IMG/VR virus record: IMGVR_UViG_3300042010_000106
Span: 186,001-250,000 of that record
Length of the DNA: 64,000 nucleotides
Strand: one strand, 5' to 3'
The position numbers and the translations under genes are program-made. The notes under the pieces are model-generated. The model saw only the letters and a program-made list of their open reading frames with translations. It had not been told where the DNA came from and ran no database searches. Positions 1 through 64,000 of the stretch are shown here, piece after piece (the first letter of the stretch is position 1; each line of letters begins with the position of its first letter).

Positions 1-189
1 ATGTTCCGCGTGTTGACGTTTGGACGGCGGGGCAGTTTTCGTGCTGGCACCATCGAGACTCAAGCCCGCTTTCTTGTAGCGTGAATTCGGGTGACTCTTC
101 AGGTATTTCGCTTGCTGATTCTTACTCGCACGATTCAGAAACCAATTGCCTTTCGGTTTGGTCTTAGCTTTCTTCGGTTTTAGGGCCAT
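1..189 (-). CDS. hypothetical protein, runs off the left edge
   Basis: Manual translation from ATG at 189: MALKPKKAKTKPKGNWFLNRASKNQQAKYLKSHPNSRYKK...; GGGGAGGG RBS upstream; open to position 1. Confidence 0.55.
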   Translation of the reverse strand, partial: MALKPKKAKTKPKGNWFLNRASKNQQAKYLKSHPNSRYKKAGLSLDGASTKTAPPSKRQHAEH

Positions 190-472
190 CTGGCGTCCCT
201 CCCCGCGCACGTTCGTTATCCAGAATACGTGCAAACGATTCACCAAAGAATCCGTATTTTGGATCGCGATATTTGCTAACGTCGATACGATTCCTTTGAT
301 TCGGAATCAATTCGTCAGCAGTGAAATCTGGTTCCGTATCAGGCATTACAAACGGCGGGAACATCTTGGCTGTGCGGCGTTCCGCAATGGCCTGCAATTC
401 CTGTGTGGCACCTTTGAAAATGTCTTTGAAATCTTTTGGTTCCTCGCTGGCAAGGCAGAGCATGATTTTCAT
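164..472 (-). CDS. hypothetical protein with shared N-terminal tag (MKIMLCLAS)
   Basis: 102-aa ORF in tightly packed minus-strand run. Confidence 0.6.
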   Translation of the reverse strand: MKIMLCLASEEPKDFKDIFKGATQELQAIAERRTAKMFPPFVMPDTEPDFTADELIPNQRNRIDVSKYRDPKYGFFGESFARILDNERARGGTPDGPKTEES

Positions 473-732
473 CGGGCTTCACCTTGTCGATTCATACGGC
501 CCAACCAATTCGATTTGGACACGTGCATTTTGTCGATGTAATCGTGAGGCATTGTCGCCCCTTGATCTTGAACCTGTGATTCGTTGGCAAGCAGGCTTTT
601 CTTCTTTGACCGTGGAATGTCACCGATCAATTCGTCATCGTCTGCCCAGCGTGCAATACGGGCGCCGCCGCGTTGGTCACTGTCGGTACTCTTTGATTCA
701 CGGCCTTGGATTTTAAGCGAGATTTTTGCCAT
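469..732 (-). CDS. hypothetical protein
   Basis: 87-aa ORF, ATGA overlap with downstream gene. Confidence 0.55.
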   Translation of the reverse strand: MAKISLKIQGRESKSTDSDQRGGARIARWADDDELIGDIPRSKKKSLLANESQVQDQGATMPHDYIDKMHVSKSNWLGRMNRQGEAR

Positions 733-738
733 TTGTTT

Positions 739-969
739 TTACTGGAAGCGCACGGTATCCACTATATCAATCCGCGTACGTTCCGCTCCTTTCGTATTGG
801 TGTCGATAATTCCCTTACGTTTCCGTTTGGGGATTTTCTTTGTCTTTTTGCCTTTCGTTTTGTAAACAGGTGGCTTACCTTCTTTCGCATTGTCGAAACT
901 GATATAGGGCAATGCGTCCCAACGGTCAGCACTTCGACTAGTACGAGCCAATGACAATTCAATTTCCAT
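739..969 (-). CDS. small basic hypothetical protein with shared N-terminal tag (MEIELSLAR)
   Basis: 76-aa ORF, K/R-rich C-terminal half. Confidence 0.6.
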   Translation of the reverse strand: MEIELSLARTSRSADRWDALPYISFDNAKEGKPPVYKTKGKKTKKIPKRKRKGIIDTNTKGAERTRIDIVDTVRFQ

Positions 970-995
970 TTGCGTTCCTCTGCTACAAAATTACG

Positions 996-1023
996 AAAAG
1001 AGCGGGGTTTTTAGGCCCCGCCC
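996..1023 (-). terminator. rho-independent terminator
   Basis: Minus strand GGGCGGGG-loop-CCCCGCTC followed by TTTT, just after the stop of 1030..3762. Confidence 0.7.
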
Positions 1024-1029
1024 ATTCGC

Positions 1030-3762
1030 TTAGTTGTAGCCTGCTGTATTGCGGTACTCTTCTGCGTTCTCAATCAAACCACGCAAAAGATCCGCAATGT
1101 TCTGCCCACTGTTCGCGAGGTTGTCTTCGTAATCTTCCAATTCATCTTCAGGGAAGTTATCGAAGAACTGACGCAAATCAGCCAGTTGTGAATCATCATC
1201 GTAACCAATCATCGACAGAATTTCTTCTGCAACCCGAACGATTTTGCTATTCAAATCAACCTTGGCATAGTTGCGATCTTCAATGATCTTTTTCGCTTCG
1301 TCTAAAACTTCAGCGTATTGTTCATCGTAGTTGTCGTCATCTGGATTGAGTGCAACACCCATTTCCTCGGTGTAAACCAATTCGCGGGCGGCTTCGTCTT
1401 CGTCCTGTGTTTCTTCGACTTCCAAAGATTCACAATAGTTTTCGAATTGCGTAATGGCTGTGCCCAGCATTGGCAACGACTTGATTGTACGAATGATTTG
1501 ACGATTGGAACGCGCCACTTCTTTCATACTGAAACGCGAAAATGCCAAGGTGTCTTCTTCCATACCACTGGCGTTTGCTGCATCTACGAGCAGGGGCAAG
1601 ATCGAAAGCATTTCAACTTTACGTGCGTTTTCATCCGTGCCGAAAACTACGTGACCGAACAGTTTGCCGAGTGGTGGGAAATCGTGTTCCTTATTCTCGT
1701 TGTACCATTCGTAGAACGCATCGTTATCCATGTCTTCCAGCGCGACTTTATGGCTGAGTGTCATTGGTGGATCGAGCAAGCGCCCGGTTGCCACACAAAG
1801 ACGCAGAACCAATTCAATAAAATCGTTTTCGTCTGGATCAATTGGATCGCCTTTCCATTCGTTAAGCTTGTCTGCAATGAATGGAACCATGTCGCTCAAG
1901 TTATTCGCAACGCTAGGCACGTTACGGTTTACGTACTTGAGCAAAGGCAGATGGAAGTGCGCCAGCATTTTGATGTTCCAATGCGTCCAGCGAGTCGAAT
2001 CAAAGTTCTCAGGCTCTGCTTCCATGTAATCAATAATGGCCTGCTTAATATCCTTGTACATATCCTGATTGGCAGCGTTTTGCATGCACTGTTGAAACGC
2101 CAACAGTTTTATGTGATCCATGAAAAAGCGCGTGCTGTTATTTTTCAAACGTTCCATCGCTTTGAATGGGCGACGTTTGCAAACCACTGGTGCCGCTTCT
2201 TCTACCGGTATTGCGAACACGGCGTCGGATTCCAGATACGAATCATCGTTATCCAGCAGCAAACACAGTGCAAGGCCAACGGTGGATGGGCCAACGTGCA
2301 TGCCTTCTTCTACAATGTCGGCATTGATTGTTTTCTCAGTGCCTTCAAGAAGCGCAACCAAATCATGCACTTGTTTTTCGAAATCTTTCACACCGAACAA
2401 CGGCATGTAACGTGCTGCACTTGCCATTGTGTATATCCACGATTTAACACGCGGACAATCTACAAACGTGTTTTCATCAGGCAGCGGATATGTACCATCC
2501 ATCAAGCCTGCAACCAATTCACGCATGCGGGAAACATTGTGTTCCTGTTCCATTCGCAGAACGTATTCACGCAGTACAGGCAAGCCGCTTTGTGCAAAAC
2601 GCCCGTGCAAACTTGGCGGGAATTCTTTGTAAGCAGACAACCGATCCTTGTTACCGAAGTCTTCCAAGAATCCAGCAGCACGACCAATCTGTGCAACAAC
2701 AGGATTCAATTTACCCATGGAAATTTGATTGGCGTATTCTTCCGCAAGTTTCGGACTGCCTTTCATCATTTCAGTCAGGGCTTTGATATCTTCGTCATGC
2801 AATGTGTCGGCAAAGCGAGCGATGTTCGCAATGATTGCACCTGATTCATCTGCGCCTTCGTCCATGCGTTGTTTTACGTACGGGACAATCAGCGATGGAT
2901 CTTCTGCAACGTCGTCCTGTGTGATTTCGCTGGTTTCACTGTCATTAACGCGATGGTGATGCGACGTACCGGCCCCGTCGTTGTAAAGGCCGCTGACAAC
3001 TTCGTAAAAACCTTCTGGAACGTGGGCGTTAATCTTGCGCAGGAAAGTATTCAACGTCTGTGAGAAACCGGGCACAGGGTTGCCGTAAACCCGCGTCTCA
3101 CGACGATACAAAACGTCACCGTCTTCGTTCACAAATGGTTTGACCAGACAGCGGCACAAAGGCTTCTGAATGTTCGTATCATCTGCACGAATTGCGTAGA
3201 CAACCAATGTACCTTCAGCAACGTCATTTTTCACGTGCTTGTTGTATTGCCCGTTGTCGTAACCTTCGCGGAAATCTTTCAAACGCATGCAGCTTTGATT
3301 GTCCCAATTACGGCCCGTAGACATACCAATAATGTCGTACGGATGGCAGGAAACAACCACTTGAATTCCGCTTTTATGGGGATCGCCACCAGTGGCTTTT
3401 GAGTTCTGCAATTGCGGGTCATTGTCGAACGCTGTTTTAGCGTGCACGTCTTTCGCAATTACTTTGCCAATGTTGAAAACGTTTTTCTGTTCTTTGTCAC
3501 TGGCTTTAACGCATTTCTTCGCCAGATAATCAGTGATGATATACCCGGCTTTCTGCACAGCCACACGAACAGCGGGCGGCACGGTGAAACGCATTTTCAT
3601 TTGCTTACCCGGTTCCAAATACAACCGGTAGCCTTTCTTTTTACCACCTTGCGGCATGAGACTTTGCAGAAGCTTTACAGCGGGGCCATTCTTGTTCCAG
3701 TCCCGACGATACTTCAACGCAGTCCGCATACTCACAGCGGCCAAGCTCATTTCGAGATTCAT
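1030..3762 (-). CDS. large hypothetical protein (paralog of 4016..6643), N-terminal tag MNLEMSLAA, acidic C-terminus
   Basis: 910 aa; first ~270 aa highly similar to the neighbour (TDYLAKKCVK..DKEQKNVFNIGKVI, SCHPYDIIGMSTGR.WD.QSCMRL, DVAEGTLV, YGNPVPGF). Confidence 0.8.
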   Translation of the reverse strand: MNLEMSLAAVSMRTALKYRRDWNKNGPAVKLLQSLMPQGGKKKGYRLYLEPGKQMKMRFTVPPAVRVAVQKAGYIITDYLAKKCVKASDKEQKNVFNIGKVIAKDVHAKTAFDNDPQLQNSKATGGDPHKSGIQVVVSCHPYDIIGMSTGRNWDNQSCMRLKDFREGYDNGQYNKHVKNDVAEGTLVVYAIRADDTNIQKPLCRCLVKPFVNEDGDVLYRRETRVYGNPVPGFSQTLNTFLRKINAHVPEGFYEVVSGLYNDGAGTSHHHRVNDSETSEITQDDVAEDPSLIVPYVKQRMDEGADESGAIIANIARFADTLHDEDIKALTEMMKGSPKLAEEYANQISMGKLNPVVAQIGRAAGFLEDFGNKDRLSAYKEFPPSLHGRFAQSGLPVLREYVLRMEQEHNVSRMRELVAGLMDGTYPLPDENTFVDCPRVKSWIYTMASAARYMPLFGVKDFEKQVHDLVALLEGTEKTINADIVEEGMHVGPSTVGLALCLLLDNDDSYLESDAVFAIPVEEAAPVVCKRRPFKAMERLKNNSTRFFMDHIKLLAFQQCMQNAANQDMYKDIKQAIIDYMEAEPENFDSTRWTHWNIKMLAHFHLPLLKYVNRNVPSVANNLSDMVPFIADKLNEWKGDPIDPDENDFIELVLRLCVATGRLLDPPMTLSHKVALEDMDNDAFYEWYNENKEHDFPPLGKLFGHVVFGTDENARKVEMLSILPLLVDAANASGMEEDTLAFSRFSMKEVARSNRQIIRTIKSLPMLGTAITQFENYCESLEVEETQDEDEAARELVYTEEMGVALNPDDDNYDEQYAEVLDEAKKIIEDRNYAKVDLNSKIVRVAEEILSMIGYDDDSQLADLRQFFDNFPEDELEDYEDNLANSGQNIADLLRGLIENAEEYRNTAGYN

Positions 3763-3774
3763 ATTGTGTTGTCC

Positions 3775-4011
3775 TTAGTGCGAGTACACACGCAAATCGA
3801 CATGATTACCTTTGAGGCTGTCGAGAACGGCGCTAAGCAATTCCATTTCCGCTGTCATGCGTTGCTTCATTGCAACCATTTGAGGATTGCCACCTTCCAT
3901 TGTGACCACGCTCATACGCACGCGTTTCAATGCGGCTTCAACCAGCTTTGCACATTCTTTTGCATCGCTGACTTTGATTTGTGCTGCTGCTGTTGCGAGT
4001 TCAATGTTCAT
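3775..4011 (-). CDS. small helical hypothetical protein with N-terminal tag (MNIELATAAA)
   Basis: 78-aa ORF filling the gap between the two large paralogs. Confidence 0.65.
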   Translation of the reverse strand: MNIELATAAAQIKVSDAKECAKLVEAALKRVRMSVVTMEGGNPQMVAMKQRMTAEMELLSAVLDSLKGNHVDLRVYSH

Positions 4012-4015
4012 AGAA

Positions 4016-6643
4016 TTAACTCAGTAAGTCGTCGAGAAGGGAATCGTCTTCGGCATTGATTTGGTCAGCAGTTTTCACGATGCGTTTGATCGAATCCAGT
4101 GTTTCCACTGCTTTCTCCGCTGCCTTTTTAATCTGGTAGAAAACGCCGCTAACACTGAACGCGTCTTTCTTAACCTGTTCATCGGTGTAGGCTTCAAGCC
4201 ATTCGACGTAGGGTTTCCAGTAATGCTCGCCGCCTGTTTCGTCTTCAGGGAAAGTTTCAACAAATTCCTGCAAGCGTGCCAAGTAGTTTTCACAGTCACG
4301 CAGAATTGCTTCCGGTTTATATTCCAAACGGGATTCAGGATCAGCAAAGAACACACGGCCAGCGCTATCTGCTGCTGTGAATTTCGAAGGCGCCCCGGCT
4401 GCACTGGCAAACGCTTGATACGTTCCAGAGTTGTACAGAATCGAGCCAAGCAACTGGCAGAATTCTTTAGGCGTTGGACTCTTCTTTTCCATGACTTGGA
4501 TGTAACGGAAACCACGATCATTACCCAAGAATTCATCAGGCGAAAGTGATTGTGCGTTACGCATGGTCAGCAGCATCGGGTATTTGATCAAGTCAATATT
4601 GGAGCTTTGCAGATTGGCTTTTTCCAGTGCACGCAAGGTATCGAACGAATCGAATTCAAACGTGAAATGTTCCGGTGCGTTTTTCTGAACCATTGCAACG
4701 GTGCCCAACATGTTCCAAAGGATTTGCTGGTCTGGATTACGTGCAACGTGCGAACCGGTAAGCTTTGCAAGTGCTGGCGCAATTTCGTCACCTTGTGGCA
4801 ACAGAATCGACAACATGTAACCGTCAACTTCCGGCGTGTGGGCTTCGATCATCGGGAACAATTCAGGCTTGTTGATCAACAGGCTAGGAAGTTCGTAGAA
4901 ATCGTCAACCATAATGCCACTGGATTGCACAGCCGCCATCAAATCACGTTGTGTGGAATTGTCACCTTTGTTGAAGGCAAGAATATTCATCACAGCGCCG
5001 GTCACGTATTGCTGAATGCGCTCAGGGAATCCTTGGCCTACCAATTTACGGCGCCATTTGCGGAATTCCAACAGCTTGTTAAAACTGGATTGTTGAATCA
5101 AATCCTCGGCCACGGTTTCCGCTTGGGAAACGCGATTATCACGCAGCAATTGCAGCATCCACGTACAGAAGATTTCAGGATCGTTTACGGTGTTCTGCAT
5201 CAGGATCATAAGCGGGCGGAAATCATCTTCGCTAATGCCCGGTTTTTCTGGTGCAGGAAGTTTACCCAATGCGGCATGCACGCTGTCTTGGAAATCATTC
5301 ACACCAAACATTGCTGCTTCACGATAAATGTTCAACACTTCCCAAATCATTTTGTGCAGGTTCGGGCGAGCGACAATATCTTTCGTGTTCAGGCTGATTC
5401 GACCGCGTACGTAATCCAGTGCAGTGCTAGACCAATCGGCATTATCGTCGTCCACGCCTTCCAGCAATTTGCTAGCGCCTTTCGGATCAACGTGAGACAT
5501 CGCACGTGAATTATGCACGTTGTAATCCGGCATCGCTTTGTGTACAGCGCGGGCCAGACGTTTGCTGGCGAGGAAACGACCTACACCATTCGCGTTACCG
5601 TGTTTAATCCCGTCTGCAAATGCTGCAACAGCTTCAGGATTATCGGCGATCAAACGTGCACCGATTTTGATGTTACGGGAATCGACATTCTTCGCATTGT
5701 TTCGCAGGAGCATCATTTGCTCACTGGCGCGATTCAGGTCTTTGCTCAAATCTTTGATTACGTACGAAACATAATCGGGGAATTCTTCTGGACTGGTCGC
5801 CAAATATTCGTGGATTTTAACCAAGCGCGACCAATTGGTGCCGCTGCTATTGCCCGATTCTTTCAAGGCAGTGCGGCCCACACCATCGTCATACAAACCC
5901 GACGACATTTCATACATTCCGTCTGGCACATTCTTATTCAGTTTGCGCAGGAATTTATTCAACGAGTCAGTAAAGCCGGGAACTGGATTGCCGTAAATCT
6001 TGAGTTCACGACGATACATCACGTCGCCTTTCTCACTGATAAACGGCTTCAACAGGCAGCGGCCTAACGGTGTGGTGATATTGCTGTCGCCACTTTTAAC
6101 CGCGTACGCAACTAAGGTGCCTTCTGCAACGTCGTTGTCTAGCTTGTCTGCGTTAATACCGTCGTCCATACCACCACGGCCATCGCGCAGGCGCATGCAG
6201 GATTGTGCATCCCAATCGCGCCCGGTACTCATGCCGATAATGTCATACGGGTGACACGACACAACCATTTCGAATTTGGCAGATTTCGAATTCTGCAATT
6301 GTGGATCGTTATCGAATGCTGCTTTTGCAATGTGATCTTTGCCAATCACTTTGCCGATATTGAAAACGTTCTTCTGTTCTTTATCGCCGACCTTTACGCA
6401 TTTCTTTGCAAGATAATCGGTGGCTACGTAGCCCGCTTTCGTGAGTGCATGCCGTACAGCCGCTGGAATCTTTACGCTGTGCGTTCCCAACGTGCCGCCG
6501 ATGGGAAAGTAAAGGCGATAACCGCGATTGTTCCCACGTGGCATAAGTTTCTGCAACAGCTTTACGGTCGGGCTTTTCTTGTCCCAATTGCGCCTGTATT
6601 TCAAAGCGCTTTTCATACTCACGGCAGCAATTGCGATTTCCAT
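4016..6643 (-). CDS. large hypothetical protein (paralog of 1030..3762), N-terminal tag MEIAIAA
   Basis: 875 aa; shared N-terminal domain, divergent C-terminal region that looks helical. Confidence 0.8.
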   Translation of the reverse strand: MEIAIAAVSMKSALKYRRNWDKKSPTVKLLQKLMPRGNNRGYRLYFPIGGTLGTHSVKIPAAVRHALTKAGYVATDYLAKKCVKVGDKEQKNVFNIGKVIGKDHIAKAAFDNDPQLQNSKSAKFEMVVSCHPYDIIGMSTGRDWDAQSCMRLRDGRGGMDDGINADKLDNDVAEGTLVAYAVKSGDSNITTPLGRCLLKPFISEKGDVMYRRELKIYGNPVPGFTDSLNKFLRKLNKNVPDGMYEMSSGLYDDGVGRTALKESGNSSGTNWSRLVKIHEYLATSPEEFPDYVSYVIKDLSKDLNRASEQMMLLRNNAKNVDSRNIKIGARLIADNPEAVAAFADGIKHGNANGVGRFLASKRLARAVHKAMPDYNVHNSRAMSHVDPKGASKLLEGVDDDNADWSSTALDYVRGRISLNTKDIVARPNLHKMIWEVLNIYREAAMFGVNDFQDSVHAALGKLPAPEKPGISEDDFRPLMILMQNTVNDPEIFCTWMLQLLRDNRVSQAETVAEDLIQQSSFNKLLEFRKWRRKLVGQGFPERIQQYVTGAVMNILAFNKGDNSTQRDLMAAVQSSGIMVDDFYELPSLLINKPELFPMIEAHTPEVDGYMLSILLPQGDEIAPALAKLTGSHVARNPDQQILWNMLGTVAMVQKNAPEHFTFEFDSFDTLRALEKANLQSSNIDLIKYPMLLTMRNAQSLSPDEFLGNDRGFRYIQVMEKKSPTPKEFCQLLGSILYNSGTYQAFASAAGAPSKFTAADSAGRVFFADPESRLEYKPEAILRDCENYLARLQEFVETFPEDETGGEHYWKPYVEWLEAYTDEQVKKDAFSVSGVFYQIKKAAEKAVETLDSIKRIVKTADQINAEDDSLLDDLLS

Positions 6644-6645
6644 GT

Positions 6646-7038
6646 TTATTCCTCGAAGGACTTGGCTGGTTTATACACCATCAACAAGCTGCCCCATTCT
6701 TCTTTGAAAAGCTTGAGTGTTTCTTGCATCGTCGCGTCCAATTTCAGCGCCGGACGGAAACCATTTTTGTAGAAGGTATGCAGACTGGCGACACTGGAAA
6801 CTTGACCGCCAATATCTGATTTGTATTTGCTCACAATGCCGCGCAGCAATTGATTACCGTAGCCTTGCCCGCGTTTGTCTTCGTCAATAACGAAATCAGT
6901 TACGCTGTGTTTGCATGGCGAATACTTCCCGCCAGTCTTCACGCAGATGTAACCATGGGCGCTACGGTATTCGGTGCCGAAGTGTTCATCGCGTTCTGTG
7001 ATTTTGATTGACGCTGCGACAGCCATTTCTACTTTCAT
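6646..7038 (-). CDS. GNAT-family acetyltransferase with N-terminal tag (MKVEMAVAAS)
   Basis: Acetyl-CoA motif A: FVIDEDKRGQGYGNQLL; motif B-like FYKNGF. Confidence 0.8.
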   Translation of the reverse strand: MKVEMAVAASIKITERDEHFGTEYRSAHGYICVKTGGKYSPCKHSVTDFVIDEDKRGQGYGNQLLRGIVSKYKSDIGGQVSSVASLHTFYKNGFRPALKLDATMQETLKLFKEEWGSLLMVYKPAKSFEE

Positions 7039-7545
7039 TTATTCGCCTATTCCTAATCCGACTGGATCGAAAGCGCCACTGTTACCAATTGCCGATTTGA
7101 TTTGCGAGGGATGAAAAACAATCCATTGCGGATGCGTACCGCCCACGTCGTAATGGTTCAGCAGCAACACACCATCACAACCTTTGCGCAAAGCTTCACG
7201 AATTACATCGGCGCGGCCTTCTTTGCCACCGTGGAAATCGTGCGTGTGCAATTTGTTGATTTTCAAATAGCACGGCAGCACGTGACCAATCACAGGCGAT
7301 GGAAAGTTTTCGTCGTAGCCTGCATAACGACCGGCAGTTTCTGCATCACTGGTAAAGAAAATACCGGATTCGCCTTCTGCTTTATTCAGGTGCGTCATGA
7401 AAGCGTGAAAGGATGGTTTGTTTGTGCCGTGATAAACACGCAAAGGTTTCCCGTGCGCGTCCACACATTTCGAATGACCAAACCACGCTTTAAACGCTGG
7501 GGTTTCTTGTTGCTTGGCAGTCGCTAAAGCGAGTTGGATTTTCAT
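7039..7545 (-). CDS. ADP-ribosyltransferase-like (ART-PolyVal type) protein with N-terminal tag (MKIQLALATA)
   Basis: TPAFKAWFGHSKCVDAHGKPLRVYHGT, GIFFTSD, DGVLL, WIVFHPSQIKSAIGNSGAFDP match recalled polyvalent-protein ART-like domain. Confidence 0.7.
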   Translation of the reverse strand: MKIQLALATAKQQETPAFKAWFGHSKCVDAHGKPLRVYHGTNKPSFHAFMTHLNKAEGESGIFFTSDAETAGRYAGYDENFPSPVIGHVLPCYLKINKLHTHDFHGGKEGRADVIREALRKGCDGVLLLNHYDVGGTHPQWIVFHPSQIKSAIGNSGAFDPVGLGIGE

Positions 7546-7817
7546 TTATTCACGACAACAGCTTCGTTGCTGTCCCATTCGTAACGAGTGGTGATTTCTT
7601 TTTCTTCACCGTTGGCACCAGTCAGATACAGAGTGAAATCAATTTTATCGAGTTGTTCTGTGTACTGATTGATGTTGTTGCGAATTGCTTCCTGCTTATC
7701 ACCTTTGCCGCGAGACAAAACAGGATTGCCGTGTTTCACATCACGGATTTCATAACCGCGAATTTTGAAACCACGTGGTGCCATATTTGCAGCAGCAACA
7801 GCCAATTGAATTTGCAT
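7542..7817 (-). CDS. hypothetical protein with N-terminal tag (MQIQLAVAAA)
   Basis: 91-aa ORF, overlaps downstream start. Confidence 0.65.
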   Translation of the reverse strand: MQIQLAVAAANMAPRGFKIRGYEIRDVKHGNPVLSRGKGDKQEAIRNNINQYTEQLDKIDFTLYLTGANGEEKEITTRYEWDSNEAVVVNK

Positions 7818-7822
7818 TGTGT

Positions 7823-8368
7823 TTAAACCTTTGCGTTCTGTTCAGGGCGGGCATTGATCGCAGCAGCGAAGGCCGCGTATGCCTCTGTGTGGTAGTCGGT
7901 GGCGCTGGCGGTCGCTACCTGCACCGTCATGGCCCCTGTCAGAGCCTCTACAGCGCTCGCCACGGCTTTAAAGTCGCGTGCCAGTGCCCGAACCTCACCC
8001 GCTGGCAGGAAATCGACTGCGGCGGGCCGGGAGACGTCCTGTACGGCCACGTCTTCGCGGCTCTTCACCATGATGCTATCCACGCACCGGGCAGGCAGCG
8101 CTTCGTAATACGCAAACGAACCATCGTGATTCGGCGTCATTAACGCAAGGTCATAAGTCACTTTGCAATCGCTGAATGCAACGCCAACAATCTTTGCAGG
8201 AATTGCGTAAGTGTTTGCTTCTGCCAACGTTAGGTTTTCAATCGCTGGATGGAAATAAACCTCTTCTTCCATTTTATAACGACTTGGGAAATGTTGCCCG
8301 ATACTGGAAAGCTCGACGTTCATTGTTTTAGGCCCTATAGAAACAGAGAAAGGGCGACATATAGTCAC
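7823..8368 (-). CDS. hypothetical protein (no tag)
   Basis: 181-aa ORF; 3' half noticeably GC-richer; start uncertain. Confidence 0.55.
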   Translation of the reverse strand: MTICRPFSVSIGPKTMNVELSSIGQHFPSRYKMEEEVYFHPAIENLTLAEANTYAIPAKIVGVAFSDCKVTYDLALMTPNHDGSFAYYEALPARCVDSIMVKSREDVAVQDVSRPAAVDFLPAGEVRALARDFKAVASAVEALTGAMTVQVATASATDYHTEAYAAFAAAINARPEQNAKV

Positions 8369-8386
8369 CCTTCCTTTAAATTACTG

Positions 8387-8851
8387 CTATTTGTGCAAAT
8401 GAATCTGCGATACGTCCATTGGAACATACGCAATTTCAGCGTCTTTGAATCGTTCGTGGATTGCATGCAGATTTGATTCATACACGGCAATGCCATCGTA
8501 ATGCGGCGCAGGGTATTCAGGCACACTCAAATAGGCCCACAATTCGTCGGCAAAGTTCATGTGCACAGGATCGCCCAGCTTGATTGGTTTAGCGGAACGC
8601 GTATTCAATTCATGCGGAACGAAATAGGTGTTGTAAATCTCTACTGCGCGCTTGTCCGTTCGGGTATCGAATAGACGTTTGATATCCACGTGCGCTTTCA
8701 TGATTATGTGCCCGTATTCCTTTGCGTAATCAATTGACGCCGAAAAGAACGCAGGCCGGTATTCAGAAAACTTTGTGAACTTCTTTTTGGTGCCATGAAA
8801 CAAAAGGTCAGGCACTTTCGATGTGCTGGCAATAGCCAGTTCAATCTTCAC
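8387..8851 (-). CDS. second ADP-ribosyltransferase-like protein with N-terminal tag (MKIELAIAS)
   Basis: LFHGT...AFFSASIDYAKEYG...YDGI pattern as in 7039..7545; GTG start at 8851 forms GTGA overlap with upstream stop. Confidence 0.6.
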   Translation of the reverse strand: MKIELAIASTSKVPDLLFHGTKKKFTKFSEYRPAFFSASIDYAKEYGHIIMKAHVDIKRLFDTRTDKRAVEIYNTYFVPHELNTRSAKPIKLGDPVHMNFADELWAYLSVPEYPAPHYDGIAVYESNLHAIHERFKDAEIAYVPMDVSQIHLHK

Positions 8852-9030
8852 GCGGCGCACTTCATTGTGCGGGCCAATTCAGGATATTCCTGTTCGAATT
8901 TGCGCCAGCTTTCAAGCATACGTGCGGTACGCTCTTTGTTCTCTGCGTAAATGCGATCCTTTTCTTCTTGCGGCAATGCGTCGAATTCAGCGCGAATTCT
9001 TTTTAGGTCGAATTTGTGTGCGTGGAGCAT
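8848..9030 (-). CDS. small charged hypothetical protein
   Basis: 60-aa ORF, stop overlaps next start. Confidence 0.5.
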   Translation of the reverse strand: MLHAHKFDLKRIRAEFDALPQEEKDRIYAENKERTARMLESWRKFEQEYPELARTMKCAA

Positions 9031-9232
9031 TTGAGCGTCCTTTCTTTTGTTTGAGATATGGGCGATTCAATTGTGGGCGAAACCCCGGTGGCCCTGCTTG
9101 ACCACGGCAACCACCAGCGCCGTCGTTCCAATCCTCTCCCGGTAGCCCTTCGTCTCCCAATGGGCCGTGTTCACCACGACAGCCAACTGAAAGGCCCAAT
9201 AGTGCAACTGCTAACGCCAATGAGTTACGCAT
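8987..9232 (-). CDS. putative small lipoprotein with Gly-X-Y repeats
   Basis: Signal peptide with lipobox-like LSVG-C; GEHGPLGDEGLPG and GQAGPPG collagen-like triplets. Confidence 0.55.
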   Translation of the reverse strand: MRNSLALAVALLGLSVGCRGEHGPLGDEGLPGEDWNDGAGGCRGQAGPPGFRPQLNRPYLKQKKGRSNAPRTQIRPKKNSR

Positions 9233-9628
9233 TTAATCACCATTTAAAATCACTGGCGGGCACCCAATGCACGCGCCCATTTGCAGAACGGAATCGAGGA
9301 AATAAATGTTGTTTGTGAAGCTGTCATTCTGCTGTGTGGCCCAACCGAACGTATTACCGGCAGCGGTCTTTTCACCCGTCACCGCATCCACACCGGCTGT
9401 TTCCACGTAGGCGCTGTATTCGTAGAATTTGCCACCGCTGAAACCGTAAGCCATCACATTCACACGCGCTTTGAATTCACCAGTTGTGATGTCCTCATAA
9501 CACTTGAACATTTTGACACTGGTTGCATCAGGATCACCCGGTTCAAAAGAGAAGCCACGCGATTCAAGCTTTTCTATGAACTGTGCGGCTTCGGTTGGAC
9601 TGGCAGCGACTGCTAATTGAATTTCCAT
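9233..9628 (-). CDS. hypothetical protein with N-terminal tag (MEIQLAVAAS)
   Basis: 131-aa ORF, coupled to upstream stop. Confidence 0.65.
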   Translation of the reverse strand: MEIQLAVAASPTEAAQFIEKLESRGFSFEPGDPDATSVKMFKCYEDITTGEFKARVNVMAYGFSGGKFYEYSAYVETAGVDAVTGEKTAAGNTFGWATQQNDSFTNNIYFLDSVLQMGACIGCPPVILNGD

Positions 9629-11301
9629 TAATCACCTTTCGTTGCCAGATCCATTGCTTTCTGAATCTTGCTATTTGGACGGGTATTCGTTTTCGCAAAT
9701 ACAGGCTCGAAAACAGACGGGTCGATGTAGTTCGCAATTGCCGTGGTGGCCGTCACGTTCTCGCCGCTCATATGTCCGAGTTCTTTACCGATGTTCAGGC
9801 ATTGCTTTTCAATCCACGCATTCACGTCTGCATCTTTCGCACGGGCACCGAACGGACATTTCGCCATCAGAACCATTGCCATTCCAGTACCACGCAATTT
9901 GCGGAATTTGTGAATGGTGAAGCCTTCAGGGAAACCGAGTTCGCGCAGGTATCCGTTGATGTTCGAATTGCTGATTGGTTTGCCACGGAACGTGAACACG
10001 TATTCACCGGGCTTTTTGTCAAAGCAGAATTCGTTGATGGATTCCTTGAGCATTTCGGTACGCTGCTCGTTGAATTTGATTACGTGTTTCTGTGCACCGC
10101 CTTTCTTCCCGGCGTACTTCATAATCACGCGTGTTTCATTCAAATTCAGATGCTTACGCAGCAGTGTGGAAATGCCGTAAGTGGTTTCGCCAGCGGTATT
10201 GGCTTTGGTTGAACCGATACGTGCACTGGTCTGATAAATCACTTCGCAAATTGCAGCAGCCGTACCTTTCAGTGTACCGGGGCCTTTGCCCAAATCCACC
10301 AGCCATTTCTTTGTCCACTTCGGCAAATCAGGAAGCATGCCCTGAATAATGCTGAAACTTTCAACACGACCTTCGGTACGCGATTTGATCGTCTGCACAT
10401 TCGTGAAATTGGCAGCAAACGGCGCCTTGTATTTGCACACATAGGCGTTGTCATCGTCGGGCCGGTATTTCGGATTCATTTCACCAATGCCAATTGGTTT
10501 GTTCAGCAATTGCAAACCGGCTTCTGTGTAGAAATTCCCTTTGTCGTCCATCTTGCCGACGAACCATTCAGGGATATCGTGCTGCACATTGGCTAAGCGC
10601 TCACGAATTACAACCACGTCCAAAAGGTGTTCCCCGGACTGGCGCACGACGTTGGCAATTGCTTTGTCATACACCGCTTTCCGTTGCCTGCGCATATCCA
10701 AATATTCTTGGTGTTGCGGCAGGTTAGAACCGAGTTCCTTTGCTTTCTCACGCCATGCTGTCAGCGTGGTTTCAGGCATCACGTTACCGCTGACTTTCCC
10801 GTGTGTTTTCACATGGTTAGCGAGCCGATCGTACAGCGCGGTTTGACTACTGGTTTGAACCTCTTCCCCTTCGTGCATAAACATTTTGCTGATATGCGAA
10901 TCTTTGAACAGACCCGCATTCTGCATCAAACGTTTGTTAGCACTTTCCGAACCATTCCGCGCCAGACGAATATCGTTGAACAAAGAAAGCTGCACTTTGT
11001 TCAGGCTGGTGTCTTTCTCGAACGCTTTCTTTTTCTCTTTCAGTTTGAGGAAACACGCGTCCATAAGCAGCGTGTATTTGTGGTCTGCAACGTCGTGCCC
11101 TTCGACCATTAATGCAATAGGCTTTTTGAATACGCGAGCAATCTGGAATTGATCAAGGAAAGGCTGCGCAGTGTGCGCCCACGTCTTGAGCTTTTTCAGA
11201 AAGTCTGTGCCGAAGTCGTATTCTGGCGCTTTCAAGAAGGCAATCAAAATCTTTAGGAAAGCGTCGGCACTGCCCGGTGCAGCGGCCAAAGAGATTTGCA
11301 T
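9628..11301 (-). CDS. type IB DNA topoisomerase with N-terminal tag (MQISLAAA)
   Basis: TopIB catalytic-domain motifs in order: SARIGS..TYGISTL..H, YAGKKG, FTIHKFRKLRGT, LGH, NYIDP (R,K,R,H,Y pentad apparently intact). Confidence 0.8.
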   Translation of the reverse strand: MQISLAAAPGSADAFLKILIAFLKAPEYDFGTDFLKKLKTWAHTAQPFLDQFQIARVFKKPIALMVEGHDVADHKYTLLMDACFLKLKEKKKAFEKDTSLNKVQLSLFNDIRLARNGSESANKRLMQNAGLFKDSHISKMFMHEGEEVQTSSQTALYDRLANHVKTHGKVSGNVMPETTLTAWREKAKELGSNLPQHQEYLDMRRQRKAVYDKAIANVVRQSGEHLLDVVVIRERLANVQHDIPEWFVGKMDDKGNFYTEAGLQLLNKPIGIGEMNPKYRPDDDNAYVCKYKAPFAANFTNVQTIKSRTEGRVESFSIIQGMLPDLPKWTKKWLVDLGKGPGTLKGTAAAICEVIYQTSARIGSTKANTAGETTYGISTLLRKHLNLNETRVIMKYAGKKGGAQKHVIKFNEQRTEMLKESINEFCFDKKPGEYVFTFRGKPISNSNINGYLRELGFPEGFTIHKFRKLRGTGMAMVLMAKCPFGARAKDADVNAWIEKQCLNIGKELGHMSGENVTATTAIANYIDPSVFEPVFAKTNTRPNSKIQKAMDLATKGD

Positions 11302-11302
11302 T

Positions 11303-11752
11303 TCATCGCTCCATATTTTTCAGGACGTAATCCATCCGCTCAAATTTAATGGCGTATTTCCGAGACTTGATGTCCTCGGCTGGAATACGGATACCCACGT
11401 AATAGCACGTGTGGTTCAAACGTTCTTTTGCGTCTTCGACAATTCGATTGTTATCGTCGAGGCACATCAGCACGGTATCAATGTAATCGCGTTTGCCATC
11501 AAGGCGAACTTTGTAGCCGTAGCACAATGTGTAATTGTGTTTCTCGGCGAAGGCAATAAACAAATCAACATTGTCCGGGTTCGGAATGTCGTCTGTGAAA
11601 TGCCCACGCTTCATTAGCGGCATTTGAATCAAACGCTGTCCGAGGTCACGCCACGTTGGCCGACTAACAGTCAGCCGTGTGATTACAGGCTTCGGTATGT
11701 AGTTCTTTACAGTGTTTAGAACGGCGCTTGCGCAACTGATAATAATCTTCAT
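11303..11752 (-). CDS. hypothetical protein with N-terminal tag (MKIIISCASA)
   Basis: 149-aa ORF coupled to tmk stop. Confidence 0.6.
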   Translation of the reverse strand: MKIIISCASAVLNTVKNYIPKPVITRLTVSRPTWRDLGQRLIQMPLMKRGHFTDDIPNPDNVDLFIAFAEKHNYTLCYGYKVRLDGKRDYIDTVLMCLDDNNRIVEDAKERLNHTCYYVGIRIPAEDIKSRKYAIKFERMDYVLKNMER

Positions 11753-12375
11753 TAGGGGATTCCGTAGAGTCGATCCAGTGCAGCGAAAATGTCTTGTTTT
11801 ACTTTCTCAATGGATTGCGATGCGTCGATGGTAATCCACGAATCTTTCTTGTCCGCAATGCGCTGGTACGTGGTGCGACACATGTTCAAATATGCGTGGC
11901 CGCGCTGTTCAATCTTGTCGAGTGCAACGCCTTTATCCACGCGGGATTTGATCATGCGTTCGACACTCAATTCGGCGGTAATGTCGAGGAAAATTGTCAG
12001 GTCTGGTTCGACAATGTACGGCACACTCAATTCGTGCACGGCCATAATCTCAGGGCAATTCTGATACACCCACGACGAAGCGTAATAACGTTCACTGAAA
12101 ACATGAATGCCTTCAGCCATCTTCGGACGGATTACGTGTTTCGTGTGGTCAATGCGACCGGCGTACGCACAAAGCGCTTCGGCCTGCACAGGCGGATCAA
12201 ATTCATCACTGATTACCAAACGACGGCAGATTTCAGCGAAAGGAGTTCCGCCAATTTCACGCGTCAAATAGAAAGGCAGTGCACGCGATTGGTAATACTC
12301 AGGCATGTATTCCGACACAGTGCCTTTGCCGCATGCTTCGATACCTTCCAGAACTGCAAATTTCCCATACGCCAT
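11752..12375 (-). CDS. tmk: thymidylate kinase
   Basis: P-loop VLEGIEACGKGT, TREIGGT, ERYYASSWVYQ, EPDLTIFLDI. Confidence 0.9.
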   Translation of the reverse strand: MAYGKFAVLEGIEACGKGTVSEYMPEYYQSRALPFYLTREIGGTPFAEICRRLVISDEFDPPVQAEALCAYAGRIDHTKHVIRPKMAEGIHVFSERYYASSWVYQNCPEIMAVHELSVPYIVEPDLTIFLDITAELSVERMIKSRVDKGVALDKIEQRGHAYLNMCRTTYQRIADKKDSWITIDASQSIEKVKQDIFAALDRLYGIP

Positions 12376-12944
12376 TATAAATACACCCGCTGTACTTGCA
12401 TTACATTACGCTTGGAGTCACCACCACGCCAAGCAAGTTTTTTGTATATCTGGTGTTTGCGTGTGATCGCCAAGGGACGACGTTTCGCACGCACTGCACA
12501 CCGAATTAATCCCGTGGTTTCACTGAGGGTCAAGATCCCGGCACCCTCTGCCACAATTTCAGCTTTGATTTCTGGATAGCAACGCGATTTCATAATCGAC
12601 GGCGGAAACACAAAGAACAATTGAGTTGTGTGACTCAAATATTCCCGCCATTTCTTATCGCTACGGTAATCAGCCAAACAGCTTTTGATTTCCACACCGA
12701 CAATGTTGCCCACAAAATCCATTGCCATAACGTCCAAACGGCGAGCGCCCCAACGCTCTACGCCCACTTCCCTGTGAACGCTGTATGTTTTCTTCGCCCA
12801 ATAATACACAGCCGCTTGATGCAATTTCTCTGTGATTAATTTGCGTCCTGTTAACGAAGTGTCATCAATGTTCACAGGTTTCGGTGCTGGGGTTGCACGG
12901 GGTTTTCTTTTTCCCCGTGGTCTAGATCGCCGTTTGTACGCCAT
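12375..12944 (-). CDS. mmcB: MmcB-family PD-(D/E)XK DNA repair nuclease with basic N-terminal extension
   Basis: RRLDVMA..GVEIKSCLADYRSDKKWREYL..LFFVFP. Confidence 0.75.
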   Translation of the reverse strand: MAYKRRSRPRGKRKPRATPAPKPVNIDDTSLTGRKLITEKLHQAAVYYWAKKTYSVHREVGVERWGARRLDVMAMDFVGNIVGVEIKSCLADYRSDKKWREYLSHTTQLFFVFPPSIMKSRCYPEIKAEIVAEGAGILTLSETTGLIRCAVRAKRRPLAITRKHQIYKKLAWRGGDSKRNVMQVQRVYL

Positions 12945-12946
12945 GT

Positions 12947-14287
12947 TTAACGCAGTCCCATCAGTTTCATGTAAGGAGTCAACACACCGTTACCGTCGTG
13001 CATTTTCAGGTATTCCGAAACGGCCTTTTGATACACGGCCATCGGTTGGCGCTGGTCATACGCACCTTTGAAATCCTGAATTGCGTTCATGATATCGGCA
13101 TCGGTAGCACCACCACGGCGCGTACGGTTGATCAACGACTTCAAGCGTGTTTCGGTATCCTTGTTCAGCAAACGAACTGGAAACAGTTTCCAGCGGCTGA
13201 AAAGAACACTTCGATCTTTTGTGTATTTCTTCATTGCAGTGCAGAACTTGTCGAACGGCAGCGCGTATATGTCCGGCGCGTCCGTGTATTCAGGCAGTGC
13301 AACCGAAATGCTCGGCGTGTTATAGGCTTCGCCCAGCACTTTTGCATCTTTGTAGTTGTAATTGCCAACGAACATCTTTTTCAAACTGGCATCGGTAAAC
13401 GCTTTGGTACTCTTCAGGTTTGTACCCTGCGTAACAACACGTTCTTTCGTCGTAATCAATTTGACGACCATTGCTTCGTGCGGAAAAGCCTCTTTCAATT
13501 TGGCTGCACACGTTTGCAAATCGTCTTCAGTGATTACCTTGTGCGTGTACCAAGACGACCAGTGCATCAAGGCGCCGGGAACACCGCGCTCTGCAATAAT
13601 TGCGTAAAACTCTTCGGTTGCATCACGCGCAATTTCTTCGTGCGTACCGGCCAGAATGATGTGGAAACCGAAGGTGTTAATCCTGTGCATTTCCGATTGA
13701 AACAGCGGGCCGTGGTTTGCGTGGATCAATGCCATAGCACGTTCTGGATCGGTCGGAAGTTTTTCAACACCTTTCACGTAGTTGTACAGGTGAATCATTT
13801 CGTGAATGATTGTGTTCGTGAAAAGCACACGGTCAATCATCGAACTTTCATTCACATGCAGAGTAAACAACGCTTTCCGATTCGGTGCCGTGGCAGAAGG
13901 CGACCATTTCATTTCGGCCATGCCCCACACGCCTGCTTTACGTGCTTTTACAATTTTCACAGGCGGGCATGCACCGTTGAAATACAGCTTATTGTAATAG
14001 TCGTAAAGAGGTTTGACCATTTCGATTTTCGGTTCAAACAAAAGGTACGGCGCATTGGTTGGATCGGGACGCACGGTCAAACGTTCTTCGCTCATTTTCA
14101 TAAGCGCGTTGCCTTCTTTCTTGGTCAGGCTGAACAGAATTTCCGGGTTGTGTTCATGAATCACGACATATTTGGTGCCGTGCAAATACATTTCGAATTG
14201 ATCGCCCATAACGAACGTCAAATAGTAATCAGGATGCGCGTCGTCGTATTGCACGTCAGCTTTGTTGATAAAACGATAGGTACTCAT
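12947..14287 (-). CDS. SprT-like zinc metalloprotease with extra N-terminal domain
   Basis: YDYYNKLYFNG, TIIHEMIHL (HEXXH), HGPLFQSEMHRIN. Confidence 0.8.
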   Translation of the reverse strand: MSTYRFINKADVQYDDAHPDYYLTFVMGDQFEMYLHGTKYVVIHEHNPEILFSLTKKEGNALMKMSEERLTVRPDPTNAPYLLFEPKIEMVKPLYDYYNKLYFNGACPPVKIVKARKAGVWGMAEMKWSPSATAPNRKALFTLHVNESSMIDRVLFTNTIIHEMIHLYNYVKGVEKLPTDPERAMALIHANHGPLFQSEMHRINTFGFHIILAGTHEEIARDATEEFYAIIAERGVPGALMHWSSWYTHKVITEDDLQTCAAKLKEAFPHEAMVVKLITTKERVVTQGTNLKSTKAFTDASLKKMFVGNYNYKDAKVLGEAYNTPSISVALPEYTDAPDIYALPFDKFCTAMKKYTKDRSVLFSRWKLFPVRLLNKDTETRLKSLINRTRRGGATDADIMNAIQDFKGAYDQRQPMAVYQKAVSEYLKMHDGNGVLTPYMKLMGLR

Positions 14288-14742
14288 GGCATTACCTGTT
14301 GAATGTACGTCACGCGGCCAGCATTGCGCAGCGGACTATTTATAAGGTCTTCTTGTGTGAGTGTGTTCGACATTCCGATTGCAGGAGGATCGGTAATGTA
14401 CAGGTAATAATTCGTCGCCAATGGAAGGCCCATTGTGATGTCGCGGATTTCAACGAATGGCTGTGCGTATTGCGGAATCACCATGTGCGGGTTGTCGAGT
14501 TCCCACTTGTGACACAACACAATAAACACAGGCATTTCATACGCAAAATCTTGTCGATGGTACGCGTACATCACGTCCTGATTGAGCCGGGTCATCAACG
14601 CAGTGTATGCGTCTTTGCACGTGTGCCCAATGATTGGAAAAATACCCACGTCACGGATTGGAAACGTTGGAAATAAACCTTCGTTTATGTCACCGGAATC
14701 CACAAGTTTGAATTCGTCCGATTTACCGTAGACGCAGCTCAT
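14284..14742 (-). CDS. hypothetical protein
   Basis: 152-aa ORF with ATGA overlaps at both ends. Confidence 0.6.
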   Translation of the reverse strand: MSCVYGKSDEFKLVDSGDINEGLFPTFPIRDVGIFPIIGHTCKDAYTALMTRLNQDVMYAYHRQDFAYEMPVFIVLCHKWELDNPHMVIPQYAQPFVEIRDITMGLPLATNYYLYITDPPAIGMSNTLTQEDLINSPLRNAGRVTYIQQVMP

Positions 14743-15587
14743 AGGCTCTCCGGTTTATCAATCAATTTCGCAACCATTTCTTTCAGCTCCGACACTTCGT
14801 TTTTCAGAGCGTCGATTTCTTTCTGCTGACCTTTGAACATTGATACCAGCGCGTTGATATTCTCAACGAACAAACCGGCCAATGTGCTGTAGAAAACTGC
14901 GAGTTTTCCGTCAGTGGTGCGCTCGACTGCTTCAGGGAAAACCTGTGCAACTTCCTGCGCAATCAAACCTGTGTAACGGCGCCCCGGCTGACCAATCTTT
15001 TCGAATGTGTTGCCGCTCAAACGATTGGTGATTGCGAGGCTGTCTTCGATACGGGTGATTTTGTTCTTCAACGAACGATCAGAACTGATTGCCACTTCGG
15101 TACTGCAAACGATTTGGCCTTTCTTCACGTTGATTTCAACAGTGTTTTTAACGCCGTCGTTCCACGTCATCATGCCGCGTGGTTCTGGATCGTCTTCACC
15201 CACAACCGCAGTCGAAGTGAACTGCAAATTGTCGTCAAATACTTGAGCTTTCATAGCTCCATTGAAATCAATTGCACCGAAATCATTCAGGGCCAGAGTA
15301 CCGGTTAATTCACCGCCCGCCGTTGGAATGAAATCGCCTTTGGAACCGCCGAGTGTTGCAGGAATCCAACCTGCGTTAGTCAGTGGTTTGCCGTAACCAA
15401 TTTCCCAATCTTCAAAGCCACCGGGAACGGTTACACGAACGATCATACCCGGCTTACGTGCTGCGATTGGAATAGCGTCACGGTCTGCAATAGACGCCGC
15501 TGTGCGATAACCACCACGCAAATCAGCATCTTGCAGAAGAAACGCACCACCTGTTCTTTCAAAGTTTGTGCTAAAACCAATTGCCAC
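14739..15587 (-). CDS. tail fibre/spike-associated protein with C-terminal intramolecular chaperone (peptidase S74) domain
   Basis: SSDRSLKNKI...TGLIAQEVAQVFPEAV...V.YSTL followed by coiled coil; N-terminal GGYR..RDAIP..RKPGM motif. Confidence 0.75.
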   Translation of the reverse strand: MAIGFSTNFERTGGAFLLQDADLRGGYRTAASIADRDAIPIAARKPGMIVRVTVPGGFEDWEIGYGKPLTNAGWIPATLGGSKGDFIPTAGGELTGTLALNDFGAIDFNGAMKAQVFDDNLQFTSTAVVGEDDPEPRGMMTWNDGVKNTVEINVKKGQIVCSTEVAISSDRSLKNKITRIEDSLAITNRLSGNTFEKIGQPGRRYTGLIAQEVAQVFPEAVERTTDGKLAVFYSTLAGLFVENINALVSMFKGQQKEIDALKNEVSELKEMVAKLIDKPESL

Positions 15588-15654
15588 GTTAATTCTCCAT
15601 CGCGTAATGAAAACGCGTGCTTTTGTAAGTAACTTCCCTTTAAATTAGCGCCAG

Positions 15655-15690
15655 AAACACAAAAGCCCACGGTTAGGCGGGCTTTGTGTT
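15655..15690 (-). terminator. rho-independent terminator
   Basis: AACACAAAGCCC...GGGCTTTTGTGTTT inverted repeat right after stop at 15698. Confidence 0.7.
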
Positions 15691-15697
15691 GGAGCAA

Positions 15698-15877
15698 TTA
15701 ACGCAAATATGTAGAAGGTTCTTCGCTCAGGTAACGGCCCATTGAGCGGGCCATTCCATTCTTTTGATTCGCAGTGATTGGCATTTTAATGTATCGAATG
15801 CCGTGCGGATCAGAGCGCCGAACGCCAACCAACAATTCGCCGGACATAAAAGATTTAACGTACTCAGGGCTAGCCAT
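15698..15877 (-). CDS. 59-aa hypothetical protein below ORF-track cutoff
   Basis: Manual translation MASPEYVKSFMSGELLVGVRRSDPHGIRYIKMPITANQKNGMARSMGRYLSEEPSTYLR*; GAGG RBS; fills gap before terminator. Confidence 0.55.
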   Translation of the reverse strand: MASPEYVKSFMSGELLVGVRRSDPHGIRYIKMPITANQKNGMARSMGRYLSEEPSTYLR

Positions 15878-15891
15878 AAGACGAACCTCGA

Positions 15892-16443
15892 TTATTTAAA
15901 TTGCATGGCTGTGCAACTAAGGCCCAAATTCCCTTCGATAAAGTTGGACGTACCTGTTTCCGACGCCACTGCCGTTTTGTAAAATGGTGTCAGAACAGCC
16001 AAGGTTGCTTCGCCCATAAACAAACTATCGTCGGGTACACCAGTAAGAGGCAGATAACGCTCTACGGAATTAACAGTTGTGTCTGCATAAACCGAACAAC
16101 GAAAAGTAACGCTATCAGACATGCGACGGCGAAATGCTTTAGTGTTGAGACGGGCGCACCATTCATCAACACGTTCTTTGCAGAACTGTTCAAAAGAACG
16201 CCGTGTAAACCCTGTTTCACTGGTCTTTATAATCAGGTCAAATACTTGCTGCCCTTTTTCAAAAATACCAGTAGCAAACCATTTGTTGTTAAGTGGCAAT
16301 TCTGTTTGGTCGGCAGCGCCAAGTTGGAAAACGGTTAGTTCAGTTTCAACAAACACACACATGTTTTTGCTGCGCTCTTCCAAAGGAATAGCATCACGGG
16401 CTGCTGGGGATGATACAACTCGAAATTGTGATGATACGGTCAT
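15892..16443 (-). CDS. hypothetical virion-associated protein
   Basis: N-terminal FRVV..RDAIPLEERSKNMCVFV resembles N-terminus of 14739..15587; sits next to baseplate gene. Confidence 0.55.
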   Translation of the reverse strand: MTVSSQFRVVSSPAARDAIPLEERSKNMCVFVETELTVFQLGAADQTELPLNNKWFATGIFEKGQQVFDLIIKTSETGFTRRSFEQFCKERVDEWCARLNTKAFRRRMSDSVTFRCSVYADTTVNSVERYLPLTGVPDDSLFMGEATLAVLTPFYKTAVASETGTSNFIEGNLGLSCTAMQFK

Positions 16444-16458
16444 GCGTCAAATCCTTTT

Positions 16459-17235
16459 TTAGTTCGTTTCGGAACGTTGCGAATCAATGATATGTTCACC
16501 ACTGATTTTCTCAGTGCGGGAACCTTGAACCGTTAAGGTATCACTGCCTTTCACGGTTACTGTGCGTGTGCCTTCGATAATGACTTCCTGATTCCCTTTG
16601 ATGTGAATCTTTTGGTTGCCAGTACCGCCGCTCACACCGCCCGCGCTTTTCGCTTGAATTTCCTGAATCTTTGTGTCGCTTGCATTCAGCAGATACGAAG
16701 GAATATCGCCCTTCGCTTTGCCAATTGTTTGCGTGTGCGAACCAATAATTGTTTGACTGAAATCGCCAAGCAATACGAGGTGCATGTCACCGGGATTCAA
16801 CATCAGAAATTCATTGCTTTTCCGGTCAATGATTGCGTAGAACCCATTCGATTCACGAATCACTTTACGGTACGGGTAATTCTTTTCCGCTTCAGGCAGA
16901 ATTGTTTTCTTGTCACCGGGATAAGGTGCCAGACTTGGCTTGTATTGATCGCCGGTTTTGAATTGCACACCGACTTTCGTACCCTTTAACGGAATGGAAA
17001 CTGTACCGCTACGTTCAGCAGTGTCGCCATTCGTTGCGTAATCCTGATTCATTGGCAAGGCCCATGGTAGAGCCTTGTCCGGGATTGCGTCCGAGTGAAT
17101 ATCTTTAATGCGTACACGTACACGACAGGCTTTGCGGGGATCGAGGTCATCAACCACGACCGCCGCATAAATCATCTTGGGATCAATCCCCTGTCGCTGC
17201 AAATGTTTTGTCGGATTAAGTGGCGACGTTGCCAT
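16459..17235 (-). CDS. baseplate hub/central spike protein (T4 gp5/VgrG-like)
   Basis: OB-fold motif VVVDDLDPRKACRVRVRI..LPWALP..IPLKGTKVGVQF..GD; C-terminal beta-helix-type repeats (V.G....TV.GS). Confidence 0.8.
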   Translation of the reverse strand: MATSPLNPTKHLQRQGIDPKMIYAAVVVDDLDPRKACRVRVRIKDIHSDAIPDKALPWALPMNQDYATNGDTAERSGTVSIPLKGTKVGVQFKTGDQYKPSLAPYPGDKKTILPEAEKNYPYRKVIRESNGFYAIIDRKSNEFLMLNPGDMHLVLLGDFSQTIIGSHTQTIGKAKGDIPSYLLNASDTKIQEIQAKSAGGVSGGTGNQKIHIKGNQEVIIEGTRTVTVKGSDTLTVQGSRTEKISGEHIIDSQRSETN

Positions 17236-17529
17236 TTAAGCCTGCAACCTGTTCAACACATACCAAATGATGCGCGCTTTTTCTTTTGCTTCAACGTGGA
17301 GCAAATTGAAATAGAACGCTTCAGTGGCCGCAGGATTATCAGGACTCAATTTCGCGTACGTAATCGAAGCAACATATGCGCTGACTGCATCGACGTAGGC
17401 TGTGCGTTGCACGTAGTCCAATTTCGCTTCACACAAATGAATCAGGTCGGCGCTAATCGTGCCGTGAGCAGCGCCCGCAAATTCATTGATAAAACTCAGT
17501 TGTTCTTCTGGTTCTAAACGTTCCCACAT
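17236..17529 (-). CDS. hypothetical protein
   Basis: 97-aa ORF between portal-like and gp5-like genes. Confidence 0.6.
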   Translation of the reverse strand: MWERLEPEEQLSFINEFAGAAHGTISADLIHLCEAKLDYVQRTAYVDAVSAYVASITYAKLSPDNPAATEAFYFNLLHVEAKEKARIIWYVLNRLQA

Positions 17530-17539
17530 TTCGTTGTCC

Positions 17540-19465
17540 TCAATAGAACGGTGTTACTGTGCGCTTCACGTTGTGTTGTGTACCTTGTTCCTGCATGCGG
17601 CGCAGTTGTGCAACGATCTTGCGGTTAGCGCGTTCGTTCGCCAATTTCTGGTTCGGCAGATAACGCTTTTTGCCCAACGAATCATGGCCGGGAACTTCTT
17701 GCAGCTCGCCGAAATCACGATTCGCCAAAGACATCATTTTGCCGGGGCCACGTGCCAGAACGTCAGAATGTGTGCTATCCAAATTCTGGTTGTAATAGCT
17801 GTTCGAAAGAGCGCGCATTTCATCCATCATCTGGTGCAGTTGACCGCTGTTCGCCATCGCTGCAATTTTGCCGTTCGATGCGAAACCACCATCACCACCG
17901 CCACCGCCCATAGCATCATCGCTAATGCCGTATTTCTTTTTCAATTCTTTTACGCTTTTCTGATATTCGTACACACGTTCTTGAATGTGCAAATCAGATT
18001 CTTGCGTAGCCAGCAGACGGTCGAGATTGAAACCCGCAGCGGCAGTCATTGCACGCATTGGAACCGGTACGCCTTTGTCTGTCAGCGCTTGCAGCATGTC
18101 CATGTATTGTTGATCGCCTTCAGGCTTCAACGTCTTTTCCCAATGCACAGAAGGAATCAACAAACGCGTGCCATCGCTCAAACGTTCGTAGCTGCCCAAA
18201 GGATCGAGTTTTTCCAAACTGTTACCACGGACAACCAATTTCCCGTTCGGGTTAATTGTGTAGCCTTTCATGGCGCTGATCATCGGGAAGATTTTGTTGT
18301 ACAGAACTTTCCGCGTCAGATAATCACGTTCGTTACGCACGCCGTCGATGAACAACGAAGTGGAAGTATCGCCGTTGGTGTACGTGGCGTCACCAGAAAG
18401 AAACGCATCGGAAATTCCGAGTGCTTTCATGATGTAGCCGTCGATTGCATCTTTGTTGTCAAAGATTGTCCAGCCGCCCGTTGGATCGCGAATTTCTTCG
18501 GTGGAAATACCACCACGCGTTGCAACCACTGCACCGATTGGATCGGCGTCGGCGTTCATGAACATATCCATTACGGCTTGCATGTCAGCAATGGTTGGTT
18601 CCCATTCGCCAGCACCGTCAAGCGTTACGTGGAGAATACCTTTTTGACGCATTGCAGAACGAACCAACGTCCCACGGAAAAGGTTTTTCTCCATCAAATA
18701 CCACGGGAGAACGCGACGGTAATAGCTGTTTGCTGTGCTGCCTGTAGAACCGCGACGGGGAACGTAAACCGTTGATTTTGGGTCTAATTCCAACGCCTCG
18801 TTACTCAGTTGTTTCATTACGTCCGAACCGAGGAATTCACGCAGTGCTTTCACACGCGGGCTATCCGATTGCATGGTCGAACGAACCGATTCAGGAAACG
18901 CAACGGTGATCAAAGGATCGGTGCCATGGAACGGCAATTGATCGACCTTTGTGTTTTCGTAACCGTGCGGCATGATGCGGCTAAATACTTGGTTGGTGCC
19001 GTTGTACAAAAGCGAACCAACGAACGCGCCTTTGACGTTGTAATCCACGTCAATTTCCGGCATCAATGTACGGATGTCGAGGCGATCAATGTTTTCCTGA
19101 AAGTCTTCAGAAACTTTACGATCAAGAATACCGCCGAGGGTGAATTCGGAGAACATCAATTGCGATTTGATATCGACAATCGAACCGGCAATGTTGTGGT
19201 TGTAATAAATGTCGGAATACAAACGCATGACCAGTTTTTTCTGTTCAAGGTCTTCCGAGAAAACGATATCTTTCAGCAGCGGATCAACGTCGATTTCAAT
19301 TGGCAGTTGCGACACGCTGGTATTGTGCGAGTTTGCAGTCGCCATGTATTCATCGCGAATTTCTGTCGAGCGATCATAATGCGTTTGACCGGCGCCTATA
19401 TCAACTTGACGGCCCCCGGTCGGCTGGTGGCGAGCTGAATACGTGGTGCGTTTGGTAAGTTTCAT
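17540..19465 (-). CDS. probable portal protein
   Basis: 641 aa, mainly helical, three genes from terminase; MKALGISDAFLSG..Y..TSLF..RNER..LTRKV..KIFP resembles portal wing/stem pattern. Confidence 0.6.
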   Translation of the reverse strand: MKLTKRTTYSARHQPTGGRQVDIGAGQTHYDRSTEIRDEYMATANSHNTSVSQLPIEIDVDPLLKDIVFSEDLEQKKLVMRLYSDIYYNHNIAGSIVDIKSQLMFSEFTLGGILDRKVSEDFQENIDRLDIRTLMPEIDVDYNVKGAFVGSLLYNGTNQVFSRIMPHGYENTKVDQLPFHGTDPLITVAFPESVRSTMQSDSPRVKALREFLGSDVMKQLSNEALELDPKSTVYVPRRGSTGSTANSYYRRVLPWYLMEKNLFRGTLVRSAMRQKGILHVTLDGAGEWEPTIADMQAVMDMFMNADADPIGAVVATRGGISTEEIRDPTGGWTIFDNKDAIDGYIMKALGISDAFLSGDATYTNGDTSTSLFIDGVRNERDYLTRKVLYNKIFPMISAMKGYTINPNGKLVVRGNSLEKLDPLGSYERLSDGTRLLIPSVHWEKTLKPEGDQQYMDMLQALTDKGVPVPMRAMTAAAGFNLDRLLATQESDLHIQERVYEYQKSVKELKKKYGISDDAMGGGGGDGGFASNGKIAAMANSGQLHQMMDEMRALSNSYYNQNLDSTHSDVLARGPGKMMSLANRDFGELQEVPGHDSLGKKRYLPNQKLANERANRKIVAQLRRMQEQGTQHNVKRTVTPFY

Positions 19466-20046
19466 AAAATACTCGCGTTTGTGGCGTAGATTACGCTGAC
19501 ACTTCCCAACCGATTAGTATCTTGAAGGGACATGACCGATTTATCTTTTAACGCCCAAAAAGCATCAAAGGTTTCCGGTTGGTTTGCGTTTTGATTTTGC
19601 AAGCCGTGAGCTGTGCGTGAGTCGATGCCCAGCCAACCCACATAAAAATGAAAGTCTGTGCTTTTCACAAACTTATCCCACATGCGCAGACCGGCCATGG
19701 TGGTTTGAATGTCACAACGAATTGAATCGTAGTGCTTCAGGAAATAGTTCGCCATCACGTCACGGGCCAATTCCGGTAGCGTGCTGCGTACCTCAACCTG
19801 CACAACCCTTTCGCCAAGCGTGTGATGATGTGCAACTTTGAAATAACAGGAGTAAACCAAAACGGTATCATCGTCGTACAGCAGCAATAATTCCGTGTCC
19901 TCAATTGTTTCATCTTTCAGCAAGTAGCCGATTAAAGACATGGTGCCAAAGGAATATTTGAAGTCTGGTGCATCCGGTTGCAGAAATGCGTAACGCACTT
20001 CATCATCAGACAATGGAATTGCAAAAGGGTCGGCAAGAATCGGCAT
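19462..20046 (-). CDS. hypothetical protein, possible GNAT-like fold (paralog of 20792..21346)
   Basis: ARDVMANYF..IRCDIQTTMAGLRMWDKFVK matches paralog ARLVMRYF..LVSDERQRKLGAEMWKRFVK. Confidence 0.55.
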   Translation of the reverse strand: MPILADPFAIPLSDDEVRYAFLQPDAPDFKYSFGTMSLIGYLLKDETIEDTELLLLYDDDTVLVYSCYFKVAHHHTLGERVVQVEVRSTLPELARDVMANYFLKHYDSIRCDIQTTMAGLRMWDKFVKSTDFHFYVGWLGIDSRTAHGLQNQNANQPETFDAFWALKDKSVMSLQDTNRLGSVSVIYATNASIL

Positions 20047-20049
20047 TTT

Positions 20050-20790
20050 TTATTTACCCGTAGGTTTCTTTGTAACTTTGGGCATTTTCGCCACGTCCGG
20101 CTGTTGTGCTTCAGGCTTTGGATTCACGATATTCACTTTGGGCAGTTTACCTGAATGATCAATCGTCACCTGCGTTACAACGGGTTCCATCGGGAACACG
20201 TCCGGTTCGTCTTCGTCATCCAGCACACCAAATTTCGGTGGTGGATTTGCTGCTGATTGTGGCATTGCATCAACACGATATTGCGGTTTAGGGCCGCGAA
20301 TCATGTAGATAAAATAACGGCCTTGCGACGGCGCTGCTTCCAGTGCGTCAACTTCTTTCGGCGTTACCTTTTCGTATGCCCACACGGCACCGTTACGGAA
20401 TTCAACGTAAAGCGTTTTGTGCTTTATGTCATAGGTGCAATGCAGAAGGTTTGAACTGTCGATTTCCAGCACACGAAGCGCCGGATCTTTCGGAACTTTC
20501 TTCTCTTTATCGAGTCCGCCTTTACCTGCATTTACAGTTATTTTGCGAACTTTGCCTGACCAACCTTTCGAATGTTCGATCAAACGATCCACTTCAATCT
20601 TTTTCAGAGTGAAGAGAATGTCCGGGGTTGTCTTGTGAACAACAGTATATTTCCCGCGCAGCAACCGAACGCCAAACACGTTACCCGGATGCAGTTCAAG
20701 AATATATTCTTTGTTGTGTCGGTTTTCTTCAAACGACAGCAGCTTGCCGCCGTATTTGTACCATTTGAAAAGGTCGTACCTGATCATCAT
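20050..20790 (-). CDS. KTSC-domain protein
   Basis: IDSSNL..TYD..KTLYVEFRNGAVWAYEKV..L..APSQGRYF; start moved to ATG 20790 to avoid overlap with upstream gene. Confidence 0.8.
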   Translation of the reverse strand: MMIRYDLFKWYKYGGKLLSFEENRHNKEYILELHPGNVFGVRLLRGKYTVVHKTTPDILFTLKKIEVDRLIEHSKGWSGKVRKITVNAGKGGLDKEKKVPKDPALRVLEIDSSNLLHCTYDIKHKTLYVEFRNGAVWAYEKVTPKEVDALEAAPSQGRYFIYMIRGPKPQYRVDAMPQSAANPPPKFGVLDDEDEPDVFPMEPVVTQVTIDHSGKLPKVNIVNPKPEAQQPDVAKMPKVTKKPTGK

Positions 20791-20791
20791 G

Positions 20792-21346
20792 TCACCATTT
20801 TGAGCGCACGCGCCCATTCACAGGTTTATCGGAAACCACGAAAAGTTTATCCGTTGCATTGCCCTGATAGGCGAATGACAGCATCATATTTTTCGTGTGC
20901 GGTTCAACCAACGATAAACCATTGGTATGTTGCACGTAAACGAACCGGTCGTTTGTGTCTTCCTTGACAAAACGTTTCCACATTTCAGCACCGAGTTTAC
21001 GCTGTCGTTCATCCGACACAAGAATGTTTCCATTCTGGCTGAAGTAACGCATGACCAACCGGGCAAACCCTTTAGGGCAACCCGGTAACTGCCAAACGTT
21101 TTTCTGCACGTAAACATCACGGCCTTGGTAACTGAATTTGTGCACGAAACAAATGTACAATTGTGCTTCGTCGTTCGCATCCATGCGCGTGTAAATAAAA
21201 CCGTCTTCGTATGGGCGAACCTGTACGAAGTGACCGTCTACGGAAACAGTTTCTGTTGCAGGTTTCCATGATGCTTCCCGCATGGCTTTTGTAGGCTCAT
21301 TACGGGCAGGTGCTAACCCATAAGGAGCGGCCAGACTTATTTCCAT
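20792..21346 (-). CDS. hypothetical protein, possible GNAT-like fold, N-terminal tag (MEISLAA)
   Basis: Paralog of 19462..20046; directly follows terminase. Confidence 0.6.
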   Translation of the reverse strand: MEISLAAPYGLAPARNEPTKAMREASWKPATETVSVDGHFVQVRPYEDGFIYTRMDANDEAQLYICFVHKFSYQGRDVYVQKNVWQLPGCPKGFARLVMRYFSQNGNILVSDERQRKLGAEMWKRFVKEDTNDRFVYVQHTNGLSLVEPHTKNMMLSFAYQGNATDKLFVVSDKPVNGRVRSKW

Positions 21347-21361
21347 TTGTTAGGCTCCGAT

Positions 21362-24300
21362 TTAACGACGGCCTGCTGCAAACAACGCAATAGGTGCACC
21401 GTTAATCATAGTTTGCCCGCCACTTGCATTACCGACTGTTACGCCTGCACCCATTGCGAGTTTAGACGCGGCCAGCGCGTTAGGTCGAGCCATTGCACCA
21501 TCGAAATTTTCTTCCGAAAGTAACAACGTGTAATCCTCGACTTGTAAGCCCCACAAACACAGAGCCATTGCACGCCAGTTATCATCGGTATAGCCATCGC
21601 CTTTACCAACGCCTTTCAACTGATCTTTAATCGTGAACATCTGTTTAAACAAGTGGGCGATTGGTTTGTCCTGATAAAAATCACGATAATCCGAGTCCAC
21701 TGCATCAACGAGCGTTTTCACTTTGATTTCAGATTTCGGAATGGAAACGTTGCCCTGTTCCATTCGCGTTCGCACACCAACCATGTCCACGTATTTCAGA
21801 CTGTATTGTTTTGCGATAAAGGTCGGGATATCCTCTTCAGGATCGCCCATATCAGCCGCAGCATCATCCAGAAGTTTAATACTGTTCCAACGGTCAGCAA
21901 GCAAAACTTTGCAATTACGCGCTTGCATAAGTGGCAGAATAACGTCTGAATAAATCAGGCTATGGTTTAAGCGATAACCCGGCAGCGGAATGATTTCACA
22001 CACTAGGTCTATACTTAAATTAAAGCCGTCGGTGGTGCCACCTACGAGACTGAAACTGTTATCTGTTACACCGGCGTCGATTGCCATCAAAGACGCTTTA
22101 CCGCTTTTCTTAACCTTTTCAACCTTGCCGTAAATATACGATTGCCCAAGGCGTTTGGAATTCCTGTAAACCGGTTTGATTTTGCAGGCGTTCTTACGCG
22201 TTGGATCTTCGCACCGCATAATGAAATCGTGGTTAGCGAGGAATGGGTTTGCAATCAACGGCGGGTTGGCCCCGAAGTTTTTCTCTGCCGATTCAGGGTC
22301 TTTCCGGTACGCTTCAACAATGAATGTTGAATTGCGTTTGAAGTTCGGGTTTACATCCCATGTTGCACGGTGAATGCCGTACATCGAGCGTGAATTCACA
22401 GCACGTTCAAGCAACACGTGAATCATATCGTTTTTTGCGGTCGGGCTAGAAACGTTCATGGCGTACGCTGGCAACACGTCGTCATATCCGCGTTCAATCA
22501 AAGCGTCTGCTGCTGTACGAACTGTTGCAAGGCTGTTCGCCAATGCGTCGTAAACTTCAAAGGCGTTGATCTTTACTTTGCCGCTGTCTTTCTCTGCGTC
22601 GAAGTATGCAATTTCGTCGATTGAAAAACCAAAGCGAGTTCGCCCCCGCATTACCCGTTTATCTGGCCCCATCGGGAAACAGTTGTGCTGGATAATTCCG
22701 TTGGCAACAAATGCGTGGTCGTCAACGTCCACAGTGATATCGTAAACGTTTTGACGGCCCGCATCTGTAACACTTTCAACTTCTTCGTAAAGCGCTTTGA
22801 CTGTCCCAAATTCTTTCGGGGCCACGGCAATAAAATCACCGGGCTTTAGTTTGTCGAGTTCAACCCATTGCGGATTTTTGTCGGCATCAAAAGAAAGTAT
22901 CGGGTGATTGCCTGTACCGGTCAGCTCAAAACCGTTTTTGGTCTTGAGCGTGTACACGTGTTTTTCACCGTTAGAATGCCAACCACACACGCGGTTGTAT
23001 CCATCTAAGCCCTTCACACGGTCGCCTAAGACGATTTCGGTAATGGGCACAGGGCCACGTTCGGTTTCAACGATGGTGCTGCCCACAACGCATTGCAGGC
23101 CCCGTACGCGGTAATCGACAAACGTGTCAGTCAGTTTGAAAAGCGTTTCGCCGTAAACACCTTCATAGTGACGCAGCATCGAGTGATATTCTTTGTACCA
23201 ACGCGTTTCGGTAAGTGCGCCGAAAAACGGTGTCCACAGCGTATCCTTTGCTTGCGTGTAAGTCAGTGCCGCAAATGTTCCCTGTAGCATTGTGGTACGT
23301 GACAGACCGTAGAATTGCGCAGGCTTTTGCAGCTTGAGCAAACGGTGAATCAAATACGGAAACATGTACGTGCCAACGGTGTGAGATTTGCCGCTGTTGT
23401 GACTGAGAATTGCGCCGGTCAAAAACTGGTGCGTTTCAGGCAAAGTAAAATCGTACGTCGCTTCGTATCCGCCGTCAGTTACCAACGCGATAGAATCGTC
23501 GTGCGTTCCTACAGACCATTTCCCGGCCCGCAGATTTGCCAATTGTTCGTCTGTCAGTGTAATCGACACGCCGGTAATCTGGTGTGGATAACCCGCGTTG
23601 AGCAACATGCTGCTGATATCTTGCAGAGCAGGCTTCGCAAGAAACACGCGTTCATTTCCTTGGCGGAAAAGTCCTTGCAGAAAAGCAGTTGTCGATTCTT
23701 CGTCGGCTATTCGAATCGCACGCGGAACAACGGTGTTGTAAAACATCGCGCCGACAGTTTCAGCCTGACGAATTACACCCTTGCCGAAAATGCGCTGACC
23801 ATATTGAACGGTCAGTGTGTCGCCGACCTTCACGTCTTTCAGTTTGGTGAACGTTTCATTCACAAAAATCGGATGATCGTGTGTGCCAGAAACGCGAAAA
23901 CCCATCGCCGTTTGTACACGGATAATGGGTTCTGGTTCAGCACGGAAAAAATGGGATGTAACTTCCATTTCTTTGCCGTTGTACACGTACCGATAGAATT
24001 CTGAGAATCCCACGGGCGCGTCTGGACTGATTTCGTCCATGTGTTCCATGCCTTGCGACGTGAAAACACTTGTCGAACCAATCACGCAACGTTGACCGGC
24101 GTTAATTGCCAGTTCGTTGTAGAAAGGCATTTTACCTTTCTTGATCATCTGCGAACGGCCCTTGCCACAGTTGGGACAAACGCCGTTGTGCAGCAGCGAA
24201 ACTTTCCGCTCCAATTTCGAATACGTGTCGTCAACTTTGTGCGAGTGCAGCAACCATTCAAGGTCAGTGCACTTGTTGTTGTAACACACGTCGTTGAAGG

Positions 24301-24658
24301 TAACGAGGCCCCAAATCAATTGCTCAAGAAAGGGGCGTTCATCACCGATGGTGCCGAAACGATCTTCAGTTACCCATTCGTAAAAATTGCGGGCTTCCGG
24401 CAAATCGGCGTCGTCAATTTTCATGTCTTTCGGCACGATAACTTTCGAGTCGATCAGGTTCCGAATAGATTCCGCAATGTTCGATTCTGTTTGCACGTTC
24501 ATGGAAGTGATAAGTTTAGTAGCAGACTTATTCATGTTTTCCAGATCGTCATGAATCGCCGCCCGACCAGTTTCTTTCAGAGAAAGCAAATAGTCGAACG
24601 GGTCTTTGTAGTTTCGTAGCGCTTTGTTAGCTTCTTTTGTTTCCTTGGATATTTTCAT
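21362..24658 (-). CDS. terL: large terminase subunit precursor containing two inteins
   Basis: Walker A reconstituted as NAGQR|SGKS after intein removal; Walker B FSIDEIAY; RNaseH-like nuclease MAIDAG..DNSFS, DRWNS, C-terminal DD; ~730 aa after splicing. Confidence 0.85.
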   Translation of the reverse strand: MKISKETKEANKALRNYKDPFDYLLSLKETGRAAIHDDLENMNKSATKLITSMNVQTESNIAESIRNLIDSKVIVPKDMKIDDADLPEARNFYEWVTEDRFGTIGDERPFLEQLIWGLVTFNDVCYNNKCTDLEWLLHSHKVDDTYSKLERKVSLLHNGVCPNCGKGRSQMIKKGKMPFYNELAINAGQRCVIGSTSVFTSQGMEHMDEISPDAPVGFSEFYRYVYNGKEMEVTSHFFRAEPEPIIRVQTAMGFRVSGTHDHPIFVNETFTKLKDVKVGDTLTVQYGQRIFGKGVIRQAETVGAMFYNTVVPRAIRIADEESTTAFLQGLFRQGNERVFLAKPALQDISSMLLNAGYPHQITGVSITLTDEQLANLRAGKWSVGTHDDSIALVTDGGYEATYDFTLPETHQFLTGAILSHNSGKSHTVGTYMFPYLIHRLLKLQKPAQFYGLSRTTMLQGTFAALTYTQAKDTLWTPFFGALTETRWYKEYHSMLRHYEGVYGETLFKLTDTFVDYRVRGLQCVVGSTIVETERGPVPITEIVLGDRVKGLDGYNRVCGWHSNGEKHVYTLKTKNGFELTGTGNHPILSFDADKNPQWVELDKLKPGDFIAVAPKEFGTVKALYEEVESVTDAGRQNVYDITVDVDDHAFVANGIIQHNCFPMGPDKRVMRGRTRFGFSIDEIAYFDAEKDSGKVKINAFEVYDALANSLATVRTAADALIERGYDDVLPAYAMNVSSPTAKNDMIHVLLERAVNSRSMYGIHRATWDVNPNFKRNSTFIVEAYRKDPESAEKNFGANPPLIANPFLANHDFIMRCEDPTRKNACKIKPVYRNSKRLGQSYIYGKVEKVKKSGKASLMAIDAGVTDNSFSLVGGTTDGFNLSIDLVCEIIPLPGYRLNHSLIYSDVILPLMQARNCKVLLADRWNSIKLLDDAAADMGDPEEDIPTFIAKQYSLKYVDMVGVRTRMEQGNVSIPKSEIKVKTLVDAVDSDYRDFYQDKPIAHLFKQMFTIKDQLKGVGKGDGYTDDNWRAMALCLWGLQVEDYTLLLSEENFDGAMARPNALAASKLAMGAGVTVGNASGGQTMINGAPIALFAAGRR
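22682..23092 (-). mobile_element. intein 2 (137-aa mini-intein) in terminase ATPase domain
   Basis: Starts CVVGSTIV, block B TGTGNHPIL, ends VYDITVDVDDHAFVANGIIQHN, +1 Cys; no endonuclease domain. Confidence 0.9.
23396..24088 (-). mobile_element. intein 1 (231 aa) in terminase Walker A, with degenerate LAGLIDADG remnant
   Basis: Starts CVIGSTSV, block B SGTHDHPIF, ends YDFTLPETHQFLTGAILSHN, +1 Ser; central AFLQGLF remnant. Confidence 0.85.
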
Positions 24659-25407
24659 CAGCGACGACTGCCAGTAACTCCCACAGTGTTGACGGGAACT
24701 GTTTTATCCGTTGCGCGGATGCGAGCATGCTGTAGCTCTTGGTTCATGCGCAGGTGTTCACGGGCCGCTTCGCCAACATCATGCTTGTGCATAGCGTCCA
24801 TGGTTTTTTCTGCAAGAAGTTTAGACATTCTTTTCAGGTAAGCATGCTTGTACGTTTCTGGCATTTTCGTTTGATTAACGAGCGCCGCAATTGCGTCCAA
24901 GCGAGAGATAGGAACGAACGCGCTAAGCAGCGCGCCGTCCAATTCGATACCAACTTCCAACCCATCGCGTAATCCAGCCTTGACGTATTCTTGTGCATCG
25001 TCAAAAGCAAGCAGGTTGGCAGCAGTCCTGTAGAAGTGGTCTTTGTAGACCGGCAGCACGTTACCAACAGAGTCATTAAAAGCGACCAATTCGGAATCGG
25101 GCACTTCGACTTCATTCATGGCAAGTGGGTGATTTGAATCTAGGTAATTGATTCCGCTTTCTTGTGGGAAAGTTTTCGGTTCGGGAGGAATCACCATGCT
25201 TATCGTGTCCTGCATAAGCATTGGCGGTAAGCACGGGTCGAACTCGAAAACGCCGTCCTTCAACGGCTCGTAATCAATTGTGAAAACAGTATGATGCGAC
25301 GGGCGATTGTCCCTTGCCGCATCAATTTCTATATTCCCTGTCATGCGCTGAAGCTGAATATCACGATCCAGCTTTGCGTCTTCAAGCGAGCGCGGGAGGC
25401 CCATCAT
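24658..25407 (-). CDS. hypothetical protein immediately upstream of terL (small terminase candidate by position only)
   Basis: C-terminal part of the 336-aa ORF; its first ~87 codons lie inside the DnaB tail in another frame, so start placed near 25407 (uncertain). Confidence 0.5.
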   Translation of the reverse strand: MMGLPRSLEDAKLDRDIQLQRMTGNIEIDAARDNRPSHHTVFTIDYEPLKDGVFEFDPCLPPMLMQDTISMVIPPEPKTFPQESGINYLDSNHPLAMNEVEVPDSELVAFNDSVGNVLPVYKDHFYRTAANLLAFDDAQEYVKAGLRDGLEVGIELDGALLSAFVPISRLDAIAALVNQTKMPETYKHAYLKRMSKLLAEKTMDAMHKHDVGEAAREHLRMNQELQHARIRATDKTVPVNTVGVTGSRR

Positions 25408-26884
25408 CAGAACGGAGAAGTTTGGATTTTTTCTTTTTCTTGCCTTTGTCTTTGCTGGATTTTTTAGTTCCAGTGTCGTCTGGTTTGGACTTTTTGGACT
25501 TAGACTTTTTACCGTCTTTGTCTTTGTCTTTACTGGACTTCTTGGACTTCCTCGTTGGGGTTTCGGTGTCTTCATCGTCTTCGAATTCAAGGTTTCCTCC
25601 GCCCGATGTTGACGCTGCATCGCCCATGTTGAACGCAGACATAATGTCGAAACGTTCAGCCAGTTCAAAGCGCATCAATTCACCGTCACGATCTTTAGAC
25701 ACTTCCATCGGAATAATCCGAAGCTCGCGCTGTTCAGGTTTGGCATAGTTCCACTGCCACAGAACGTCGGCGTGTTCCTTCATACCTTTGGAGTAACGCA
25801 GTTTTTCTTTTTCGTCGTCGAGCTGTGCAAGCAGAATAACGAGTGTGCCAGTTTCACGCGTGTAGTTTTTCGCCACACGTGCCGCGTCCATCAACGATTT
25901 CCATTGATCAGAACCGCTGTCCTCTTCCAACAGACCCACGTAGTCGATCACGATAACTTTGTAACCGAACGGTTTAGCCAAACGCAAGCAGTCGTCCATC
26001 GAAAGGTTGCCCTTTGGACTATGCGTCGTATAGTTAATTCCGTGTTTTTTACCGTGGGCATCCATGTTTGCTTTCGCTGCACGGATTTTACGTTTGTCGT
26101 CAGCAGTAAGTTTTGCTTGCGAGAAACGTTTAAGAGGAATCCCGGTTAAGTGGGACATGAGGCGCTGTGTCTCTTGAATTTCCTGCATTTCCAAAGTGAT
26201 TCGGAATGTACTCAGGTTATTCACTAGATACATGTGACGGCAGATGTTCATGGCGATAGTGGATTTACCGCCGGACGTTGTACCAGCCAGAATGATAACC
26301 CCCATTGTAGGGAAGCCACCATTCGTCGTGTCGTAGTCTGTATACCCCGTAGAGATACGAGGCATTGTTTCATTTCGACAAATTGCTTCAACAATATCGT
26401 CGTTGTTGCTTTGCGCACCGAAGTGCAAAAAGAAATCTTCGTCCGCACGTGTTGTGTTTGCGCGGGCAACTGCCGTGGACAAATCCATCAGCAGTGCTTC
26501 GGTATCTACTTGTGTGGCATTGAGCTTTTCAATCGTACCCATGCACGCTTCGTGCATGATGCGAATCTTTCGGAATTCCTCAAGCGTTTCGAGTGTTTCG
26601 TCACGGTGGGCTTTCTTCAAGCACGGTTTTTCACGTGCTTGAGCTAAGATGTCGCGTATGTCTTCGTTCAGCCGTGGATCTTCAAGCAGGCTTTTGAAGC
26701 TTACGATCTTGAAACGTTTTTTCGCCAGCGTGTCGATACGCTCGAAAGCCATTCGACACGGTGGAGAATAAAACAGTTCTTTACTCAGTTTGCCGAGCCA
26801 CAGTGTTCGCTTTTCTTCGGAGATTTTTTCGGACGTGATTGTTAGTAACGCACGAAGCTCCGCAGTTTGACTGTGTATCTGCAT
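25382..26884 (-). CDS. dnaB: DnaB-like replicative helicase with K-rich C-terminal tail
   Basis: Walker A ILAGTTSGGKST, TLEM, Walker B VIVIDYVGLL, LAQL, HAD, KDRDG. Confidence 0.9.
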   Translation of the reverse strand: MQIHSQTAELRALLTITSEKISEEKRTLWLGKLSKELFYSPPCRMAFERIDTLAKKRFKIVSFKSLLEDPRLNEDIRDILAQAREKPCLKKAHRDETLETLEEFRKIRIMHEACMGTIEKLNATQVDTEALLMDLSTAVARANTTRADEDFFLHFGAQSNNDDIVEAICRNETMPRISTGYTDYDTTNGGFPTMGVIILAGTTSGGKSTIAMNICRHMYLVNNLSTFRITLEMQEIQETQRLMSHLTGIPLKRFSQAKLTADDKRKIRAAKANMDAHGKKHGINYTTHSPKGNLSMDDCLRLAKPFGYKVIVIDYVGLLEEDSGSDQWKSLMDAARVAKNYTRETGTLVILLAQLDDEKEKLRYSKGMKEHADVLWQWNYAKPEQRELRIIPMEVSKDRDGELMRFELAERFDIMSAFNMGDAASTSGGGNLEFEDDEDTETPTRKSKKSSKDKDKDGKKSKSKKSKPDDTGTKKSSKDKGKKKKKSKLLRSDDGPPALA

Positions 26885-26895
26885 TTACACACCTT

Positions 26896-27234
26896 CTAGG
26901 CGGGCTGAAGTGACTGGATATATTCTTGGTATTTGTTCCACTTGCGCATTTTGTGTCTTTTCTTGTTGACGTGGCTGGTGGTGCCAGTTTCATCAATTGG
27001 CACCGGGTGAATCCCAATCACACCGAACAAGCTAAGCGAAGCCAGCGCACAGTCAAATTCAACCTTTGTAACGTTCCACAAGCTCTTACAAAGCTCACGA
27101 TAGAGGCGCCCGGTAGTCTGGTTCGACTCTTTATCAATGACCTTGAAAAGCTCTGTCATGACGTGACGCTTATACGTGGCGGTGGCGTCAACCTTCCAAC
27201 ACGCAAACAATTGTTTTTCCAGCGTTTCCATCAA
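26896..27234 (-). CDS. hypothetical protein, possibly winged-helix
   Basis: 112 aa; helix-rich pattern followed by short beta hairpin. Confidence 0.5.
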   Translation of the reverse strand: MMETLEKQLFACWKVDATATYKRHVMTELFKVIDKESNQTTGRLYRELCKSLWNVTKVEFDCALASLSLFGVIGIHPVPIDETGTTSHVNKKRHKMRKWNKYQEYIQSLQPA

Positions 27235-28358
27235 GCGAACTCCTTATGCGCGATCAGCGTTTGTCCCACGCTGTTAACGAACTTCATAAACGCTTCACGT
27301 ATGACGCCGAGGTATTCCGCGAGCGTGTACAGGAATGTTTTATGCCCTACACGACGCTGGTAGTCGGTGTGGTCGTCTTCGTCTTTGAGAGAACCCTTTT
27401 GACGCAGGTACTCGTTAAATTTTTCGTTGTGGTGGCCCGCCATGATTTCCAAGGCCGACCGTTTGCGCCCGGTGAATTTCCCCAACAACCGTTCATAAAC
27501 AATTGCCGATTCGACCTTGCGTACTTCGTCACTGCTAATGTTGTTGGTCACGCCTTCATACGAATATTCCTGACCATTTTCACCCATGACGCGGTGTTGG
27601 TTTTCAGATTCGCAGACCAGCTCAAACTTGTTACCGCCGAAACTATCGGTGCCGGTGTTGACCAGACGCTGACGTTTATCAGTGGTGTGAAAGCTAATCA
27701 AATTCAGTACGTGGTTGGTTCCTGTGCTGCGCAGGTAATTCAAAACCTCCGCGTCACTAACCTTTGTCGGGATCTTTTGGTAATAGGCGCTCAGCACCTT
27801 GCACGACACGTCGCTATGGAAATCTTTCAGCGCTGTGTTTTCAGAATTTGCAACGAACCGAAGTTTCGTATACACCTTCATTTTGATGTGCTTCATTACC
27901 TTCGGGATATGTTCTTCAAATGCCCGAATGTCTTTACGCATTGCCGTCAGCGTTACGTCATGCACGGTCAAATGGCGATAGCGCGCATTGTCCCGTACCA
28001 TGTTTTTGATTTTACGTCGGGCGAACAATTCGCGGAACAGTTGAACGTCCGCGCTATTCAAATACCCTTGCAACTTGTTGAAGGTGTCCGCATTGGTTGG
28101 CGAAAGGCCGATGAACAATGCAGCGTACTTGATATTTACAGTTAAATAACAGTGGGTTTGAAGCTCTAACCGCAAATCTTTTCCACTCATTCCAGTGGGC
28201 GTAAGGTCAATGTTTTTAACGGCGTGTTGGAACTCGAAAGCCCCCGTTACGCCAGTCAGACAAAGCACACACTCTTCTAGCAAACGCTGCCCGTCAGCCG
28301 AGCGCGTATCAATACCAATAGACTTAACGTATTCAACCAGCATTTCAATTGCCCCCAC
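27231..28358 (-). CDS. hypothetical protein, possible divergent sigma-70-like factor
   Basis: KDFHSDVSCKVLSAYYQK..LNYLRSTGTNHVLNLI..KRQR resembles region 2; LLGKFTGRKRSALEIMAG resembles region 4 start. Confidence 0.4.
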   Translation of the reverse strand: MGAIEMLVEYVKSIGIDTRSADGQRLLEECVLCLTGVTGAFEFQHAVKNIDLTPTGMSGKDLRLELQTHCYLTVNIKYAALFIGLSPTNADTFNKLQGYLNSADVQLFRELFARRKIKNMVRDNARYRHLTVHDVTLTAMRKDIRAFEEHIPKVMKHIKMKVYTKLRFVANSENTALKDFHSDVSCKVLSAYYQKIPTKVSDAEVLNYLRSTGTNHVLNLISFHTTDKRQRLVNTGTDSFGGNKFELVCESENQHRVMGENGQEYSYEGVTNNISSDEVRKVESAIVYERLLGKFTGRKRSALEIMAGHHNEKFNEYLRQKGSLKDEDDHTDYQRRVGHKTFLYTLAEYLGVIREAFMKFVNSVGQTLIAHKEFA

Positions 28359-29169
28359 TTACGTTAACAATGACATCGCCACCAGAAGTTCGGCTACGCT
28401 TGACATCGGTATCGTAAATTTTGGCCTTGCCTTTAACGGTGTAACCAGCGGCTGCATCGTCAACCAGCGAGATAAGATCCGGCAGACCTTTCTTACGGGC
28501 TTTCTTGATGCCGTTGCCTGCAAACACTTGGTCAATTGTGGAGACGGTCGAAGGATCGTCTTTATCAACCAGATTCAAATCGTATTCTTCTTCACTACGG
28601 AAACGACGGGAGATTAATTGCTCAACGTCTGGATCTACCAACGCGCCTTTGCGAATCATCTTCGCCGACATTTCTGCAAATTCATCCTCTGTGTGAATGA
28701 TTGGTTTGCAGTGTTCACCGAAGGTCATAACGCAGCGCCCGTCGAGGCTCATAAGTTTGTAATGTTTCGGGGTCGCATACATCACATACGCTTCCATGAA
28801 ATTCGACAGGTAGTTGCGGTTAGACGCGCCACGATAACGCACGAAAACCTTTTGCATGAAACGCAGTTTTTGCTTGATCGTTTTGTCTTCGTTGAACAGA
28901 AGAACACCGAGTGCACGCCGTGCTTCTGGCGTCATGGTGTGGATCAAATTTGCTAACGCCCCTAAGTTCCCCGCCCCGTCTACGTTCTTTGGATTAGGAA
29001 CGAATTGCTGACAAGGCTTTGACGTTTTAATCACGTCGAGTTTTGAGCATACTGCTTTATTATTCTCTATGAGAATTTCGCAGTTGAATCCGCTACAGTC
29101 TCCACAGTTGGGCGATACTTCCCGTGCTGCTGTTTTGACCTTCGCGTTGATTCCGTTTTGAATGCTCAT
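28345..29169 (-). CDS. hypothetical protein with N-terminal Cys cluster
   Basis: CGDCSGFNC..C..C; 274 aa. Confidence 0.6.
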   Translation of the reverse strand: MSIQNGINAKVKTAAREVSPNCGDCSGFNCEILIENNKAVCSKLDVIKTSKPCQQFVPNPKNVDGAGNLGALANLIHTMTPEARRALGVLLFNEDKTIKQKLRFMQKVFVRYRGASNRNYLSNFMEAYVMYATPKHYKLMSLDGRCVMTFGEHCKPIIHTEDEFAEMSAKMIRKGALVDPDVEQLISRRFRSEEEYDLNLVDKDDPSTVSTIDQVFAGNGIKKARKKGLPDLISLVDDAAAGYTVKGKAKIYDTDVKRSRTSGGDVIVNVSGGN

Positions 29170-29614
29170 TATCCAGATAACCCCTAGTCTTTAAAGTTTC
29201 ACCGAGTGCAAGCAGAATCGCTTTTTCCAGCGATTTGGCGTTGCTGTCCATTTTGAACATATGCAGTGCTGTGTGCAACGCGGGACTAGCCTTGAACTGC
29301 ATGACATACTGTTTTCCACGAACAGTTTCATCACTCAAGATAGCATCCACAAGTATTTTCAAATACTGTGCCGCGTTGGATTCCATTTCGGTGTTTGCCC
29401 AATACCTGCGGCGAATCGCCCGACCTGTTTTGTGCCGTGCTACTAACGCCAATGAATGCGCGTGTAGCAAGTTGTGGCATTGAGCGCACAACGGGATTTG
29501 CAGACTATCCTTCCCGCCTAAAGACTGCGGAACGGTATGGTGCCAGTGAAGCAAGGAGAAATACTTTCGACAAATCGTGCAATCCCCTTGTTCATATTTG
29601 CCGCTGTCACTCAC
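29093..29614 (-). CDS. HNH endonuclease-domain protein
   Basis: CTIC..HWHHTVPQSLGG..LCAQCHNLLH. Confidence 0.8.
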   Translation of the reverse strand: MSDSGKYEQGDCTICRKYFSLLHWHHTVPQSLGGKDSLQIPLCAQCHNLLHAHSLALVARHKTGRAIRRRYWANTEMESNAAQYLKILVDAILSDETVRGKQYVMQFKASPALHTALHMFKMDSNAKSLEKAILLALGETLKTRGYLDNEHSKRNQREGQNSSTGSIAQLWRL

Positions 29615-30876
29615 TTGTTATGCTTGCGGATAGACGCGTCGGTTTTAACCGAACTGTTGCCGTGTTTTTCAATCGACTTGTCAATCAGCTTGCGAGTTTC
29701 GGCAGGCATTGCACCGTGGCTCAAACGAACCGGGGCCATGTTGTGACGCGGGATATCCCAATCAACGCGACGGGTGCGCAGACTGGCTTCCAGCATCTTG
29801 CGACTGTGTTCGGTCATGATCCAAACCAGCACAATTTTCGGGTTATGCGGGTTACGCACAATCGTTTGTGAAGCAATTGCAAATTTCTTTGGTGCACGAC
29901 GGTTAACGATTTCGAGAACTTCCTCGATTGCATCCATCAGCGCACTAGAGTTATTTACAGTTTTCAGTTTGGTTTTGTCACGGCTAGGACGAAGCGAAGC
30001 CTCGATACCCATACGTTCCAGATTCATGCAAAGCAGCATTTGATTTTCTAACACGATGAAATGGTCGCCAACCGGCGTAACCTTGAAACCGGCGCGCTCC
30101 AACTTGCCGGGATCTTTCATTGCATTAATATCGTCGAACAGTGGAACCACCGGGTGTGCAATCGCACTGAATGGCGCGCCGTGTGGAATCTCTTTCGGGA
30201 TACTGTCTTTCAAATGCTTGTACGACTCAGACAATTGCGCGTATTCGTCGTCGTGCTTTTTGGTCAGCTCACGCTTGATAATGCCAGCGTGTTGTTTTGC
30301 ATCCTTGCCATGCAATGCGTTCCAGAAATCTTCGTACGTGTAATCGTGAAGCATGTCCGAAGTAATGGCGCGCAATTGCGATGCGGTGAAGTTGTGCGAC
30401 AGGTACATACCAACGTCGTCGATAACGTCTTGGCCGTCGTACTGGTGCCCGCCAATAATGGTTTTGCCGGGGTTGTAGTCTTTCAGCAGGCGATTGATTT
30501 CGGCGGTTTTGTTTTCGTCCGTTTCGTAATCACGCGCTTGCTCTTTGTCGGCGTCTGTAACTGTGCCCGTTACAGCTTTAACCAACAGGGTGTGCAGCGG
30601 CCCCAATTTGTCACGGCTGATATCCAAACGCAATTCGGAAAAAGAAATTTCCTTGTTGTTCAACCCGGTCAGCGCGGCTTCGCACAATTTGTTGATGCGG
30701 GCCAGTACCGATTTAGAACCTTGTGGAAGTTTCCCACGGTTCGAAAGCACGGTTGCGCTGGTGATGATTTCTTTCAGCATTGCTTTGATCAGGCTGGGCT
30801 TCAGCAGAGTGCCTTCGGCCAACCCTTTTTCGAATGCCGTTAGTTGTTCGAATATTGCATCAAAGTCTTTCGACAC
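29611..30876 (-). CDS. hypothetical protein
   Basis: 421-aa ORF with typical codon usage. Confidence 0.7.
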   Translation of the reverse strand: MSKDFDAIFEQLTAFEKGLAEGTLLKPSLIKAMLKEIITSATVLSNRGKLPQGSKSVLARINKLCEAALTGLNNKEISFSELRLDISRDKLGPLHTLLVKAVTGTVTDADKEQARDYETDENKTAEINRLLKDYNPGKTIIGGHQYDGQDVIDDVGMYLSHNFTASQLRAITSDMLHDYTYEDFWNALHGKDAKQHAGIIKRELTKKHDDEYAQLSESYKHLKDSIPKEIPHGAPFSAIAHPVVPLFDDINAMKDPGKLERAGFKVTPVGDHFIVLENQMLLCMNLERMGIEASLRPSRDKTKLKTVNNSSALMDAIEEVLEIVNRRAPKKFAIASQTIVRNPHNPKIVLVWIMTEHSRKMLEASLRTRRVDWDIPRHNMAPVRLSHGAMPAETRKLIDKSIEKHGNSSVKTDASIRKHNK

Positions 30877-30949
30877 GGTGTGAATCCCCTTTTAAACGTA
30901 GGATAGGCCAAATCGGCCCGGTAAAGAGAAATTACCATTTACGCTTTCG

Positions 30950-31438
30950 TTATTCCCCCGGCGCATTCTTGCGCATAACGTGCTGCCACTCGTACATCGT
31001 TGGCATATTTGGAATCCTGCACACCGTATGCAACCCAAGTTTTTTATACAGCTCCCGTGCTGCGACATTGCTCCCAACACAATGCAGCATCACTGGATAA
31101 TTCGCTTTGCCTTTCATTCCCGGAACACCACGCCAATGCTGGATTGTGTATTCCAGAAACTTGAACATCTTTGTAGCGATTCCTTTCCGGTTAAAATTCG
31201 CGTGCACATTCACAAGATGCACATACGTACCGTCGATGGAACCTGTAGCCATGATGTAACCGAACGCATCTAAACCGTCGTGTGCAACAATCAGAAAGCT
31301 ACCAGCACGCGGAATGTGGTCGGCAATAAAACCGATTTCATCTTTGTACGTGTCTTTCAGAATGTCCATACACCGGAAGTCATTCATTTCGTAACGAGTG
31401 CATACAACGCCTAACGGTTCAGCACTGAATTCATCCAT
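30950..31438 (-). CDS. GNAT-family (RimI-like) acetyltransferase
   Basis: VNVHANFNRKGIATKMF; LHCVGSNVAARELYKKLG; likely start MDEFSAE at 31438. Confidence 0.8.
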   Translation of the reverse strand: MDEFSAEPLGVVCTRYEMNDFRCMDILKDTYKDEIGFIADHIPRAGSFLIVAHDGLDAFGYIMATGSIDGTYVHLVNVHANFNRKGIATKMFKFLEYTIQHWRGVPGMKGKANYPVMLHCVGSNVAARELYKKLGLHTVCRIPNMPTMYEWQHVMRKNAPGE

Positions 31439-31515
31439 TCTAAACTTCCCTAGATCCGTGAGTGCGTGCCGAGCGGGCACACGCTGGCCGGGTCGTGTAG
31501 CTGACCAGCGGCGGC

Positions 31516-31544
31516 ATGGTATAGCGCCGGGTGTATGGCGTCAA
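31516..31544 (-). promoter_or_regulatory. sigma70-type promoter
   Basis: TTGACG-N17-TACCAT on the minus strand, ~80 nt upstream of the GNAT start. Confidence 0.65.
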
Positions 31545-31605
31545 GCGACCGGCCCCCTTGTAAATCAGGCACTTACGAACCATTTGTTACATCACGTTTA
31601 CAGGT

Positions 31606-32121
31606 TCACAGAAGTTCCCCGGTGCCGACGAACGGCATAGGCGGGGTCGCGGTGGGGCGGGCGGTCGCCGGGTCGGTAGGGTGGTAGCGGTCGCGTCGGT
31701 GGTCGTAGCCTATGAGCGCGTACAGGTCGAACACGCCGCCAGCCTCGACCGTGGGCACGTCGTCAAGCTCAGACGGTGCGCCTGCATCGCGCATGCCTGC
31801 CCATACGGCGTTATCGACTTGCCACTGGCGGGAGTCGCGCACGTCGTACCACACTGCAAGGCTGGTGTATACCATGCGTGCGTTGGGGTCAGTAGCGAGG
31901 CGAGCGTTAAACGTTTTGATGTCTTTGTCGTAATGTTTTGAAAGACGCAATGTGCAACGACGACGAAAACCATTCAGGCTTTTCAATTCTGCGTACGCGC
32001 CTTTTTCTTTGCGGTCTTTTAAAACGGTGTGGAGAATGCGCACGGGTTTATTTCCGTGGTACTCGATGATCCAGTATTGCCGCGCCATTTCTGGACTGTT
32101 ATCGAATTCTATTTTTGCCAC
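31606..32121 (-). CDS. hypothetical protein, tandem paralog family member 1
   Basis: YWIIEYHG ... FDLYALIGYD motifs shared with next two genes. Confidence 0.65.
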   Translation of the reverse strand: MAKIEFDNSPEMARQYWIIEYHGNKPVRILHTVLKDRKEKGAYAELKSLNGFRRRCTLRLSKHYDKDIKTFNARLATDPNARMVYTSLAVWYDVRDSRQWQVDNAVWAGMRDAGAPSELDDVPTVEAGGVFDLYALIGYDHRRDRYHPTDPATARPTATPPMPFVGTGELL

Positions 32122-32537
32122 GTCATCACCTTCGAATCAGGAAGCCATTTTTTGTTCGGATGATCCCAACCAACGTGCGCATAAAACTCGGCCATAGACT
32201 TGCAGTCGATACGCTCAATTATCCGATTGAAAACAAGGATTTGATTCTCGCCGGGAACAGGAAGTGCTTTTGCATTTTTACGGTCGTAGTGACATTCCTC
32301 AAACGCGCCTTGGCTGCATTTGTAGTCGTCTTCCCACGCACAGTAGTACCAAAGCCCGCCACCAGACTTTCGCCATGCCATGTTCGACGTGGTGCGTTTT
32401 TGTTCACGTGTCTTAAACGATTCGTAGCTGCGCGAATTTCTGTACCAATCTTTCTCGCCGTGTATAGGTAGTGGCATATCGAAAAAGCGTTGTGGGCCTT
32501 TTCCGCTGCAATGCTCAATGATAACGAAATGGGCCAT
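32109..32537 (-). CDS. hypothetical protein, tandem paralog family member 2
   Basis: FVIIEHCSG ... AEFYAHVGWD..LPDS. Confidence 0.65.
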   Translation of the reverse strand: MAHFVIIEHCSGKGPQRFFDMPLPIHGEKDWYRNSRSYESFKTREQKRTTSNMAWRKSGGGLWYYCAWEDDYKCSQGAFEECHYDRKNAKALPVPGENQILVFNRIIERIDCKSMAEFYAHVGWDHPNKKWLPDSKVMTWQK

Positions 32538-32546
32538 GATGTTTCC

Positions 32547-32918
32547 TCAGTGCACCGTTGCTTGGCGCATGGCTGCGCTGTCTGGCGCGAATTCGTAAGT
32601 TTCCGAATCAAAACCGATGTAGTCGAAGAATTCTTTCACGGTGTTGAGTCCGCACGACGTAGTTTTGTACGGCACTTCTGGTTCACCGTCGAGGATGGCT
32701 TCAATCATTTTCTTCACGGTTTCTTTGCCAACGTCTTTCGAAACTTTGTAGCGTACCAGCAACGGGCGATGTTCGGCGCACACGCTAATCATCCGTGTGT
32801 AATCCACACCAACCAGAATTGCTAATTGCTTGTTGTCTTCTGGTACATCTTTTTTCAAGTGCAGCAGGAAGCCGCGTAGAATTTGTTTGCCGCGATATTC
32901 AATCACATAGTAGCGCAT
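32547..32918 (-). CDS. hypothetical protein, tandem paralog family member 3
   Basis: YYVIEYRG ... KEFFDYIGFD..APDS; AGGA RBS. Confidence 0.65.
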   Translation of the reverse strand: MRYYVIEYRGKQILRGFLLHLKKDVPEDNKQLAILVGVDYTRMISVCAEHRPLLVRYKVSKDVGKETVKKMIEAILDGEPEVPYKTTSCGLNTVKEFFDYIGFDSETYEFAPDSAAMRQATVH

Positions 32919-32927
32919 GGCGTTTCC

Positions 32928-33413
32928 TTAGTTTAGGAGTCGTTTGATTCGTGTACCGCACTGGTACGTTTCGAGAACAGCAGGCCGCGTACAAGCCTTG
33001 CCACAATACACACGCTCTTCAGGCATTTCCTCTTCGGAAATCAATTTGCAATCCGGGTGGTTGTTCAAATATTTCGTGCGCTCGCTAGGGCTGCATGACG
33101 CAAACATTACGCAAATCATCATCACCGCAAAACCTGCAAGGATTGGCGTGGCCGGATTTATATCTGGCGTGTACTGATACCTGCGTTGCTCTTCAGCTTC
33201 GTTTGCCTGTCTGCGTATTTCTTCACGCGTGGGCGGCGGCTCTACTCCGCGTGCTTTCCATTTGCGCTGGCGTTCGTTTCGTTCGCGGGTTTCTTGCCCG
33301 TACGATTTGCCTTCAGTGTCGTAGACGTTGTGCGTAAGCTCAATATCTTTTACGTCCACCAAGTTTTTATTCGATTCCACTTTCGCAGTCTCCAAAGAAA
33401 AATAGGGCACCAA
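32928..33413 (-). CDS. single-pass membrane protein with Cys-rich C-terminal domain
   Basis: TM-like ILAGFAVMMICVMFAS then four further Cys. Confidence 0.6.
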   Translation of the reverse strand: MVPYFSLETAKVESNKNLVDVKDIELTHNVYDTEGKSYGQETRERNERQRKWKARGVEPPPTREEIRRQANEAEEQRRYQYTPDINPATPILAGFAVMMICVMFASCSPSERTKYLNNHPDCKLISEEEMPEERVYCGKACTRPAVLETYQCGTRIKRLLN

Positions 33414-33433
33414 TCGGCACCCTATCTTTACAC

Positions 33434-34402
33434 TTATGCTTCCAGCTCTTCCAGCGTCACAACGTATTCAATTGCAGGATCAGCAACACCACATTCCGTT
33501 GCGTATTGCCTGCCGATGGCAAGGCACGGGCGCACTTGGTCTTCAAACAGCATACGCGCCAGCGAATCATGCACGCACACTGTGCGACCACTGTTCCCGT
33601 TCTGCATGGGCGCTCTGCTGAATTTGATAATTGCCCGGTGCAATTCGTAAGGAGAAAGCGCTTTGAATTGCGGGCCAAAACGCACAGGATGCAAAACCTG
33701 CGTAGTGACCGTCGCCAGTTCACGACCTTCTGCCAACAACTTTTCAGCAACCTTTGTCCACGACAAAACAATTGGCGGTGCGAAGCGCAAACCCTTCACC
33801 GAATTTTTGATCGGCTTTGCATCAGGATCAACAGCTTCCTCTATGTCGTCTTCCCCAAGATAAACACTGTGTGATTTGCTTGGGCGGTCGAGGCGGGTAC
33901 GGCTGAACTGTACGTGTTCGCCGTAGATGTGCCAATCGTCTGTGTTTTCCCGTTCCGTTTTCCATTTCTCGAAAAGGGAACCGAAGAACGAAGCTTCGAT
34001 ATCACGATTGGCAAAAAGAATTTCTAAGTCTTTGTATTCGCCAATACCGTTTTTACCACAGTTGGCGATGGTGAGGACTTCGACTGTTTCGGTGATCTTG
34101 TCAAAATGTTCTGCGCCGATATAGCGCATTTCAGGAAGCATTACGATGTAGCCAGAAAAACCTTTGCCCCGCATTTCGCAAGACTTTGTATCTACGCCTG
34201 CACAACGGATGTTTTCAGTGATTGCACCCTTCAGCAGATTTGACACGTAGGCAGTCGCGCTAGCTTCGGTTGTCCCGAACACTACCACGTTTACACAGCC
34301 TGATACTTTTGCAGTTTCCTTGCGCGAATATCCGAGCAGTAACGATTTAACCGTTACGTCGAAATTGTGATCGGACATGAAAAATGAACTGTTGATACTC
34401 AT
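33434..34402 (-). CDS. hypothetical protein, possibly degenerate clamp-loader-like AAA+ subunit
   Basis: Start at 34402 with AAGGAG RBS; YIVMLPEMRYIGAEHFDKITETVE loosely resembles HolB/DnaX IIDEA..AFNALLKTLEE; no intact Walker A. Confidence 0.35.
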   Translation of the reverse strand: MSINSSFFMSDHNFDVTVKSLLLGYSRKETAKVSGCVNVVVFGTTEASATAYVSNLLKGAITENIRCAGVDTKSCEMRGKGFSGYIVMLPEMRYIGAEHFDKITETVEVLTIANCGKNGIGEYKDLEILFANRDIEASFFGSLFEKWKTERENTDDWHIYGEHVQFSRTRLDRPSKSHSVYLGEDDIEEAVDPDAKPIKNSVKGLRFAPPIVLSWTKVAEKLLAEGRELATVTTQVLHPVRFGPQFKALSPYELHRAIIKFSRAPMQNGNSGRTVCVHDSLARMLFEDQVRPCLAIGRQYATECGVADPAIEYVVTLEELEA

Positions 34403-34434
34403 TGCGTTTCTCCTTTGGCCTATCGCCAATAGTG

Positions 34435-34462
34435 AAAAGGGGCCAACACTTTTGCTGGCCCC
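34435..34462 (-). terminator. rho-independent terminator after recA
   Basis: GGGGCCA-loop-TGGCCCC followed by TTTT on minus strand. Confidence 0.7.
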
Positions 34463-34468
34463 GATTTG

Positions 34469-35968
34469 TTACTCTTCGTCTGCCGAATCGTCGTCGCCTT
34501 TGGACTTCGCTTTCGCAGCTTTTTTGGTGTGGCTGTTTTTGATTTCGTCGAGATAAAGATCGTAACCTTTACCGCTGGCGATTTGCTTGCGGCACCATTC
34601 GTAAATACGAACAGGCTTCGGCAGTTTCATGGATTGGCAGCCTTTCTTAATCAGCTCTGCATCACCATCAACCATCGCTTTGAATTCAAACCACGACAGA
34701 ACTTTACCAGCGAACGGCGTACCTTCACCGAACTTGATTTTGTTCCGTTGTCCGCTGACTTGTCCGGTTTCTTTCAGGTATGTGTAGCAATCCCACACCC
34801 GGTCGAAACCCAAACCTTCCCCGTTGGCATTCGCAACGTACAGACGCAAAGTCATGTTCGCTTTTTGCGGGCCACCGAGTTTGTTTTTGAAAGCGTGACA
34901 GCGAATATAACGGTACGTGTCGATACCTTCACCGGTCAACGAATCCTCTTCTTCCATCATCCCTTTTCCGTGAGGAATTGAGATTGGAGTCATACGGAAA
35001 CGCGCATCAGCAAAGAAGCGCAACGCAGTACCGCACGGCTCTTTCTTATCAGGGCCGTACATCGCCATTGGAACTTCACGCAATTGGTTAATACCGAAAA
35101 CCAGAACGCGTTTTTCTTTCATGCGGCCTTTAACACGTTTGATGCCATCGGCAAACATACGCGCTTGAGACGCCAGACCATCCGAACCGTCGTCCTTATC
35201 GTCTGCGCGGCGGGAAAGCATCGCAGGATAGGAGTCAACAAGGAAAATCGCTTGCGGCAAACCGTGTGGCGCAGGGACTTTGAACTTGTTGAAACGCTTG
35301 AAGTATTTGGCGCAGTATTGGCCCTTCAGCATTTTCTGGTTGGATTTGGTGTTCGCATAAATGAAGTAGTAATCGCCGTCGATCAGCAGAACAGACGGGA
35401 GAATTTTCAACACTTTTGCGAGTGAGTCGAAGAAGTCTTCACCTACAGCCGGTGCGTAGTAACGAATACGCGGCTTGACGATGTAGTTACCTTCTTTGTC
35501 CTGCACACCAAATACTTCGGACGCAGAAGAATTCTTCCCGAGTCCGTTGTACGTCCACATTTGGTTTGCGTATTCCGCCGAGAACGAACCTTCGTAGTCG
35601 AAGAAAAACGCCATACCTTTAAATTCGACCATACGAATGATCGAACCCATAACGGTTGTTGCAAGCGTGGTTTTACACGATTGTTCTTCACCGTAAAACG
35701 TGTACCAGCCACCGGCCACCAGACCGCCAGCCATCATCAGGTTCAGGCACAACAGGCCCGTATCCAAACGATCTTCTTTTTCGTTAACCGACATGGAAGT
35801 AAGGCCGACCGCCTTTTCCATATTGTCGATTTCTACGTCCAAGTGCGCATACGGGTTAAAGCCGCTAACCTCCGCGCTTTTCTTGGTTGCTAATTCTTTC
35901 TTTGCCTGAGCTGGCGTCAACTTGGGCGCCAAATTCAGCTTCTTCGACTTTACAACTTCTTTAGCCAT
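34469..35968 (-). CDS. recA: RecA/UvsX-like recombinase
   Basis: GEEQSCKTT (Walker A variant), FLVDSYPAM, LASQARMF, INQLRE, GTALRFFAD. Confidence 0.9.
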   Translation of the reverse strand: MAKEVVKSKKLNLAPKLTPAQAKKELATKKSAEVSGFNPYAHLDVEIDNMEKAVGLTSMSVNEKEDRLDTGLLCLNLMMAGGLVAGGWYTFYGEEQSCKTTLATTVMGSIIRMVEFKGMAFFFDYEGSFSAEYANQMWTYNGLGKNSSASEVFGVQDKEGNYIVKPRIRYYAPAVGEDFFDSLAKVLKILPSVLLIDGDYYFIYANTKSNQKMLKGQYCAKYFKRFNKFKVPAPHGLPQAIFLVDSYPAMLSRRADDKDDGSDGLASQARMFADGIKRVKGRMKEKRVLVFGINQLREVPMAMYGPDKKEPCGTALRFFADARFRMTPISIPHGKGMMEEEDSLTGEGIDTYRYIRCHAFKNKLGGPQKANMTLRLYVANANGEGLGFDRVWDCYTYLKETGQVSGQRNKIKFGEGTPFAGKVLSWFEFKAMVDGDAELIKKGCQSMKLPKPVRIYEWCRKQIASGKGYDLYLDEIKNSHTKKAAKAKSKGDDDSADEE

Positions 35969-35985
35969 TCACTACCCTGCAAGGT

Positions 35986-36007
35986 GCGCAGGCCCGAAGG
36001 CCCACGC
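35986..36007 (-). promoter_or_regulatory. cUUCGg tetraloop hairpin between ssb and recA
   Basis: GCGTGGGCC-TTCG-GGCCTGCGC on minus strand, no U-tract. Confidence 0.55.
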
Positions 36008-36021
36008 GGTGCTAATTCAGA

Positions 36022-37191
36022 TTACTTCTTTTTCTTTTTCTTCGCAGGTGCTTCGTCTTTCGACGATTTCTTTTTCTTCGAAGACTTTTCTTCTACCGCT
36101 GCCTTTTTCTTTTTCTTCGGCTTTGGTTCGTCGTCATCGTCATCGTCGATCTTGGTTTTCTTTTTCTTCTTCGGTTTGATGTCGTCTTCGTCGTCGTCAT
36201 CGTCTACCGATTTCTTTTTCTTTTTCTTGGCTTTTGGTTCGTCGTCTTCGTCGTCTTCATCGGCGAAAGGCTTTTTACCGCTGCCTTTTTTGCTTTTCTT
36301 CGACTTTGGTTCGTCGTCATCATCGTCATCGTCGAGGCTGCGTTTCTTTTTGCCTTTCGATTTCGGTTCGTCGTCTTCGTCATCGTCGTCATCGTCAGCA
36401 AGATCGGCGCCGACAACTTTCATACGCTTAACGTCTTCGTTCGCTTGCTCTTCAGTCATACGACCGGTTGCGTCGAGCAGTTTTTCGGTCAGTTCCCAAA
36501 CCAAATACGCGCGTTCTTCTTTGGTCAACGGAACAGCGCCGTCGTCCACTTTGTCGATGCTGTATTTGTCAGTACCCGGTGCATCTTTCTTGTATTTCAC
36601 TTTCACGTCGAAACCGTAATCGGCGTCGGTCGCGTCGTACTGTTCTTTCTTGCCGGTCTTTTTGTTTTTGCGCTTGTTGTCTTCCGACAATTCGTTCATA
36701 CGCATGATCATGGTCATGGTAAAACGAGCAACGCCTACCGGTGTCCAAGTTTCAGAATTGATATCCTTGAAACCGGTCTTCGCTTCTTCCTTGGTAGGCT
36801 TCGGCGATTTGCGCGGTGCGCCTTCTTCTTGCTTGTCACGGTCGATTGCGTTGAACAACCAGAAATCGCCGGAACGTGCAGGAGAGGTTTTGCGGTCTGC
36901 TGTGATCAGCGCTTTGAACGGGCAACGAACGCCTTTCTTCGGTTTGTCCGGGTTGGCCGGGTCGAAAGAAATGTCGTAACGAGGAATCTGGATTTCCTTG
37001 TTTTCGGCGCCGGTGTAAATGTTGATCCAGATTTGACGAACCTGCAACGGGGCAAGTGGCAGCAGACGAATCGGCTTCCATTTCTTGTCCACGTATTTGA
37101 TCATTTCAACGACTTCTTCCATACGGACAGAATCGTTGCGGGAATTGGTCTTGATAGAACCAAAACCCTTAAACGACGATAGACCACTCAT
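36022..37191 (-). CDS. ssb: gp32-like single-stranded DNA-binding protein with long D/K block tail
   Basis: IRLLP start, YGFDVKVKYKK..KYS in core; position next to recA; ~115-aa tail of alternating poly-D/E and poly-K. Confidence 0.65.
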   Translation of the reverse strand: MSGLSSFKGFGSIKTNSRNDSVRMEEVVEMIKYVDKKWKPIRLLPLAPLQVRQIWINIYTGAENKEIQIPRYDISFDPANPDKPKKGVRCPFKALITADRKTSPARSGDFWLFNAIDRDKQEEGAPRKSPKPTKEEAKTGFKDINSETWTPVGVARFTMTMIMRMNELSEDNKRKNKKTGKKEQYDATDADYGFDVKVKYKKDAPGTDKYSIDKVDDGAVPLTKEERAYLVWELTEKLLDATGRMTEEQANEDVKRMKVVGADLADDDDDDEDDEPKSKGKKKRSLDDDDDDDEPKSKKSKKGSGKKPFADEDDEDDEPKAKKKKKKSVDDDDDEDDIKPKKKKKTKIDDDDDDEPKPKKKKKAAVEEKSSKKKKSSKDEAPAKKKKKK

Positions 37192-37312
37192 GCACTTACC
37201 TCAATATAGTTTGTTTTCAACACTCGAAAGGCGTGACCATTCGGAATGTCATTTACAGTTTTCGCGACGAATTCCACGCCAGCTTTAACCAGCAAAACAA
37301 GGCATGGAAAAT

Positions 37313-37813
37313 TCATTTCGTTTCAACCGGTGTGTTGTTCCATGCTTCCATCGCTTCGTTGTACGTCGGGTAAAGCTTGTCACCGACTTTGTACTGTTCA
37401 GAAGGGAGGAAAGGAAACGTGATTTCTTCGTTCGGTCGAGTACGATAAGAACCGTCGCGCTCTACAAGTTTGATGCCTTCCACGTCGAGAGTTTTCCCGG
37501 TGCCGACATGCCGAACCAAACGTGTGCAACGTTTGTGCTGTAGGTATTCACCAGCACGTTTTTCCCATTGGTCGGGAGTGTCTACAACGGGCGTTAGCGG
37601 ATCTTGGCGTGCCAGACAAAGCACCATTCCCATAATTGGGTCGAAGGCAGCGCCTGACATTCCCTGCGCATCAATCGCGTACAGGATTTGCAGAACAGAA
37701 TTGTGCAAATCTTCCTGCAACTGAATATCACTTGGAATTGTTTCGGGCGATGCTTTGAACTGCGTCATAAGCAAAGCCAATTCGCTTTTTGCGTGATCAA
37801 TCAACGTGGACAT
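37313..37813 (-). CDS. hypothetical phage protein
   Basis: 166-aa ORF with GGAG RBS. Confidence 0.65.
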   Translation of the reverse strand: MSTLIDHAKSELALLMTQFKASPETIPSDIQLQEDLHNSVLQILYAIDAQGMSGAAFDPIMGMVLCLARQDPLTPVVDTPDQWEKRAGEYLQHKRCTRLVRHVGTGKTLDVEGIKLVERDGSYRTRPNEEITFPFLPSEQYKVGDKLYPTYNEAMEAWNNTPVETK

Positions 37814-37900
37814 AAAGCTCTCCGGTGTTTACCAAAATGCCGAGTCTGTTGCCCGGCTATTCCAGAAGAATTTCTTTGTTGCTTTGATGTCTTTACAGTT

Positions 37901-38914
37901 TTATGCCAGCCCTTCGGCGCGCATATGGTCAAGCATTTTGAATCGTTCGTCATGGGTAAAGTATTCACCGATATCCATACTCAAACGAGCCAATCCGATT
38001 GGATCGACTTTCTTGGCAAGCTTCTGCACAAGAATAATCTGTTGATCTTTTTCCAAATCTTTTTCCATGGGTGCATTGTCTGCAAGCACGGCATGCAAAC
38101 CCATTTCCCCATCTTCGTCATCGCCACCATAAACCGCGTCGAGGCTGGTACTGAAATTCACTTCGGTACTGGTGCCTTCGTACAATTTTTTACGCTGCGT
38201 CTGCGGCACAGTGTAGGCAATTCCGTATTCGTGTTCTTTCGTTGTCGTCGTGGCGTTCTTTGCCCACGTTCCGATGTACGAAGTAAGCGCACCTTTGCGA
38301 CTGTCGTATTTATCCAGCGCAGTAATTACACTGCGGTGAATTGACTGCACCAAATCTCGATAGCTTGAATTGCTGCCGGGGTTGGTGGTGTGTGCTTTGG
38401 CGAGCTTGTTGTTATTTTTTATGTAGTGACCGATTACAGCGTTCCGGTATTCATAAAATTTCTTCAGGTACGGCGCCGAGATTTGCACAGCTTTGTACAT
38501 TTCGTGGCGACTGCACCGTCCAATTTCTGCGGCGTATTTGTCGAACTTAACTTGCTGCGCACGTGTAGGATTCGACATGAACAGGTTGTAGTCTCGCACG
38601 TAGCCTTCGGTATCCTTTACGAATGCACGAATGAAACGATGAATAAAACTACGTTCAATGCGGGTGTCACGAACGAGTGCAAACTTTTGGTGGCGGTCAC
38701 TCACCGACAAAAACGCAGCAAGCTTTTCGACCACGACTTCACGGTCAAGCGAACTGAGTTTTCGTTTCCGGTTGGTGGCAATCAGCAGCAGTAAATACTC
38801 AACCTGTGCGTCGAAAACGTTGGTGTAAAGAATCAGAGGCTCAAGGGCTTTGAACAGAAACATATCCATGATCTGCTGTATCTGTTCACCCGTCATATTT
38901 TTATCAGCAGACAA
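37901..38914 (-). CDS. phage sigma-70-like transcription factor
   Basis: Region 2-like SYRDLVQSIHRSVITALDKYDSRKGALTSYIGTWAK; region 3-like FSTSLDAVYGGDDEDGEMGLHAVLAD; GGAGG RBS. Confidence 0.75.
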   Translation of the reverse strand: MSADKNMTGEQIQQIMDMFLFKALEPLILYTNVFDAQVEYLLLLIATNRKRKLSSLDREVVVEKLAAFLSVSDRHQKFALVRDTRIERSFIHRFIRAFVKDTEGYVRDYNLFMSNPTRAQQVKFDKYAAEIGRCSRHEMYKAVQISAPYLKKFYEYRNAVIGHYIKNNNKLAKAHTTNPGSNSSYRDLVQSIHRSVITALDKYDSRKGALTSYIGTWAKNATTTTKEHEYGIAYTVPQTQRKKLYEGTSTEVNFSTSLDAVYGGDDEDGEMGLHAVLADNAPMEKDLEKDQQIILVQKLAKKVDPIGLARLSMDIGEYFTHDERFKMLDHMRAEGLA

Positions 38915-38924
38915 TTTAACCTCC

Positions 38925-39191
38925 TTAAAACGGTTCGTTTCCGGTTTTCATCGCATCGCGTTTGTCGCGTTGGATAATGAGTGTGCAACGTTCATCGCCC
39001 ACCAAACATTCGTCTGGCATTCCTTTGCATTCGCTCTGACAACAATCAGCACAAATCCAACCACATTCACCGCGTGCGGCTTGGTCTGTCCACGCACGCA
39101 TACTTTCGTTCATGCCTTCGATGTGTGCGTCGAGTTTGTGTGCAGGAATATCAGAAACTTTTACAAATTCACTTTCGTGCACAGTTGTCAT
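38925..39191 (-). CDS. small Cys-rich hypothetical protein
   Basis: C..WICADCC..C....C....C; ATGA-coupled start at 39191. Confidence 0.55.
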   Translation of the reverse strand: MTTVHESEFVKVSDIPAHKLDAHIEGMNESMRAWTDQAARGECGWICADCCQSECKGMPDECLVGDERCTLIIQRDKRDAMKTGNEPF

Positions 39192-39400
39192 TCGACAAGT
39201 TCCCAATCGTCGGCGGTCAAATCGCCAATGGAAGGAACCCAACCCGGTTGGATATCACCGTTCGGTTTTTTCATGATGAAATACGGTTGCACACGGGCAC
39301 CGCCAACAGCGAATTCTACGTGCATGCCTTTGCCGTTCCAGCCGGTACGGGTCAGTTTTTTATTTGCTTTGAGTTCAAGAAGAGCAGCACTGAAATCCAT
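39188..39400 (-). CDS. DUF2829/Tad2-like protein
   Basis: MDFSAALLELK..KLTRTGWNGKGM..PYFIMK..GWVPSIGDLTADDW. Confidence 0.8.
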   Translation of the reverse strand: MDFSAALLELKANKKLTRTGWNGKGMHVEFAVGGARVQPYFIMKKPNGDIQPGWVPSIGDLTADDWELVE

Positions 39401-39406
39401 GATGTT

Positions 39407-39571
39407 TTATCCTGTGATGGAGTGAATCCAAGGCTTGACGTATTGCCATGCCCACGGAACCGCGACGAAAAGAATAAAGCCAATTGCAACACCGCCACCA
39501 ATGCAGCACAGGCCAATAAATTTCATGGCGCCGCCAATGTCGATGTATCCGCGTTGTTTGTTTTTGTTCAT
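39407..39571 (-). CDS. small membrane protein
   Basis: Hydrophobic IGLCCIGGGVAIGFILFVAVPWAW; ATGA-coupled start at 39571. Confidence 0.55.
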   Translation of the reverse strand: MNKNKQRGYIDIGGAMKFIGLCCIGGGVAIGFILFVAVPWAWQYVKPWIHSITG

Positions 39572-40026
39572 GATGTAAAACCATCCCCGAGTCTGGTGTG
39601 CACGGATTTTGCAAACTGTTCGCGCCATTCACCTTCAATGTCGGCCACCTTAAATCGTTTGCTGGTGCCGCCCCACTGGAAACCATTTCCTACGCGGTCG
39701 GTCGAGCTTGTCTGACAGCCCCCGTCGGAATCGAACGTGTACGAAATCGAATCACGATAACGTAAAACAATTGTCGCTGTGTGCGGCGTGAAAGTCACAA
39801 CGTAATCGTACTTCGCGATAATTGGCAGCATGCGCAAAACAGGAATCATTGCGACGGTAGATAACCCGTCTTGATCCATGTTGATCGCAACGTTGTTATA
39901 GTCTTCCGGCAACAAATCGTGAATTTTATCCGCCTGATTCAGCGAGATATGATCATGCAAACTGTTCAGATACGCCAACGTCGGGTGCAGTTGTTCGTCC
40001 CACGCTTTCCAGTCGATATTGTTCAT
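39568..40026 (-). CDS. hypothetical protein (paralog of 40028..40471)
   Basis: MN.IDW..W, VL.MLP, ATIVL shared with neighbour. Confidence 0.6.
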   Translation of the reverse strand: MNNIDWKAWDEQLHPTLAYLNSLHDHISLNQADKIHDLLPEDYNNVAINMDQDGLSTVAMIPVLRMLPIIAKYDYVVTFTPHTATIVLRYRDSISYTFDSDGGCQTSSTDRVGNGFQWGGTSKRFKVADIEGEWREQFAKSVHTRLGDGFTS

Positions 40027-40027
40027 G

Positions 40028-40471
40028 TCAGTTATCCAGAATACTCAGAAGTTTTTTCAGAGTGCGTTCACGTCCGCGCTTTACCGTCACGTTCACACCA
40101 CCTTCGATTTCAACACCGTGTGACGGACTGCATTCGGTGTACGAAAGTTTGTAGTTGAGGTATGAACTTTCGTCGATTGTGAAGAGCAGGTGCATGTCGT
40201 CACGCAGAACCAAAATGGTTGCGGACTTTCCATCTTCGGCCATGCGGAAAACGTACGGGCGCATGAACGTTACAGGAAGCACTTGCAGAACACGACCAAA
40301 CAATCCGCCGTCAATATGCTGAAGCATGCCGATGTTCATATTGCCGTGCATCACAGGTGGCAAACTTTCGAGAACTTCACGCACAGTTAAAGCGCTCACG
40401 TTTCCTACGTCTGCCATTGCCGCGACCATTGGATCGACAGCGGTGTACCACTCGTCCCAATCAAAATTCAT
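40028..40471 (-). CDS. hypothetical protein (paralog of 39568..40026)
   Basis: MNFDWDEW, VLQVLP, ATILVL; GAGG RBS. Confidence 0.6.
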   Translation of the reverse strand: MNFDWDEWYTAVDPMVAAMADVGNVSALTVREVLESLPPVMHGNMNIGMLQHIDGGLFGRVLQVLPVTFMRPYVFRMAEDGKSATILVLRDDMHLLFTIDESSYLNYKLSYTECSPSHGVEIEGGVNVTVKRGRERTLKKLLSILDN

Positions 40472-40480
40472 GATGTTTCC

Positions 40481-40687
40481 TCAGTCAAATATGCGCACCG
40501 GGATTATAAAAGTCGCCGGGTCACGCACTTTAAGTTCTTCCATTATTTGAATCTTTTTGTCGGGACTGTAACGGTTCCAGTCGCAGACTTCTTCAATCGT
40601 TCTTTTGCACCCCTTGCACAAGTCGTCGCCAACGTTGTGCGAACATTTACCGATGCAAGGAGTATTGCGTGGGCGGCTTACACTCAC
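40481..40687 (-). CDS. DUF1289-family Cys-rich (predicted Fe-S) protein
   Basis: TPCIGKC..LCKGCKRTIEEV.DW. Confidence 0.8.
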   Translation of the reverse strand: MSVSRPRNTPCIGKCSHNVGDDLCKGCKRTIEEVCDWNRYSPDKKIQIMEELKVRDPATFIIPVRIFD

Positions 40688-41124
40688 AACGCGTTGTAGA
40701 CCTGCGCAGCCGTGCCCGGTTTGAAACGGTCGGTGTATTTTGTACGCAGGTGTTTCTGGAAATCACCGATAGACACAGGGCCGTCGAGAACAAGTTCAAC
40801 CAGAATTGTGCGCAGCTCTTCTTCGGTCAGCAGCGTAGGCAGGTACTGCGACAGCATTGTGTTCTGCTTTTCCAGAAACAGAATTTTGTCCGCATAGTCT
40901 TCTTGAGTCGATGCGCGTAGCAGGCCGATGGTTTCGGTGTTGGCTACGGTAATCAGGCGGATGATTTCGATCAACGCGCCGTCACCAACTTTTGGTTTCT
41001 TCAGCGTTGCACCAGTTTGATAATCACCGAGAATTTGCGTGAGGATTTGATACGCTGGTGTATCACGCGACTGGCGAGCAATTGCGCGGTCAGCGACGAT
41101 ACGGTCTAGCACAGTTACGGTCAT
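40684..41124 (-). CDS. GatB/YqeY-like protein
   Basis: 146 aa helical; LEKQNTMLSQYLPTLLTEEELRTI pattern. Confidence 0.65.
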   Translation of the reverse strand: MTVTVLDRIVADRAIARQSRDTPAYQILTQILGDYQTGATLKKPKVGDGALIEIIRLITVANTETIGLLRASTQEDYADKILFLEKQNTMLSQYLPTLLTEEELRTILVELVLDGPVSIGDFQKHLRTKYTDRFKPGTAAQVYNAL

Positions 41125-41842
41125 ACGCTATTGTGTCCTTTTTAGAAAATGGTAGAAGCACCACAGTGGCTCTGTACATAACGCCGCCAGTGGAATTTTT
41201 CTTGTTTGTTGGGTAGTTGTACACACCACCAACTTCCCACGTTGCATCGTAGCCTTCCAATTCTTTTTCGACAGCTTCCAATAGGCTGCGGTAGGCCGCA
41301 ATTGAATCCTCTGCTGGTTCACCGAAAATTGATTTGGATTTTATGTATACTCGCTCGCCTGTCATTGCGTCGAGGCGCACTACGCTGCCGCGCCCGCTTG
41401 GGCCGAAAGGCATTTCCTCAACTTCCACACCCATCAACGCCAAATCAGCAGCGAATTTATCAGGACGTGTTTTCACTTCTGTCGGTTGACGGCCAGTTTC
41501 TTCAGGCAGACGCAAGGTGCCGTACGTGATGTGAATGTACACGCCACAATCGTTGATATCATTTTTCGTTTTACCAATCCGCAAATCGCACGGGCGAAAG
41601 AACAGATAATTGAAAAGTTTTGACTGTTCAATCATGTGTTCCCGCACAAGTTGTTCGGCGCCTTCACGTGTGTCAGCAGTCGCTTGAAAAACACGTTCTT
41701 CAAGGGCATGAACCTGACGACTAATGTTTACACGTGTGCGAAATAATTCGTGCTGGCGTACTTTCTGGATGTGGTCGAAATGATTCACAGCCATTATGTA
41801 TGCGTGCTGGTGTTCGGGCAATTTGTACACGGCACACCTCAC
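41090..41842 (-). CDS. hypothetical protein
   Basis: 250-aa ORF. Confidence 0.6.
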   Translation of the reverse strand: MRCAVYKLPEHQHAYIMAVNHFDHIQKVRQHELFRTRVNISRQVHALEERVFQATADTREGAEQLVREHMIEQSKLFNYLFFRPCDLRIGKTKNDINDCGVYIHITYGTLRLPEETGRQPTEVKTRPDKFAADLALMGVEVEEMPFGPSGRGSVVRLDAMTGERVYIKSKSIFGEPAEDSIAAYRSLLEAVEKELEGYDATWEVGGVYNYPTNKKNSTGGVMYRATVVLLPFSKKDTIAYDRNCARPYRR

Positions 41843-42114
41843 GCGATCAGGTACGGTTCCAGCGTGGCGATATTTTCAGTGACGTAGGCCACCGATTGCC
41901 CAACACATTGCGGCAACGACAGACGATACGCAGTGACCACCAGCAGCACGCATTTACGTACTTTGGTTTCGTCGAGGTCGGCACCGTTCAGATGCGCGCT
42001 GTACGCGTCAGTCTGTTCAATCACGCGTGTAAGCGCAGCGACTTTCTGCGTTTGTTTGTTGCGTTGGAATTCTGCCAAATCTTTTTCGATGCGTAGAAGC
42101 AATTCGGTTTTCAT
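41839..42114 (-). CDS. hypothetical protein
   Basis: 91-aa ORF, ATGA overlap. Confidence 0.6.
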   Translation of the reverse strand: MKTELLLRIEKDLAEFQRNKQTQKVAALTRVIEQTDAYSAHLNGADLDETKVRKCVLLVVTAYRLSLPQCVGQSVAYVTENIATLEPYLIA

Positions 42115-42788
42115 AGGTTGTTATCCATTGCGATTTTCGCGAGTGCTACCAAGTGCTTGCAAAGGCCGACAGCAAGGCCGGGGTTTTTAAACACTGGTGG
42201 TTCACCGTTGCAGTACAGCATGTATGCCGCACCGAAATAGGCGTTCGCATATTCGTAGGTGTAGACGTACGATTCGCACGTGCATTGCACCAAAACTTTA
42301 CGATGCCTGTTGACAGGTTTTGTCTGGTCTGGATCGAGGCCGATGATATACGTTTCGTGGTAACGTTTTACTTTCAGCGGGCGCCACGGATCGTTTGTAA
42401 CCATGATGCCGCGAATAACAGGTTTGCCGGTTTTTGTTGCACCGATCTTGTACCTGTGTGCGTCAACGTCTACAGCATTGGCAAGGAAATACGAAGGTGT
42501 GTTTCGAATCAACTGCCGTAGCGTCTGGCCTTTGCGTGTGAACATTGTTTCAGGCAGCAGGCGCGGCCCAAGGCTTTCGAATTTACGCAGACGATACGGA
42601 ACACCACGGACGGTTACGATGCGAGCGCTGCGCGGGGTATGGGCTTTGCCTTTGCGCTTGCGTTCTTTCACTTTCTCCGCGTCACGTGTTGCAGCCGTTT
42701 TCTTCGGCTTTGTTTCGATTCGTTTTTTCTTAACGCTCTGCGTTTTAATTCTTGGCTTGTCCGGCGAGTGTGTTCGAACTTTACCCAC
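42111..42788 (-). CDS. SWIM-like zinc-finger protein with basic N-terminal extension
   Basis: VQCTCESY ... GLCKHLVAL. Confidence 0.7.
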   Translation of the reverse strand: MGKVRTHSPDKPRIKTQSVKKKRIETKPKKTAATRDAEKVKERKRKGKAHTPRSARIVTVRGVPYRLRKFESLGPRLLPETMFTRKGQTLRQLIRNTPSYFLANAVDVDAHRYKIGATKTGKPVIRGIMVTNDPWRPLKVKRYHETYIIGLDPDQTKPVNRHRKVLVQCTCESYVYTYEYANAYFGAAYMLYCNGEPPVFKNPGLAVGLCKHLVALAKIAMDNNL

Positions 42789-42791
42789 GGG

Positions 42792-43568
42792 CTAACCTCC
42801 TAGCTGTTTCTTCAGCCGGTTGAATCGGTAAGTCGATGTGCACAGGGTTAACATGCGGTTCCCTTTCTTGCGCATCTTTTCTGACTTCGCGATTTTGATG
42901 CCGGAAATATCGAGAATGTATGCACCTTTTTCTGGTACGGGTTCACGATAGCCTTTGTACAAAATGAAATGCACCTTCGCATCCGCAAATGCAAAAGACG
43001 TACTCGACATTTCTTCAGCTTCGAAATACTCAGTCGTGAATTTCTTTACCTTCACGTCGAAGCCGATTTTGTGTGCTTGATACAGCAGCGAGTGTACGAC
43101 TGCCGGATCGACCACGATAGAAATGTAACCGCCCGGTTTCAACACGCGGTACAAATGTTTCATCATTTCCATGTCGTGGTCACGCCAAGCTTGTGGCGTC
43201 ATCCAGTTCATTGCGTTCATCACGTGATGTTCTGGATAGGCGTAAATATATGAAAACTTTTCAGTTCCCAAACGACGTAAAGAATGCAGCAACGTTCCTT
43301 GCCACAACGTCATATATTTACATTTAAATTCAGCGGCAGGCACGTCGATGTTATGGCAGACAACTACCCATCCGTTGTGTTCTTCGCAACGAGAAAGCGT
43401 GGGTATGTCTCCCGTTGCGTGGCATCCACAACTAAATAGGCTGATCATCTTGTCGTAACGACCCATCGAGTTCACCACCATTAACCCATTGCTGCACACA
43501 CGCAATAAACAATCCGTATGACGCGAGAATGTCCACGGGTAATTCTGCAAGCCCGTAAATTGCGTCAC
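42792..43568 (-). CDS. degenerate DNA methyltransferase-like protein
   Basis: LYRVLKPGGYISIV and HFILYK typical of N6/N4 MTases, but IYAYPEH replaces (D/N/S)PPY; true start probably near 43481. Confidence 0.4.
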   Translation of the reverse strand: MTQFTGLQNYPWTFSRHTDCLLRVCSNGLMVVNSMGRYDKMISLFSCGCHATGDIPTLSRCEEHNGWVVVCHNIDVPAAEFKCKYMTLWQGTLLHSLRRLGTEKFSYIYAYPEHHVMNAMNWMTPQAWRDHDMEMMKHLYRVLKPGGYISIVVDPAVVHSLLYQAHKIGFDVKVKKFTTEYFEAEEMSSTSFAFADAKVHFILYKGYREPVPEKGAYILDISGIKIAKSEKMRKKGNRMLTLCTSTYRFNRLKKQLGG

Positions 43569-43746
43569 CGTTTCGCGTTATGGCGTATTCCATTTGAACA
43601 GTTCGGCCAACTCCAAGCGTTGCGATAAATGCGAAAGTGTCATCCCCGTGGGTAATGATCTTATGCGTCAACGCTTCGTCCTGTAAGTCTTGAATCTGCT
43701 GTGAGAATTTTAATGCTTTCTGACTCAATTCCGAAAATGGTCGCAT
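43432..43746 (-). CDS. hypothetical protein
   Basis: C-terminal 104 aa of ORF 43432..44073 starting MRPFSELSQ; overlaps both neighbours. Confidence 0.4.
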   Translation of the reverse strand: MRPFSELSQKALKFSQQIQDLQDEALTHKIITHGDDTFAFIATLGVGRTVQMEYAITRNGDAIYGLAELPVDILASYGLFIACVQQWVNGGELDGSLRQDDQPI

Positions 43747-44404
43747 CGTCTTTACCAAGCTCCATTGATTTTTTGTAGTCCAGCAACGCCGGTAAATCCT
43801 CAAGCGTGGCGAGCGCGCAGCCGTAGAGGCCGTCGAGGTCTGCGGAGAACAGAGACGGGTACGGGGATTCATTGAATTTTTCAAGGAATGTTGCGCGGGA
43901 ATCAATGCCTGCGTAATCCGGTTTCGGTAAACCACGGGCAAGGATTTCAGAGAGGGTTTCAACGGTGGTGTTGCTGTACGTGAGAGTTTCCGTAAAACCG
44001 CGCCATAGGACGGCCAACGTATTCTCAGTTTTTTGACACGCATGAAATGCGAGTGGGATAGGATCTTTAACATTTGCCATGACGGCAGTAAGCAAAGTTT
44101 CTATCAGATGCAATTCAACCCGTGCTGCTTCCAGCGAAGGTTGTGCAATTAGATATCGGGCGCCGTCCTCTAACAGAGTGGCTTTAGCCCGTAGCTTTGT
44201 GGTTTCTGTTTCGGCTGTAGTATCCAGCGTTTTACGCGATTGTACTTGTCGGCTTTGACTGCGATACGATTCAGAAAAACCTGAAGCGATTGCAAACCGG
44301 CGATCCTCACGAAGTTCATAAAGAACACGTGCGAATTCTGTCCACGTGAAACAAGCTGATCCAACACGATAAACCATCTGGTCAAGTGAGTGTAGCCAGT
44401 GCAT
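43661..44404 (-). CDS. helical hypothetical protein
   Basis: 247-aa ORF with coiled-coil-like centre; start uncertain. Confidence 0.55.
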   Translation of the reverse strand: MHWLHSLDQMVYRVGSACFTWTEFARVLYELREDRRFAIASGFSESYRSQSRQVQSRKTLDTTAETETTKLRAKATLLEDGARYLIAQPSLEAARVELHLIETLLTAVMANVKDPIPLAFHACQKTENTLAVLWRGFTETLTYSNTTVETLSEILARGLPKPDYAGIDSRATFLEKFNESPYPSLFSADLDGLYGCALATLEDLPALLDYKKSMELGKDDATIFGIESESIKILTADSRLTGRSVDA

Positions 44405-44410
44405 AGACCG

Positions 44411-44438
44411 AAAAAAGGGGACACTAGGCCCCCTTTTC
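44411..44438 (-). terminator. rho-independent terminator
   Basis: AAGGGGG-loop-CCCCTT then TTTT on minus strand after 44459..45040. Confidence 0.65.
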
Positions 44439-44458
44439 TCACGCCTTACGTTTCGAGA

Positions 44459-45040
44459 TTAATCGAAGTTGTAGGCTTTCTTTTTCTTGCCGTCTTTGCC
44501 AGCTTTTTTGGAAGATTTTTCTTCCTTGCCAGCTTTGGCTTTTTTGTCGCCTTTGGATTTCTTCGAAGGCTTTTCTTCGGCTTCGGCTTTCTTCGCTTTC
44601 TTGCCTTTGGTCGGAGCTTCTTCAGCTACTTCCTTTTTAGCTTTCTTCGAAGGTTTGGCTTCGGCTTCGGCCTTGGCTTTCTTACCCTTTACCGGGGCGG
44701 CTTCTTCTTTGGCAGCTTTGGCTTTCTTGCCTTTGGTCGGAGCTTCTTCAGCTTCGGCCTTGGCGCCTTTCTTGGCTTTGGCTGGCTTGGCGTCGGCCTT
44801 GTCAGCTTTAGCGCCTTTAGCAGCCTTTGCAGGAGCTTTGGCGGCTTTGGCCGGGGCAGCGGTGGTGCCGCTCAGTTTGCCTTCCAGTTCAGCGATTTGC
44901 GCGGTCACGTCGCTAACTTGAGCGTCGAGGGTTTCGCCGGTTTTGCCGTGGGTCTTTTGTGCTGCTTCCAGAGCGCGCAGGCCCTTACGCAGACGGGAGA
45001 TTTCCGCTTTACCGTTCAGGGTAACTTCGTTCTTAGCCAT
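44459..45040 (-). CDS. histone-like K/A/E-rich protein with N-terminal coiled coil
   Basis: Repeats EEAP(T/V)KGKKAK, KPSKK; ends KKKKAYNFD. Confidence 0.75.
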   Translation of the reverse strand: MAKNEVTLNGKAEISRLRKGLRALEAAQKTHGKTGETLDAQVSDVTAQIAELEGKLSGTTAAPAKAAKAPAKAAKGAKADKADAKPAKAKKGAKAEAEEAPTKGKKAKAAKEEAAPVKGKKAKAEAEAKPSKKAKKEVAEEAPTKGKKAKKAEAEEKPSKKSKGDKKAKAGKEEKSSKKAGKDGKKKKAYNFD

Positions 45041-45065
45041 GATGCTTTATTTCCTTAACGTTATG

Positions 45066-45093
45066 AGACACGGCACACCGTTGCACCGTGTCT
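45066..45093 (-). promoter_or_regulatory. stable leader hairpin
   Basis: AGACACGG(TGCA)-ACGG-(TGTG)CCGTGTCT, ~25 nt before ATG of 44459..45040; no U-tract. Confidence 0.5.
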
Positions 45094-45153
45094 TGAATTA
45101 TTGCGAACTGATTAGAAGTTTTCTAAAGAGTTTAGAGCGCCGGGGCCGAGGAC

Positions 45154-45696
45154 TTATTCGTCGTCGTCTTCGTCTTCGTCGTCTTCTTCTTCTTCTTCGT
45201 CGTCTTCTTCTTCTTCGTCGTCTTCTTCTTCGTCTTCGTCGTCGTCGTCTTCTTCGTCTTCGTCGTCTTCTTCGTCGTCTTCTTCGTCTTCGTCGTCTTC
45301 GTCTTCGTCGTCTTCTTCTTCTTCTTCGTCGTCTTCTTCTTCTTCGTCGTCTTCTTCTTCGTCTTCGTCGTCGTCGTCTTCTTCTTCGTCGTCTTCTTCG
45401 TCGTCTTCTTCTTCTTCGTCGTCTTCTTCGTCGTCTTCTTCTTCTTCTTCGTCGTCTTCGTCGTCGTCGGACTCTTCAGCCTCTTCACGTTCCGAATCTA
45501 CGGAGTCGATGAATTCCAGAACGTCGTCGATGGTTTCCAGATCGTTGTCGGCCAGCGTAACCATGACCTGACGCAGAATGTCGAAGTTCAGCAGGTTCAG
45601 TGCATCGAGGCTCACTTGTGGTTTGGCTTTGCCTTTACCTTTTGCAGCGGCTTTCTTTGCAGGGGCTTTCTTTGCAGCAGCTTTCTTACCAGCCAT
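45154..45696 (-). CDS. protein with basic N-terminus and 104-residue poly-D/E tail
   Basis: MAGKKAAAKKAPAKK; short helical core; residues 77-180 only D/E; GGAG RBS. Confidence 0.8.
   Translation of the reverse strand: MAGKKAAAKKAPAKKAAAKGKGKAKPQVSLDALNLLNFDILRQVMVTLADNDLETIDDVLEFIDSVDSEREEAEESDDDEDDEEEEEDDEEDDEEEEDDEEDDEEEDDDDEDEEEDDEEEEDDEEEEEDDEDEDDEDEEDDEEDDEDEEDDDDEDEEEDDEEEEDDEEEEEDDEDEDDDE
45157..45468 (-). repeat. 312-nt (GAA/GAC)n codon tract with internal direct repeat
   Basis: Only two codons used; DDDDEDEEEDDEEEEDDEEEEEDDEDEDD occurs twice. Confidence 0.9.
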
Positions 45697-45877
45697 GTTT
45701 GTAACTCCGATTTATCTAGTGAGGTGTTATTGCGAATTAAGTATGCGGGCAGATTCACTTAACCTGAACCTGTCCACACTTTACAGTTTTCGTGTGAGGC
45801 GATTTCGCTGTATGCGCAACGAGGTTCGCCACTAACCTTTACAGTTTGTTAGAAGTCGTCAACACGTCGAGTGCGAC

Positions 45878-46453
45878 TTACTTCTTTTTTGCTTTTTTGC
45901 CACCGTCTTTGATGTCGGTAACTTTAGCTTTTTTCTTGCCTTCTTTTTCAGAAGAAGCTTTTGCACCGCGTCCGGATTGTTGCGAACCTTCCAGATCCAG
46001 CGCTTTGATTTCGTAAGAAACCTTGTCGTTGCTGGTGTACTTTACAGTTTCGCCATTGCCAGTTACGACGATGGTGTCACCTTCGAACTTCAGCACGCCG
46101 GTTGCTTCGGTGAACTTGCGACGTTGCAGAACGGTAATGCTACCGATTTCGTCAACCTTGCCGAGCTGTTCCAGAACATCGCTGTTGGCGAAAACGGAAA
46201 CGGCCATTTTCTTCGAAGCAGAAGAAACTTTGTGACGGAAAACGGTGTGCGTATCGGAACGCAGAACCAGATAGCCCGGAATTTCAACCGGCATGGTGGA
46301 GAAACCGGTTACGGTGAACAGGCCGCTCTTCATGCTGAATGGAGTTTTTGCGCTGGTGCCAGTCAGTTTGCGTTCCAGTTTGGTGGTACGCGAAACTTTA
46401 GTACGTGCAACGCCCGGTTTTGCGCCTTTGGTTTTGCTTTCAGTCTTAGCCAT
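45878..46453 (-). CDS. beta-rich hypothetical protein with K-rich termini
   Basis: 191 aa; AGGA RBS. Confidence 0.7.
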   Translation of the reverse strand: MAKTESKTKGAKPGVARTKVSRTTKLERKLTGTSAKTPFSMKSGLFTVTGFSTMPVEIPGYLVLRSDTHTVFRHKVSSASKKMAVSVFANSDVLEQLGKVDEIGSITVLQRRKFTEATGVLKFEGDTIVVTGNGETVKYTSNDKVSYEIKALDLEGSQQSGRGAKASSEKEGKKKAKVTDIKDGGKKAKKK

Positions 46454-46472
46454 GATTCTTTACTTCCTTACT

Positions 46473-47354
46473 TTACAGTTTTTTAGTGAGGTTAATGCTA
46501 ACGCCAATGTTAGCACTCGCCGGGAGGTGTTCTGCATGTGTTACCGCTTGAACGCTTGCGGAAATGTCGTCTGCACAAAGTGCGTTGAACAGTTCCAGAA
46601 CGCTTGGACGTGTCTTGAAATTAGCTACGTCAAAAACGATGTCGAGCGACGTTTCAATTCCTGTTGCTTTCATGAGGTTCCGAACAACCTTGGCGTAGGA
46701 AGCAGAAACATCAGAAAGTTTTGCAGAACTGTCGGTCAACCCGGCAGCATGAACGTAAACGCTAACGATCAGCTCTACGTCATTTACAGTTTGGTGCGAA
46801 GCGGTTTGCGATACCTTGTTGGAAATCGCTACGCTCGTTGTGTAGAAATCAGAACGACTGATTGCGTATTCTTCACCGGGCGCTTCGAAAGCTGCACCGG
46901 CAAAGCTATCAACCAATTGTTTTTGAATTTGTTTCAGCAGTGCATCAGCACGTGCGTTGATTTGTTCGTCATCCGCTGCGAGGAAAACGTAATTGGTTGC
47001 TTCCATGCCTTTCAGCATGTCATACAGCGCAGTCAGAGGTTTGATTGCAATGCCATTCTTGGCGAGCGAAAGAGGACGCAGCAAACTATAGGTTTGTCCG
47101 TCTTCCTCGTATTCTTTTACAGTTTCCACAACGGAGTTAACAAAGTTATCGACAGCGCCGATAAAGATTTCAACACGTGGAATGAAACGCACAGGCCATT
47201 CATATGCGTAGGTGCCTTGCACCGGGGTGAAATCGTTGGTGTTACGCGGGGCCGCTGTTACAGCCGGTTGCGGTGCTTCGCCCAAACGACGTTCACGCAT
47301 TGCAATCTGTGTGGTCTGGTGAATTTGTGGGTCAAGAACTTCTAATTCGTTCAT
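46473..47354 (-). CDS. hypothetical protein
   Basis: 293 aa; GAGG RBS. Confidence 0.7.
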   Translation of the reverse strand: MNELEVLDPQIHQTTQIAMRERRLGEAPQPAVTAAPRNTNDFTPVQGTYAYEWPVRFIPRVEIFIGAVDNFVNSVVETVKEYEEDGQTYSLLRPLSLAKNGIAIKPLTALYDMLKGMEATNYVFLAADDEQINARADALLKQIQKQLVDSFAGAAFEAPGEEYAISRSDFYTTSVAISNKVSQTASHQTVNDVELIVSVYVHAAGLTDSSAKLSDVSASYAKVVRNLMKATGIETSLDIVFDVANFKTRPSVLELFNALCADDISASVQAVTHAEHLPASANIGVSINLTKKL

Positions 47355-48637
47355 ACATCAATCCTCGAAACGTCGATAAAGCGAACACTTGCGGTTGCGC
47401 TTGGGTGATAGATAAGGGCTTCTACTTTCGCGTCTAACGCTTTCTCAAATAACTTTACAGTTTTTGATACGTCGCTAGTTTCAGCAATGTGACCCACGCA
47501 CTCTAGTGCAGGATGGTTTGTACTCATGAATCCCAACGATTGCAAATGCGCACGATGGGTACGGCACAATTCCAACGTAAACAAACCGCGCCGGTTCCAT
47601 TTATAGAGTTCGTGCGCGACATAACGCAGCTTAGCTTTAGGACGCGTTAGCGTATACGCTTCATACTCGGCTTGAGGATTCGCGTTCTTTACTACGTCTG
47701 CATATTCCGCCGCTTTACGACGGGCTTTGATCAACTCATTACGAACTTGTGCCGGTGGTTGCTGGCCGTTATCCGTATAGCGTTTCGTTGATCGTTCATG
47801 TCTGTTTACAGTTTTTTCAGCCTCGGCCAAAGCTTCGATATAAAAGCCGATATCAAATGATTCACGCGTACGTTCAACGGTATCGTCATCGAGGTATGCG
47901 CGAAGCTGTTCATGCGCGTCAATCTTGCCTTTGCCGATTGATTCAGGCACATAAATTGTTGCAGCAACAACGTACATCGAATTCTGTCCGAATGGTTCGT
48001 ACGAATTGATAATTACTTTGTCGCGGAGTTCACCAAACGCACGCGGAAATCCAAGGTCAATCAGTTTGTCGATTGCCAAGAAAATATCCTCACCGTCGCG
48101 ATAGAAACCAGCGTACAGGTGCGGGACATAACCGGGAACGTGACGATAGATCAAATACACGCGCACGCCTTTCAAACGCGGCGCAACGAACATGCCGGGT
48201 TTGAGTTCGGATTGGTGTTTGTGGTCGTGAATTTGGTCAATGATGTTTAGGCAGGGGTATATCAGGCTATCCGGGTAAATTTCAGCGGGGGCGGCGTGGG
48301 CATGCTTCAAAGCCTCTTCACAGGACGCGTCAAAGGGCTTTGTAGCGTGTACTAACGTGGCGTGGGCCGTCCACACCTTCGCCAGCTCTTCGTTGTATGG
48401 TAAGCCGTAGCCAACGTTATAGAGCATGGCAACCGTAACCATGTCGGGCAGACTACCCGCCGAGGCACGTTTAACGATGTTCAACAATTCAGTCTTTTTC
48501 ATGCGGACATCGACCGTAAGGCGCTGGTGTGCAACGCGCCCCATGTATTCATAGGTAAACGAATGCACGTGATTGGACACTTCACAGATTTGCAAAATGC
48601 CCTGTTCATGGAGCCGGTGAATTGTGCTAGTCAGCAT
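47351..48637 (-). CDS. degenerate NAD-dependent DNA ligase adenylation-domain-like protein with a Sel1-like repeat
   Basis: FVAPRLKGVRVYLIY aligns to LigA motif I (EPKIDG..SLLY) without catalytic K; HLQSLGF; VAMLYNVGYGLPYNEELAKVW Sel1-like. Confidence 0.45.
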   Translation of the reverse strand: MLTSTIHRLHEQGILQICEVSNHVHSFTYEYMGRVAHQRLTVDVRMKKTELLNIVKRASAGSLPDMVTVAMLYNVGYGLPYNEELAKVWTAHATLVHATKPFDASCEEALKHAHAAPAEIYPDSLIYPCLNIIDQIHDHKHQSELKPGMFVAPRLKGVRVYLIYRHVPGYVPHLYAGFYRDGEDIFLAIDKLIDLGFPRAFGELRDKVIINSYEPFGQNSMYVVAATIYVPESIGKGKIDAHEQLRAYLDDDTVERTRESFDIGFYIEALAEAEKTVNRHERSTKRYTDNGQQPPAQVRNELIKARRKAAEYADVVKNANPQAEYEAYTLTRPKAKLRYVAHELYKWNRRGLFTLELCRTHRAHLQSLGFMSTNHPALECVGHIAETSDVSKTVKLFEKALDAKVEALIYHPSATASVRFIDVSRIDV

Positions 48638-48869
48638 TGGCGTTACTCACAACTTGATTTATTACATCGCGATACTTTTCGAGCGCGTGCGTTTTCACAA
48701 CGAGCAGTGCCCCATCTTTACAGGGCATGATTTGTATCACGGTTGGGCATTGCATTGTTAAGGCAGCAGCGGCATCTTCAGCCGATACGCTCATGGTATT
48801 ACCAACAAAAAAGATTTCGTCTTCTGCTGACAATCCCAAAATATAAGTCAAAAGATCCGCTGCTTCCAT
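48627..48869 (-). CDS. hypothetical protein
   Basis: 80-aa ORF. Confidence 0.55.
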   Translation of the reverse strand: MEAADLLTYILGLSAEDEIFFVGNTMSVSAEDAAAALTMQCPTVIQIMPCKDGALLVVKTHALEKYRDVINQVVSNANAD

Positions 48870-48875
48870 TTTCGT

Positions 48876-49319
48876 TTACGCCTGTACCATTGCGACGATA
48901 TCAGCACCCGACATGAAAATCTTGTCGTTGTTTGCGTGCACTATGAAACCGCCGTCCGTTTCCTGAATGTAATAGGAAATCTTGCCTTGTCGAAGCACAA
49001 CAGATTTGCCCATCGTTTTACCGCCGATGCTGCGCGCCAGTTCTGCGACAGCGTGCGATGGTTCCTTTACAGTTTCGGAAAAGAATTCCAGAAACTTTGG
49101 AAGGTCAGCGAAACGATGCACGTAGCCGTACGTTTCCAGCTTAACGATACTGCCTTCGTGTTCAACGGTTACGGTCGCTTCGTACTGCGGCGTTTTGATG
49201 TTCACGTGCGGGCCAATCAGGCCGGTGTAAACAGCTTCGTGGCTGAAATCCCCGCCGTGGTTGGTGTGGGCCAGTTGCAAGGCCAAATCAATGTTGTGGA
49301 TCTTTTGGGAACGGTTCAT
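48876..49319 (-). CDS. hypothetical protein
   Basis: 147-aa ORF with AGGA RBS. Confidence 0.65.
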   Translation of the reverse strand: MNRSQKIHNIDLALQLAHTNHGGDFSHEAVYTGLIGPHVNIKTPQYEATVTVEHEGSIVKLETYGYVHRFADLPKFLEFFSETVKEPSHAVAELARSIGGKTMGKSVVLRQGKISYYIQETDGGFIVHANNDKIFMSGADIVAMVQA

Positions 49320-49341
49320 TTTTTCCTACTCCAGATTACGC

Positions 49342-49374
49342 AAAAAGGGAATACACCGTAAAAGTGCATTCCCC
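49342..49374 (-). terminator. rho-independent terminator
   Basis: GGGAATGCAC-loop-GTGTATTCCC then TTTTT. Confidence 0.75.
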
Positions 49375-49386
49375 TTCGCGAATTGA

Positions 49387-50739
49387 TTACAAGTTGTTGA
49401 GGTGGTCAATGACGGTTTGCATGCTGCCAGTTTCCAGCTCTACTTCACCGTTGTTTTCCAGACGGTACTTGTCGATTTCTTTTACGTTCGCAAACATTTC
49501 GCGACGGATAGTCAGACGCAGGTTGTAATCAACGTCACGCATGCCGACGCCGTTATCGTTGGGAACAACGCGAGACATAAGAATGACCAGCGCGCCATCG
49601 GTGATTTCCGAGGCTGTATCGTTCGGCAACTTCGCCGCAATTTCTTGCAGGATTTGCGCGAAACGTTCGGCGTGTTCATCAGCTTCACTTACCGCTGCTT
49701 CTGCAATCGCCGCATCAGGTGCACGTTCGCCGCCCATTGGTGCAACGCGGGCAGGTTCTTCGGTCACAACGGTTTCAACCGGTGTTTCGATTTCAACGGT
49801 TGGCGCCGCTACTTCGTCTTCAGTTGGGAACGCGTCCGGCTCTTCTTCTGCAAAGAAAGTGTCGGGTTCGTCTTCACTGAAAATTTGTTCAACTTCAGTT
49901 TTGGCCGGTGGCGCTTTGAATTCTTCGTACAATTCCAGAACGCGGTTAACAACCGACATCGGGAAATCACTCACGTCGTTGAATTCGACAAACGAATCGA
50001 ATTGTTCAACACCGGTTTCCAGCTTAACGCGAATGAACGCGACGGCTTCTTCGTCCTTACGCAGAACGTCGAGGTTTTCGAGCTGTTCAACGGTCAGCAT
50101 ATCTTCGTTGAACGGTTCGTCTTGAACAACGTCGCCGGTTGCATTCAAACCGGTATCTTCAGCTTCGAAGGTTTCCGGTTCTTCGTCGTCTTCTTCGACT
50201 TCAGGCGCCAGTTCGACAGGGCCGGTCGCATGGAAGCCTTGAGGGCCACCATTAGCAGGTGCTACAGGCTCGCTAGGGGCGATTGGTTGTTCAACCGGGG
50301 CCGGTGCATTGTCGGCGTTCGGAACGAGCGACAGCGGATGCACAGAAGCCGTGCGGCGTGGCTCTTCGTCTTCCACGGTGAACAGGGTTTCGATTGCCGA
50401 CATCGCCACGTCTTCAGACGCCAGATAAACGACGATCAAACCGGAATCTTCGTCATGCGCCACGTTTACGAAAATGCCGACGTACTGTTGCGTAATGTCA
50501 GCGGCAGCGCTGTAGGCGAATTCCAATTGTTCGGCGAACGAAATCAATTCGAACGTCGGCAATTCCAAACGGTACAGGTAAACCGTTTCGTCGGTGGTCA
50601 GATCCAGCAGCACTGGATCGAAACCCAACCATTGCAGAAGGTGTTCTGCTTTGGTGTCGAGGGCCTTTTGCATTTCGCTGAAAAAGAAAGCCTGCGCTTG
50701 GTTGTAAGTGCTGGCTTTCAAAGTCTCAATGTATTTCAT
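49387..50739 (-). CDS. acidic multidomain hypothetical protein
   Basis: 450 aa; E/D/P-rich linkers with EPETF/EPDTF/EPDAF motifs. Confidence 0.75.
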   Translation of the reverse strand: MKYIETLKASTYNQAQAFFFSEMQKALDTKAEHLLQWLGFDPVLLDLTTDETVYLYRLELPTFELISFAEQLEFAYSAAADITQQYVGIFVNVAHDEDSGLIVVYLASEDVAMSAIETLFTVEDEEPRRTASVHPLSLVPNADNAPAPVEQPIAPSEPVAPANGGPQGFHATGPVELAPEVEEDDEEPETFEAEDTGLNATGDVVQDEPFNEDMLTVEQLENLDVLRKDEEAVAFIRVKLETGVEQFDSFVEFNDVSDFPMSVVNRVLELYEEFKAPPAKTEVEQIFSEDEPDTFFAEEEPDAFPTEDEVAAPTVEIETPVETVVTEEPARVAPMGGERAPDAAIAEAAVSEADEHAERFAQILQEIAAKLPNDTASEITDGALVILMSRVVPNDNGVGMRDVDYNLRLTIRREMFANVKEIDKYRLENNGEVELETGSMQTVIDHLNNL

Positions 50740-50763
50740 TTCGGTAAGCCTCTAAATCGAATG

Positions 50764-50789
50764 AATAACGGCGGGGTTTAATCCGCCGT
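50764..50789 (-). terminator. possible terminator or attenuating hairpin
   Basis: ACGGCGG-loop-CCGCCGT followed by weak TATT. Confidence 0.4.
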
Positions 50790-50802
50790 ATTGCCGTTGG
50801 TC

Positions 50803-52644
50803 TTACTCGCCTTCTTGCACAGCAGCCAGAAGGGATTCCAGATTCACGCCAGCTTTTGCAACTGGTTTATCCATACCGACCAGCAGAGGCGAACCGTCTT
50901 TGTTCAGGCCGACCAGAATGTATTGCTTGTCTTCCATTGCAACGGTGTGGCCCGGTTCGATTTCGTAACCGATGATATCGAACACGTCTTGAGTTGCGTA
51001 CCACAGCTTAACGTAAGCGGTGATGTTGCGACCCGGCATCAGTTTTTCCAGACGGGCTTTTGCGTTTTCAACGAGTTCGGTAACGTCGAGCGGGAAAGTG
51101 GTTTCGGCTTCTTCTTCCTCTTCGAAAGATTCAGGCTCTTCCTCTTCTTCGTCTTCGTCGTCGAAGGTTTCCGGCTCTTCTTCTTCGTCGTCTTCGTCTT
51201 CTTCGTCGAAGGTTTCCGGCTCTTCTTCTTCGTCGCCTACTTCCGGCTCTTCCTCTTCTTCGTCTTCTTCCTGTTCCAGCAATTCATGCGATTCGAAATC
51301 CGCAGGCTTGCCAGTCGGCGCAACGTGACCTTGCGATTCTTGCAGTTTCGCAAAACCGTTTTCCAGCTCTTTTACTTTGCGTGCGATGTCGGCTTTGTTG
51401 GCGTCGGTCGCGGCGAAAGCGAAAGTAACGGTCATCATGTTGCTACCGTTCTGAGTTGCAGTCGCCGAAACCAGATCAATGTTATAGGCTTCTTGCAGAC
51501 CCATCAGAACGCATTCACGCAGGTGGTCTTTTACGTCCAGAGTGGTGTCGTAATCGAACGCGTCAACGTCCAGCTTTTTAACGGTTTGCGACGGCGCGGT
51601 ACGGTTGCGAGGAACAGCGGTGCCAGTGCGCGGCAAATCTTTACCGGTGTAAACGAAACCGGAACCGTCACGGGCGATTTCTTCAACGCTGCATTTGAAA
51701 CCGCGATCAGTTTCAACGGTGTTGTTTTTGAAAGTTTTGGTAACGGTGTGAGTTACCTTGCCGACTTTCAGCGCTTGGTTTTTCACTTCGTTACGGGACA
51801 CGGCAGCCGGTTTTTTCGCAGCAGCAGCTTTTGCGAGTGCAGCGGCGTGCAATTCTTCCAGCTCTTCGGCGTATTCGTCGGAGATTACAGCGAAGCCACC
51901 ACCGACCAGACTTTTGCGAACGTCTTCGATTTGGAATTCTTCACCGCTTTCAGTTACGCAGCGACCGGATTTGTAAGTGGTTTCAACGGTGAAATCTTCG
52001 CCGTCGATTGCAACGACTTTGCCGCGAATGTCTTTCGTGGTCAGCAGGCCGGGAGCGCTGAACAGGGTATCAACAGCATTTGCAGCGGTCGAAGCTTTTG
52101 CAGCCTTGGCAGGTTTTGCGGTCACGCCGCCTTTGGCAACAGCGCCACCTTTTGTAGCAGCAGCTTTTACAGCGCTTGCAGGAACGGCGGTTTTGTTGTC
52201 GGTGGTAACGAAGCCTTTGCCTTTACGAACGACGTTCGCCAGTTCGATACGTTGACCATCGGCCAGCACGACAATGCCTTTCGAACGGATTTGTTTTTCA
52301 ACGGCAACGCCGTTTACTTTTTTGCCGTCGAGTTCGTCAGCGGTAACAGCGGCGGCAGGTGCACGGCCAGCAGGAGCTTTTGCAGCAGGAGCAGCGGCAG
52401 CGGTTGCCTTCTTGCTGTTCTCGGCAGGAGCTTTTGCAGTTGCGCCTTTACCTGCAACGTCGATGAACAGACCTTTGCCGCGATTGTACAGATCAGCAGC
52501 CGGATATTCAGCGCCCGATTCGGTGCGGATGATCCCTTTGCTGGTCAGGTGTTTCACAATCACTTCTTGCACCTTGGTTTCTTTCGGGGTGCCTTTGCGG
52601 GAAATGATGTTCAGAGTACGGCCAGCGTGGTTAACAGTAGACAT
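50803..52644 (-). CDS. multidomain protein: four repeated beta modules, A/K-rich linkers, acidic tract
   Basis: Repeats KGIIRTESG..Y, KGIVVLADG..I, GRCVTESG..F, NTVETDRG each followed by G.GF; AGGAG RBS; strong codon bias suggests high expression. Confidence 0.8.
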   Translation of the reverse strand: MSTVNHAGRTLNIISRKGTPKETKVQEVIVKHLTSKGIIRTESGAEYPAADLYNRGKGLFIDVAGKGATAKAPAENSKKATAAAAPAAKAPAGRAPAAAVTADELDGKKVNGVAVEKQIRSKGIVVLADGQRIELANVVRKGKGFVTTDNKTAVPASAVKAAATKGGAVAKGGVTAKPAKAAKASTAANAVDTLFSAPGLLTTKDIRGKVVAIDGEDFTVETTYKSGRCVTESGEEFQIEDVRKSLVGGGFAVISDEYAEELEELHAAALAKAAAAKKPAAVSRNEVKNQALKVGKVTHTVTKTFKNNTVETDRGFKCSVEEIARDGSGFVYTGKDLPRTGTAVPRNRTAPSQTVKKLDVDAFDYDTTLDVKDHLRECVLMGLQEAYNIDLVSATATQNGSNMMTVTFAFAATDANKADIARKVKELENGFAKLQESQGHVAPTGKPADFESHELLEQEEDEEEEEPEVGDEEEEPETFDEEDEDDEEEEPETFDDEDEEEEEPESFEEEEEAETTFPLDVTELVENAKARLEKLMPGRNITAYVKLWYATQDVFDIIGYEIEPGHTVAMEDKQYILVGLNKDGSPLLVGMDKPVAKAGVNLESLLAAVQEGE

Positions 52645-52697
52645 GTGAATCTCCTAAACTTACCTAGAAATGTGAGTGCCTTTTAAATCGGGCATGG

Positions 52698-52930
52698 GTT
52701 TCGACGGTTCCAATCTATCAAACGGCTATTGAACAAGCAAGCGCTATTCAACGTAGGCAACCATTAACCATCTAATGGGCCTAACCATTTGAGCCAGTAG
52801 CATTGGAACGGGTAACGCTCATTGCTACGGCATCAACACTCAAGGGGTTCCGAGGCGCCTATATAGTGGGCTGTGAAACGAAACTTACCTTGATCCGTGA
52901 GCGTTACGCTTTAGGGTCGAAACGTTACGG
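52698..52930 (-). ncRNA. candidate structured ~230-nt leader RNA or ncRNA
   Basis: Nested helices 52698-52705/52916-52923, 52707-52714/52802-52809, 52812-52821/52898-52907 plus internal hairpins; begins just after a promoter. Confidence 0.55.
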
Positions 52931-52937
52931 ACGATTA

Positions 52938-52966
52938 AAGGTACAGCGGCACTCGGTATACGTCAA
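52938..52966 (-). promoter_or_regulatory. sigma70-type promoter
   Basis: TTGACG-N17-TACCTT on minus strand. Confidence 0.65.
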
Positions 52967-52979
52967 CGACTATTAGCCT

Positions 52980-53768
52980 TTATCGTTCACCCGCTGGCGA
53001 TACCCGGCGCATAAGGGCCTGTATAGCCATTGCATCGCGTTGGCGGGTATCCAGCATATTGCGCAGCGTCTTTGCCTGTTCAACCGTGAACACGTTAGGC
53101 GCGGCGTATTCCGTATGCAGTTGATCTAACGCAGGGCCAGCGTTCGCCACGGCTTCGGCGGCGTTGCAATCGTAGGTCACGCTAACGGACGGAGTAACGA
53201 CACAACGGCGGCTCGCCTTGCCTTTCATAATGCAGCAACCGCTTTCAATAACACTGCGCGGCGTTTTGACAAGGTTATAAAGGGAAATACGAATCAGGCG
53301 AATGGTGCCATCGGTCAAACACAGAACTGGAACGGCTACCATCATCGGCGGCACATTTTCAGAACGCGAAGACATCAAAGCTTTGAGGCTCAGGATTTCG
53401 CGGAACGGCGCAGCAATGGTTGGCTGCAATTCAGTTCCATGAATCATGATTTCGAGACGTGCAAAAACGCTGTCGAGTTCAGGCAGGAACATGAACGGTT
53501 CGGAGCGGATGTATTGCAGCGCGGGAGTTTTGCGTACCCGCATAAATGCAGGCAGCGTGGAATCTGTTTTTTGGTTGACTGGTGCAACCAAAACTTTTAC
53601 GTCGTCGAGTACGATGCGAACGCCCATTGCGAGCAGAACGTTTACAACGAAATTGTAGTTGGTGGTTCCCGAACTGTATTGCTCCAGCATATCCACGGCG
53701 CGAATCAGTTCATGTACGGTAAGCTTGCCGCTAAGAATTTGGCTAATGATTCCGCTAGCGTTGATCAT
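52980..53768 (-). CDS. hypothetical protein
   Basis: 262-aa ORF with AAGG RBS. Confidence 0.65.
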   Translation of the reverse strand: MINASGIISQILSGKLTVHELIRAVDMLEQYSSGTTNYNFVVNVLLAMGVRIVLDDVKVLVAPVNQKTDSTLPAFMRVRKTPALQYIRSEPFMFLPELDSVFARLEIMIHGTELQPTIAAPFREILSLKALMSSRSENVPPMMVAVPVLCLTDGTIRLIRISLYNLVKTPRSVIESGCCIMKGKASRRCVVTPSVSVTYDCNAAEAVANAGPALDQLHTEYAAPNVFTVEQAKTLRNMLDTRQRDAMAIQALMRRVSPAGER

Positions 53769-53787
53769 ATTTTTTCCCTTAGAAAGT

Positions 53788-53815
53788 AAAAAAGCGACCT
53801 ATCGCTAGGCCGCTT
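53788..53815 (-). terminator. rho-independent terminator
   Basis: AAGCGGCCT-loop-AGGTCGCTT then TTTT. Confidence 0.75.
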
Positions 53816-53840
53816 CTTGTGTAACGCGCCGAATTAAAGC

Positions 53841-54443
53841 TTAGGCTTTTTTAGCTTTCGGAGCTTTGGCAACCGGGGCAGCAGCAGGAGCGGCTTTCGG
53901 TGCTTTGGCTTTAGCGCCACCTTTCACAGCAGGTGCAGGAGCGGCAACAGCAGCAGCTTTCGGAGCTTTTGCTTTCGGTGCTTTGGCAACTGGTGCAGTT
54001 ACGGCAGCGGCTTTAGCAGCCTTCAGTTTTGGAGCGCCGGTTTTGGTAACGCCGACAGCAACAGGAGCAGCGGCAACTTTCGGAGCTTTGGCTGGCTTGG
54101 CAGCTTTTGCTTTTTCAGCGGCTTTTGCTTCTTTGGCTTTCAGAGCAGCAGCGGCGCGTTCTTCGCCTTGCAGTTTCTTCAGAGCGGCTTTGTCGTCGGC
54201 GATTTCAGCGGTCAGAACGGTGACGGCATTGGACAGGGTTTCAACGGCGGTTGCCGATGCTTTCTGAACGTTGGCGACAACTTTCGGAGCGGTAGCCAGA
54301 ACCAGTTTCGAATGCGCTTTCACGTGAGCGTTGGCAGCAGTCAGTTGTGCTTTCACGGTGGCGAGGGTAGCCACTTTGCCAGCGATGGTTTTGGTCAGAG
54401 CGGATTCGGCTTTGGACAGCTTTGGAGTGGTAACGGTGGTCAT
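53841..54443 (-). CDS. histone H1-like (AlgP-type architecture) K/A/P-rich protein
   Basis: N-terminal coiled coil then KAPKA/KAAKPAKAPK repeats. Confidence 0.75.
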   Translation of the reverse strand: MTTVTTPKLSKAESALTKTIAGKVATLATVKAQLTAANAHVKAHSKLVLATAPKVVANVQKASATAVETLSNAVTVLTAEIADDKAALKKLQGEERAAAALKAKEAKAAEKAKAAKPAKAPKVAAAPVAVGVTKTGAPKLKAAKAAAVTAPVAKAPKAKAPKAAAVAAPAPAVKGGAKAKAPKAAPAAAPVAKAPKAKKA

Positions 54444-54471
54444 CTTCTTTCTTCCTTCAGGGGTAGTGGCT

Positions 54472-55320
54472 TTAGTGCCGTTTGTAAGCTAATGCCCGTT
54501 GTTTGATTTCGGACAGTGCGTATTTGTTGCAAAGCTTTGTAAATTCTTTCACGTCTAACGGTGAAATTGACATGTCCAATTCTGACACGTCGTAGGCATC
54601 CAAAGCAAACGTTATCAGCTTTCGATTCAGCTTCAATCGCTGCTTTATATTTACAGTTTTCTGCGCGCCTTTCGGAAAGCGTTCTAATGGAATCTTTTCA
54701 GCCTTTCCAAACTCTTCGATCAGCTTAACTGCGGTTGTAGGCCCAATGCCGGGGATTCCGTCAATGCCATCGACTTTATCACCATCCAGCATTAGGAAGT
54801 CAACCATTCGTTTTGGTTCAACGAGGAATACTTCTTTACAGTTTTTACGCGTGATCGTGAGTTTCTTTTGCGGGTTAATCAAACGAATGTGTTTGTGCAC
54901 AAGGCATTGCGCAAAATCTTTATCCGTTGACAGGATATACGCACGGCCACCATCGTAATACACGGCAGCAGCCGCCACGATGTCATCCGCCTCAATCCCG
55001 CGAATGCCCACAACACAAATGCCCATCGCGATCAACATTTCCACGATGATTGGCGTTTGTATTTTCAGCGCGGCAGACTTTTCAGGATCTTTGATACGCC
55101 CGCCTTTGTAATCCGGGTGCAGTTTGTGCCTGAAATTGTTCGTGCCGGGGCGGTCGAAGGTCACAACACACTCTGTCGCTTTGGTATCGCGCAGATTCGC
55201 TAACAGGATTCCGAAAAATCCGTGAATAACGTTTGTCGGTGTGCCCTTGTGTGAGCTAGGCCGTACCGCGTGGTAGGCCCGGTGCATTGCGTTGGTGCCG
55301 TCAACTACAAGGCGAGTCAT
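54472..55320 (-). CDS. 5'-3' exonuclease / flap endonuclease (PolA N-terminal, T4 RNase H-like)
   Basis: VVDGTN, FD, YKGGR, EADD, STDKD, GDKVDGIDGIPGIGPTTA. Confidence 0.9.
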   Translation of the reverse strand: MTRLVVDGTNAMHRAYHAVRPSSHKGTPTNVIHGFFGILLANLRDTKATECVVTFDRPGTNNFRHKLHPDYKGGRIKDPEKSAALKIQTPIIVEMLIAMGICVVGIRGIEADDIVAAAAVYYDGGRAYILSTDKDFAQCLVHKHIRLINPQKKLTITRKNCKEVFLVEPKRMVDFLMLDGDKVDGIDGIPGIGPTTAVKLIEEFGKAEKIPLERFPKGAQKTVNIKQRLKLNRKLITFALDAYDVSELDMSISPLDVKEFTKLCNKYALSEIKQRALAYKRH

Positions 55321-55725
55321 TTAGTCATCCTTATAGACCCGCACAGGCGCGTTTTCGACTGCACGATTCAACAGGTCGTTTTCGTTTGAAATAAGCCGGA
55401 TGCCTGTACGCAAAATGCGGAACGTTTGAGCGCTTCGCAACAGGGCTAAAACCAGACGGTCTTTGACAAAAGGCACAGCCACATAGCCAACGCCTTCTGT
55501 AGTGGTTCCAATAATTGCTTTTCCACCGGACGTGATCGCCTTGTGTACTTCGCTAAGGTCTGCATTTTCTTTTGCGTAGATTGTCCAACGCTTGTACACC
55601 GTAAACGCTTTCGGCTCACGATCATTCAGCAACTTGACCAACAGCGATTGCGATCCCGGCTCAAATGTCACAGCCATCAAAAGCGTTTCGCCTTTTACTC
55701 GCTTATTCACAGATCCTTTCAGCAT
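55321..55725 (-). CDS. hypothetical protein
   Basis: 134-aa ORF coupled to exonuclease start. Confidence 0.6.
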   Translation of the reverse strand: MLKGSVNKRVKGETLLMAVTFEPGSQSLLVKLLNDREPKAFTVYKRWTIYAKENADLSEVHKAITSGGKAIIGTTTEGVGYVAVPFVKDRLVLALLRSAQTFRILRTGIRLISNENDLLNRAVENAPVRVYKDD

Positions 55726-55734
55726 GTCACGTCC

Positions 55735-56223
55735 TCAATGATCGAAGATCAGGAAGGCCGGTTGTGCAGAGCCGACACGCACACCGAATTTATCTTTGCA
55801 TTGGAGCGAGGTTCGCGCCATGCACCGGGCCTTGCCTTTTCGATCCACGTAGAATTGCAGGTAAGCGCATTCCTCACCGACGAAGGCGAGGAACGTCAAA
55901 TACTTTCTGTGTCCGCTCACGGGCGTAAGCACACGCACTTGATGGAGAGTACAGAAATCAATAACGTTCAGAATCTTTTTCTTATCGTCAGGGATTTCGT
56001 GGCCGCTAATTGTTGCTTTAACGGCCTTGTACTTTTCCACGAAATCATCAACGAATCCGTGGTATCCATTTTCGTGTTGGGTGTACTCTTCCAGCGGTTC
56101 GAAAGGCTCGCCGATCTTGACAACCGTTGCCTTACCTTTGATTCCGATCAGGGCGAATTTATTACGTGGGCATAACCAGAGTTCCATTTGATTCTCCGGG
56201 GTTTTCGGCCTCATAGATCGCAT
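55735..56223 (-). CDS. hypothetical protein
   Basis: 162-aa ORF; start may be MELWL near 56187. Confidence 0.6.
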   Translation of the reverse strand: MRSMRPKTPENQMELWLCPRNKFALIGIKGKATVVKIGEPFEPLEEYTQHENGYHGFVDDFVEKYKAVKATISGHEIPDDKKKILNVIDFCTLHQVRVLTPVSGHRKYLTFLAFVGEECAYLQFYVDRKGKARCMARTSLQCKDKFGVRVGSAQPAFLIFDH

Positions 56224-56449
56224 GAGTCTGGTTAATGAACGCCTTCAAATCTTTCGGAGCCGCGAGTGCAGATGCGAAGAAATAAAGGGAGCGGGGAATA
56301 CGCTTGTTTTTAATCGCGCCGATGGCAACGCTGCGCATCACTTCTGTAGCTTTGGCAGAATTTTCATCACCGCCGTGCAAGTAATATGCAAGTTGCATCG
56401 TCACAATCAGGTCAAGCATGATCAAACGGTCGGTCGCTGGCTTGTCCAC
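56162..56449 (-). CDS. hypothetical protein
   Basis: 95-aa ORF. Confidence 0.55.
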   Translation of the reverse strand: MDKPATDRLIMLDLIVTMQLAYYLHGGDENSAKATEVMRSVAIGAIKNKRIPRSLYFFASALAAPKDLKAFINQTHAIYEAENPGESNGTLVMPT

Positions 56450-56460
56450 GTTTATTTACC

Positions 56461-56949
56461 TTAGTCGCGTGCTGCGCCTTTGGATGCAATGGCCCAATGT
56501 CCGATCAGCGGCGGCACGTACAACGTGTTGTCGAATTTCGGATAGTTTTCTGCGATTGGCGTACGGCTATAAATCACGTCGTGTCCAAAACCGGTCGAGG
56601 TAAACCGGCTCAGGCCGTAACGGAAACACAGCAGTTCCATATGACGCAGCAGGAAACGTTTATCGGTCGGATGATCGTCGGCCAGTTCGGTGTCGATGTA
56701 ATCGCTGATTGCTTGACCAGCAGCCGCAAATTTCACCAAACCTTCGTCGGTGATTTCTGCGTCGGCTTGCACGTTGCGCGAACCCAAATATACGAACACG
56801 ATGGTCATGTCCGGCACGTTCGTTTTTTCGTAGTGATTCACGATGTCCGCACGTGTAACTTTATGCAGATTCAGTTTCGTACGAACGTGTGTTGCAATGT
56901 CAGCGGCTGCAACAACAGACGAATGGCCTTCATACAGTGGACGTGTCAT
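56461..56949 (-). CDS. hypothetical protein
   Basis: Start moved to MTRPLYE at 56949 (AAGGA RBS), removing overlap with upstream gene. Confidence 0.6.
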   Translation of the reverse strand: MTRPLYEGHSSVVAAADIATHVRTKLNLHKVTRADIVNHYEKTNVPDMTIVFVYLGSRNVQADAEITDEGLVKFAAAGQAISDYIDTELADDHPTDKRFLLRHMELLCFRYGLSRFTSTGFGHDVIYSRTPIAENYPKFDNTLYVPPLIGHWAIASKGAARD

Positions 56950-56960
56950 GGTTTGTTTCC

Positions 56961-57503
56961 TTAGCGTTTGTTTTTGCCACCACATGTTGTGCACGGCCTT
57001 GGCTGCACACGTTTGCGGATAGCGTTGTATGTTTCGTTGTTGGACTCGATGCCCATGATGGACGATGCGGTTGCGCCCACTTCGTTGAAGCGTCGAGTCA
57101 TTGCGAATTTGTCGAACATCGTTTCGTACGGGAAAGGTTTGTTGTGTGTCTTTTCCCACAGCGGAATATCAAACGATTCTGCTTTGACCTTGTTCAGTTC
57201 GAAACCTTCCAGAACCGGGGCCATAAGTGTGTTCACACGATGTGCCTTTACAGTTCGGCCAGCAGCGTCAATGATCATCAACGCCGACAATTCTACGTTG
57301 TTGTTTACCAACGAAACCATAGGGCCGTGCTGAATTGCAGCGATTGCAAACCACGTGTCCACCAGCGGCAATTCTTGCCCGCCTTCAAACATCGGCAAAT
57401 GGATTGCACGCATGCAGGCATACACAACGGTGTTGAAGTGCATGTCACTGCCGAAAACAAAAACACTTTTCTGTTCTGGAACTGGTGTTTGTTCTTCACT
57501 CAT
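56961..57503 (-). CDS. hypothetical protein with C-terminal CxxC
   Basis: 180 aa ending PRPCTTCGGKNKR; GAGG RBS. Confidence 0.65.
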   Translation of the reverse strand: MSEEQTPVPEQKSVFVFGSDMHFNTVVYACMRAIHLPMFEGGQELPLVDTWFAIAAIQHGPMVSLVNNNVELSALMIIDAAGRTVKAHRVNTLMAPVLEGFELNKVKAESFDIPLWEKTHNKPFPYETMFDKFAMTRRFNEVGATASSIMGIESNNETYNAIRKRVQPRPCTTCGGKNKR

Positions 57504-57521
57504 AACACACCTCGTTGAAAA

Positions 57522-58673
57522 TTAATCCCAGCTAAGCGCGCCGCCAGTCTGGTATTCGATTACGCGGGTTTCGAAGAAGTTTTTCTCTTTCTTCAAATCC
57601 ATGATTTCCGACATCCACGGGAACGGGTTTGCAGTCGAAGGGTATTCTTCTTTCAAACCGATTTGCGACAGGCGACGGTTTGCAATGAATTTCAGATAGT
57701 CTTCCATCATTGCAGCGTTCATGCCCAGCACACCGCGTGGCATTGTGTCGCGTGCGTATTCGATTTCCAGTTGAGTGCCTTGCAGAATCATCTGCGTAGC
57801 CTCTTCTTTCATTTCGGCATCCCACAACTGCGGATTTTCGATCTTGATTTGGTTAATCACGTCGATACCGAAGTTCAGGTGCATGGATTCATCACGCAGA
57901 ATATATTGGAACTGTTCTGCAACGCCGGTCATTTTGTTGCGACGACCCATCGACAGAATTTGCGTGAAACCACAGTAGAAGAAAATGCCTTCCAGAACGC
58001 AGTAGTACGCGATCAGGTTACGCAGCAATTCCTTGTCGGTTTCGATGGTGCCGGTTTCGAATTTCGGATCAGAAATCGACTGCGTGTATTTCAGGCCCCA
58101 CGTAGCTTTCTTCGCGACCGATGGAATTTCGTGGTACATATTGAAAATTTCGCCTTCGTCCATCTGCAAAGATTCGATGCAGTATTGGTAGGCGTGGGTG
58201 TGGATCGCTTCTTCAAATGCTTGACGCAAAATGTACTGGCGACATTCAGGGTTGGTAATCAGGCGATACACAGCCAGCACCAAATTGTTTGCCACCAACG
58301 AATCGGCAGTCGAGAAGAAACCGAGGTTGCGCATGACGATACGACGTTCATCATCGGTCAGACCGTTAGGATCTTTCCAGAGGGCAATGTCGGTGGTCAT
58401 GTTTACTTCTTGTGGCATCCAGTGGTTAGAGCAACCATCCAGATATTTTTGCCATGCCCAATCGTATTTGAACGGTACAAGCTGATTCAAATCTGCGCGG
58501 CAATTGATCATCATTTTTTCGTCAACTGCAACGCGTGCCGCTGCGCCTTCCAGTGAAGCCAGACCGTCTGCGATGTCGAGTTGATTCAGTGATGATTTTG
58601 CACGAATGATCGCCGGGGTATCAGTGGCAGTCACTGCGCGTGCTTCTTTTACGTAGTCATCTTGGTTAGACAT
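57522..58673 (-). CDS. nrdB: class Ia ribonucleotide reductase beta subunit
   Basis: [45 protein letters not shown]; resembles Pseudomonas NrdB. Confidence 0.95.
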
Positions 58674-59073
58674 TGTTGTTTCCGAAATCGAGTTTTACAA
58701 AAAGAGGATTGAAACCGTAACCTAGCAGGCCAGAGCCAGACAGCTTGACCATGTACCCGTCGAAACCATATTCAGGCCGCGAGCTAATGTGTTCAACGCC
58801 ATAGCGCCGCCCATCTGCAAGGCCGTACAATTCGATTTCTTTCACAGGTTCGCTAGTGCGGAATTGAAACGCAAACCCTTGACCGACCACACCGAAAATA
58901 TTCAGGTACACGGCTTTGAGTTGGCTGGCGTGCACAGACTCGACGAAACTGAATTCGCCGCGATCCTTTTGCACGTTGAGTTTTGGATAACCTTTGTCGC
59001 ATTCGTTGATTTCAGAAAGGCGACGGAGTGCGCCGCCTTCTGTCACGATGCGTCCGATGTCGTGGACGTACAT
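58666..59073 (-). CDS. hypothetical protein
   Basis: 135-aa ORF. Confidence 0.55.
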
Positions 59074-59084
59074 GAAATTTCCCT

Positions 59085-60713
59085 TTAAATTTCCAGACCA
59101 GAGTGTGCCTTGTCAGGGTTTTTCATGTACGTTTTCATCCGCGCTTCAGTATCACGCGCCGCACGTTCACCCGGATTCTTGGCGTCCGCTTTCAGGATCT
59201 TGATTTCGTCTTTGAATGCTTTGATTTTTTCCTTCAGAGCATCCGCGTCCATCTTCGACAGTTGGCGGATTTTCCGATCAAGAATAATCTTGGCATCTTC
59301 CAGCGGAATCTTGAAATGCTTCGCCAGTTTCGCATCAGGATCTTTTGCCATCAGGATAGACGGCAGGATCTTGAGCAATTCTTTCAGGTTCAAAATACCG
59401 AACAGATAAACTTCGTTGAGGTGCAGAAGTTTTTCGTTTTGATCCAGCTTGTATGCGATCATCCGCTCTTCAAGTTGAATGCGGTATTGAACCCAACCGG
59501 TGAAGAAATCCACGTAGTTCAGATAGCGGAATTCGTTCTGGATTGTGCCCAATCGGCGGATGGTGATACCCAACCGATAATTGACAGAAGAGCGCACGAT
59601 GTTATCGACCTTGTGGCAGATTTCATCAAAACGATCTTCGTCCATATTCTTCGGACAATCGACGGTGCACAGCGCACCGAATGGGCCAGCGTGTTTAACC
59701 TGCTTGCCCGGTGTGTTTTCTGCGTTCTTCACGCCGTCGATATTCAGGATCTTGTTCAGCGTTTTATCAATGCTTTCAACAGACGCCAAAGTCATCGGCA
59801 CGTGCGATTGCAAATAGATTGTGCGCTTCGGAATATCCGTGTGCGTTAAGGGCGCATACGTCACGTTTCCTTTACCGGTTGTCATCAGGGTTTCGATATC
59901 AGAATCTTTCGAAACGTCGATGCAGCCGTATGGGTGTTTGATTTCCAGCGTGTCAGAAAGTTTTTTGCCGGTGTAGGTTTTACCCTTCAGCATGTCGATA
60001 ACGACTTTCGCAACAGACTTCAGCGAGAACGCAGGGTTGCCCGCTTTCACGCCGTAGGCCGGTGCTGGAATGTTCGTGATGAACAGCAGCGATGGCAGCA
60101 GCGCAGGAAGGTACAGCGGAATTTTCTGATCGTTCGAAAAGTTCATGTCATACGGCACGACTTTCAGATAATCAGGATCGAGCAAAAACGTGTTCGTGAA
60201 ACGAGACATTTTCGCTTCGGTGTAACGCTGTGCAGATGCTGGCGTGCTTGGCGAACCGTAACCACCTTGACCGTCAACGAATGGCGGCAAAGCGTTTGTG
60301 ATTGTCACCATGGCATCGTACGCGGCTTGGTCGCCGTGTGGGTGATACATACCAATGGTGTCGCCGATTGTACGTGCGGATTTTTTATAGCCTTTGTCTG
60401 GACGCAAACCCAAACCAGCCATAGACCAGAGAACCGCACGGTGTACAGGTTTCAAACCGTCGCGGTAATCTGGAACGGCCCGCTGTTCAACCACATACGA
60501 ACCGTAAGTTTTCAAAGCGCCTTCAGTGAAGAATGAAAGCGTCTGGTCAATCGTTTCGCCAGTGGCAACAGGGAACTTGGAAACCATCGCCCATTCTTTT
60601 GCGGTGACGACTTCCTTGGATTTCTTCGGTGCTTTTGTCAGGTCTTTGTTTTTCTTGACCGCAACTTCTTTCGATTTCGATTTCTTTTCAGATTTTTTCG
60701 GTTTGAGAGCCAT
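59085..60713 (-). CDS. gyrA: type IIA topoisomerase A subunit (GyrA/ParC/gp52-like, no C-terminal pinwheel)
   Basis: DGLKPVHR, YHPHGD, ASAQRYTE (catalytic Tyr), LP.LL; K-rich N-terminal extension. Confidence 0.9.
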   Translation of the reverse strand: MALKPKKSEKKSKSKEVAVKKNKDLTKAPKKSKEVVTAKEWAMVSKFPVATGETIDQTLSFFTEGALKTYGSYVVEQRAVPDYRDGLKPVHRAVLWSMAGLGLRPDKGYKKSARTIGDTIGMYHPHGDQAAYDAMVTITNALPPFVDGQGGYGSPSTPASAQRYTEAKMSRFTNTFLLDPDYLKVVPYDMNFSNDQKIPLYLPALLPSLLFITNIPAPAYGVKAGNPAFSLKSVAKVVIDMLKGKTYTGKKLSDTLEIKHPYGCIDVSKDSDIETLMTTGKGNVTYAPLTHTDIPKRTIYLQSHVPMTLASVESIDKTLNKILNIDGVKNAENTPGKQVKHAGPFGALCTVDCPKNMDEDRFDEICHKVDNIVRSSVNYRLGITIRRLGTIQNEFRYLNYVDFFTGWVQYRIQLEERMIAYKLDQNEKLLHLNEVYLFGILNLKELLKILPSILMAKDPDAKLAKHFKIPLEDAKIILDRKIRQLSKMDADALKEKIKAFKDEIKILKADAKNPGERAARDTEARMKTYMKNPDKAHSGLEI

Positions 60714-62773
60714 CAGTCATCCAACCCCAGCAGGCGGCGGCGGTGCACGGCATCTTCTGCCACAACACCAAAGAAGAAATTGCGCTGTTCAACGTTCGCA
60801 AAAGGATTGATTCGAATCAGGCGGCGTTGCTTAGGATCGAAGGCGATTGGGCCAACTTCTTTTTCGCTAACTTCACCCCAACCTTTGATACGAATGATTT
60901 CCTGATCCTTTACAGCTTTCGGCGCGTTGGCACGGCATTCATCGAAATTGTCACCGCCGTAAACGATCCCTTTATGCAGTGCAGCAAACAGCGGAGCCTG
61001 TACGCACCACACGCGGCCTTCTTTGAAAAGGTCAGGCATGAGACGAACCAGCGCAGCCAAATACAGAACAGCAATGTGCCCGCCATCCGGGTCAGGGTCA
61101 ACAAGGAAAATCACGTTTGCTACGCGAAGTTTTTCAGTGCTGAGTGTTGGGTTTTCTGCTTTCGGATCGAGCGTTTTGATATCGGCGCCCAAACAAATCA
61201 GCATGTTCATGATTTCTTTGTGTGCCAAGATTTTCGCGAGTGTTGCGCTCAGTGCGTTGAGTGGCTTACCGCCAGCGGCCAACACTTCCTGATAATAACC
61301 ATTGCGAGCGTTTACGCTTGGGCCTTTTGCAGAGTCACCTTCCACGATGAACAATTCACGTTCGTGTGGTTTGCATTTCGATGCAGCAGCCAGCGCAGCA
61401 GGCAGAGCGTTACCCTTGCCTTTCTTTTTCACGTCGGCCATGGATTTCACAACAGCCGCCAATTCAACGCGGGTTTTTGTCATGAATTGCGCACGCTTGA
61501 TAATCATCTTGGCGACTTTCGGATTCGCGTCGAAGTATTTATCAAGTTCAGGCTGAATCAGGTCGGTGACTTCTTTGTCAACGCGTGACGAAAGTTTGTC
61601 TTTTACCTGAGACGAATATGCAGCGCCGTGCATACGCCAGTCAAACACACCAGTCAAACCCATGAGCAAATCGGAACCGGTGAAGCCTTGGCCTTTTGCA
61701 CCCTTTTTATCGGGCATGTGTTTTTTGATAACGGTGCTGAGTGCTTGCGTGAAACCTGTTACGTGCCAGCCGCCATCGGCAGTCGGCGAAGTGTTCACGA
61801 AAGTCAGGAAGTTTGCAGCGTCCGTGTGGTCAGACCAAACCAGTGCGCAAGTGATGTTGTCATTCTTGAAAGTGAATGGCTTACCCTGTGCTTCCAGTTC
61901 GCGTTCTTCACACATGAATTTCGGCACGTATGCCAAATCTTTCTTGTTGATGAACGTGTGGTCATGACGTTTCTTGTCACGGATTGTGGAGAAACGAATT
62001 TCCAGACCCGGATTCATCAGCGCCATGTTTTGCAACCATTGTTGCACGCTGTCTGCACTCGGTTCTGCTTTGCGGAAACCTTTTGGCAGAGCCTTGCCGC
62101 GTTTCGAATCCTCAGACACAACGGTCTGGTCGAGTTTCATCGCGACAATCGTACCGTATTTTTGCGTCTTGTCTTTCAGCAGTGTCAGCACGTCTTTATC
62201 AACGGCTTTTACTTTAACTGGATGCGGGCCTTTGGAAGTGATTTCACCCTTACCATATGACTGGAAATGCAGACCGCCTTTGTATGTTGTCCAAGCGCGT
62301 AACTCTTCGGACACAGCCACAACAGCAGACATACCAATGCCGTGCGTGCCAGCCGACGTTTTATACGCCTTGTCATTGAATTTTGCGCCTGCGTGAGTGC
62401 GGGTATACGCCGCTGTCATGATCGAAATCTTTTCGCCAGACTTCAGCGTTTTCATTTCGAGCGGAATACCACCAGCGCAGTCAGCCACAATGAAAATGTC
62501 GGTGTCGTAGTTCAGAATCACTTCGATGATTTTGTTACGACCGGCAATGTGTTCATCGTATGCGTTATCTACAGCCTCTTTCACACAGCGATAAGCCATG
62601 AATGGGCCGAGGTCGCCGAGATACATTGACGGGTTTAAACGCAGACCGTCCAAGCCTTCCGCAATTTGGAATCCGTCTTGCGTTGCGCTGTCTTTCTTGT
62701 TGGCCTTTTTAACACCCTCGGCAATCTTTGTTTTCTTCGTTGCCTTTTCGACCGGGGCCGATTTCTTAGCCAT
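60713..62773 (-). CDS. gyrB: type IIA topoisomerase B subunit (GyrB/ParE-like)
   Basis: EAVDNAYDE, DCAGGIP, HAGAKF, GTHGIG, IVEGDSA, DPDPDGGHI, KGWGE. Confidence 0.9.
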   Translation of the reverse strand: MAKKSAPVEKATKKTKIAEGVKKANKKDSATQDGFQIAEGLDGLRLNPSMYLGDLGPFMAYRCVKEAVDNAYDEHIAGRNKIIEVILNYDTDIFIVADCAGGIPLEMKTLKSGEKISIMTAAYTRTHAGAKFNDKAYKTSAGTHGIGMSAVVAVSEELRAWTTYKGGLHFQSYGKGEITSKGPHPVKVKAVDKDVLTLLKDKTQKYGTIVAMKLDQTVVSEDSKRGKALPKGFRKAEPSADSVQQWLQNMALMNPGLEIRFSTIRDKKRHDHTFINKKDLAYVPKFMCEERELEAQGKPFTFKNDNITCALVWSDHTDAANFLTFVNTSPTADGGWHVTGFTQALSTVIKKHMPDKKGAKGQGFTGSDLLMGLTGVFDWRMHGAAYSSQVKDKLSSRVDKEVTDLIQPELDKYFDANPKVAKMIIKRAQFMTKTRVELAAVVKSMADVKKKGKGNALPAALAAASKCKPHERELFIVEGDSAKGPSVNARNGYYQEVLAAGGKPLNALSATLAKILAHKEIMNMLICLGADIKTLDPKAENPTLSTEKLRVANVIFLVDPDPDGGHIAVLYLAALVRLMPDLFKEGRVWCVQAPLFAALHKGIVYGGDNFDECRANAPKAVKDQEIIRIKGWGEVSEKEVGPIAFDPKQRRLIRINPFANVEQRNFFFGVVAEDAVHRRRLLGLDD

Positions 62774-62970
62774 CAGTAAAATTCCTCTTCTGCAATGCGA
62801 CTGCGCAGAATGTCGTAGTAGACGTGCATGGCCTCAAGCTGTTTCAGGATTCGCCGTTGTCCACCGCTATGAATGGTTTTGTATTCGGGGCCGTCGAATA
62901 CTGCTTGCAAACGTTTCATTTCTTTTTCGAGGTTTGCTTTTTCAGCAAGCATCAATTCTTGTGTGGTCAT
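62773..62970 (-). CDS. small helical phage protein (crAss001_48-like pattern)
   Basis: E...L......L..F....L.KQLEAM..Y..IL.SRI. Confidence 0.5.
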   Translation of the reverse strand: MTTQELMLAEKANLEKEMKRLQAVFDGPEYKTIHSGGQRRILKQLEAMHVYYDILRSRIAEEEFY

Positions 62971-63398
62971 TGCTTGGTCGCCTTTGGTTTGCGTGCACGG
63001 GGCTTGCTCGGTTTCTTTGCAGCCATACCGCCGACATCCAAAGACGCGGCCACTTCAGCCTTCGCTGCTGCTTTTACTTTGGGAGACTTGCGTTTCTTTT
63101 TGACCTTAACCGCAGGCATTTCGCTTTCGAGTTGGGTCAAACCAATCTTGAACATTTCCGAATGGTTAGCACCTGCGTCCGAAGCCACACGGATAATTCC
63201 GCTTTCTGTTTTCTCAATGATCAGGAACGTTCCCGATTGCGGATGTTTGACGACCGTTGTGTATGTGGTGCCGTCTTTGTGTGTATTGCTGCGATGAAAA
63301 GTATCATCGTGGCGGGTGTGTGGGTGTGAATAGAAGCTGCCAACAATGGCGTGCATCACTTCGCGAGTGTTCAACTTGCCAATCAATTGCGTAAGCAT
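62967..63398 (-). CDS. hypothetical protein with K-rich C-terminal tail
   Basis: 143 aa; AGGAGG RBS. Confidence 0.65.
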   Translation of the reverse strand: MLTQLIGKLNTREVMHAIVGSFYSHPHTRHDDTFHRSNTHKDGTTYTTVVKHPQSGTFLIIEKTESGIIRVASDAGANHSEMFKIGLTQLESEMPAVKVKKKRKSPKVKAAAKAEVAASLDVGGMAAKKPSKPRARKPKATKQ

Positions 63399-63451
63399 AA
63401 AGAATTCCTCCTTTCGTATAGGAGTTATTTACAGTTTTTCGGCCCTATATG

Positions 63452-63485
63452 AAAAAGCCCCCGAATCCATTAAGGAAACGAGGGC
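63452..63485 (-). terminator. rho-independent terminator
   Basis: GCCCTCG...CGGGGGC then TTTTT after stop of 63490..63960. Confidence 0.55.
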
Positions 63486-63489
63486 CATT

Positions 63490-63960
63490 TTATTTCAGGT
63501 ATTCCATCCAATTCTCGAAATACTTCGTCAACTGGTCACTGCGTTTGTGTGTACGCTTGTGGGCGTGCAGGAAATCCCTTTGGTTTTGTTTCTTGTCTGC
63601 AATGAGCATGAACCGCAAATCCTCAAGAAGAGGGCCAACGGCTTCACTGATTTCGTCCTGCGTCCAACTGTCTGTGTGTGGTTTGCACAGATAAGCATTT
63701 GCCGCACGGCGGTAATCCAAAGCCAACACCAATGCAGCAGAGTTAACCTTTGGATCGTTCCCGATTTTGTCGATGAACATTGTGTATTCTGCGTCACCCT
63801 GCAAAAGCGGATGCAAACAGAATGCAGCTTTCACATAATCTTTTGCACCGAGTTCCGTAAGGATTTCAATGCCTTCGTCAATGTGATTCATCAACGGGAT
63901 TCCGCTGCGTCTTGCACAGCGGTCGCCGTAGTATTCTGAAATCAGTTGATGCTCATACAT
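63490..63960 (-). CDS. HD-domain-like (RelA/SpoT hydrolase-like) protein
   Basis: YGDRCARRSGIPLMNHIDEG..IL..KAAFCLHP; HP in place of HD. Confidence 0.5.
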   Translation of the reverse strand: MYEHQLISEYYGDRCARRSGIPLMNHIDEGIEILTELGAKDYVKAAFCLHPLLQGDAEYTMFIDKIGNDPKVNSAALVLALDYRRAANAYLCKPHTDSWTQDEISEAVGPLLEDLRFMLIADKKQNQRDFLHAHKRTHKRSDQLTKYFENWMEYLK

Positions 63961-64000
63961 GACAGTGCCCTTAGTTGCAGCGTTCCGGCAGCAACGTTTC

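Follow-up and report, generated by a model that had tools for sequence, protein, structure and literature searches.

A jumbo phage carries the same nine-residue peptide at the very start of about a dozen unrelated enzymes and large proteins. This peptide most likely acts as an address label that would load them into the virus head for delivery with the DNA, although this function is inferred. The analysed window is a stretch of 64,000 nucleotides, positions 186,001 to 250,000 of the IMG/VR record IMGVR_UViG_3300042010_000106. A first-pass annotation of this window had listed 13 proteins beginning with one N-terminal pattern, and this observation is confirmed, since all 13 N-termini are present at the stated coordinates on the minus strand. 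The tag, M-[KE]-h-x-h-A-h-A-small, or more broadly M-[KEQN]-h-x-h-[AS]-h-[AS]-[small], sits on at least 23 unrelated protein families (homology clusters) in 13 related genomes, and we found no published description of it.

To test whether the pattern exceeds chance, a position-specific scoring matrix (PSSM) was built only from the tags of two relatives, Lu11 and HRDY3, and was run over all 5,626 ATG, GTG and TTG codons of the window in six frames. It gave 8 hits of at least 8 bits, and every one is the first start codon of a minus-strand ORF (472, 969, 4011, 7038, 7545, 7817, 8851 and 9628), whereas twenty shuffled windows gave 0-2 hits, with a mean of 0.6. Five weaker tags are backed by orthologues. 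Those at 3762, 6643, 11301 and 11752 score lower, but their orthologues in other genomes carry strong tags, and a 14th gene, absent from the first-pass list (7823-8323, minus strand, 166 aa), carries a degenerate tag, MNVELSSIG, while tblastn shows that its orthologues begin MKTEIAIASV or MKMEIATAAE. The weakest is the tag MEISLAAP of a 184-aa protein beside terL (20792-21346, minus strand), which is marginal, having no homologue in any retrieved locus, no Pfam hit and no independent support.

The tagged genes, all on the minus strand, begin with a 102-aa protein at 164-472 (MKIMLCLAS, followed by SEE; 14.9 bits with the independent PSSM), with no Pfam or PHROG hit, and a 76-aa protein at 739-969 (MEIELSLAR, 10.7 bits), whose orthologues Lu11 gp217 and in HRDY3 are tagged. 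The gene at 1030-3762 encodes a 910-aa protein with the tag MNLEMSLAA, followed by a conserved N-terminal domain of ~270 aa and unknown fold, whose family has 2,613 representatives, and a variable C-terminal part. A 78-aa protein at 3775-4011 (MNIELATAA, 17.7 bits) has tagged orthologues in two of the retrieved loci, L012 and L013. The 875-aa protein at 4016-6643 is a paralogue of the 910-aa protein with a shortened tag, MEIAIAAV, and this paralogue line shows tag decay in other genomes. It is followed by a 130-aa GNAT-like acetyltransferase at 6646-7038 (MKVEMAVAA, 11.7 bits), whose HRDY3 orthologue is tagged (MEMTLALAAS). Its Pfam assignment (Acetyltransf_7, E=3e-5) is below the gathering score, which qualifies the GNAT fold named in the first-pass annotation.

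The gene at 7039-7545 encodes a 168-aa predicted ADP-ribosyltransferase (ART-PolyVal, Pfam 3.9e-20) with the tag MKIQLALAT. Its PHROG hits fall inside 1,664-aa and 2,900-aa profiles, its AlphaFold model matches the PARP/tankyrase fold, and its homologues P0001-P0014 are tagged while distant ones are not. A 91-aa protein at 7542-7817 (MQIQLAVAA, 17.2 bits) has tagged orthologues. The 154-aa protein at 8387-8851 starts with GTG and carries the tag (M)KIELAIAS (18.7 bits) with a weak ART-PolyVal hit (Pfam E=3e-4), and the 131-aa acidic protein at 9233-9628 has the best tag in the window (MEIQLAVAA, 22.7 bits). The last two are a 557-aa type IB topoisomerase at 9628-11301 (MQISLAAAP; Pfam Topoisom_I 1.3e-12), whose N-terminus is conserved across five clades in the alignment, and a 149-aa protein at 11303-11752 (MKIIISCAS), which is homologous to PaBG gp086 and has orthologues tagged MKIQIAIASA or MKMMLALAAS. 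The description of these proteins as mostly unrelated is correct with two exceptions, namely the paralogous 910-aa and 875-aa proteins and the two ART-PolyVal hits at 7039-7545 and 8387-8851. It should be noted that untagged genes do sit inside the cluster, at 469-732, 8848-9030 and 8987-9232, the last being lipoprotein-like.

Concerning the nature of the signal, the tag is conserved as peptide and not as DNA, since synonymous codons vary freely and the upstream DNA is unrelated. It is also portable, being gained or lost on orthologues. SprT-like orthologues are tagged in the PaBG clade, where they carry a 10-aa extension, but not in Lu11 or in the window, where the KMPT-N + SprT-like metallopeptidase gene (12947-14287, minus strand) is untagged, and Lu11 gp078 is tag plus KMPT-N while two paralogues start directly with KMPT-N. 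The tag has low pLDDT and lies outside the folded domain in two AlphaFold models, that of the ADP-ribosyltransferase and that of the 910-aa protein, in which residues 1-11 are below 50. In the whole Lu11 genome (21,927 start codons), all 10 hits of at least 12 bits are gene starts in the gp204-gp219 topoisomerase IB cluster, and the other true-start hits are gp068, gp078, gp202 and gp203, so that the tag occurs only in this cluster, beside the prohead protease and on one KMPT-N protein.

The tags diverge in a concerted way within each genome, as expected for one shared partner. Tag identity at variable positions is 0.43 for non-homologous proteins of the same genome and 0.35 for orthologues in different genomes, with 0 of 2,000 permutations reaching the observed difference. 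Residues 6 and 8 covary (SS 20, AA 19, mixed 5). An S-L-S-A dialect occurs in Dickeya phage JA11 and in unrelated metagenomic contigs, on SprT-like, ART-PolyVal and Acb1 proteins.

The genomic context links the tag to the head. In NCTB and PaBG the tagged genes, including topoisomerase IB, lie between the head maturation protease and the major capsid protein gene, Lu11 gp074 and gp068 and their HRDY3 orthologues flank the protease and are tagged, and in the retrieved locus L029 the protease itself starts MKLDLKDI, like its neighbours MKIDL and MKIDV. In the window, gene gaps are -4 to +12 nt, and the block runs terminase, portal, gp5-like spike, fibre and then the cluster. The genes at the head of this codirectional block (17540-24658, minus strand) encode the portal, a clade-specific 194-aa protein, the KMPT-N/KTSC protein and the intein-containing large terminase. 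Late expression is inferred from gene order only, a late-promoter motif search being uninformative.

We consider it somewhat more likely than not that the nonapeptide is a capsid-targeting signal. In this view, one phage-encoded receptor inside the assembling prohead (scaffold or core, portal, or the inner capsid surface) would recognise it, and the tagged cargo would be enclosed in the head and leave with the DNA at the next infection. This cargo would comprise ADP-ribosyltransferases, a GNAT-like protein, topoisomerase IB, KMPT-N/SprT-type proteins, ~900-aa virion proteins and small proteins of unknown function. The analysis establishes that the tag exists, is non-random, acts at the peptide level, is portable, diverges in concert within each genome and is associated with head genes, while packaging, the identity of the receptor, ejection and any removal of the tag are inferences, and no receptor was identified.

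The first-pass interpretation, a portable T4-like tag with a cleavage site that loads host-takeover enzymes for co-injection, is partly supported. Portability on unrelated folds holds, whereas capsid targeting and co-injection rest on indirect lines: the inferred late structural operon, the head-module synteny, a cargo type (ART-PolyVal, KMPT-N, SprT-like and Acb1) of polyvalent-protein or counter-defence domains (PMC7824862), and virion proteomics of two proteins. PaBG gp83 (MLIKINL..., next to topoisomerase IB) is a virion band (PMC7412058), but has only the loose M-x-I-x-I-x-L form of the tag. RsoM2USA ORF132, a homologue of the 910-aa protein, is a virion band of 76.6 kDa (PMC8504454), but lacks the tag, so for that family the tag is not needed for packaging. 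There is no direct evidence that any tagged protein of a Lu11-type phage is in virions. The proposed cleavage after the Ala run by the prohead protease is not supported by the tag sequences, since a logo of 106 unique tags shows no conserved Glu at or after position 10, while the likely capsid-protein maturation site in this clade keeps a Glu; a T4-style cycle of targeting and clipping is therefore not evident. The proposed beta-strand is not supported either, as AlphaFold gives a low-confidence helix in one model and coil in the other. The tag does not fit a Sec or lipoprotein signal peptide, which has a positively charged n-region, a hydrophobic core of about 10-15 residues and then a cleavage site or lipobox, since the conserved block is only 8-9 residues, half of the tags have Glu at position 2 and polar sequence follows; a genuine lipoprotein-like leader exists only on the untagged gene 8987-9232.

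Among the alternatives, two are unlikely to a similar degree. The tag could be a degron or unfoldase-recognition signal, by which a host or phage AAA+ protease or chaperone (ClpXP/ClpAP-type) would remove, or hand over, a set of takeover enzymes at a defined time. The tag is short, N-terminal, hydrophobic and outside the fold, jumbo phages of this subgroup are reported to encode ClpP, ClpX, ClpA or BCS1-type factors (PMC7824862), and the genome-specific dialects would also fit co-evolution with an adaptor. However, this does not explain the tight link with head-morphogenesis genes or the tagged protease of L029, a late structural operon is an odd place for enzymes that must act early unless they are packaged, and the ~900-aa family is a virion protein in RsoM2USA. 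Alternatively, the conserved part could be mainly a processing or modification site, where a dedicated protease or N-terminal modifying enzyme acts on small residues at positions 6 and 8 (a -3/-1-like rule) and so activates the proteins, with no necessary relation to packaging. A6 (86%), A8 (97%) and a small residue at position 9 are the most conserved positions, A-x-A and S-x-S covary, the 194-aa protein next to the portal gene, found only in the A-x-A clade, has a GNAT-like motif and an invariant Cys, and SprT-like peptidases accompany the cluster in every lineage examined. Against this, more distant dialects lack the small-x-small element but keep M-K-I-x-h (MKIDL and MKISFSL), and there is no proteomic evidence of cleavage: PaBG gp83 is listed between bands whose proteins have calculated masses within 0.4 kDa of its own, although the paper gives no measured band size. 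This reading can also coexist with packaging.

Slightly less likely still, the tag could be a shared assembly strand or helix docking these proteins onto one cytoplasmic or membrane-associated complex in the infected cell, not in the capsid. The alternating hydrophobic pattern, the dialects and the position outside the fold fit any common docking partner, but the head-gene synteny, operon position and virion proteomics argue against it, and there is no candidate hub outside the head module. An artefact of translation or shared ancestry (a favoured 5' initiation context, a recombination site for cassette swapping, or simple paralogy) is very unlikely, for although codon 2 is often AAA or GAA and many of the genes are translationally coupled with weak ribosome-binding sites, conservation is at the amino-acid level with free synonymous variation, Ala/Ser at positions 6 and 8 has no obvious role in initiation, there are 23 non-homologous clusters, and the tag is absent from the other ~375 Lu11 genes.

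A broader reading, which remains possible but tentative, is that of a widespread, previously unrecognised cargo-loading code of large phages. The peptide would exist in at least two covarying dialects (A-x-A and S-x-S) co-evolving with a genome-specific prohead receptor, and would let phages load an exchangeable arsenal of separate counter-defence and takeover enzymes (ART, GNAT, Acb1, SprT-like, topoisomerase IB, possibly ligase), a modular alternative to polyvalent fusion proteins that could be reprogrammed simply by adding the tag. If the tag is a packaging signal, it identifies from sequence alone the injected proteome of a large and poorly studied group of jumbo phages, which would give a first function (delivered with the DNA) to dozens of hypothetical proteins and link the polyvalent protein idea to a concrete, testable loading mechanism. 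It would also provide a very short tag for placing chosen proteins inside phage heads of Pseudomonas, Dickeya and Erwinia phages, the T4 and P1 signals being the only such tags we found described, and the dialects offer a natural experiment for mapping the receptor.

The proposed system would be a functional analogue of the T4 capsid targeting sequence (CTS) of internal proteins IPI-III and Alt. Both are short N-terminal peptides (about 10-20 aa) shared by otherwise unrelated proteins, including an ADP-ribosyltransferase, and in T4 the CTS loads them into the prohead core for ejection with the DNA (PMC7411985, PMC3012670). The present tag is on many more families (at least 23 clusters, with 14 genes in this window), is followed by no conserved Glu-type prohead-protease site, and its pattern (h-x-h-A-h-A-small), described without a sequence comparison with the CTS, and its genome-specific dialects are its own; its packaging is inferred. 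It would also be the unfused counterpart of the giant polyvalent proteins of phages and conjugative elements (Iyer, Burroughs, Aravind 2017), which are predicted to be injected with the DNA. The domain repertoire is the same (ART-PolyVal, KMPT-N, SprT-like/zincin peptidases, GNAT and nucleotide-signal phosphodiesterases), but here the domains are separate ORFs of 76-910 aa with their own starts and stops, each carrying the same tag, rather than one giant polypeptide. In P1, the N-terminal 30 residues of DarB direct an anti-restriction protein, and a reporter, into the capsid (PMC9024508), although that signal is described for one protein within a stepwise Dar assembly pathway and is not a consensus repeated on a dozen proteins. 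Finally, in encapsulins a short terminal peptide docks diverse cargo enzymes to the inside of an HK97-fold shell, but those peptides are usually C-terminal and without sequence relation to the tag, the compartments hold no DNA, and nothing is ejected.

The analyzed sequence belongs to a ~312-kb jumbo-phage contig (IMGVR_UViG_3300042010_000106), whose large terminase is 64-66% identical to those of Pseudomonas phages Lu11 and HRDY3 and 47% identical to that of PaBG, which places it in the 'Lupandier' group (PMC7412058). Nearly all genes of the window lie on the minus strand. The terminase itself (21362-24658, minus strand) is 1,098 aa long and contains an intein (Pfam Intein_splicing, E=1e-21, residues ~560-659), its relatives aligning in 2-3 pieces, and the PaBG paper also reports inteins in Lupandier terminases. 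Elsewhere in the window, a 180-aa Lys/Ala-rich protein (45154-45696, minus strand, starting MAGKKAAAKKAPAKKA) resembles histone H1 or AlgP, has no Pfam hit and lies in the region with the most extreme AT skew of the window (-0.40 at 44-46 kb).

The first-pass annotation had listed 13 proteins sharing an N-terminal peptide, and this observation holds, since all 13 N-termini were found at the positions it had assigned to them, the gene at 8851 using a GTG start. A loose regular expression hits 16 times in the six frames of the 64 kb, and 10 of these hits are gene starts in the cluster. A stricter and independent test employed a PSSM built only from Lu11 and HRDY3 tags, which was used to score 5,626 candidate start codons and returned 8 hits of at least 8 bits, all 8 being the first start codon of minus-strand ORFs between 472 and 9628, while shuffled windows gave 0-2 hits. 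The weaker tags at 3762, 6643, 11301 and 11752 are vouched for by orthologues that carry strong tags, whereas the one at 21346 has no homologue in any fetched locus and stays marginal. One more gene, 7823-8323, has a degenerate tag, and its orthologues are tagged. Among the untagged genes lying inside the tagged cluster are an 81-aa lipoprotein-like gene (8987-9232, minus strand), with a leader ending LSVGC and collagen-like G-x-y repeats, and the next, 60-aa gene (8848-9030, minus strand), which it overlaps by 44 nt.

Conservation resides in the peptide and not in the nucleic acid. Leu, Ile and Ala codons within the tags vary freely, and the 30 nt upstream of each start are unrelated, both within and between genomes. 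The logo derived from 106 unique tags reads M1, [EK]2, [IMVL]3, [QEM]4, [LI]5, A6 (86%), [LV]7, A8 (97%), [ASGT]9 and [VSAT]10, nothing being conserved after that and, in particular, no Glu.

To assess portability, the first 12 residues were removed from 112 tagged proteins of 13 genomes, which then fall into 23 BLASTP clusters. Identified folds are ART-PolyVal (Pfam 4e-20), a weak GNAT and topoisomerase IB, and the AlphaFold model of the ART protein matches PARP/tankyrase catalytic domains. PHROGs gave no hit for 7 of the 10 tagged proteins scanned, the 91-aa protein among them, and the two ART-type proteins matched only families of unknown function. The SprT-like/KMPT-N peptidase is untagged in the window and in Lu11, but its PaBG-clade orthologues have a 10-residue tag extension, and Lu11 gp078 is tag plus KMPT-N, while two paralogues start directly with KMPT-N. 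The ART homologues listed as P0001-P0014 are tagged and more distant ones are not, the conserved domain starting near residue 18. In both AlphaFold models the tag is the least confident segment and lies outside the fold (mean pLDDT is 58 in the ART model and 31 in the 910-aa N-domain model).

Each genome shows its own dialect of the tag, which is M[KEQ]I[EQ]LA[VL]A in the window, MKIQLAVA in Lu11, MEMMLALA in HRDY3-like genomes, MKVNIALA in the genome labeled L020, MKISFSL or MKITFPI in PaBG-like and MKIDL or MKIISISA in NCTB-like genomes. At variable positions, non-homologous proteins of the same genome share 0.43 tag identity, orthologues in different genomes 0.35 and non-homologues in different genomes 0.31, and none of 2,000 label permutations reached the observed difference. 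It should be noted that the tags were selected with a PSSM. This concerted divergence is what a set of ligands tracking one genome-specific partner would look like. A further dialect, or simply paralogues, could be present in phiRSL1, where small proteins near the head-tail connector (ORF123, ORF124 and ORF127) share I-[ST]-A-A-x-x-R-L at the N-terminus, and in the locus L031 (2596-4832), where three proteins start MKIEAAxRL. No shared tag is present around the topoisomerase IB of phiRSL1.

A census of the whole Lu11 genome, scanned piece by piece with a PSSM built from window and HRDY3 tags only (21,927 start codons), showed that all 10 hits of at least 12 bits are gene starts in gp204-gp219. 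The remaining true-start hits are topoisomerase IB gp203, gp202, gp068 and gp078, and about 11 low-scoring hits fall in short or internal ORFs. The tag therefore marks about 17 of 391 genes.

Concerning the link to the head, in NCTB and PaBG the tagged genes, including topoisomerase IB, lie between the head maturation protease and the 'ATPase', virion protein and major capsid protein genes. In Lu11 and HRDY3 the cluster has moved next to the portal and terminase genes, but two tagged genes still flank the protease, namely gp074 (MFISIAWA in Lu11, MIIALAWA in HRDY3) and gp068 (MKVYLAIAAS in Lu11, MEMMIALAAS in HRDY3), and in L029, another of the fetched loci, the protease itself begins MKLDLKDI, like its neighbours. 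The conserved 'ATPase' next to the capsid gene (Lu11 gp067, L004:4303-6207; HRDY3 L005:4212-6187, L004 and L005 being the corresponding loci) gives only low-complexity acidic-region hits in Pfam and is split into two ORFs in HRDY3. It may be a scaffold or core protein rather than an ATPase, which makes it a candidate tag receptor. RefSeq also annotates in Lu11 a second 'major head protein' and a 'head-tail connector protein' (gp106 and gp107, at 31978-34083 of the Lu11 locus L034), far from the main capsid gene gp065, neither of which has a Pfam hit.

In the window the cluster is the tail end of a tightly packed codirectional block, in the order intein-containing terminase, KTSC, a 194-aa protein, portal, gp5-like spike, fibre, SprT-like, MmcB-like and dTMP kinase, with intergenic gaps of -4 to +12 nt. 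A search of the window for the Lu11 'middle/late promoter' (TATAAATA-type) gave only 2 exact hits, one of them about 50 nt upstream of the SprT-like gene, which is not above chance, and a sigma-70 and terminator scan showed nothing above shuffles, apart from two hairpins. Two terminator-like hairpins, at 1000-1023 and 8347-8375 (minus strand), sit in the only two larger intergenic gaps of the cluster (60 and 63 nt) and may split it into sub-operons.

The arrangement extends beyond the clade. The first ~270 residues of the 910-aa and 875-aa proteins (1030-3762 and 4016-6643, minus strand) form a highly conserved N-terminal domain with motifs S-x-HPYD, MSTGR-x-WD, CMRL and KPF, which has no Pfam, PHROG or PDB match, PDB sequence searches with both proteins giving nothing and a Foldseek search of the 290-aa N-domain model giving no significant match (best E 0.14). 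Yet the domain defines a very large family, with 2,613 cluster representatives in public data at E of 1e-3 or better, and also occurs in multiple copies inside proteins of 1,800 aa or more, one of which begins with an ART-PolyVal-like N-terminus. Of the best 150, 44 start with M-x-h-x-h-[SA]-h-[SA], and positions 6 and 8 covary (SS 20, AA 19, mixed 5). Atu_ph07 gp394 is an untagged family member in a non-structural region.

Contigs carrying tagged members show the same arrangement. One of them, L039 (GC 0.40), has five consecutive tagged genes, including a SprT-like and an ART-PolyVal protein, while L041, an unrelated 48.6-kb metagenomic contig, has tagged SprT-like and Acb1 (PF23474) proteins, two ~800-aa proteins and several small proteins. 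In L041 the homologue of Acb1, an anti-CBASS phosphodiesterase (12367-12876), carries the tag MKITISLKS, and the NAD-dependent DNA ligase (14280-16328) has NVIISLSAS ten residues after its called start, so its true start may be a tagged one. The cultured Dickeya phage JA11 has M-x-I-x-V-S-[LI]-S-A on five neighbouring genes.

Experimental anchors were sought in the literature. PaBG gp83, which is encoded next to topoisomerase IB and starts MLIKINL, is one of 14 Coomassie-visible virion bands, and the PaBG capsid protein loses about 20% of its mass on maturation (PMC7412058). RsoM2USA ORF132, 34% identical to the N-domain of the 910-aa protein, is a virion band of 76.64 kDa, with a computed mass of 76,624 Da, but lacks the tag (PMC8504454). 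The JA11 paper has no virion proteomics, and a literature search on HRDY3 found no paper. Polyvalent proteins with ART and GNAT domains are proposed to be injected (PMC7824862).

Taken as a whole, the proposal of the first-pass annotation, that the peptide is a portable signal loading proteins into the head for injection, is partly supported. We favour a capsid-targeting function, which we consider only somewhat more likely than not. The analysis establishes a portable tag with genome-wide specificity, head-gene association and dialects, while binding to a prohead component, packaging and ejection are inferred. Concerning cleavage, the evidence points both ways. The small residues at positions 6, 8 and 9 resemble a -3/-1-type site, and the capsid proteins of Lu11 and HRDY3 carry [VI]-A-T-A-S near the expected maturation point. 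Against cleavage by the prohead protease, however, the feature conserved across the capsid proteins of all five clades is a Glu a few residues later. More distant dialects lack the small-x-small element altogether. The 194-aa protein located between the portal and KTSC genes (19462-20046, minus strand) was considered as a tag-processing enzyme. It is found only in the Lu11-like clade and has a GNAT-like motif (VEVRQ...PGLARxVM), an invariant Cys and a weak Pfam hit to N-terminal glutamine amidase. It could be an N-terminus-modifying or tag-processing factor, but this is a lead only, and the near-invariant His is absent in the window copy. Three rival explanations, in which the tag is a degron, a processing-only site or a non-capsid docking strand, are not excluded by the present sequence-based evidence. 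A translational or ancestry artefact is unlikely.

No description of this motif was found in the literature searched on Lu11, PaBG, JA11 and jumbo-phage comparative genomics. The concept itself is known from T4, where IPI-III and Alt carry a 10-20-aa CTS that binds the prohead core and is removed by gp21 (PMC7411985), and from P1, where the first 30 residues of DarB suffice for packaging (PMC9024508). Compared with these, the tag described here is unusual for its breadth, its dialects and its tie to polyvalent-protein domains.

What the first reader, a model, noticed from the sequence alone, without database searches (positions are those of the whole stretch)
9628..11301. Type IB topoisomerase carrying the putative packaging tag
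Seen: apparently intact TopIB R-K-R-H-Y pentad, a ~300-aa N-terminal extension and the MQISLAAA tag, in a genome that also encodes a type IIA topoisomerase. Established: TopIB is uncommon in tailed phages, and poxvirus TopIB is virion-encapsidated and supports early transcription. Inference: an injected topoisomerase that relaxes the incoming genome before phage gene expression, a functional parallel to poxviruses.
Basis: partly seen in the sequence, partly recalled or inferred. Interest (0 to 1): 0.6.

Follow-up and report, generated by a model that had tools for sequence, protein, structure and literature searches.

The report
Jumbo-phage topoisomerase IB with head-targeting tag
A giant phage related to Pseudomonas phage Lu11 encodes a genuine, apparently active type IB topoisomerase whose first eight residues match a short motif that also marks a dozen neighbouring genes, the head scaffold and the capsid protein's predicted cutting site, so the enzyme is probably loaded into the capsid, though this is still only a prediction.

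Summary
Window 9628..11301 (-) encodes a 557-aa protein that is a type IB topoisomerase by sequence and by fold. The pentad R361-K399-R467-H510-Y525 is invariant in 26 homologues. Integrases and telomere resolvases score clearly lower. The canonical two-domain TopIB is residues about 243-555. The extension is about 240 aa (not 300), all-helical, and shared by the whole jumbo-phage TopIB family, which the literature already notes. A type IIA topoisomerase lies at 59085..62773.

The tag is real and acts at peptide level. M-x-[IVL]-x-[LIM]-[AS]-x-A opens 12 minus-strand genes in the window (11 of them in one run, 164..11301). These include two ADP-ribosyltransferases, a GNAT and two ~900-aa proteins. 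Synonymous codons differ and the upstream DNA is unrelated.

New here:
- The tag core recurs 11 times inside the acidic scaffold-like protein, which is encoded between the head maturation protease and the capsid protein (0.5 copies expected).
- It also sits where cleavage would remove about 20% of the capsid protein, as measured for phage PaBG.

So the tag most likely works like T4's capsid targeting sequence: head targeting plus a protease site. Packaging is plausible but indirect. Injection and relaxation of the incoming genome are untested.

The parts
9628..11301 (-). TopIB gene, 557 aa (P0001), 62.5 kDa, pI 9.4
   Evidence: Full-length match to PHROG 23460. 70% identical to Lu11 gp197.
11275..11301 (-). 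N-terminal tag MQISLAAAP (residues 1-9), followed by a short G/S/P/A linker of variable length in orthologues
   Evidence: Residues 1-10 are coil with low pLDDT in the AF2 model.
10582..11274 (-). Family-specific all-helical N-terminal domain (residues 10-240), function unknown
   Evidence: Helices H11-H235. No Pfam hit. Conserved in RSL1 and Motura TopIB. Only a weak language-model resemblance to Topoisom_I_N clusters, 0.84-0.86.
10366..10575 (-). TopIB N-terminal beta domain (residues about 243-312)
   Evidence: Variola TopIB 5..289 aligns to model 243..541, Z 15.8. Strands at 249-302.
9631..10365 (-). TopIB catalytic domain (residues about 313-557). Catalytic codons: R361 10219-10221, K399 10105-10107, R467 9901-9903, H510 9772-9774, Y525 9727-9729. 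H464 (9910-9912) sits at the position of vaccinia K220.
9233..9628 (-). Tagged gene (131 aa, MEIQLAVAAS), acidic, no family match
8387..8851 (-). Tagged gene (GTG start, MKIELAIAST), ART-PolyVal-like, homologue of Lu11_0205
7542..7817 (-). Tagged gene (91 aa, MQIQLAVAAA)
7039..7545 (-). Tagged gene (168 aa, MKIQLALATA), ADP-ribosyltransferase of the polyvalent-protein type
   Evidence: PF18760 E 3.9e-20. Matches domains of 1664-aa and 2900-aa phage proteins.
6646..7038 (-). Tagged gene (130 aa, MKVEMAVAAS), GNAT-like acetyltransferase (just below the Pfam cut-offs)
4016..6643 (-). Tagged gene (875 aa, MEIAIAAVS), paralogue of 1030..3762, no family match
3775..4011 (-). Tagged gene (78 aa, MNIELATAAA)
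1030..3762 (-). Tagged gene (910 aa, MNLEMSLAAV), homologue of Lu11_0207/0208
739..969 (-). Tagged gene (76 aa, MEIELSLART)
164..472 (-). Tagged gene (102 aa, MKIMLCLASE); compare Lu11_0198 MKIMLATAAE
20792..21346 (-). Outlying tagged gene (184 aa, MEISLAAPYG) between portal and large terminase. A relative (L014) has MEMFIALASP at the same place.
11303..14287 (-). Conserved upstream neighbours, tightly abutting or overlapping: a 149-aa ORF (MKIIISCASA, a doubtful tag), thymidylate kinase, MmcB-like nuclease and SprT-like/KMPT-N metalloprotease
17540..19465 (-). Portal protein, same strand, 6 kb upstream of TopIB (context: late/structural region)
   Evidence: phrog_16240 E 7e-247
59085..62773 (-). 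Two-subunit type IIA topoisomerase (GyrA/ParC-like 59085..60713; GyrB-like with Toprim 60713..62773), in the DNA-metabolism region

Best explanation
The gene encodes a catalytically competent type IB topoisomerase of the jumbo-phage-specific family. It has an approximately 240-aa helical N-terminal domain followed by the canonical TopIB clamp.

In the Lu11 lineage the gene sits downstream of the portal gene, on the same strand, among head and tail genes, and it has acquired a 7-9-residue N-terminal peptide, M-x-I-x-[LI]-A-x-A. That peptide is shared by about a dozen otherwise unrelated neighbouring genes (two ADP-ribosyltransferases, a GNAT, two ~900-aa proteins and small ORFs).

The peptide core, [LIVM]-[AS]-x-A-[ASTG], is also repeated 11 times in the acidic scaffold-like protein encoded between the head maturation protease and the major capsid protein. 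It also sits at the predicted cleavage site that removes the capsid protein's N-terminal ~71 residues.

Inferred mechanism, by analogy with the T4 capsid targeting sequence:
1. The tag brings the protein into the assembling prohead.
2. The maturation protease clips the tag off.
3. The trimmed enzyme stays in the DNA-filled head.
4. It leaves with the DNA at infection.
5. As an enzyme that needs neither ATP nor Mg, it can relax supercoils at once, in the incoming 312-kb genome or in host DNA.

Shown: TopIB identity, the intact active site, the tag and its peptide-level conservation, and the motif shared with the scaffold-like and capsid proteins.
Inferred: protease cleavage at the motif, packaging, ejection, and the target of the relaxing activity.
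For: TopIB:
- Pfam match above cut-off.
- Invariant pentad, aligned to solved TopIBs.
- AF2 model with pLDDT 84.
- Foldseek top 21 hits are all TopIB. VIA Z is 15-19 for TopIB and at most 13.3 for recombinases.

Tag:
- 12 genes carry it, with enrichment p = 8e-14.
- Synonymous codons differ and the upstream DNA is unrelated.
- It is conserved on TopIB orthologues down to 45% identity, with a variable-length linker after it.
- It is present on the neighbours of TopIB in Lu11 and in two metagenomic relatives, where the consensus has drifted in parallel: MYISLASV with MKVFISLIG and MEVFLSLSD.
- 7 of the 11 tagged genes in the cluster have no BLASTP counterpart in Lu11's cluster, so the tag is portable.

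Link to the head:
- 11 core motifs lie in the 628-aa protein at genome 5158..7044, against 0.54 +/- 0.73 expected from its own composition (0 of 5000 shuffles). Only this gene and its near neighbour at genome 8991..9527 have two or more internal copies.
- That protein lies between the head maturation protease (phrog_18299, 1e-96) and a virion structural protein plus the capsid protein.
- Its Lu11 homologue has 8 copies at matching positions, at only 55-60% identity.
- The capsid protein motifs DEIAVA|N (window phage) and EEAVAA|A (PaBG) lie at aligned positions. Cutting there leaves 31.9 of 40.2 kDa (-20.6%), which matches the published ~20% loss on maturation of the PaBG capsid protein.
- PaBG gp83, the gene next to its TopIB and detected in virions, begins MLIKINLLEAVAAK.

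Co-tagged cargo are effector-type enzymes (ART-PolyVal, GNAT), like T4 Alt. For T4 CTS and P1 DarB, N-terminal signals are sufficient for capsid loading (PMC3012670, PMC9024508).
Against: - No proteomic evidence that TopIB is in any virion. PaBG's 14-band MALDI list lacks gp84, although that method sees only abundant proteins and the PaBG tag is degenerate (MHTSLSAV).
- Orthologues in RSL1 and Motura lack the tag and lie among nucleotide and DNA-metabolism genes, so the family's ancestral role is probably intracellular.
- The cleavage position and the protease specificity are inferred, not measured.
- An 8-residue PSSM of the full tag finds internal sites only at chance level. Only the 5-residue core is enriched.
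- The protease-tag co-fold gave no verdict.
- The TopIB tag has Pro at the position after the motif (AAA|P), which many proteases disfavour.
Confidence: 0.55

Rival explanations
1. This is an intracellular TopIB only. The enzyme works in phage replication, transcription or recombination inside the infected cell, as presumably in RSL1 and Motura. The N-terminal peptide serves something other than capsid loading, for example translation initiation, stability or a degron, or assembly with a non-capsid partner.
For: Untagged orthologues lie in DNA-metabolism neighbourhoods. TopIB is absent from the PaBG virion band list. Thymidylate kinase and a nuclease are immediate neighbours.
Against: - The same core motif is repeated 11 times in the scaffold-like head protein and sits at the predicted capsid-protein maturation site.
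- Codons and upstream DNA are not conserved, so an RNA-level or initiation signal is unlikely.
- The tag marks unrelated effector-type proteins in one hypervariable cluster next to portal and terminase.
Confidence: 0.25
2. The enzyme is packaged, but its job is not to prime phage gene expression. Option (a): it is a host-takeover effector that relaxes the host chromosome alongside the co-tagged ADP-ribosyltransferases and acetyltransferase. Option (b): it acts on the phage DNA during packaging or ejection, or on the terminal repeats (end joining or recombination).
For: Co-tagged cargo are host-modifying enzyme types. The genome has direct terminal repeats. The protein is basic, pI 9.4, like DNA-associated internal proteins. 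From established knowledge, vaccinia TopIB can also resolve Holliday junctions.
Against: Nothing computed here discriminates between targets. This rival shares all the unproven packaging steps of the best explanation.
Confidence: 0.15
3. It is a tyrosine recombinase, integrase or telomere resolvase rather than a topoisomerase.
For: A weak Phage_integrase Pfam hit (22.7 bits, below the 27.1 cut-off) and an integrase PHROG hit. The H464-x-x-R467 motif is recombinase-like.
Against: - TopIB structures fill the top 20-21 ranks. TelA has Z 7.3 and ResT Z 4.5.
- The variola-type N-terminal beta domain is present.
- The NYIDP tyrosine motif is of cellular TopIB type.
- The genome ends are direct repeats, not hairpins.
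Confidence: 0.03

Closest known systems
Jumbo-phage TopIB family (Lu11 gp197, HRDY3, PaBG gp84, NCTB; more distantly RSL1 ORF108 and Motura)
   Same: Full-length orthologue: 70% identity to Lu11, 38% to PaBG, about 29% to RSL1 over residues 111-551. Same ~550-aa architecture with the helical N-terminal domain. Already noted as a phage-specific topoisomerase I (PMC7824862).
   Different: The tag and the position downstream of the portal are confined to the Lu11/PaBG lineage. RSL1 and Motura lack both. The tag itself is not mentioned in the papers I could search.
Poxvirus TopIB (vaccinia and variola; 1a41, 2h7f)
   Same: Same two-domain fold (variola 5..289 aligns to 243..541, Z 15.8) and the same R-K-R-H-Y chemistry.
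   Different: Only 13-17% identity. An extra 240-aa helical domain. His at the position of vaccinia K220. Packaging here would go through a cleavable N-terminal peptide into a tailed-phage head and is unproven.
Cellular TopIB (Deinococcus 2f4q/3m4a; archaeal 6z01/6z03; human Top1)
   Same: Best sequence and structure matches: profile E 1.4e-10 and 3.8e-10; Z 17-19 with 20-21% identity. The NYIDP tyrosine motif is as in archaeal and eukaryotic enzymes.
   Different: No detectable Topoisom_I_N cap by HMM. The language-model resemblance of residues 1-240 to that domain is only a lead.
T4 capsid targeting sequence on internal proteins IPI-III (and the packaged ADP-ribosyltransferase Alt)
   Same: A short N-terminal peptide shared by otherwise unrelated proteins of a hypervariable gene cluster. 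It contains the prohead-protease motif that also occurs in scaffold and capsid proteins. The cargo includes ADP-ribosyltransferases.
   Different: Unrelated sequence: an A-x-A type core instead of T4's L/I-x-E. A different phage lineage and protease family. Sufficiency for targeting and cleavage have not been tested. The cargo includes a topoisomerase.
P1 DarB N-terminal packaging signal; phiKZ and SPN3US inner-body/ejection proteins cut by the prohead protease
   Same: N-terminal signals or propeptides direct large enzymes into heads for delivery with the DNA (PMC9024508; PMC13282480).
   Different: The P1 signal is about 30 residues and is not a shared family tag. phiKZ-type propeptides are long and are cut at S/A/G-X-E. 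Here the tag is 7-9 residues and is shared by about 12 genes.

Membership tests
Type IB topoisomerase | Match to the catalytic-core profile above the curated threshold | tested here: met
   PF01028 scores 48.1 bits against a 23.7 cut-off. Phage_integrase scores 22.7, below its 27.1 cut-off. All 31 homologues that carry a precomputed Pfam annotation have PF01028; one 315-aa fragment has none.
Type IB topoisomerase | Catalytic pentad Arg-Lys-Arg-His-Tyr | tested here: met
   R361, K399, R467, H510 and Y525 are invariant in 26 sequences. They align to the R, GK, FR, H and NYIDP of 6z01, and R/K/R align to 2f4q and 2h7f.
Type IB topoisomerase | Two-domain clamp (N-terminal beta domain plus catalytic domain), closer to TopIB than to tyrosine recombinases or resolvases | tested here: met
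   Model pLDDT 84. Foldseek ranks 1-21 are all TopIB. VIA Z is 15-19 for TopIB, at most 13.3 for XerH and integrases, 7.3 for TelA and 4.5 for ResT.
Type IB topoisomerase | Mg- and ATP-independent relaxation through a 3'-phosphotyrosyl intermediate | not testable with these tools
   Needs a relaxation assay with a Y525F control.
T4-like capsid targeting sequence (CTS) system | A short N-terminal peptide shared by several otherwise unrelated proteins, conserved at peptide rather than DNA level | tested here: met
   12 genes carry it. Codons differ and upstream DNA is unrelated. The bodies of the proteins have no mutual BLASTP similarity, except for the two large paralogues.
T4-like capsid targeting sequence (CTS) system | The peptide contains the head-maturation protease motif that also occurs in scaffold and capsid proteins | tested here: inconclusive
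   The motif is shared: 11 copies in the scaffold-like protein (0 of 5000 shuffles reach this), 8 conserved copies in Lu11, and the capsid-protein site fits PaBG's ~20% mass loss. That the protease cuts there is inferred. The co-fold gave no verdict.
T4-like capsid targeting sequence (CTS) system | Tagged proteins are present in virions with the tag removed, and the tag is sufficient to load a foreign protein | not testable with these tools
   The only indirect data come from PaBG. Its gp83, next to TopIB and starting ...LLEAVAAK, is a virion band, while gp84 (TopIB) is not listed.
Virion-packaged poxvirus-like topoisomerase (functional class) | Enzyme delivered with the genome and needed for efficient early transcription | not testable with these tools
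   No virion proteome, infection time course or mutant exists for this uncultivated phage. The Lu11 announcement was not retrievable.
Tyrosine recombinase / telomere resolvase | Best profile and fold matches to integrase, Xer or protelomerase | tested here: not met
   These rank below all TopIB entries. Only the HxxR motif (H464/R467) is recombinase-like.

The most novel reading that the evidence does not exclude
Lu11-group jumbo phages load a fast-changing set of enzymes into the capsid for delivery with the DNA. The loading signal is a 7-9-residue N-terminal peptide that doubles as the head-maturation protease site (A-x-A type core, also used to dismantle the scaffold and trim the capsid protein). 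The cargo includes a type IB topoisomerase, ADP-ribosyltransferases, an acetyltransferase and ~100-kDa proteins. This would be the first tailed phage known to carry a topoisomerase in its virion. It would be a convergent parallel to poxviruses, and the tag would be a compact, portable packaging signal for a new phage lineage.
Probability: 0.45. Interest if true: 0.7.

Novelty: new variant of a known kind. Interest (0 to 1): 0.55.

Why it matters
The enzyme itself is a new member of a family already annotated in Lu11, PaBG and RSL1. Two things are new and directly testable. First, a minimal N-terminal tag is shared with the scaffold and with the capsid protein's maturation site. Second, it implies that a topoisomerase is capsid cargo.

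If confirmed, this would:
- define the cleavage and targeting code of an unstudied head-maturation system;
- give a list of probable injected effectors for a whole jumbo-phage lineage;
- provide a very short portable tag for loading foreign proteins into large capsids;
- add a phage counterpart to the virion topoisomerase of poxviruses.

Lu11 (host Pseudomonas putida) and PaBG are cultivable, so one virion N-terminomics experiment would settle it.

Tried and rejected
- Single-sequence AF2 fold: pLDDT 41, unusable. Replaced by the alignment-based model.
- Complex prediction of the head maturation protease (residues 13-281) with TopIB residues 1-30: score 0.25, below the 0.34 mark. No verdict, so not used as evidence either way.
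- An 8-residue PSSM built from the tags: outside the training genes, hits at 11 bits or more (about 6) equal the shuffled expectation of 1-10. Only the 5-residue core is informative.
- The search for related loci in viral contigs found only Lu11 and a 19.5-kb fragment identical to the window over the part of TopIB it holds, residues 1-258.
- The record behind the divergent relative L012 is not held. I could therefore not test whether the scaffold and capsid-protein motifs co-vary with its drifted tags.
- PaBG virion protein gp83 has no homology to any tagged protein of Lu11, and no match in this genome. Only its N-terminal motif is comparable.
- T4-type prohead protease Pfam PF03420: no hit. 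The protease was found with PHROGs instead.
- Literature: no paper contains tag strings such as MKIQLAVA. There is no paper on HRDY3. The Lu11 genome announcement PMC3372202 is not held. The Matilda preprint does not mention a topoisomerase.
- P0008 residues 1-135 (the extra N-terminal part of the 687-aa fusion forms) are not homologous to the window's upstream ORF.
- Reads tools, the large representative-protein search and RNA tools were not used.
Full report
WHAT THE WINDOW IS

The window is bases 186001-250000 of a 312,325-bp virus record with direct terminal repeats, judged complete. Its nearest cultured relative is the jumbo Pseudomonas phage Lu11, which is 72.6% identical in DNA and 70% in protein over this gene. 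HRDY3 (69%), PaBG (38%) and NCTB (30%) follow.

Almost all genes of the window lie on the minus strand:
- Portal: 17540..19465.
- Large terminase, with an intein: 21362..24658.
- Replication and nucleotide-metabolism genes lie further up.
- A two-subunit type IIA topoisomerase: 59085..62773.

The ORF at 9628..11301 (-) gives 557 residues starting MQISLAAAPGS.

Sequence evidence:
- Pfam Topoisom_I is matched above its curated cut-off (48.1 against 23.7 bits). Phage_integrase stays below its own.
- A word search returned 32 homologues, all from metagenomes or phages. 31 carry PF01028; the exception is a 315-aa fragment with no annotation.
- In an alignment of 26 of them (30-92% identity), R361, K399, R467, H510 and Y525 are invariant.
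- A profile of that alignment hits archaeal TopIB 6z01 (E 1.4e-10), Deinococcus TopIB (3.8e-10) and variola and vaccinia TopIB. It places these residues on their catalytic Arg, Gly-Lys, Phe-Arg, His and the NY(I/L)DP tyrosine.

Structure evidence:
- With the alignment, AlphaFold2 gives a confident model (mean pLDDT 84).
- The best 21 Foldseek matches in the PDB are all TopIB.
- On re-alignment, TopIB chains score Z 15-19. The best tyrosine recombinase (XerH) scores 13.3, protelomerase TelA 7.3 and ResT 4.5.

One recombinase-like detail remains. The residue three positions before R467 is an invariant His (H464), where poxviral and cellular enzymes have Lys.

THE EXTENSION

Variola TopIB residues 5-289 align to model residues 243-541. 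The canonical enzyme is thus the C-terminal ~315 residues, and the extension is about 240 residues, not 300.

The extension is a stack of helices with no Pfam match. It is not peculiar to this phage. RSL1 and Motura TopIBs (559 and 541 aa) share it, including the first helix. A language-model search puts residues 1-240 nearest to Topoisom_I_N clusters, but at scores (0.84-0.86) that the tool rates as a lead only.

TopIB in Lu11, PaBG, NCTB, Motura and RSL1 is already mentioned by Iyer et al. 2021 (PMC7824862). In the phage collection only 21 of 50,697 records hold a relative, and all of those genomes are 193-314 kb.

THE TAG

The pattern M-x-[IVL]-x-[LIM]-[AS]-x-A opens eleven minus-strand genes in one run from 164 to 11301, plus one more gene (20792..21346) between portal and terminase.
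- In a crude gene call, 9 of 10 genes in the cluster interval carry it, against 7 loose matches among 426 others (p = 8e-14).
- The tags use different synonymous codons, and the DNA before the start codons is unrelated. Selection therefore acts on the peptide.
- In the model, residues 1-10 are unstructured.
- TopIB orthologues keep the tag down to 45% identity (MLISIAAS, MYVSFAAD, MYISLASV). After it comes an Ala/Pro/Ser/Gly linker of variable length.
- Lu11 has the tag on gp197 (TopIB) and on gp198, 200, 202 and 204-208.
- Two metagenomic relatives have it on TopIB and on downstream genes. In the more distant one the consensus has drifted in parallel on all of them.

Cargo:
- Tagged proteins include two ART-PolyVal ADP-ribosyltransferases, a GNAT-like acetyltransferase and two paralogous ~900-aa proteins.
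- Only TopIB, one ART and the large paralogues are shared with Lu11's cluster. Seven tagged genes here have no counterpart there.
- This is the behaviour of a portable address label on a hypervariable cargo set.

LINK TO THE HEAD (new in this analysis)

The head module lies elsewhere in the genome, in this order:
- 3346..4191: head maturation protease (phrog_18299, E 1e-96).
- 4730..5092: a small protein starting MKVFIALAAS.
- 5158..7044: a 628-aa acidic protein, the homologue of PaBG gp82.
- 7058..7795: a virion structural protein.
- 7839..8921: the major capsid protein.

Findings:
- The five-residue tag core [LIVM][AS][VILTA]A[ASTG] occurs 48 times in about 98,000 residues of the proteome. 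Eleven copies are in the 628-aa protein and eleven are the N-terminal tags.
- Shuffling that protein's own residues gives 0.54 +/- 0.73 copies, and 0 of 5000 shuffles reach 11. Only this gene and the 178-aa ORF just after the capsid gene have two or more internal copies.
- Lu11's homologue, only 55-60% identical, has eight copies at matching positions.
- The capsid protein has DEIAVA|NH at residues 67-72, and PaBG's has REEAVAA|AE at the aligned place. A cut there leaves 31.9 of 40.2 kDa, a 20.6% loss. The PaBG paper reports that its capsid protein loses about 20% on maturation and that several virion proteins are processed (PMC7412058).
- PaBG gp83 is encoded next to its TopIB and was identified in virions. 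It begins MLIKINLLEAVAAK. PaBG's SprT-like protein begins MELAIAS.

The most economical reading is that the core motif is the recognition site of the head maturation protease. That enzyme would dismantle the scaffold, trim the capsid protein and clip the tags. Because the motif sits at the extreme N-terminus of a dozen unrelated proteins, it probably also addresses them to the prohead.

This is how the T4 capsid targeting sequence works on internal proteins (PMC3012670). A comparable N-terminal signal loads DarB into P1 (PMC9024508).

HOW IT LIKELY WORKS, AND HOW SURE

TopIB identity and catalytic competence: about 0.95. The tag as a head-assembly and protease motif: about 0.65. TopIB actually packaged: about 0.55. 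Ejected enzyme relaxing the incoming genome before expression: about 0.3.

Points for packaging:
- The gene lies on the portal's strand, among head and tail genes. Its neighbours abut or overlap it.
- Terminator-like hairpins flank the run at 15685-15662 and 8375-8347 (weak evidence).
- The replication-associated type IIA enzyme lies 48 kb away.
- TopIB needs no cofactor, which suits a delivered enzyme.

Points against:
- No proteome shows TopIB in a virion. PaBG's 14-band list lacks it, but that method misses low-copy proteins.
- The untagged RSL1 and Motura orthologues sit among nucleotide-metabolism genes, so the ancestral role is probably intracellular.
- The TopIB tag is followed by Pro.
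- The protease-tag co-fold gave no verdict.

Even if the enzyme is packaged, its target could be the host chromosome (alongside the ARTs) or the phage DNA ends, rather than early transcription.

COMPARISON AND NOVELTY

As an enzyme it is a new member of the known jumbo-phage TopIB family. Its closest solved structures are cellular TopIBs (20-21% identity). The poxvirus enzyme has the same fold at 13-17% identity.

As a system, the tag resembles T4's CTS in logic but not in sequence, protease family or lineage. A topoisomerase as capsid cargo has, to my knowledge, not been described for a tailed phage. I found no mention of the tag in the searchable literature. I therefore rate it a new variant of a known kind, with moderate interest. 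The decisive test is one virion N-terminomics experiment on Lu11 or PaBG.

Noticed in passing
G000:C1:5158-7044 (+), outside the window (L007): A 628-aa acidic protein between the head maturation protease and the capsid protein carries 11 copies of the tag core (0.5 expected). It is probably the scaffold. PHROGs labels its family 'ATPase' and PaBG's record calls the homologue '60S ribosomal-like protein L2-A'; both labels look wrong.
   Followed up: yes
G000:C1:7839-8921 (+), outside the window (L007): The major capsid protein has DEIAVA|NH at residues 67-72. Cutting there removes about 20% of the mass, matching the published PaBG observation. This predicts the maturation cleavage site for the Lu11/PaBG group.
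   Followed up: partly
window 12947-14287 (-) and 12375-12944 (-): A SprT-like/KMPT-N metalloprotease and an MmcB-like nuclease are conserved just upstream of TopIB in Lu11, PaBG and two metagenomic relatives. SprT/Spartan/Wss1 proteases remove topoisomerase-DNA covalent adducts in eukaryotes, so a functional pairing with TopIB is conceivable. In PaBG this protein itself starts with the tag-like MELAIAS. RSL1 and Motura have no such neighbour.
   Followed up: partly
window 7039-7545 (-), 8387-8851 (-), 6646-7038 (-): Two tagged ADP-ribosyltransferases of the polyvalent-protein type and a tagged GNAT-like acetyltransferase. They are candidate injected host-modifying enzymes, reminiscent of T4 Alt.
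   Followed up: partly
window 1030-3762 (-) and 4016-6643 (-): Two tagged paralogues of 910 and 875 aa (43% identical to each other; homologues of Lu11_0207/0208) with no Pfam or PHROG match at all.
   Followed up: no
proteins P0004, P0008, P0009 (metagenomic relatives): TopIB forms of 683-687 aa in which a tagged ~127-aa N-terminal part is fused in frame to TopIB, and the TopIB tag (…NVSIAASPGS…) is kept internally. If the motif is a protease site, the fusion would be cut into two proteins. I did not check whether these are gene-call artefacts.
   Followed up: partly
window 21362-24658 (-): The large terminase is 1098 aa and contains an intein (Intein_splicing, E 1.2e-21). A relative's terminase also carries an intein with a LAGLIDADG domain.
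   Followed up: partly
window 9910-9912 (-), residue H464: An invariant His sits three residues before catalytic R467 (HxxR, as in tyrosine recombinases), where poxviral, bacterial, archaeal and human TopIB have Lys. This probably explains the weak integrase profile hits.
   Followed up: partly
window 8987-9232 (-): A small untagged ORF inside the tag cluster has a Gly-rich, collagen-like stretch (GEHGPLGDEGLPGEDWNDGAGG). It is shared with Lu11_0199.
   Followed up: no
window 11303-11752 (-): The ORF just upstream of TopIB starts MKIIISCASA (Lu11_0196: MKLYLTTASA). This may be a degenerate tag or chance.
   Followed up: no
window 16459-17235 (-) and 14739-15587 (-): A gp5-like baseplate hub/spike protein (Phage_base_V, Gp5_C) and a protein with a tail-fibre C-terminal (intramolecular chaperone-like) domain lie between portal and TopIB. 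The region therefore mixes head, tail and nucleic-acid enzymes.
   Followed up: no

Follow-up and report, generated by a model that had tools for sequence, protein, structure and literature searches.

DNA-working proteins of a giant soil phage and its whole lineage carry, as judged from their sequences, selected, disordered, polycationic tails, often with conserved short end motifs. The window (the whole stretch of DNA that was analysed, 64,000 nucleotides of a 312-kb genome) represents the replication/recombination module of a jumbo phage of the Lu11/HRDY3/PaBG type, and at least seven of its proteins have such tails. The charged tails are real, with no sign of artefact. Together with the charged block tail of a single-stranded DNA-binding protein (SSB) of the gp32 fold, the K-rich tails might form an SSB-centred electrostatic tethering system, a tentative reading to which we give slightly less than an even chance. 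In the literature, no paper on such charged-tail sets across phage DNA enzymes was found, and the tails are best read as an extension of known principles, namely the gp32 A-domain and the SSB-tip hub.

The K-rich peptides quoted in the original prediction were all recovered from minus-strand ORFs, at the positions assigned to them. The DnaB-type replicative helicase (25382..26884, minus strand; Pfam DnaB_C at residues 177-408) ends in a tail of residues 433-500 (nt 25385-25588), which includes KSKKSSKDKDKDGKKSKSKK and is composed of an acidic patch (GGGNLEFEDDED), a K-rich spacer, and a conserved tip (LLRSDDGPPALA), with a kappa of 0.37 (z +4.8). This tail was found in 12 orthologs as well as in PaBG and AD1. 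Orthologs share 65-74% identity over the core and 50-92% over the tip, compared with 31-40% over the spacer, indicating that the composition and the tip are selected, while the spacer sequence is not. The RecA/UvsX-type recombinase (34469..35968, minus strand; Pfam RecA) has a K-rich N-terminal tail (residues 1-36, nt 35861-35968) and a C-terminus that is basic and then acidic (residues 478-499, nt 34472-34537); the composition of the N-terminal tail is kept in all relatives, including phiRSL1, BcepSauron, PhiXhv, RHph_I42, and Afa-NA1.

Two adjacent minus-strand genes encode topoisomerase subunits. The A subunit (59085..60713, 542 aa; Pfam DNA_topoisoIV at residues 78-513) starts with MALKPKKSEKKSKSKE and has a K-rich N-terminal tail (residues 1-45, nt 60579-60713), which is also present in Lu11, HRDY3, and PaBG. 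The B subunit (60713..62773; GHKL ATPase and Toprim, Pfam DNA_gyraseB, Toprim, and HATPase_c) starts with MAKKSAPVEKATKKTK, and its K-rich tail (residues 1-30, nt 62684-62773) is found in Lu11 and HRDY3, and in a shorter version in PaBG. These proteins had been described as GyrA-like and GyrB-like; their K-rich tails were confirmed, but the assignment to gyrase was not, since the Pfam scan detected no GyrA C-terminal domain in the A subunit and the pair is a two-subunit phage enzyme of the topo II/IV type. The tails of DnaB and of both topoisomerase subunits fall outside the Pfam domain boundaries.

Smaller proteins of the minus strand have similar ends. A SWIM zinc-finger protein (42111..42788; CxC...CxH motif at residue 169, PHROG 18980) carries a K/R-rich N-terminal tail (residues 1-60, nt 42609-42788) that contains KKKRIETKPKK and is conserved in HRDY3, Lu11, L015, L016, PaBG, and AD1. 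The K-rich ends predicted for the proteins at 45878..46453 and 62967..63398 are also present; in the latter, the K/R-rich tail is C-terminal (residues 96-143, nt 62970-63113), and no ortholog was found among the fetched relatives. An MmcB-like nuclease (12375..12944; Pfam PF06319 at residues 51-142), located beyond the range of the original prediction, has a similar tail, and its basic N-terminus is indeed rich in R, K, and P (residues 1-25, nt 12870-12944).

The tails have a K fraction of 0.23-0.35 and an NCPR of +0.13 to +0.34. With a K segment defined as a 20-aa stretch containing at least seven K, 12 proteins of the window had such a segment, compared with 6.4 +/- 1.5 when the residues of each protein were shuffled; of the 13 segments, nine touched a terminus. 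The Lys codons of the tails are mixed (135 AAA and 85 AAG), more so than elsewhere, so the tails are not products of poly-A slippage. Within the window, K segments were not significantly more frequent in the replication half (10/49 vs. 2/30, p = 0.12), and the significance of the enrichment therefore comes from a census of the PaBG genome rather than from the window itself. In PaBG, basic termini were found on 13 of 35 DNA-acting proteins and on two of 64 others (p = 1.5e-5), a contrast that is based on the functional annotations of the depositors and a threshold of our choice, and that is inflated because DNA-binding proteins are generally basic anyway. The tailed proteins of PaBG include nucleases, a ParB-like protein, HNH/Vsr endonucleases, and Pol A, whereas no tails are seen on its clamp, clamp loader, primase, ligase, or sigma factor. 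From these sequences, the tails appear to follow DNA contact, not replisome membership. The clamp loader is tailed in AD1 and tail-less in PaBG; such shifts of placement between lineages speak for a generic function that can be replaced and against a fixed network of interactions.

The tails are clearly conserved in related phages. At least 12 relatives with 61-82% identity have them, as do PaBG, NCTB, and Dickeya AD1 with 37-51%. Across these relatives the composition of the tails is conserved and their sequence is not. At identities from 28% to 82%, the tails keep their position, their range of lengths, and the sign of their charge.

The SSB gene (36022-37191, minus strand) adjoins the recombinase gene and encodes a core (residues 1-262, 36406..37191) and a C-terminal tail of 127 residues (263-389, 36025..36405). 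The predicted core is a gp32-type OB fold (PHROG 15004): the AF2 model, built with 99 sequences, has a pLDDT of 93.6 and a pTM of 0.87, and the best Foldseek matches in the PDB were 2a1k_A (E 2.8e-6) and 1gpc (E 4.1e-5), with a probability of 1.00 and a TM of 0.46-0.56, followed by unrelated structures at E > 0.1. Sequence identity to gp32 is only 12-13%. The window SSB matched no Pfam family, including gp32 (PF08804), which was matched weakly by five of the 99 family members, and the SSB profiles A1 and A4 had no sequence match in the PDB. A bacterial-type SSB (PF00436) was considered and rejected, as there was no Pfam SSB match and the predicted fold is that of gp32. The D and K blocks originally noticed in this protein were verified.

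Like T4/RB69 gp32, which consists of a basic B-domain, an OB core, and an acidic A-domain, the window SSB has a charged, disordered C-terminal region after a core of the same predicted fold, and a recombinase gene is adjacent. The His and three Cys ligands of the structural Zn site of gp32 are kept in most members of the SSB family (H in 79/99, C in 80/99, 83/99, and 73/99), whereas the window SSB has I54, D73, C90, and K93 at these positions and therefore lacks the site. These columns indicate a Zn site that the family had originally and that disappeared in the clade of the window. According to a previous study, the acidic C-domain of gp32 docks UvsX, UvsY, gp59, and Dda (PMC3016280). The A-domain of gp32 is acidic and about 50 aa long, whereas the family studied here has an acid/base polyampholyte of 77-200 aa, which is net neutral in the window.

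In the window SSB, five D/E blocks alternate with K blocks, giving a net charge of -1, an FCR of 0.72, an NCPR of -0.01, and a kappa of 0.59 (z +13.1 vs. shuffles), i.e., a strongly blocky polyampholyte. Blocky tails were found in all 47 close homologs (z at least 6.8), and 112 of 150 diverse representatives, drawn from 508 clusters, have highly charged blocky tails. Acidic-aromatic tips, such as DDDIPF, DDDDIPW, and DEDMPF, are present in 52 of the 150 representatives and in about half of the close homologs. The window SSB ends in PAKKKKKK followed by TAA; no acidic-aromatic tip was found in any frame, and the stop codon is real. Tails on both RecA and SSB are present in phiRSL1, BcepSauron, PhiXhv, RHph_I42, and Afa-NA1, with those of the phiRSL1 and BcepSauron SSBs being strongly acidic. 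As the window SSB has a net neutral tail and no tip, it would be a weaker acidic hub than these two.

A second source of charge is a poly-D/E protein (45154..45696, minus strand; net charge -107), which has a K/A-rich N-terminus (residues 1-29), a short helical segment, and, exactly as predicted, a tract of 104 uninterrupted D/E (residues 77-180, nt 45157-45468; 58 GAA and 48 GAC codons). Independent metagenome assemblies match its flanks at 99% or more and break inside the repeat (45151-45476), so the exact length of the tract rests on one assembly; equivalent tracts of 90-118 D/E occur in the isolate genomes of Lu11, HRDY3, and PaBG. Only one RNA-labelled run was available, with two short contigs. 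Orthologs were found in HRDY3 (where the tract is pure E), Lu11, L015, L016, and PaBG. In every genome that carries it, the poly-D/E gene is flanked by two genes for K-rich proteins. In the window (both on the minus strand), these are a K/A/E-rich repeat protein (44459..45040, PHROG 36478), in which a predicted helical N-terminus precedes 130 aa of repeats (net +26) and an AYNFD tip, and whose orthologs end in YDDFE, DYDFED, FDDFE, or DDFEDFDDLD, and the protein at 45878..46453, which has K-rich N- and C-termini and was found by tblastn in HRDY3, Lu11, and PaBG only. The poly-D/E protein and its two neighbours were detected only in the Lu11/HRDY3/PaBG clade, and none was present in the 25 kb beside the SSB gene of AD1 or phiRSL1. 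The window shows a strong AT skew at 44-48 kb.

Further minus-strand genes encode one basic and two acidic proteins. An H1-like protein (53841..54443), with orthologs in HRDY3, Lu11, L015, L016, and PaBG (PaBG_00136), has a helical N-half and an A/K/P-repeat C-half (net +22 over residues 100-200). Two proteins of the region had been called histone-like, but no histone-family match was obtained with Pfam or PHROG, and the resemblance to H1 is compositional only. The protein at 49387..50739 (net -72) has three [DE][DE]P[DE][TSA]F motifs and no Pfam or PHROG match; its orthologs are acidic too (-79 to -88), with DDFE motifs instead. The multidomain protein at 50803..52644 (net -40) contains A/K/P linkers and an E-rich stretch (residues 447-518) with two EEPETF and one EEPESF.

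The SSB and poly-D/E genes share a promoter core, AACTGTAAA, which matches the annotated middle/late promoter of Lu11 (CTGTAAATA....GTA) and occurs 18 times in the window, always on the coding strand, vs. 0.49 expected. One copy is located upstream of the SSB gene (37252..37260, minus strand) and two in tandem upstream of the poly-D/E gene (45780-45788 and 45838-45846, minus strand), while others precede the genes at 45878..46453 (46472-46480, minus strand) and 62967..63398 (63428-63436). In Lu11, two annotated middle/late promoters occupy the equivalent place upstream of the poly-D/E gene. The three-gene group of the Lu11/PaBG clade is apparently strongly promoted, and it probably provides a chromatin-like coat together with an acidic chaperone or competitor.

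In the proposed tethering system, the K-rich tails would bind polyanions non-specifically. One such polyanion would be DNA, which would concentrate the enzymes locally and make them more processive, the effect that lysine repeats have on actinobacterial TopA. We infer that another would be the D/E blocks of the SSB tail, placed where gp32 has its acidic A-domain. On SSB-coated ssDNA, complementary blocks of adjacent tails could add cooperativity and offer many acidic docking sites. The sum of numerous weak charge contacts would then keep helicase, recombinase, topo II, Pol A, and nucleases at forks and at recombination intermediates, and the conserved tail tips would contribute specificity. 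Extra polyelectrolyte would come, in the Lu11/PaBG clade, from the K-rich protein, the -107 poly-D/E protein with its K-rich anchor, and the second K-rich protein. Since the tails and the SSB polyampholyte are far more widespread than the poly-D/E protein, the general acidic partner, if any, would be the SSB tail. A visible condensate could arise from the tethering network but would not be required by it.

The original prediction went further and proposed that the K-rich tails are client tags for a coacervate, in which the poly-D/E protein, the acidic proteins, and DNA form the scaffold of a shell-less replication factory. The components are indeed multivalent and opposite in charge, namely the polycationic tails, the -107 poly-D/E protein, and the SSB tail with its five acid blocks. 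High-kappa polyampholytes favour self-coacervation, and the blocky SSB tail belongs to this sequence type. E. coli SSB undergoes phase separation by means of its linker, with enrichment of its partners (10.1101/797431, PMC12143593), and both the tandem promoter cores of the poly-D/E gene and the conservation of the module as far as PaBG fit the idea. While the oppositely charged ingredients are thus in place, the specific pairing of replisome clients with a poly-D/E scaffold fits poorly with the detection of the poly-D/E protein and its neighbours in one clade only, the tails being much wider, and with PaBG, where clamp, clamp loader, primase, and ligase are tail-less but nucleases and HNH/Vsr enzymes are tailed. 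Lysine-repeat tails are, moreover, known as plain DNA tethers (PMC5714199), and a coacervate leaves specificity unexplained amid competing cytoplasmic polyanions (RNA, DNA, and polyP); we consider it unlikely. A broader version, which we find similarly doubtful, is that non-nucleus jumbo phages (Lu11, PaBG, phiRSL1, and BcepSauron types; 508 SSB clusters) replicate and recombine in a polyelectrolyte condensate. It would be nucleated on ssDNA by the gp32-fold SSB, whose linker would act as a self-complementary acid/base block copolymer, with the lysine-rich tails admitting enzymes and the poly-D/E and H1-like proteins tuning it in the Lu11/PaBG clade. If true, this condensate would correspond to the chimallin phage nucleus, but without a shell and coded by charge.

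Alternatively, the tails may be independent DNA tethers without any protein-protein network, the poly-D/E protein being unrelated to them and serving as a DNA mimic or as a chaperone of the neighbouring H1-like K-rich proteins; as a mimic, it would sequester host DNA-binding or defence proteins. This possible, though rather unlikely, explanation agrees with the TopA precedent (PMC5714199), the association of tails with DNA-acting function rather than the replisome, their variable placement among lineages, the constant flanking of the poly-D/E gene by two K-rich-protein genes, and the topo II A subunit, whose tail might compensate for the missing DNA-binding CTD. However, it explains neither the regular acid/base alternation of the SSB linker in hundreds of clusters (gp32 being simply acidic and the E. 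coli SSB linker simply flexible) nor the recurring acidic-aromatic tips of the SSB, the 44459..45040 family, and the acidic proteins. Neutral low-complexity expansion, driven by an A-rich coding strand and replication slippage, would fit the indels and variable sequence and length of the spacers, the near-pure GAA/GAC tract (pure E in HRDY3), and the AT skew at 44-48 kb. It is already disfavoured, and highly improbable, in view of the position, length range, and charge sign kept at 28% to 82% identity, the concentration of tails on DNA-acting proteins, their mixed Lys codons, the block pattern (z = +13), and the conserved tips, which are distal to the spacers and require them to remain in frame. 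T4 packages basic internal proteins, and the basic proteins and tails could likewise be co-packaged as DNA counter-ions, with the poly-D/E protein as an internal scaffold or placeholder, a role with which the middle/late promoter class annotated in Lu11 is compatible. Such a virion role is nevertheless very unlikely: the N-terminal M-x-[IV]-x-[LMI]-[ASC] signature of at least 11 structural-half genes of the window is missing from all these proteins, helicase, recombinase, and topo II are implausible cargo, and the PaBG virion proteome (14 proteins, low coverage) does not mention them.

Known systems share parts of this arrangement. Bacterial SSB has the same layout as the phage SSB family, i.e., a core, a long disordered linker, and an acidic-aromatic tip, but its core is PF00436 instead of the gp32 type, its linker is Gly/Pro/Gln-rich instead of charged and blocky, and its DDDIPF tip has no counterpart in the window SSB, where the tip is lost and the end is K6. 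Previous studies of E. coli SSB assigned condensation to the linker and partner recruitment to the tip (10.1101/797431, PMC12143593). In actinobacterial TopA, lysine repeats make the enzyme-DNA complex more stable and the enzyme processive (PMC5714199); there, too, a DNA enzyme has its disordered K-rich extension at a terminus, beyond the catalytic domains. However, in TopA and related nucleoid proteins the tails occur on single proteins of a cellular lineage, whereas here many enzymes of one phage have them, at the N- or the C-terminus. Acidic patches and conserved tips often accompany these tails, and acidic partner proteins occur alongside.

Eukaryotes possess polyelectrolyte pairs, such as histone H1 with prothymosin-alpha, and the acidic tracts of nucleophosmin bind clients with basic motifs. 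The likeness, here seen in sequences only, consists of a long D/E tract gene beside genes for H1-like K/A/P-rich proteins, and of multivalent basic clients facing multivalent acid-tract scaffolds; there is no homology, and the setting here is the bacterial cytoplasm. With the chimallin nucleus of phiKZ-like phages (Chimalliviridae), the condensate reading would share the concentration of replication enzymes round jumbo-phage DNA. That nucleus is distinguished by a protein shell that imports selectively, along with PhuZ tubulin and multisubunit RNA polymerases of the phage, and no chimallin, PhuZ, or phage multisubunit RNA polymerase was recognised among the scanned proteins of the window. The Lu11 group is a jumbo lineage separate from Chimalliviridae (PMC7824862, PMC7412058), and the phage analysed here, as a member of this group, encodes a sigma factor.

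The window is part of a 312-kb IMG/VR contig, and all of its genes are encoded on the minus strand. The RecA gene (34469-35968) shares 74-76% DNA identity with those of the jumbo Pseudomonas phages Lu11 and HRDY3, and the gene order (portal, terminase, DnaB, RecA, SSB, sigma factor, a long run of unknowns, 5'-3' exonuclease, topo II A, topo II B) agrees with that of HRDY3, Lu11, and PaBG. These phages make up the "Lupandier" group (PMC7412058), and Iyer et al. placed them in subgroup 2.2 together with phiRSL1 (PMC7824862). The phage is found repeatedly in soil and rhizosphere metagenomes of several studies.

The original prediction proposed that lysine-rich tails outside the conserved domains tag the replication and recombination enzymes as clients of an acidic scaffold or DNA condensate, forming a membraneless replication factory. 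Every peptide that it quoted was recovered at its position. In DnaB (25382-26884), the Pfam DnaB_C domain covers residues 177-408 and is followed by a 68-residue tail; the SWIM protein (42111-42788) contains the CxC...CxH motif, the MmcB-like protein (12375-12944) matches PF06319, and the D/E tract of the poly-D/E protein (45154-45696) is exactly 104 uninterrupted residues long. The two proteins described as gyrase-like, topo II A (59085-60713) and topo II B (60713-62773), do carry K-rich N-termini preceding their Pfam domains; the A subunit (542 aa) lacks the GyrA C-terminal domain, so the enzyme is no gyrase but of the phage topo II/IV type, consistent with a previous study (PMC7824862). K-dense segments are present in 12 proteins, compared with 6.4 +/- 1.5 expected from within-protein shuffling, and 9 of the 13 segments reach a terminus.

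The tails are conserved in related phages, a point on which the original prediction had let itself be judged. The DnaB C-terminal tail, both RecA termini, and the SSB tail are all kept in 12 relatives with 61-82% protein identity. In Lu11, HRDY3, and two IMG/VR relatives, tails also persist on the SWIM protein, on each of the two topo II subunits, and in the 45878 family, and the two H1-like proteins and the poly-D/E protein are retained as well; PaBG, at approximately 50% identity, possesses the entire set. At 37-40% identity, NCTB and Dickeya AD1 possess the SSB tail and DnaB or RecA tails; in phiRSL1, BcepSauron, PhiXhv-16, RHph_I42, and Afa-NA1 (28-37%), the SSB tail is blocky and the N-terminus of RecA is rich in K. 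What is conserved is the composition and position of the tails rather than their sequence. In DnaB, identity among relatives amounts to 65-74% over the core, 31-40% over the K-rich spacer, which also shows indels, and 50-92% over the C-terminal 12 residues (...DDGPxAL[SA]). The tail thus consists of an acidic patch, a spacer rich in K, and a terminal motif that is conserved.

An enrichment test confined to the window was not significant (p = 0.12); as the window has too few genes for a test by function, a census of the full annotated PaBG genome was used instead, counting any 20-residue window with at least 8 K+R located no more than 60 residues from a terminus. Basic termini were found in 13 of 35 annotated DNA-acting proteins versus 2 of 64 structural, lysis, or metabolic proteins (Fisher p = 1.5e-5), a comparison to be read with the general basicity of DNA-binding proteins and with functional classes and a threshold of the analyst's choice. 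The carriers in PaBG include DnaB, RecA, SSB, topo II A, Pol A, a ParB-like nuclease, Vsr/MutH and HNH endonucleases, RuvC, SbcC, and DprA; the clamp, clamp loader, primase, ligase, and sigma factor have no basic termini. The AD1 clamp loader bears K-rich tails on both ends. Tails thus track DNA contact, not replisome membership, and their placement varies by lineage.

The SSB (36022-37191, minus strand) is composed of a core (residues 1-262; 36406-37191) and a tail (residues 263-389). Pfam and PDB sequence/profile searches with the core returned no match; PHROG 15004 labels the core protein as SSB, and an exhaustive profile search gathered 508 clusters of this family. A first structure prediction based on nine close sequences was discarded (pLDDT 46). 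The AlphaFold2 model built from 99 diverse cores reached a pLDDT of 93.6, and Foldseek matched it with the RB69 and T4 gp32 cores at probability 1.0 (2a1k, E 2.8e-6; 1gpc, E 4e-5), with no credible match besides gp32 cores. On the basis of this model, the "hypothetical protein" adjoining RecA in these phages is predicted to be a gp32-fold SSB, which would improve its annotation. The gp32-type Zn ligands H, C, C, C are kept in 73-83 of 99 family members; the corresponding residues 54, 73, 90, and 93 of the window SSB are I, D, C, and K. Three of the four ligands have been lost in its clade, leaving a Zn-less gp32-fold SSB.

The tail of the window SSB has a charged fraction of 0.72, a net charge of -1, and a kappa of 0.59, with charge segregation 13 SD above shuffles. 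All 47 close homologs possess blocky tails (z at least 6.8; median tail 141 aa), and among 150 representatives of the family, 136 have a tail of at least 30 aa, which is highly charged and blocky in 112. Acidic-aromatic tips terminate 52 of the 150, and tips of the DDDIPF type known from bacterial SSBs occur literally in this phage family too (DDDIPF, DDDDIPW, and DEDMPF). The family architecture thus comprises a gp32 core, a charge-block linker, and an SSB-type tip. The sub-clade of the window SSB has K6 in place of the tip. An assembly or frameshift artefact was considered and rejected, as the gene ends in a clean TAA followed by GC-rich hairpin-like sequence, no WDD tip exists in any frame, and ten near-identical metagenomic homologs share the same ending.

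Three charged proteins are encoded at 44459-45040 (net charge +27), 45154-45696 (the poly-D/E protein, -107), and 45878-46453 (+18), all on the minus strand. Their genes neighbour one another in every genome having them and were not detected beyond Lu11, HRDY3, PaBG, and close IMG/VR relatives; in AD1 and phiRSL1, the 25 kb neighbouring SSB showed no long D/E protein. Independent short-read assemblies, at least 99% identical in the flanks, all break in the poly-D/E repeat (45151-45476), so the exact tract length comes from the assembly of the window; the tracts of cultured relatives span 90-118 residues. The N-terminal domain of the poly-D/E protein gave no match in tblastn and weak leads in an atlas search (scores at most 0.66, stored-model pLDDT 0.41), and the atlas search for the 45878 family was uninformative.

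In Lu11, a middle/late promoter is annotated; its core, AACTGTAAA, has 18 copies in the window versus 0.49 expected, on the coding (minus) strand only (e.g., 37252, 37892, 45780, 45838, 46472, and 63428). One copy is located upstream of SSB, one upstream of the 45878 gene, and two ahead of the poly-D/E gene, where Lu11 has two as well. Nine of the 18 cluster at 45780-49074, in the 3.4 kb (45.7-49.1 kb) upstream of the charged trio, and several of all copies are intragenic. The copies are thus putative promoters. The full 16-nt Lu11 motif has only five matches in the window, mostly intragenic, and the shorter AACTGTAAA is its conserved part. Public runs contain the phage in DNA metagenomes only, apart from a lone RNA-labelled run that is insufficient to infer expression; its two short contigs in 5.8 kb, 45502-45672 (5' part of the poly-D/E gene) and 46277-46536 (5' part of the 45878 gene and upstream), are no more than a faint sign of high expression.

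Acidic-aromatic motifs recur in the tips of the 44459 family (YNFD, YDDFE, and FDDFE) and of SSBs (SWDD). Two adjacent acidic proteins (49387-50739 and 50803-52644, minus strand) contain three [DE][DE]P[DE][TSA]F motifs each (EEPETF, DEPDTF, EEPDAF, EEPESF). EEPETF was dismissed as a conserved SLiM, since orthologs have DDFE or DDFD and the acidic-aromatic character alone is kept. The Lu11 ortholog of the 49387 protein is annotated as "putative polyphosphate kinase", for which no support was found here, and the 50803 protein contains repeated small beta-rich modules with A/K/P linkers between them.

According to previous studies, the acidic C-domain of T4 gp32 is a docking site for recombination and replication proteins (PMC3016280), EcSSB recruits partners and phase-separates by means of its linker and tip (10.1101/797431, PMC12143593), and lysine repeats of actinobacterial TopA tether the enzyme to DNA and confer processivity (PMC5714199). 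Combining these precedents with the tail anatomy, an SSB-centred electrostatic tethering system, all binding steps of which we infer, is the best-supported reading. Polycationic tails would hold DNA enzymes both to DNA and to the acid blocks that recur along the SSB tail, self-complementary tail blocks would add cooperativity among neighbouring SSBs, and conserved tips would supply specificity. The competing view that the tails are DNA tethers only accounts for the enzyme tails but leaves unexplained why the SSB linker has so regular a block pattern. The condensate of the original prediction is possible as an emergent outcome of the tethering network; its specific form, with the poly-D/E protein as scaffold and the whole replisome tagged, is unsupported, because that protein is clade-restricted and the tagging incomplete.

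Neutral expansion of the tails is unlikely. Lysine codons are mixed, more so in tails (AAA 135, AAG 85) than elsewhere (968 and 421), which argues against simple poly-A slippage as the source of the K tracts. It is likewise unlikely that the tails serve virion packaging; the N-terminal signature M-x-[IV]-x-[LMI]-[ASC]-x-[ASPT], probably a capsid-targeting or prohead-protease signal of internal virion proteins, is present in none of the charged-tail proteins.

The open-access literature searched held no account of these tails, of the poly-D/E protein, or of the SSB linker of Lu11-group phages. The gp32-type SSB, the SSB linker and tip hub, and lysine-repeat tethers are of already known kinds; their lineage-wide combination and the block-copolymer SSB linker are a new variation on them. 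If tails and linker work as proposed, a virus replisome would be assembled and concentrated by charge patterning without specific folded interfaces or a protein shell, and the SSB-hub concept (gp32 A-domain, EcSSB tip and linker) would reach the polyelectrolyte regime. Should plain DNA tethering alone be true, the tails would still represent a clear lineage-wide convergent use of lysine-repeat tails, hitherto mainly known from Actinobacteria. Over hundreds of clusters, the linkers form a natural variant series from net acidic to net neutral, with the tip present or lost, which could be used to probe how SSB cooperativity, condensation, and the recruitment of partners depend on charge blockiness. 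The system is tractable, as cultured isolates exist of Lu11 (host P. putida), HRDY3, and PaBG.

Several other features were also observed. Five tRNAs are encoded in PaBG (KF147891, 120228-122843), namely Thr, Ala, two Lys(ttt), and Asp(gtc), four of which decode K, D, or A, the dominant residues of the charged low-complexity tails; tRNA support of this kind was rejected for the present genome, as neither the window nor the retrieved parts of relatives showed any tRNA. Three successive paralog-like small genes (31606-32121, 32109-32537, and 32547-32918, minus strand) have similar N-termini (...YWIIEYHG, HFVIIEHCSG, and RYYVIEYRG), and the first two match the same ORFs in relatives; 32928-34429 (minus strand) has no counterpart or weak ones only among the fetched relatives.

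In the structural half (164-21346, minus strand), the above N-terminal signature is shared by at least 11 genes (chance expectation about 0.05), which start at 472, 969, 4011, 7038, 7545, 7817, 8851, 9628, 11301, 11752, and 21346, with near variants at 3762 and 6643; examples are MQIQLAVAAA, MEIQLAVAAS, and MKIQLALATA. The 557-aa protein at 9628-11301 (minus strand) contains a eukaryotic-type topoisomerase IB/tyrosine-recombinase catalytic core (PF01028, E 1.3e-12) and is the same as the phage-specific topo I noted in Lu11, PaBG, and phiRSL1 (PMC7824862); its signature MQISLAAA suggests that it may be packaged into the virion. A KMPT-N domain (PF20294) is common to two proteins (12947-14287 and 20050-20817, minus strand), being combined with a SprT-like metallopeptidase (PF10263) in one and a KTSC domain (PF13619) in the other. 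Finally, the large terminase (21362-24658, minus strand) is 1098 aa long versus approximately 970 aa in relatives; the alignment breaks past residue 522 and an intein splicing domain (PF14890, E 1.2e-21) covers approximately residues 520-660, indicating that an intein interrupts the terminase gene.
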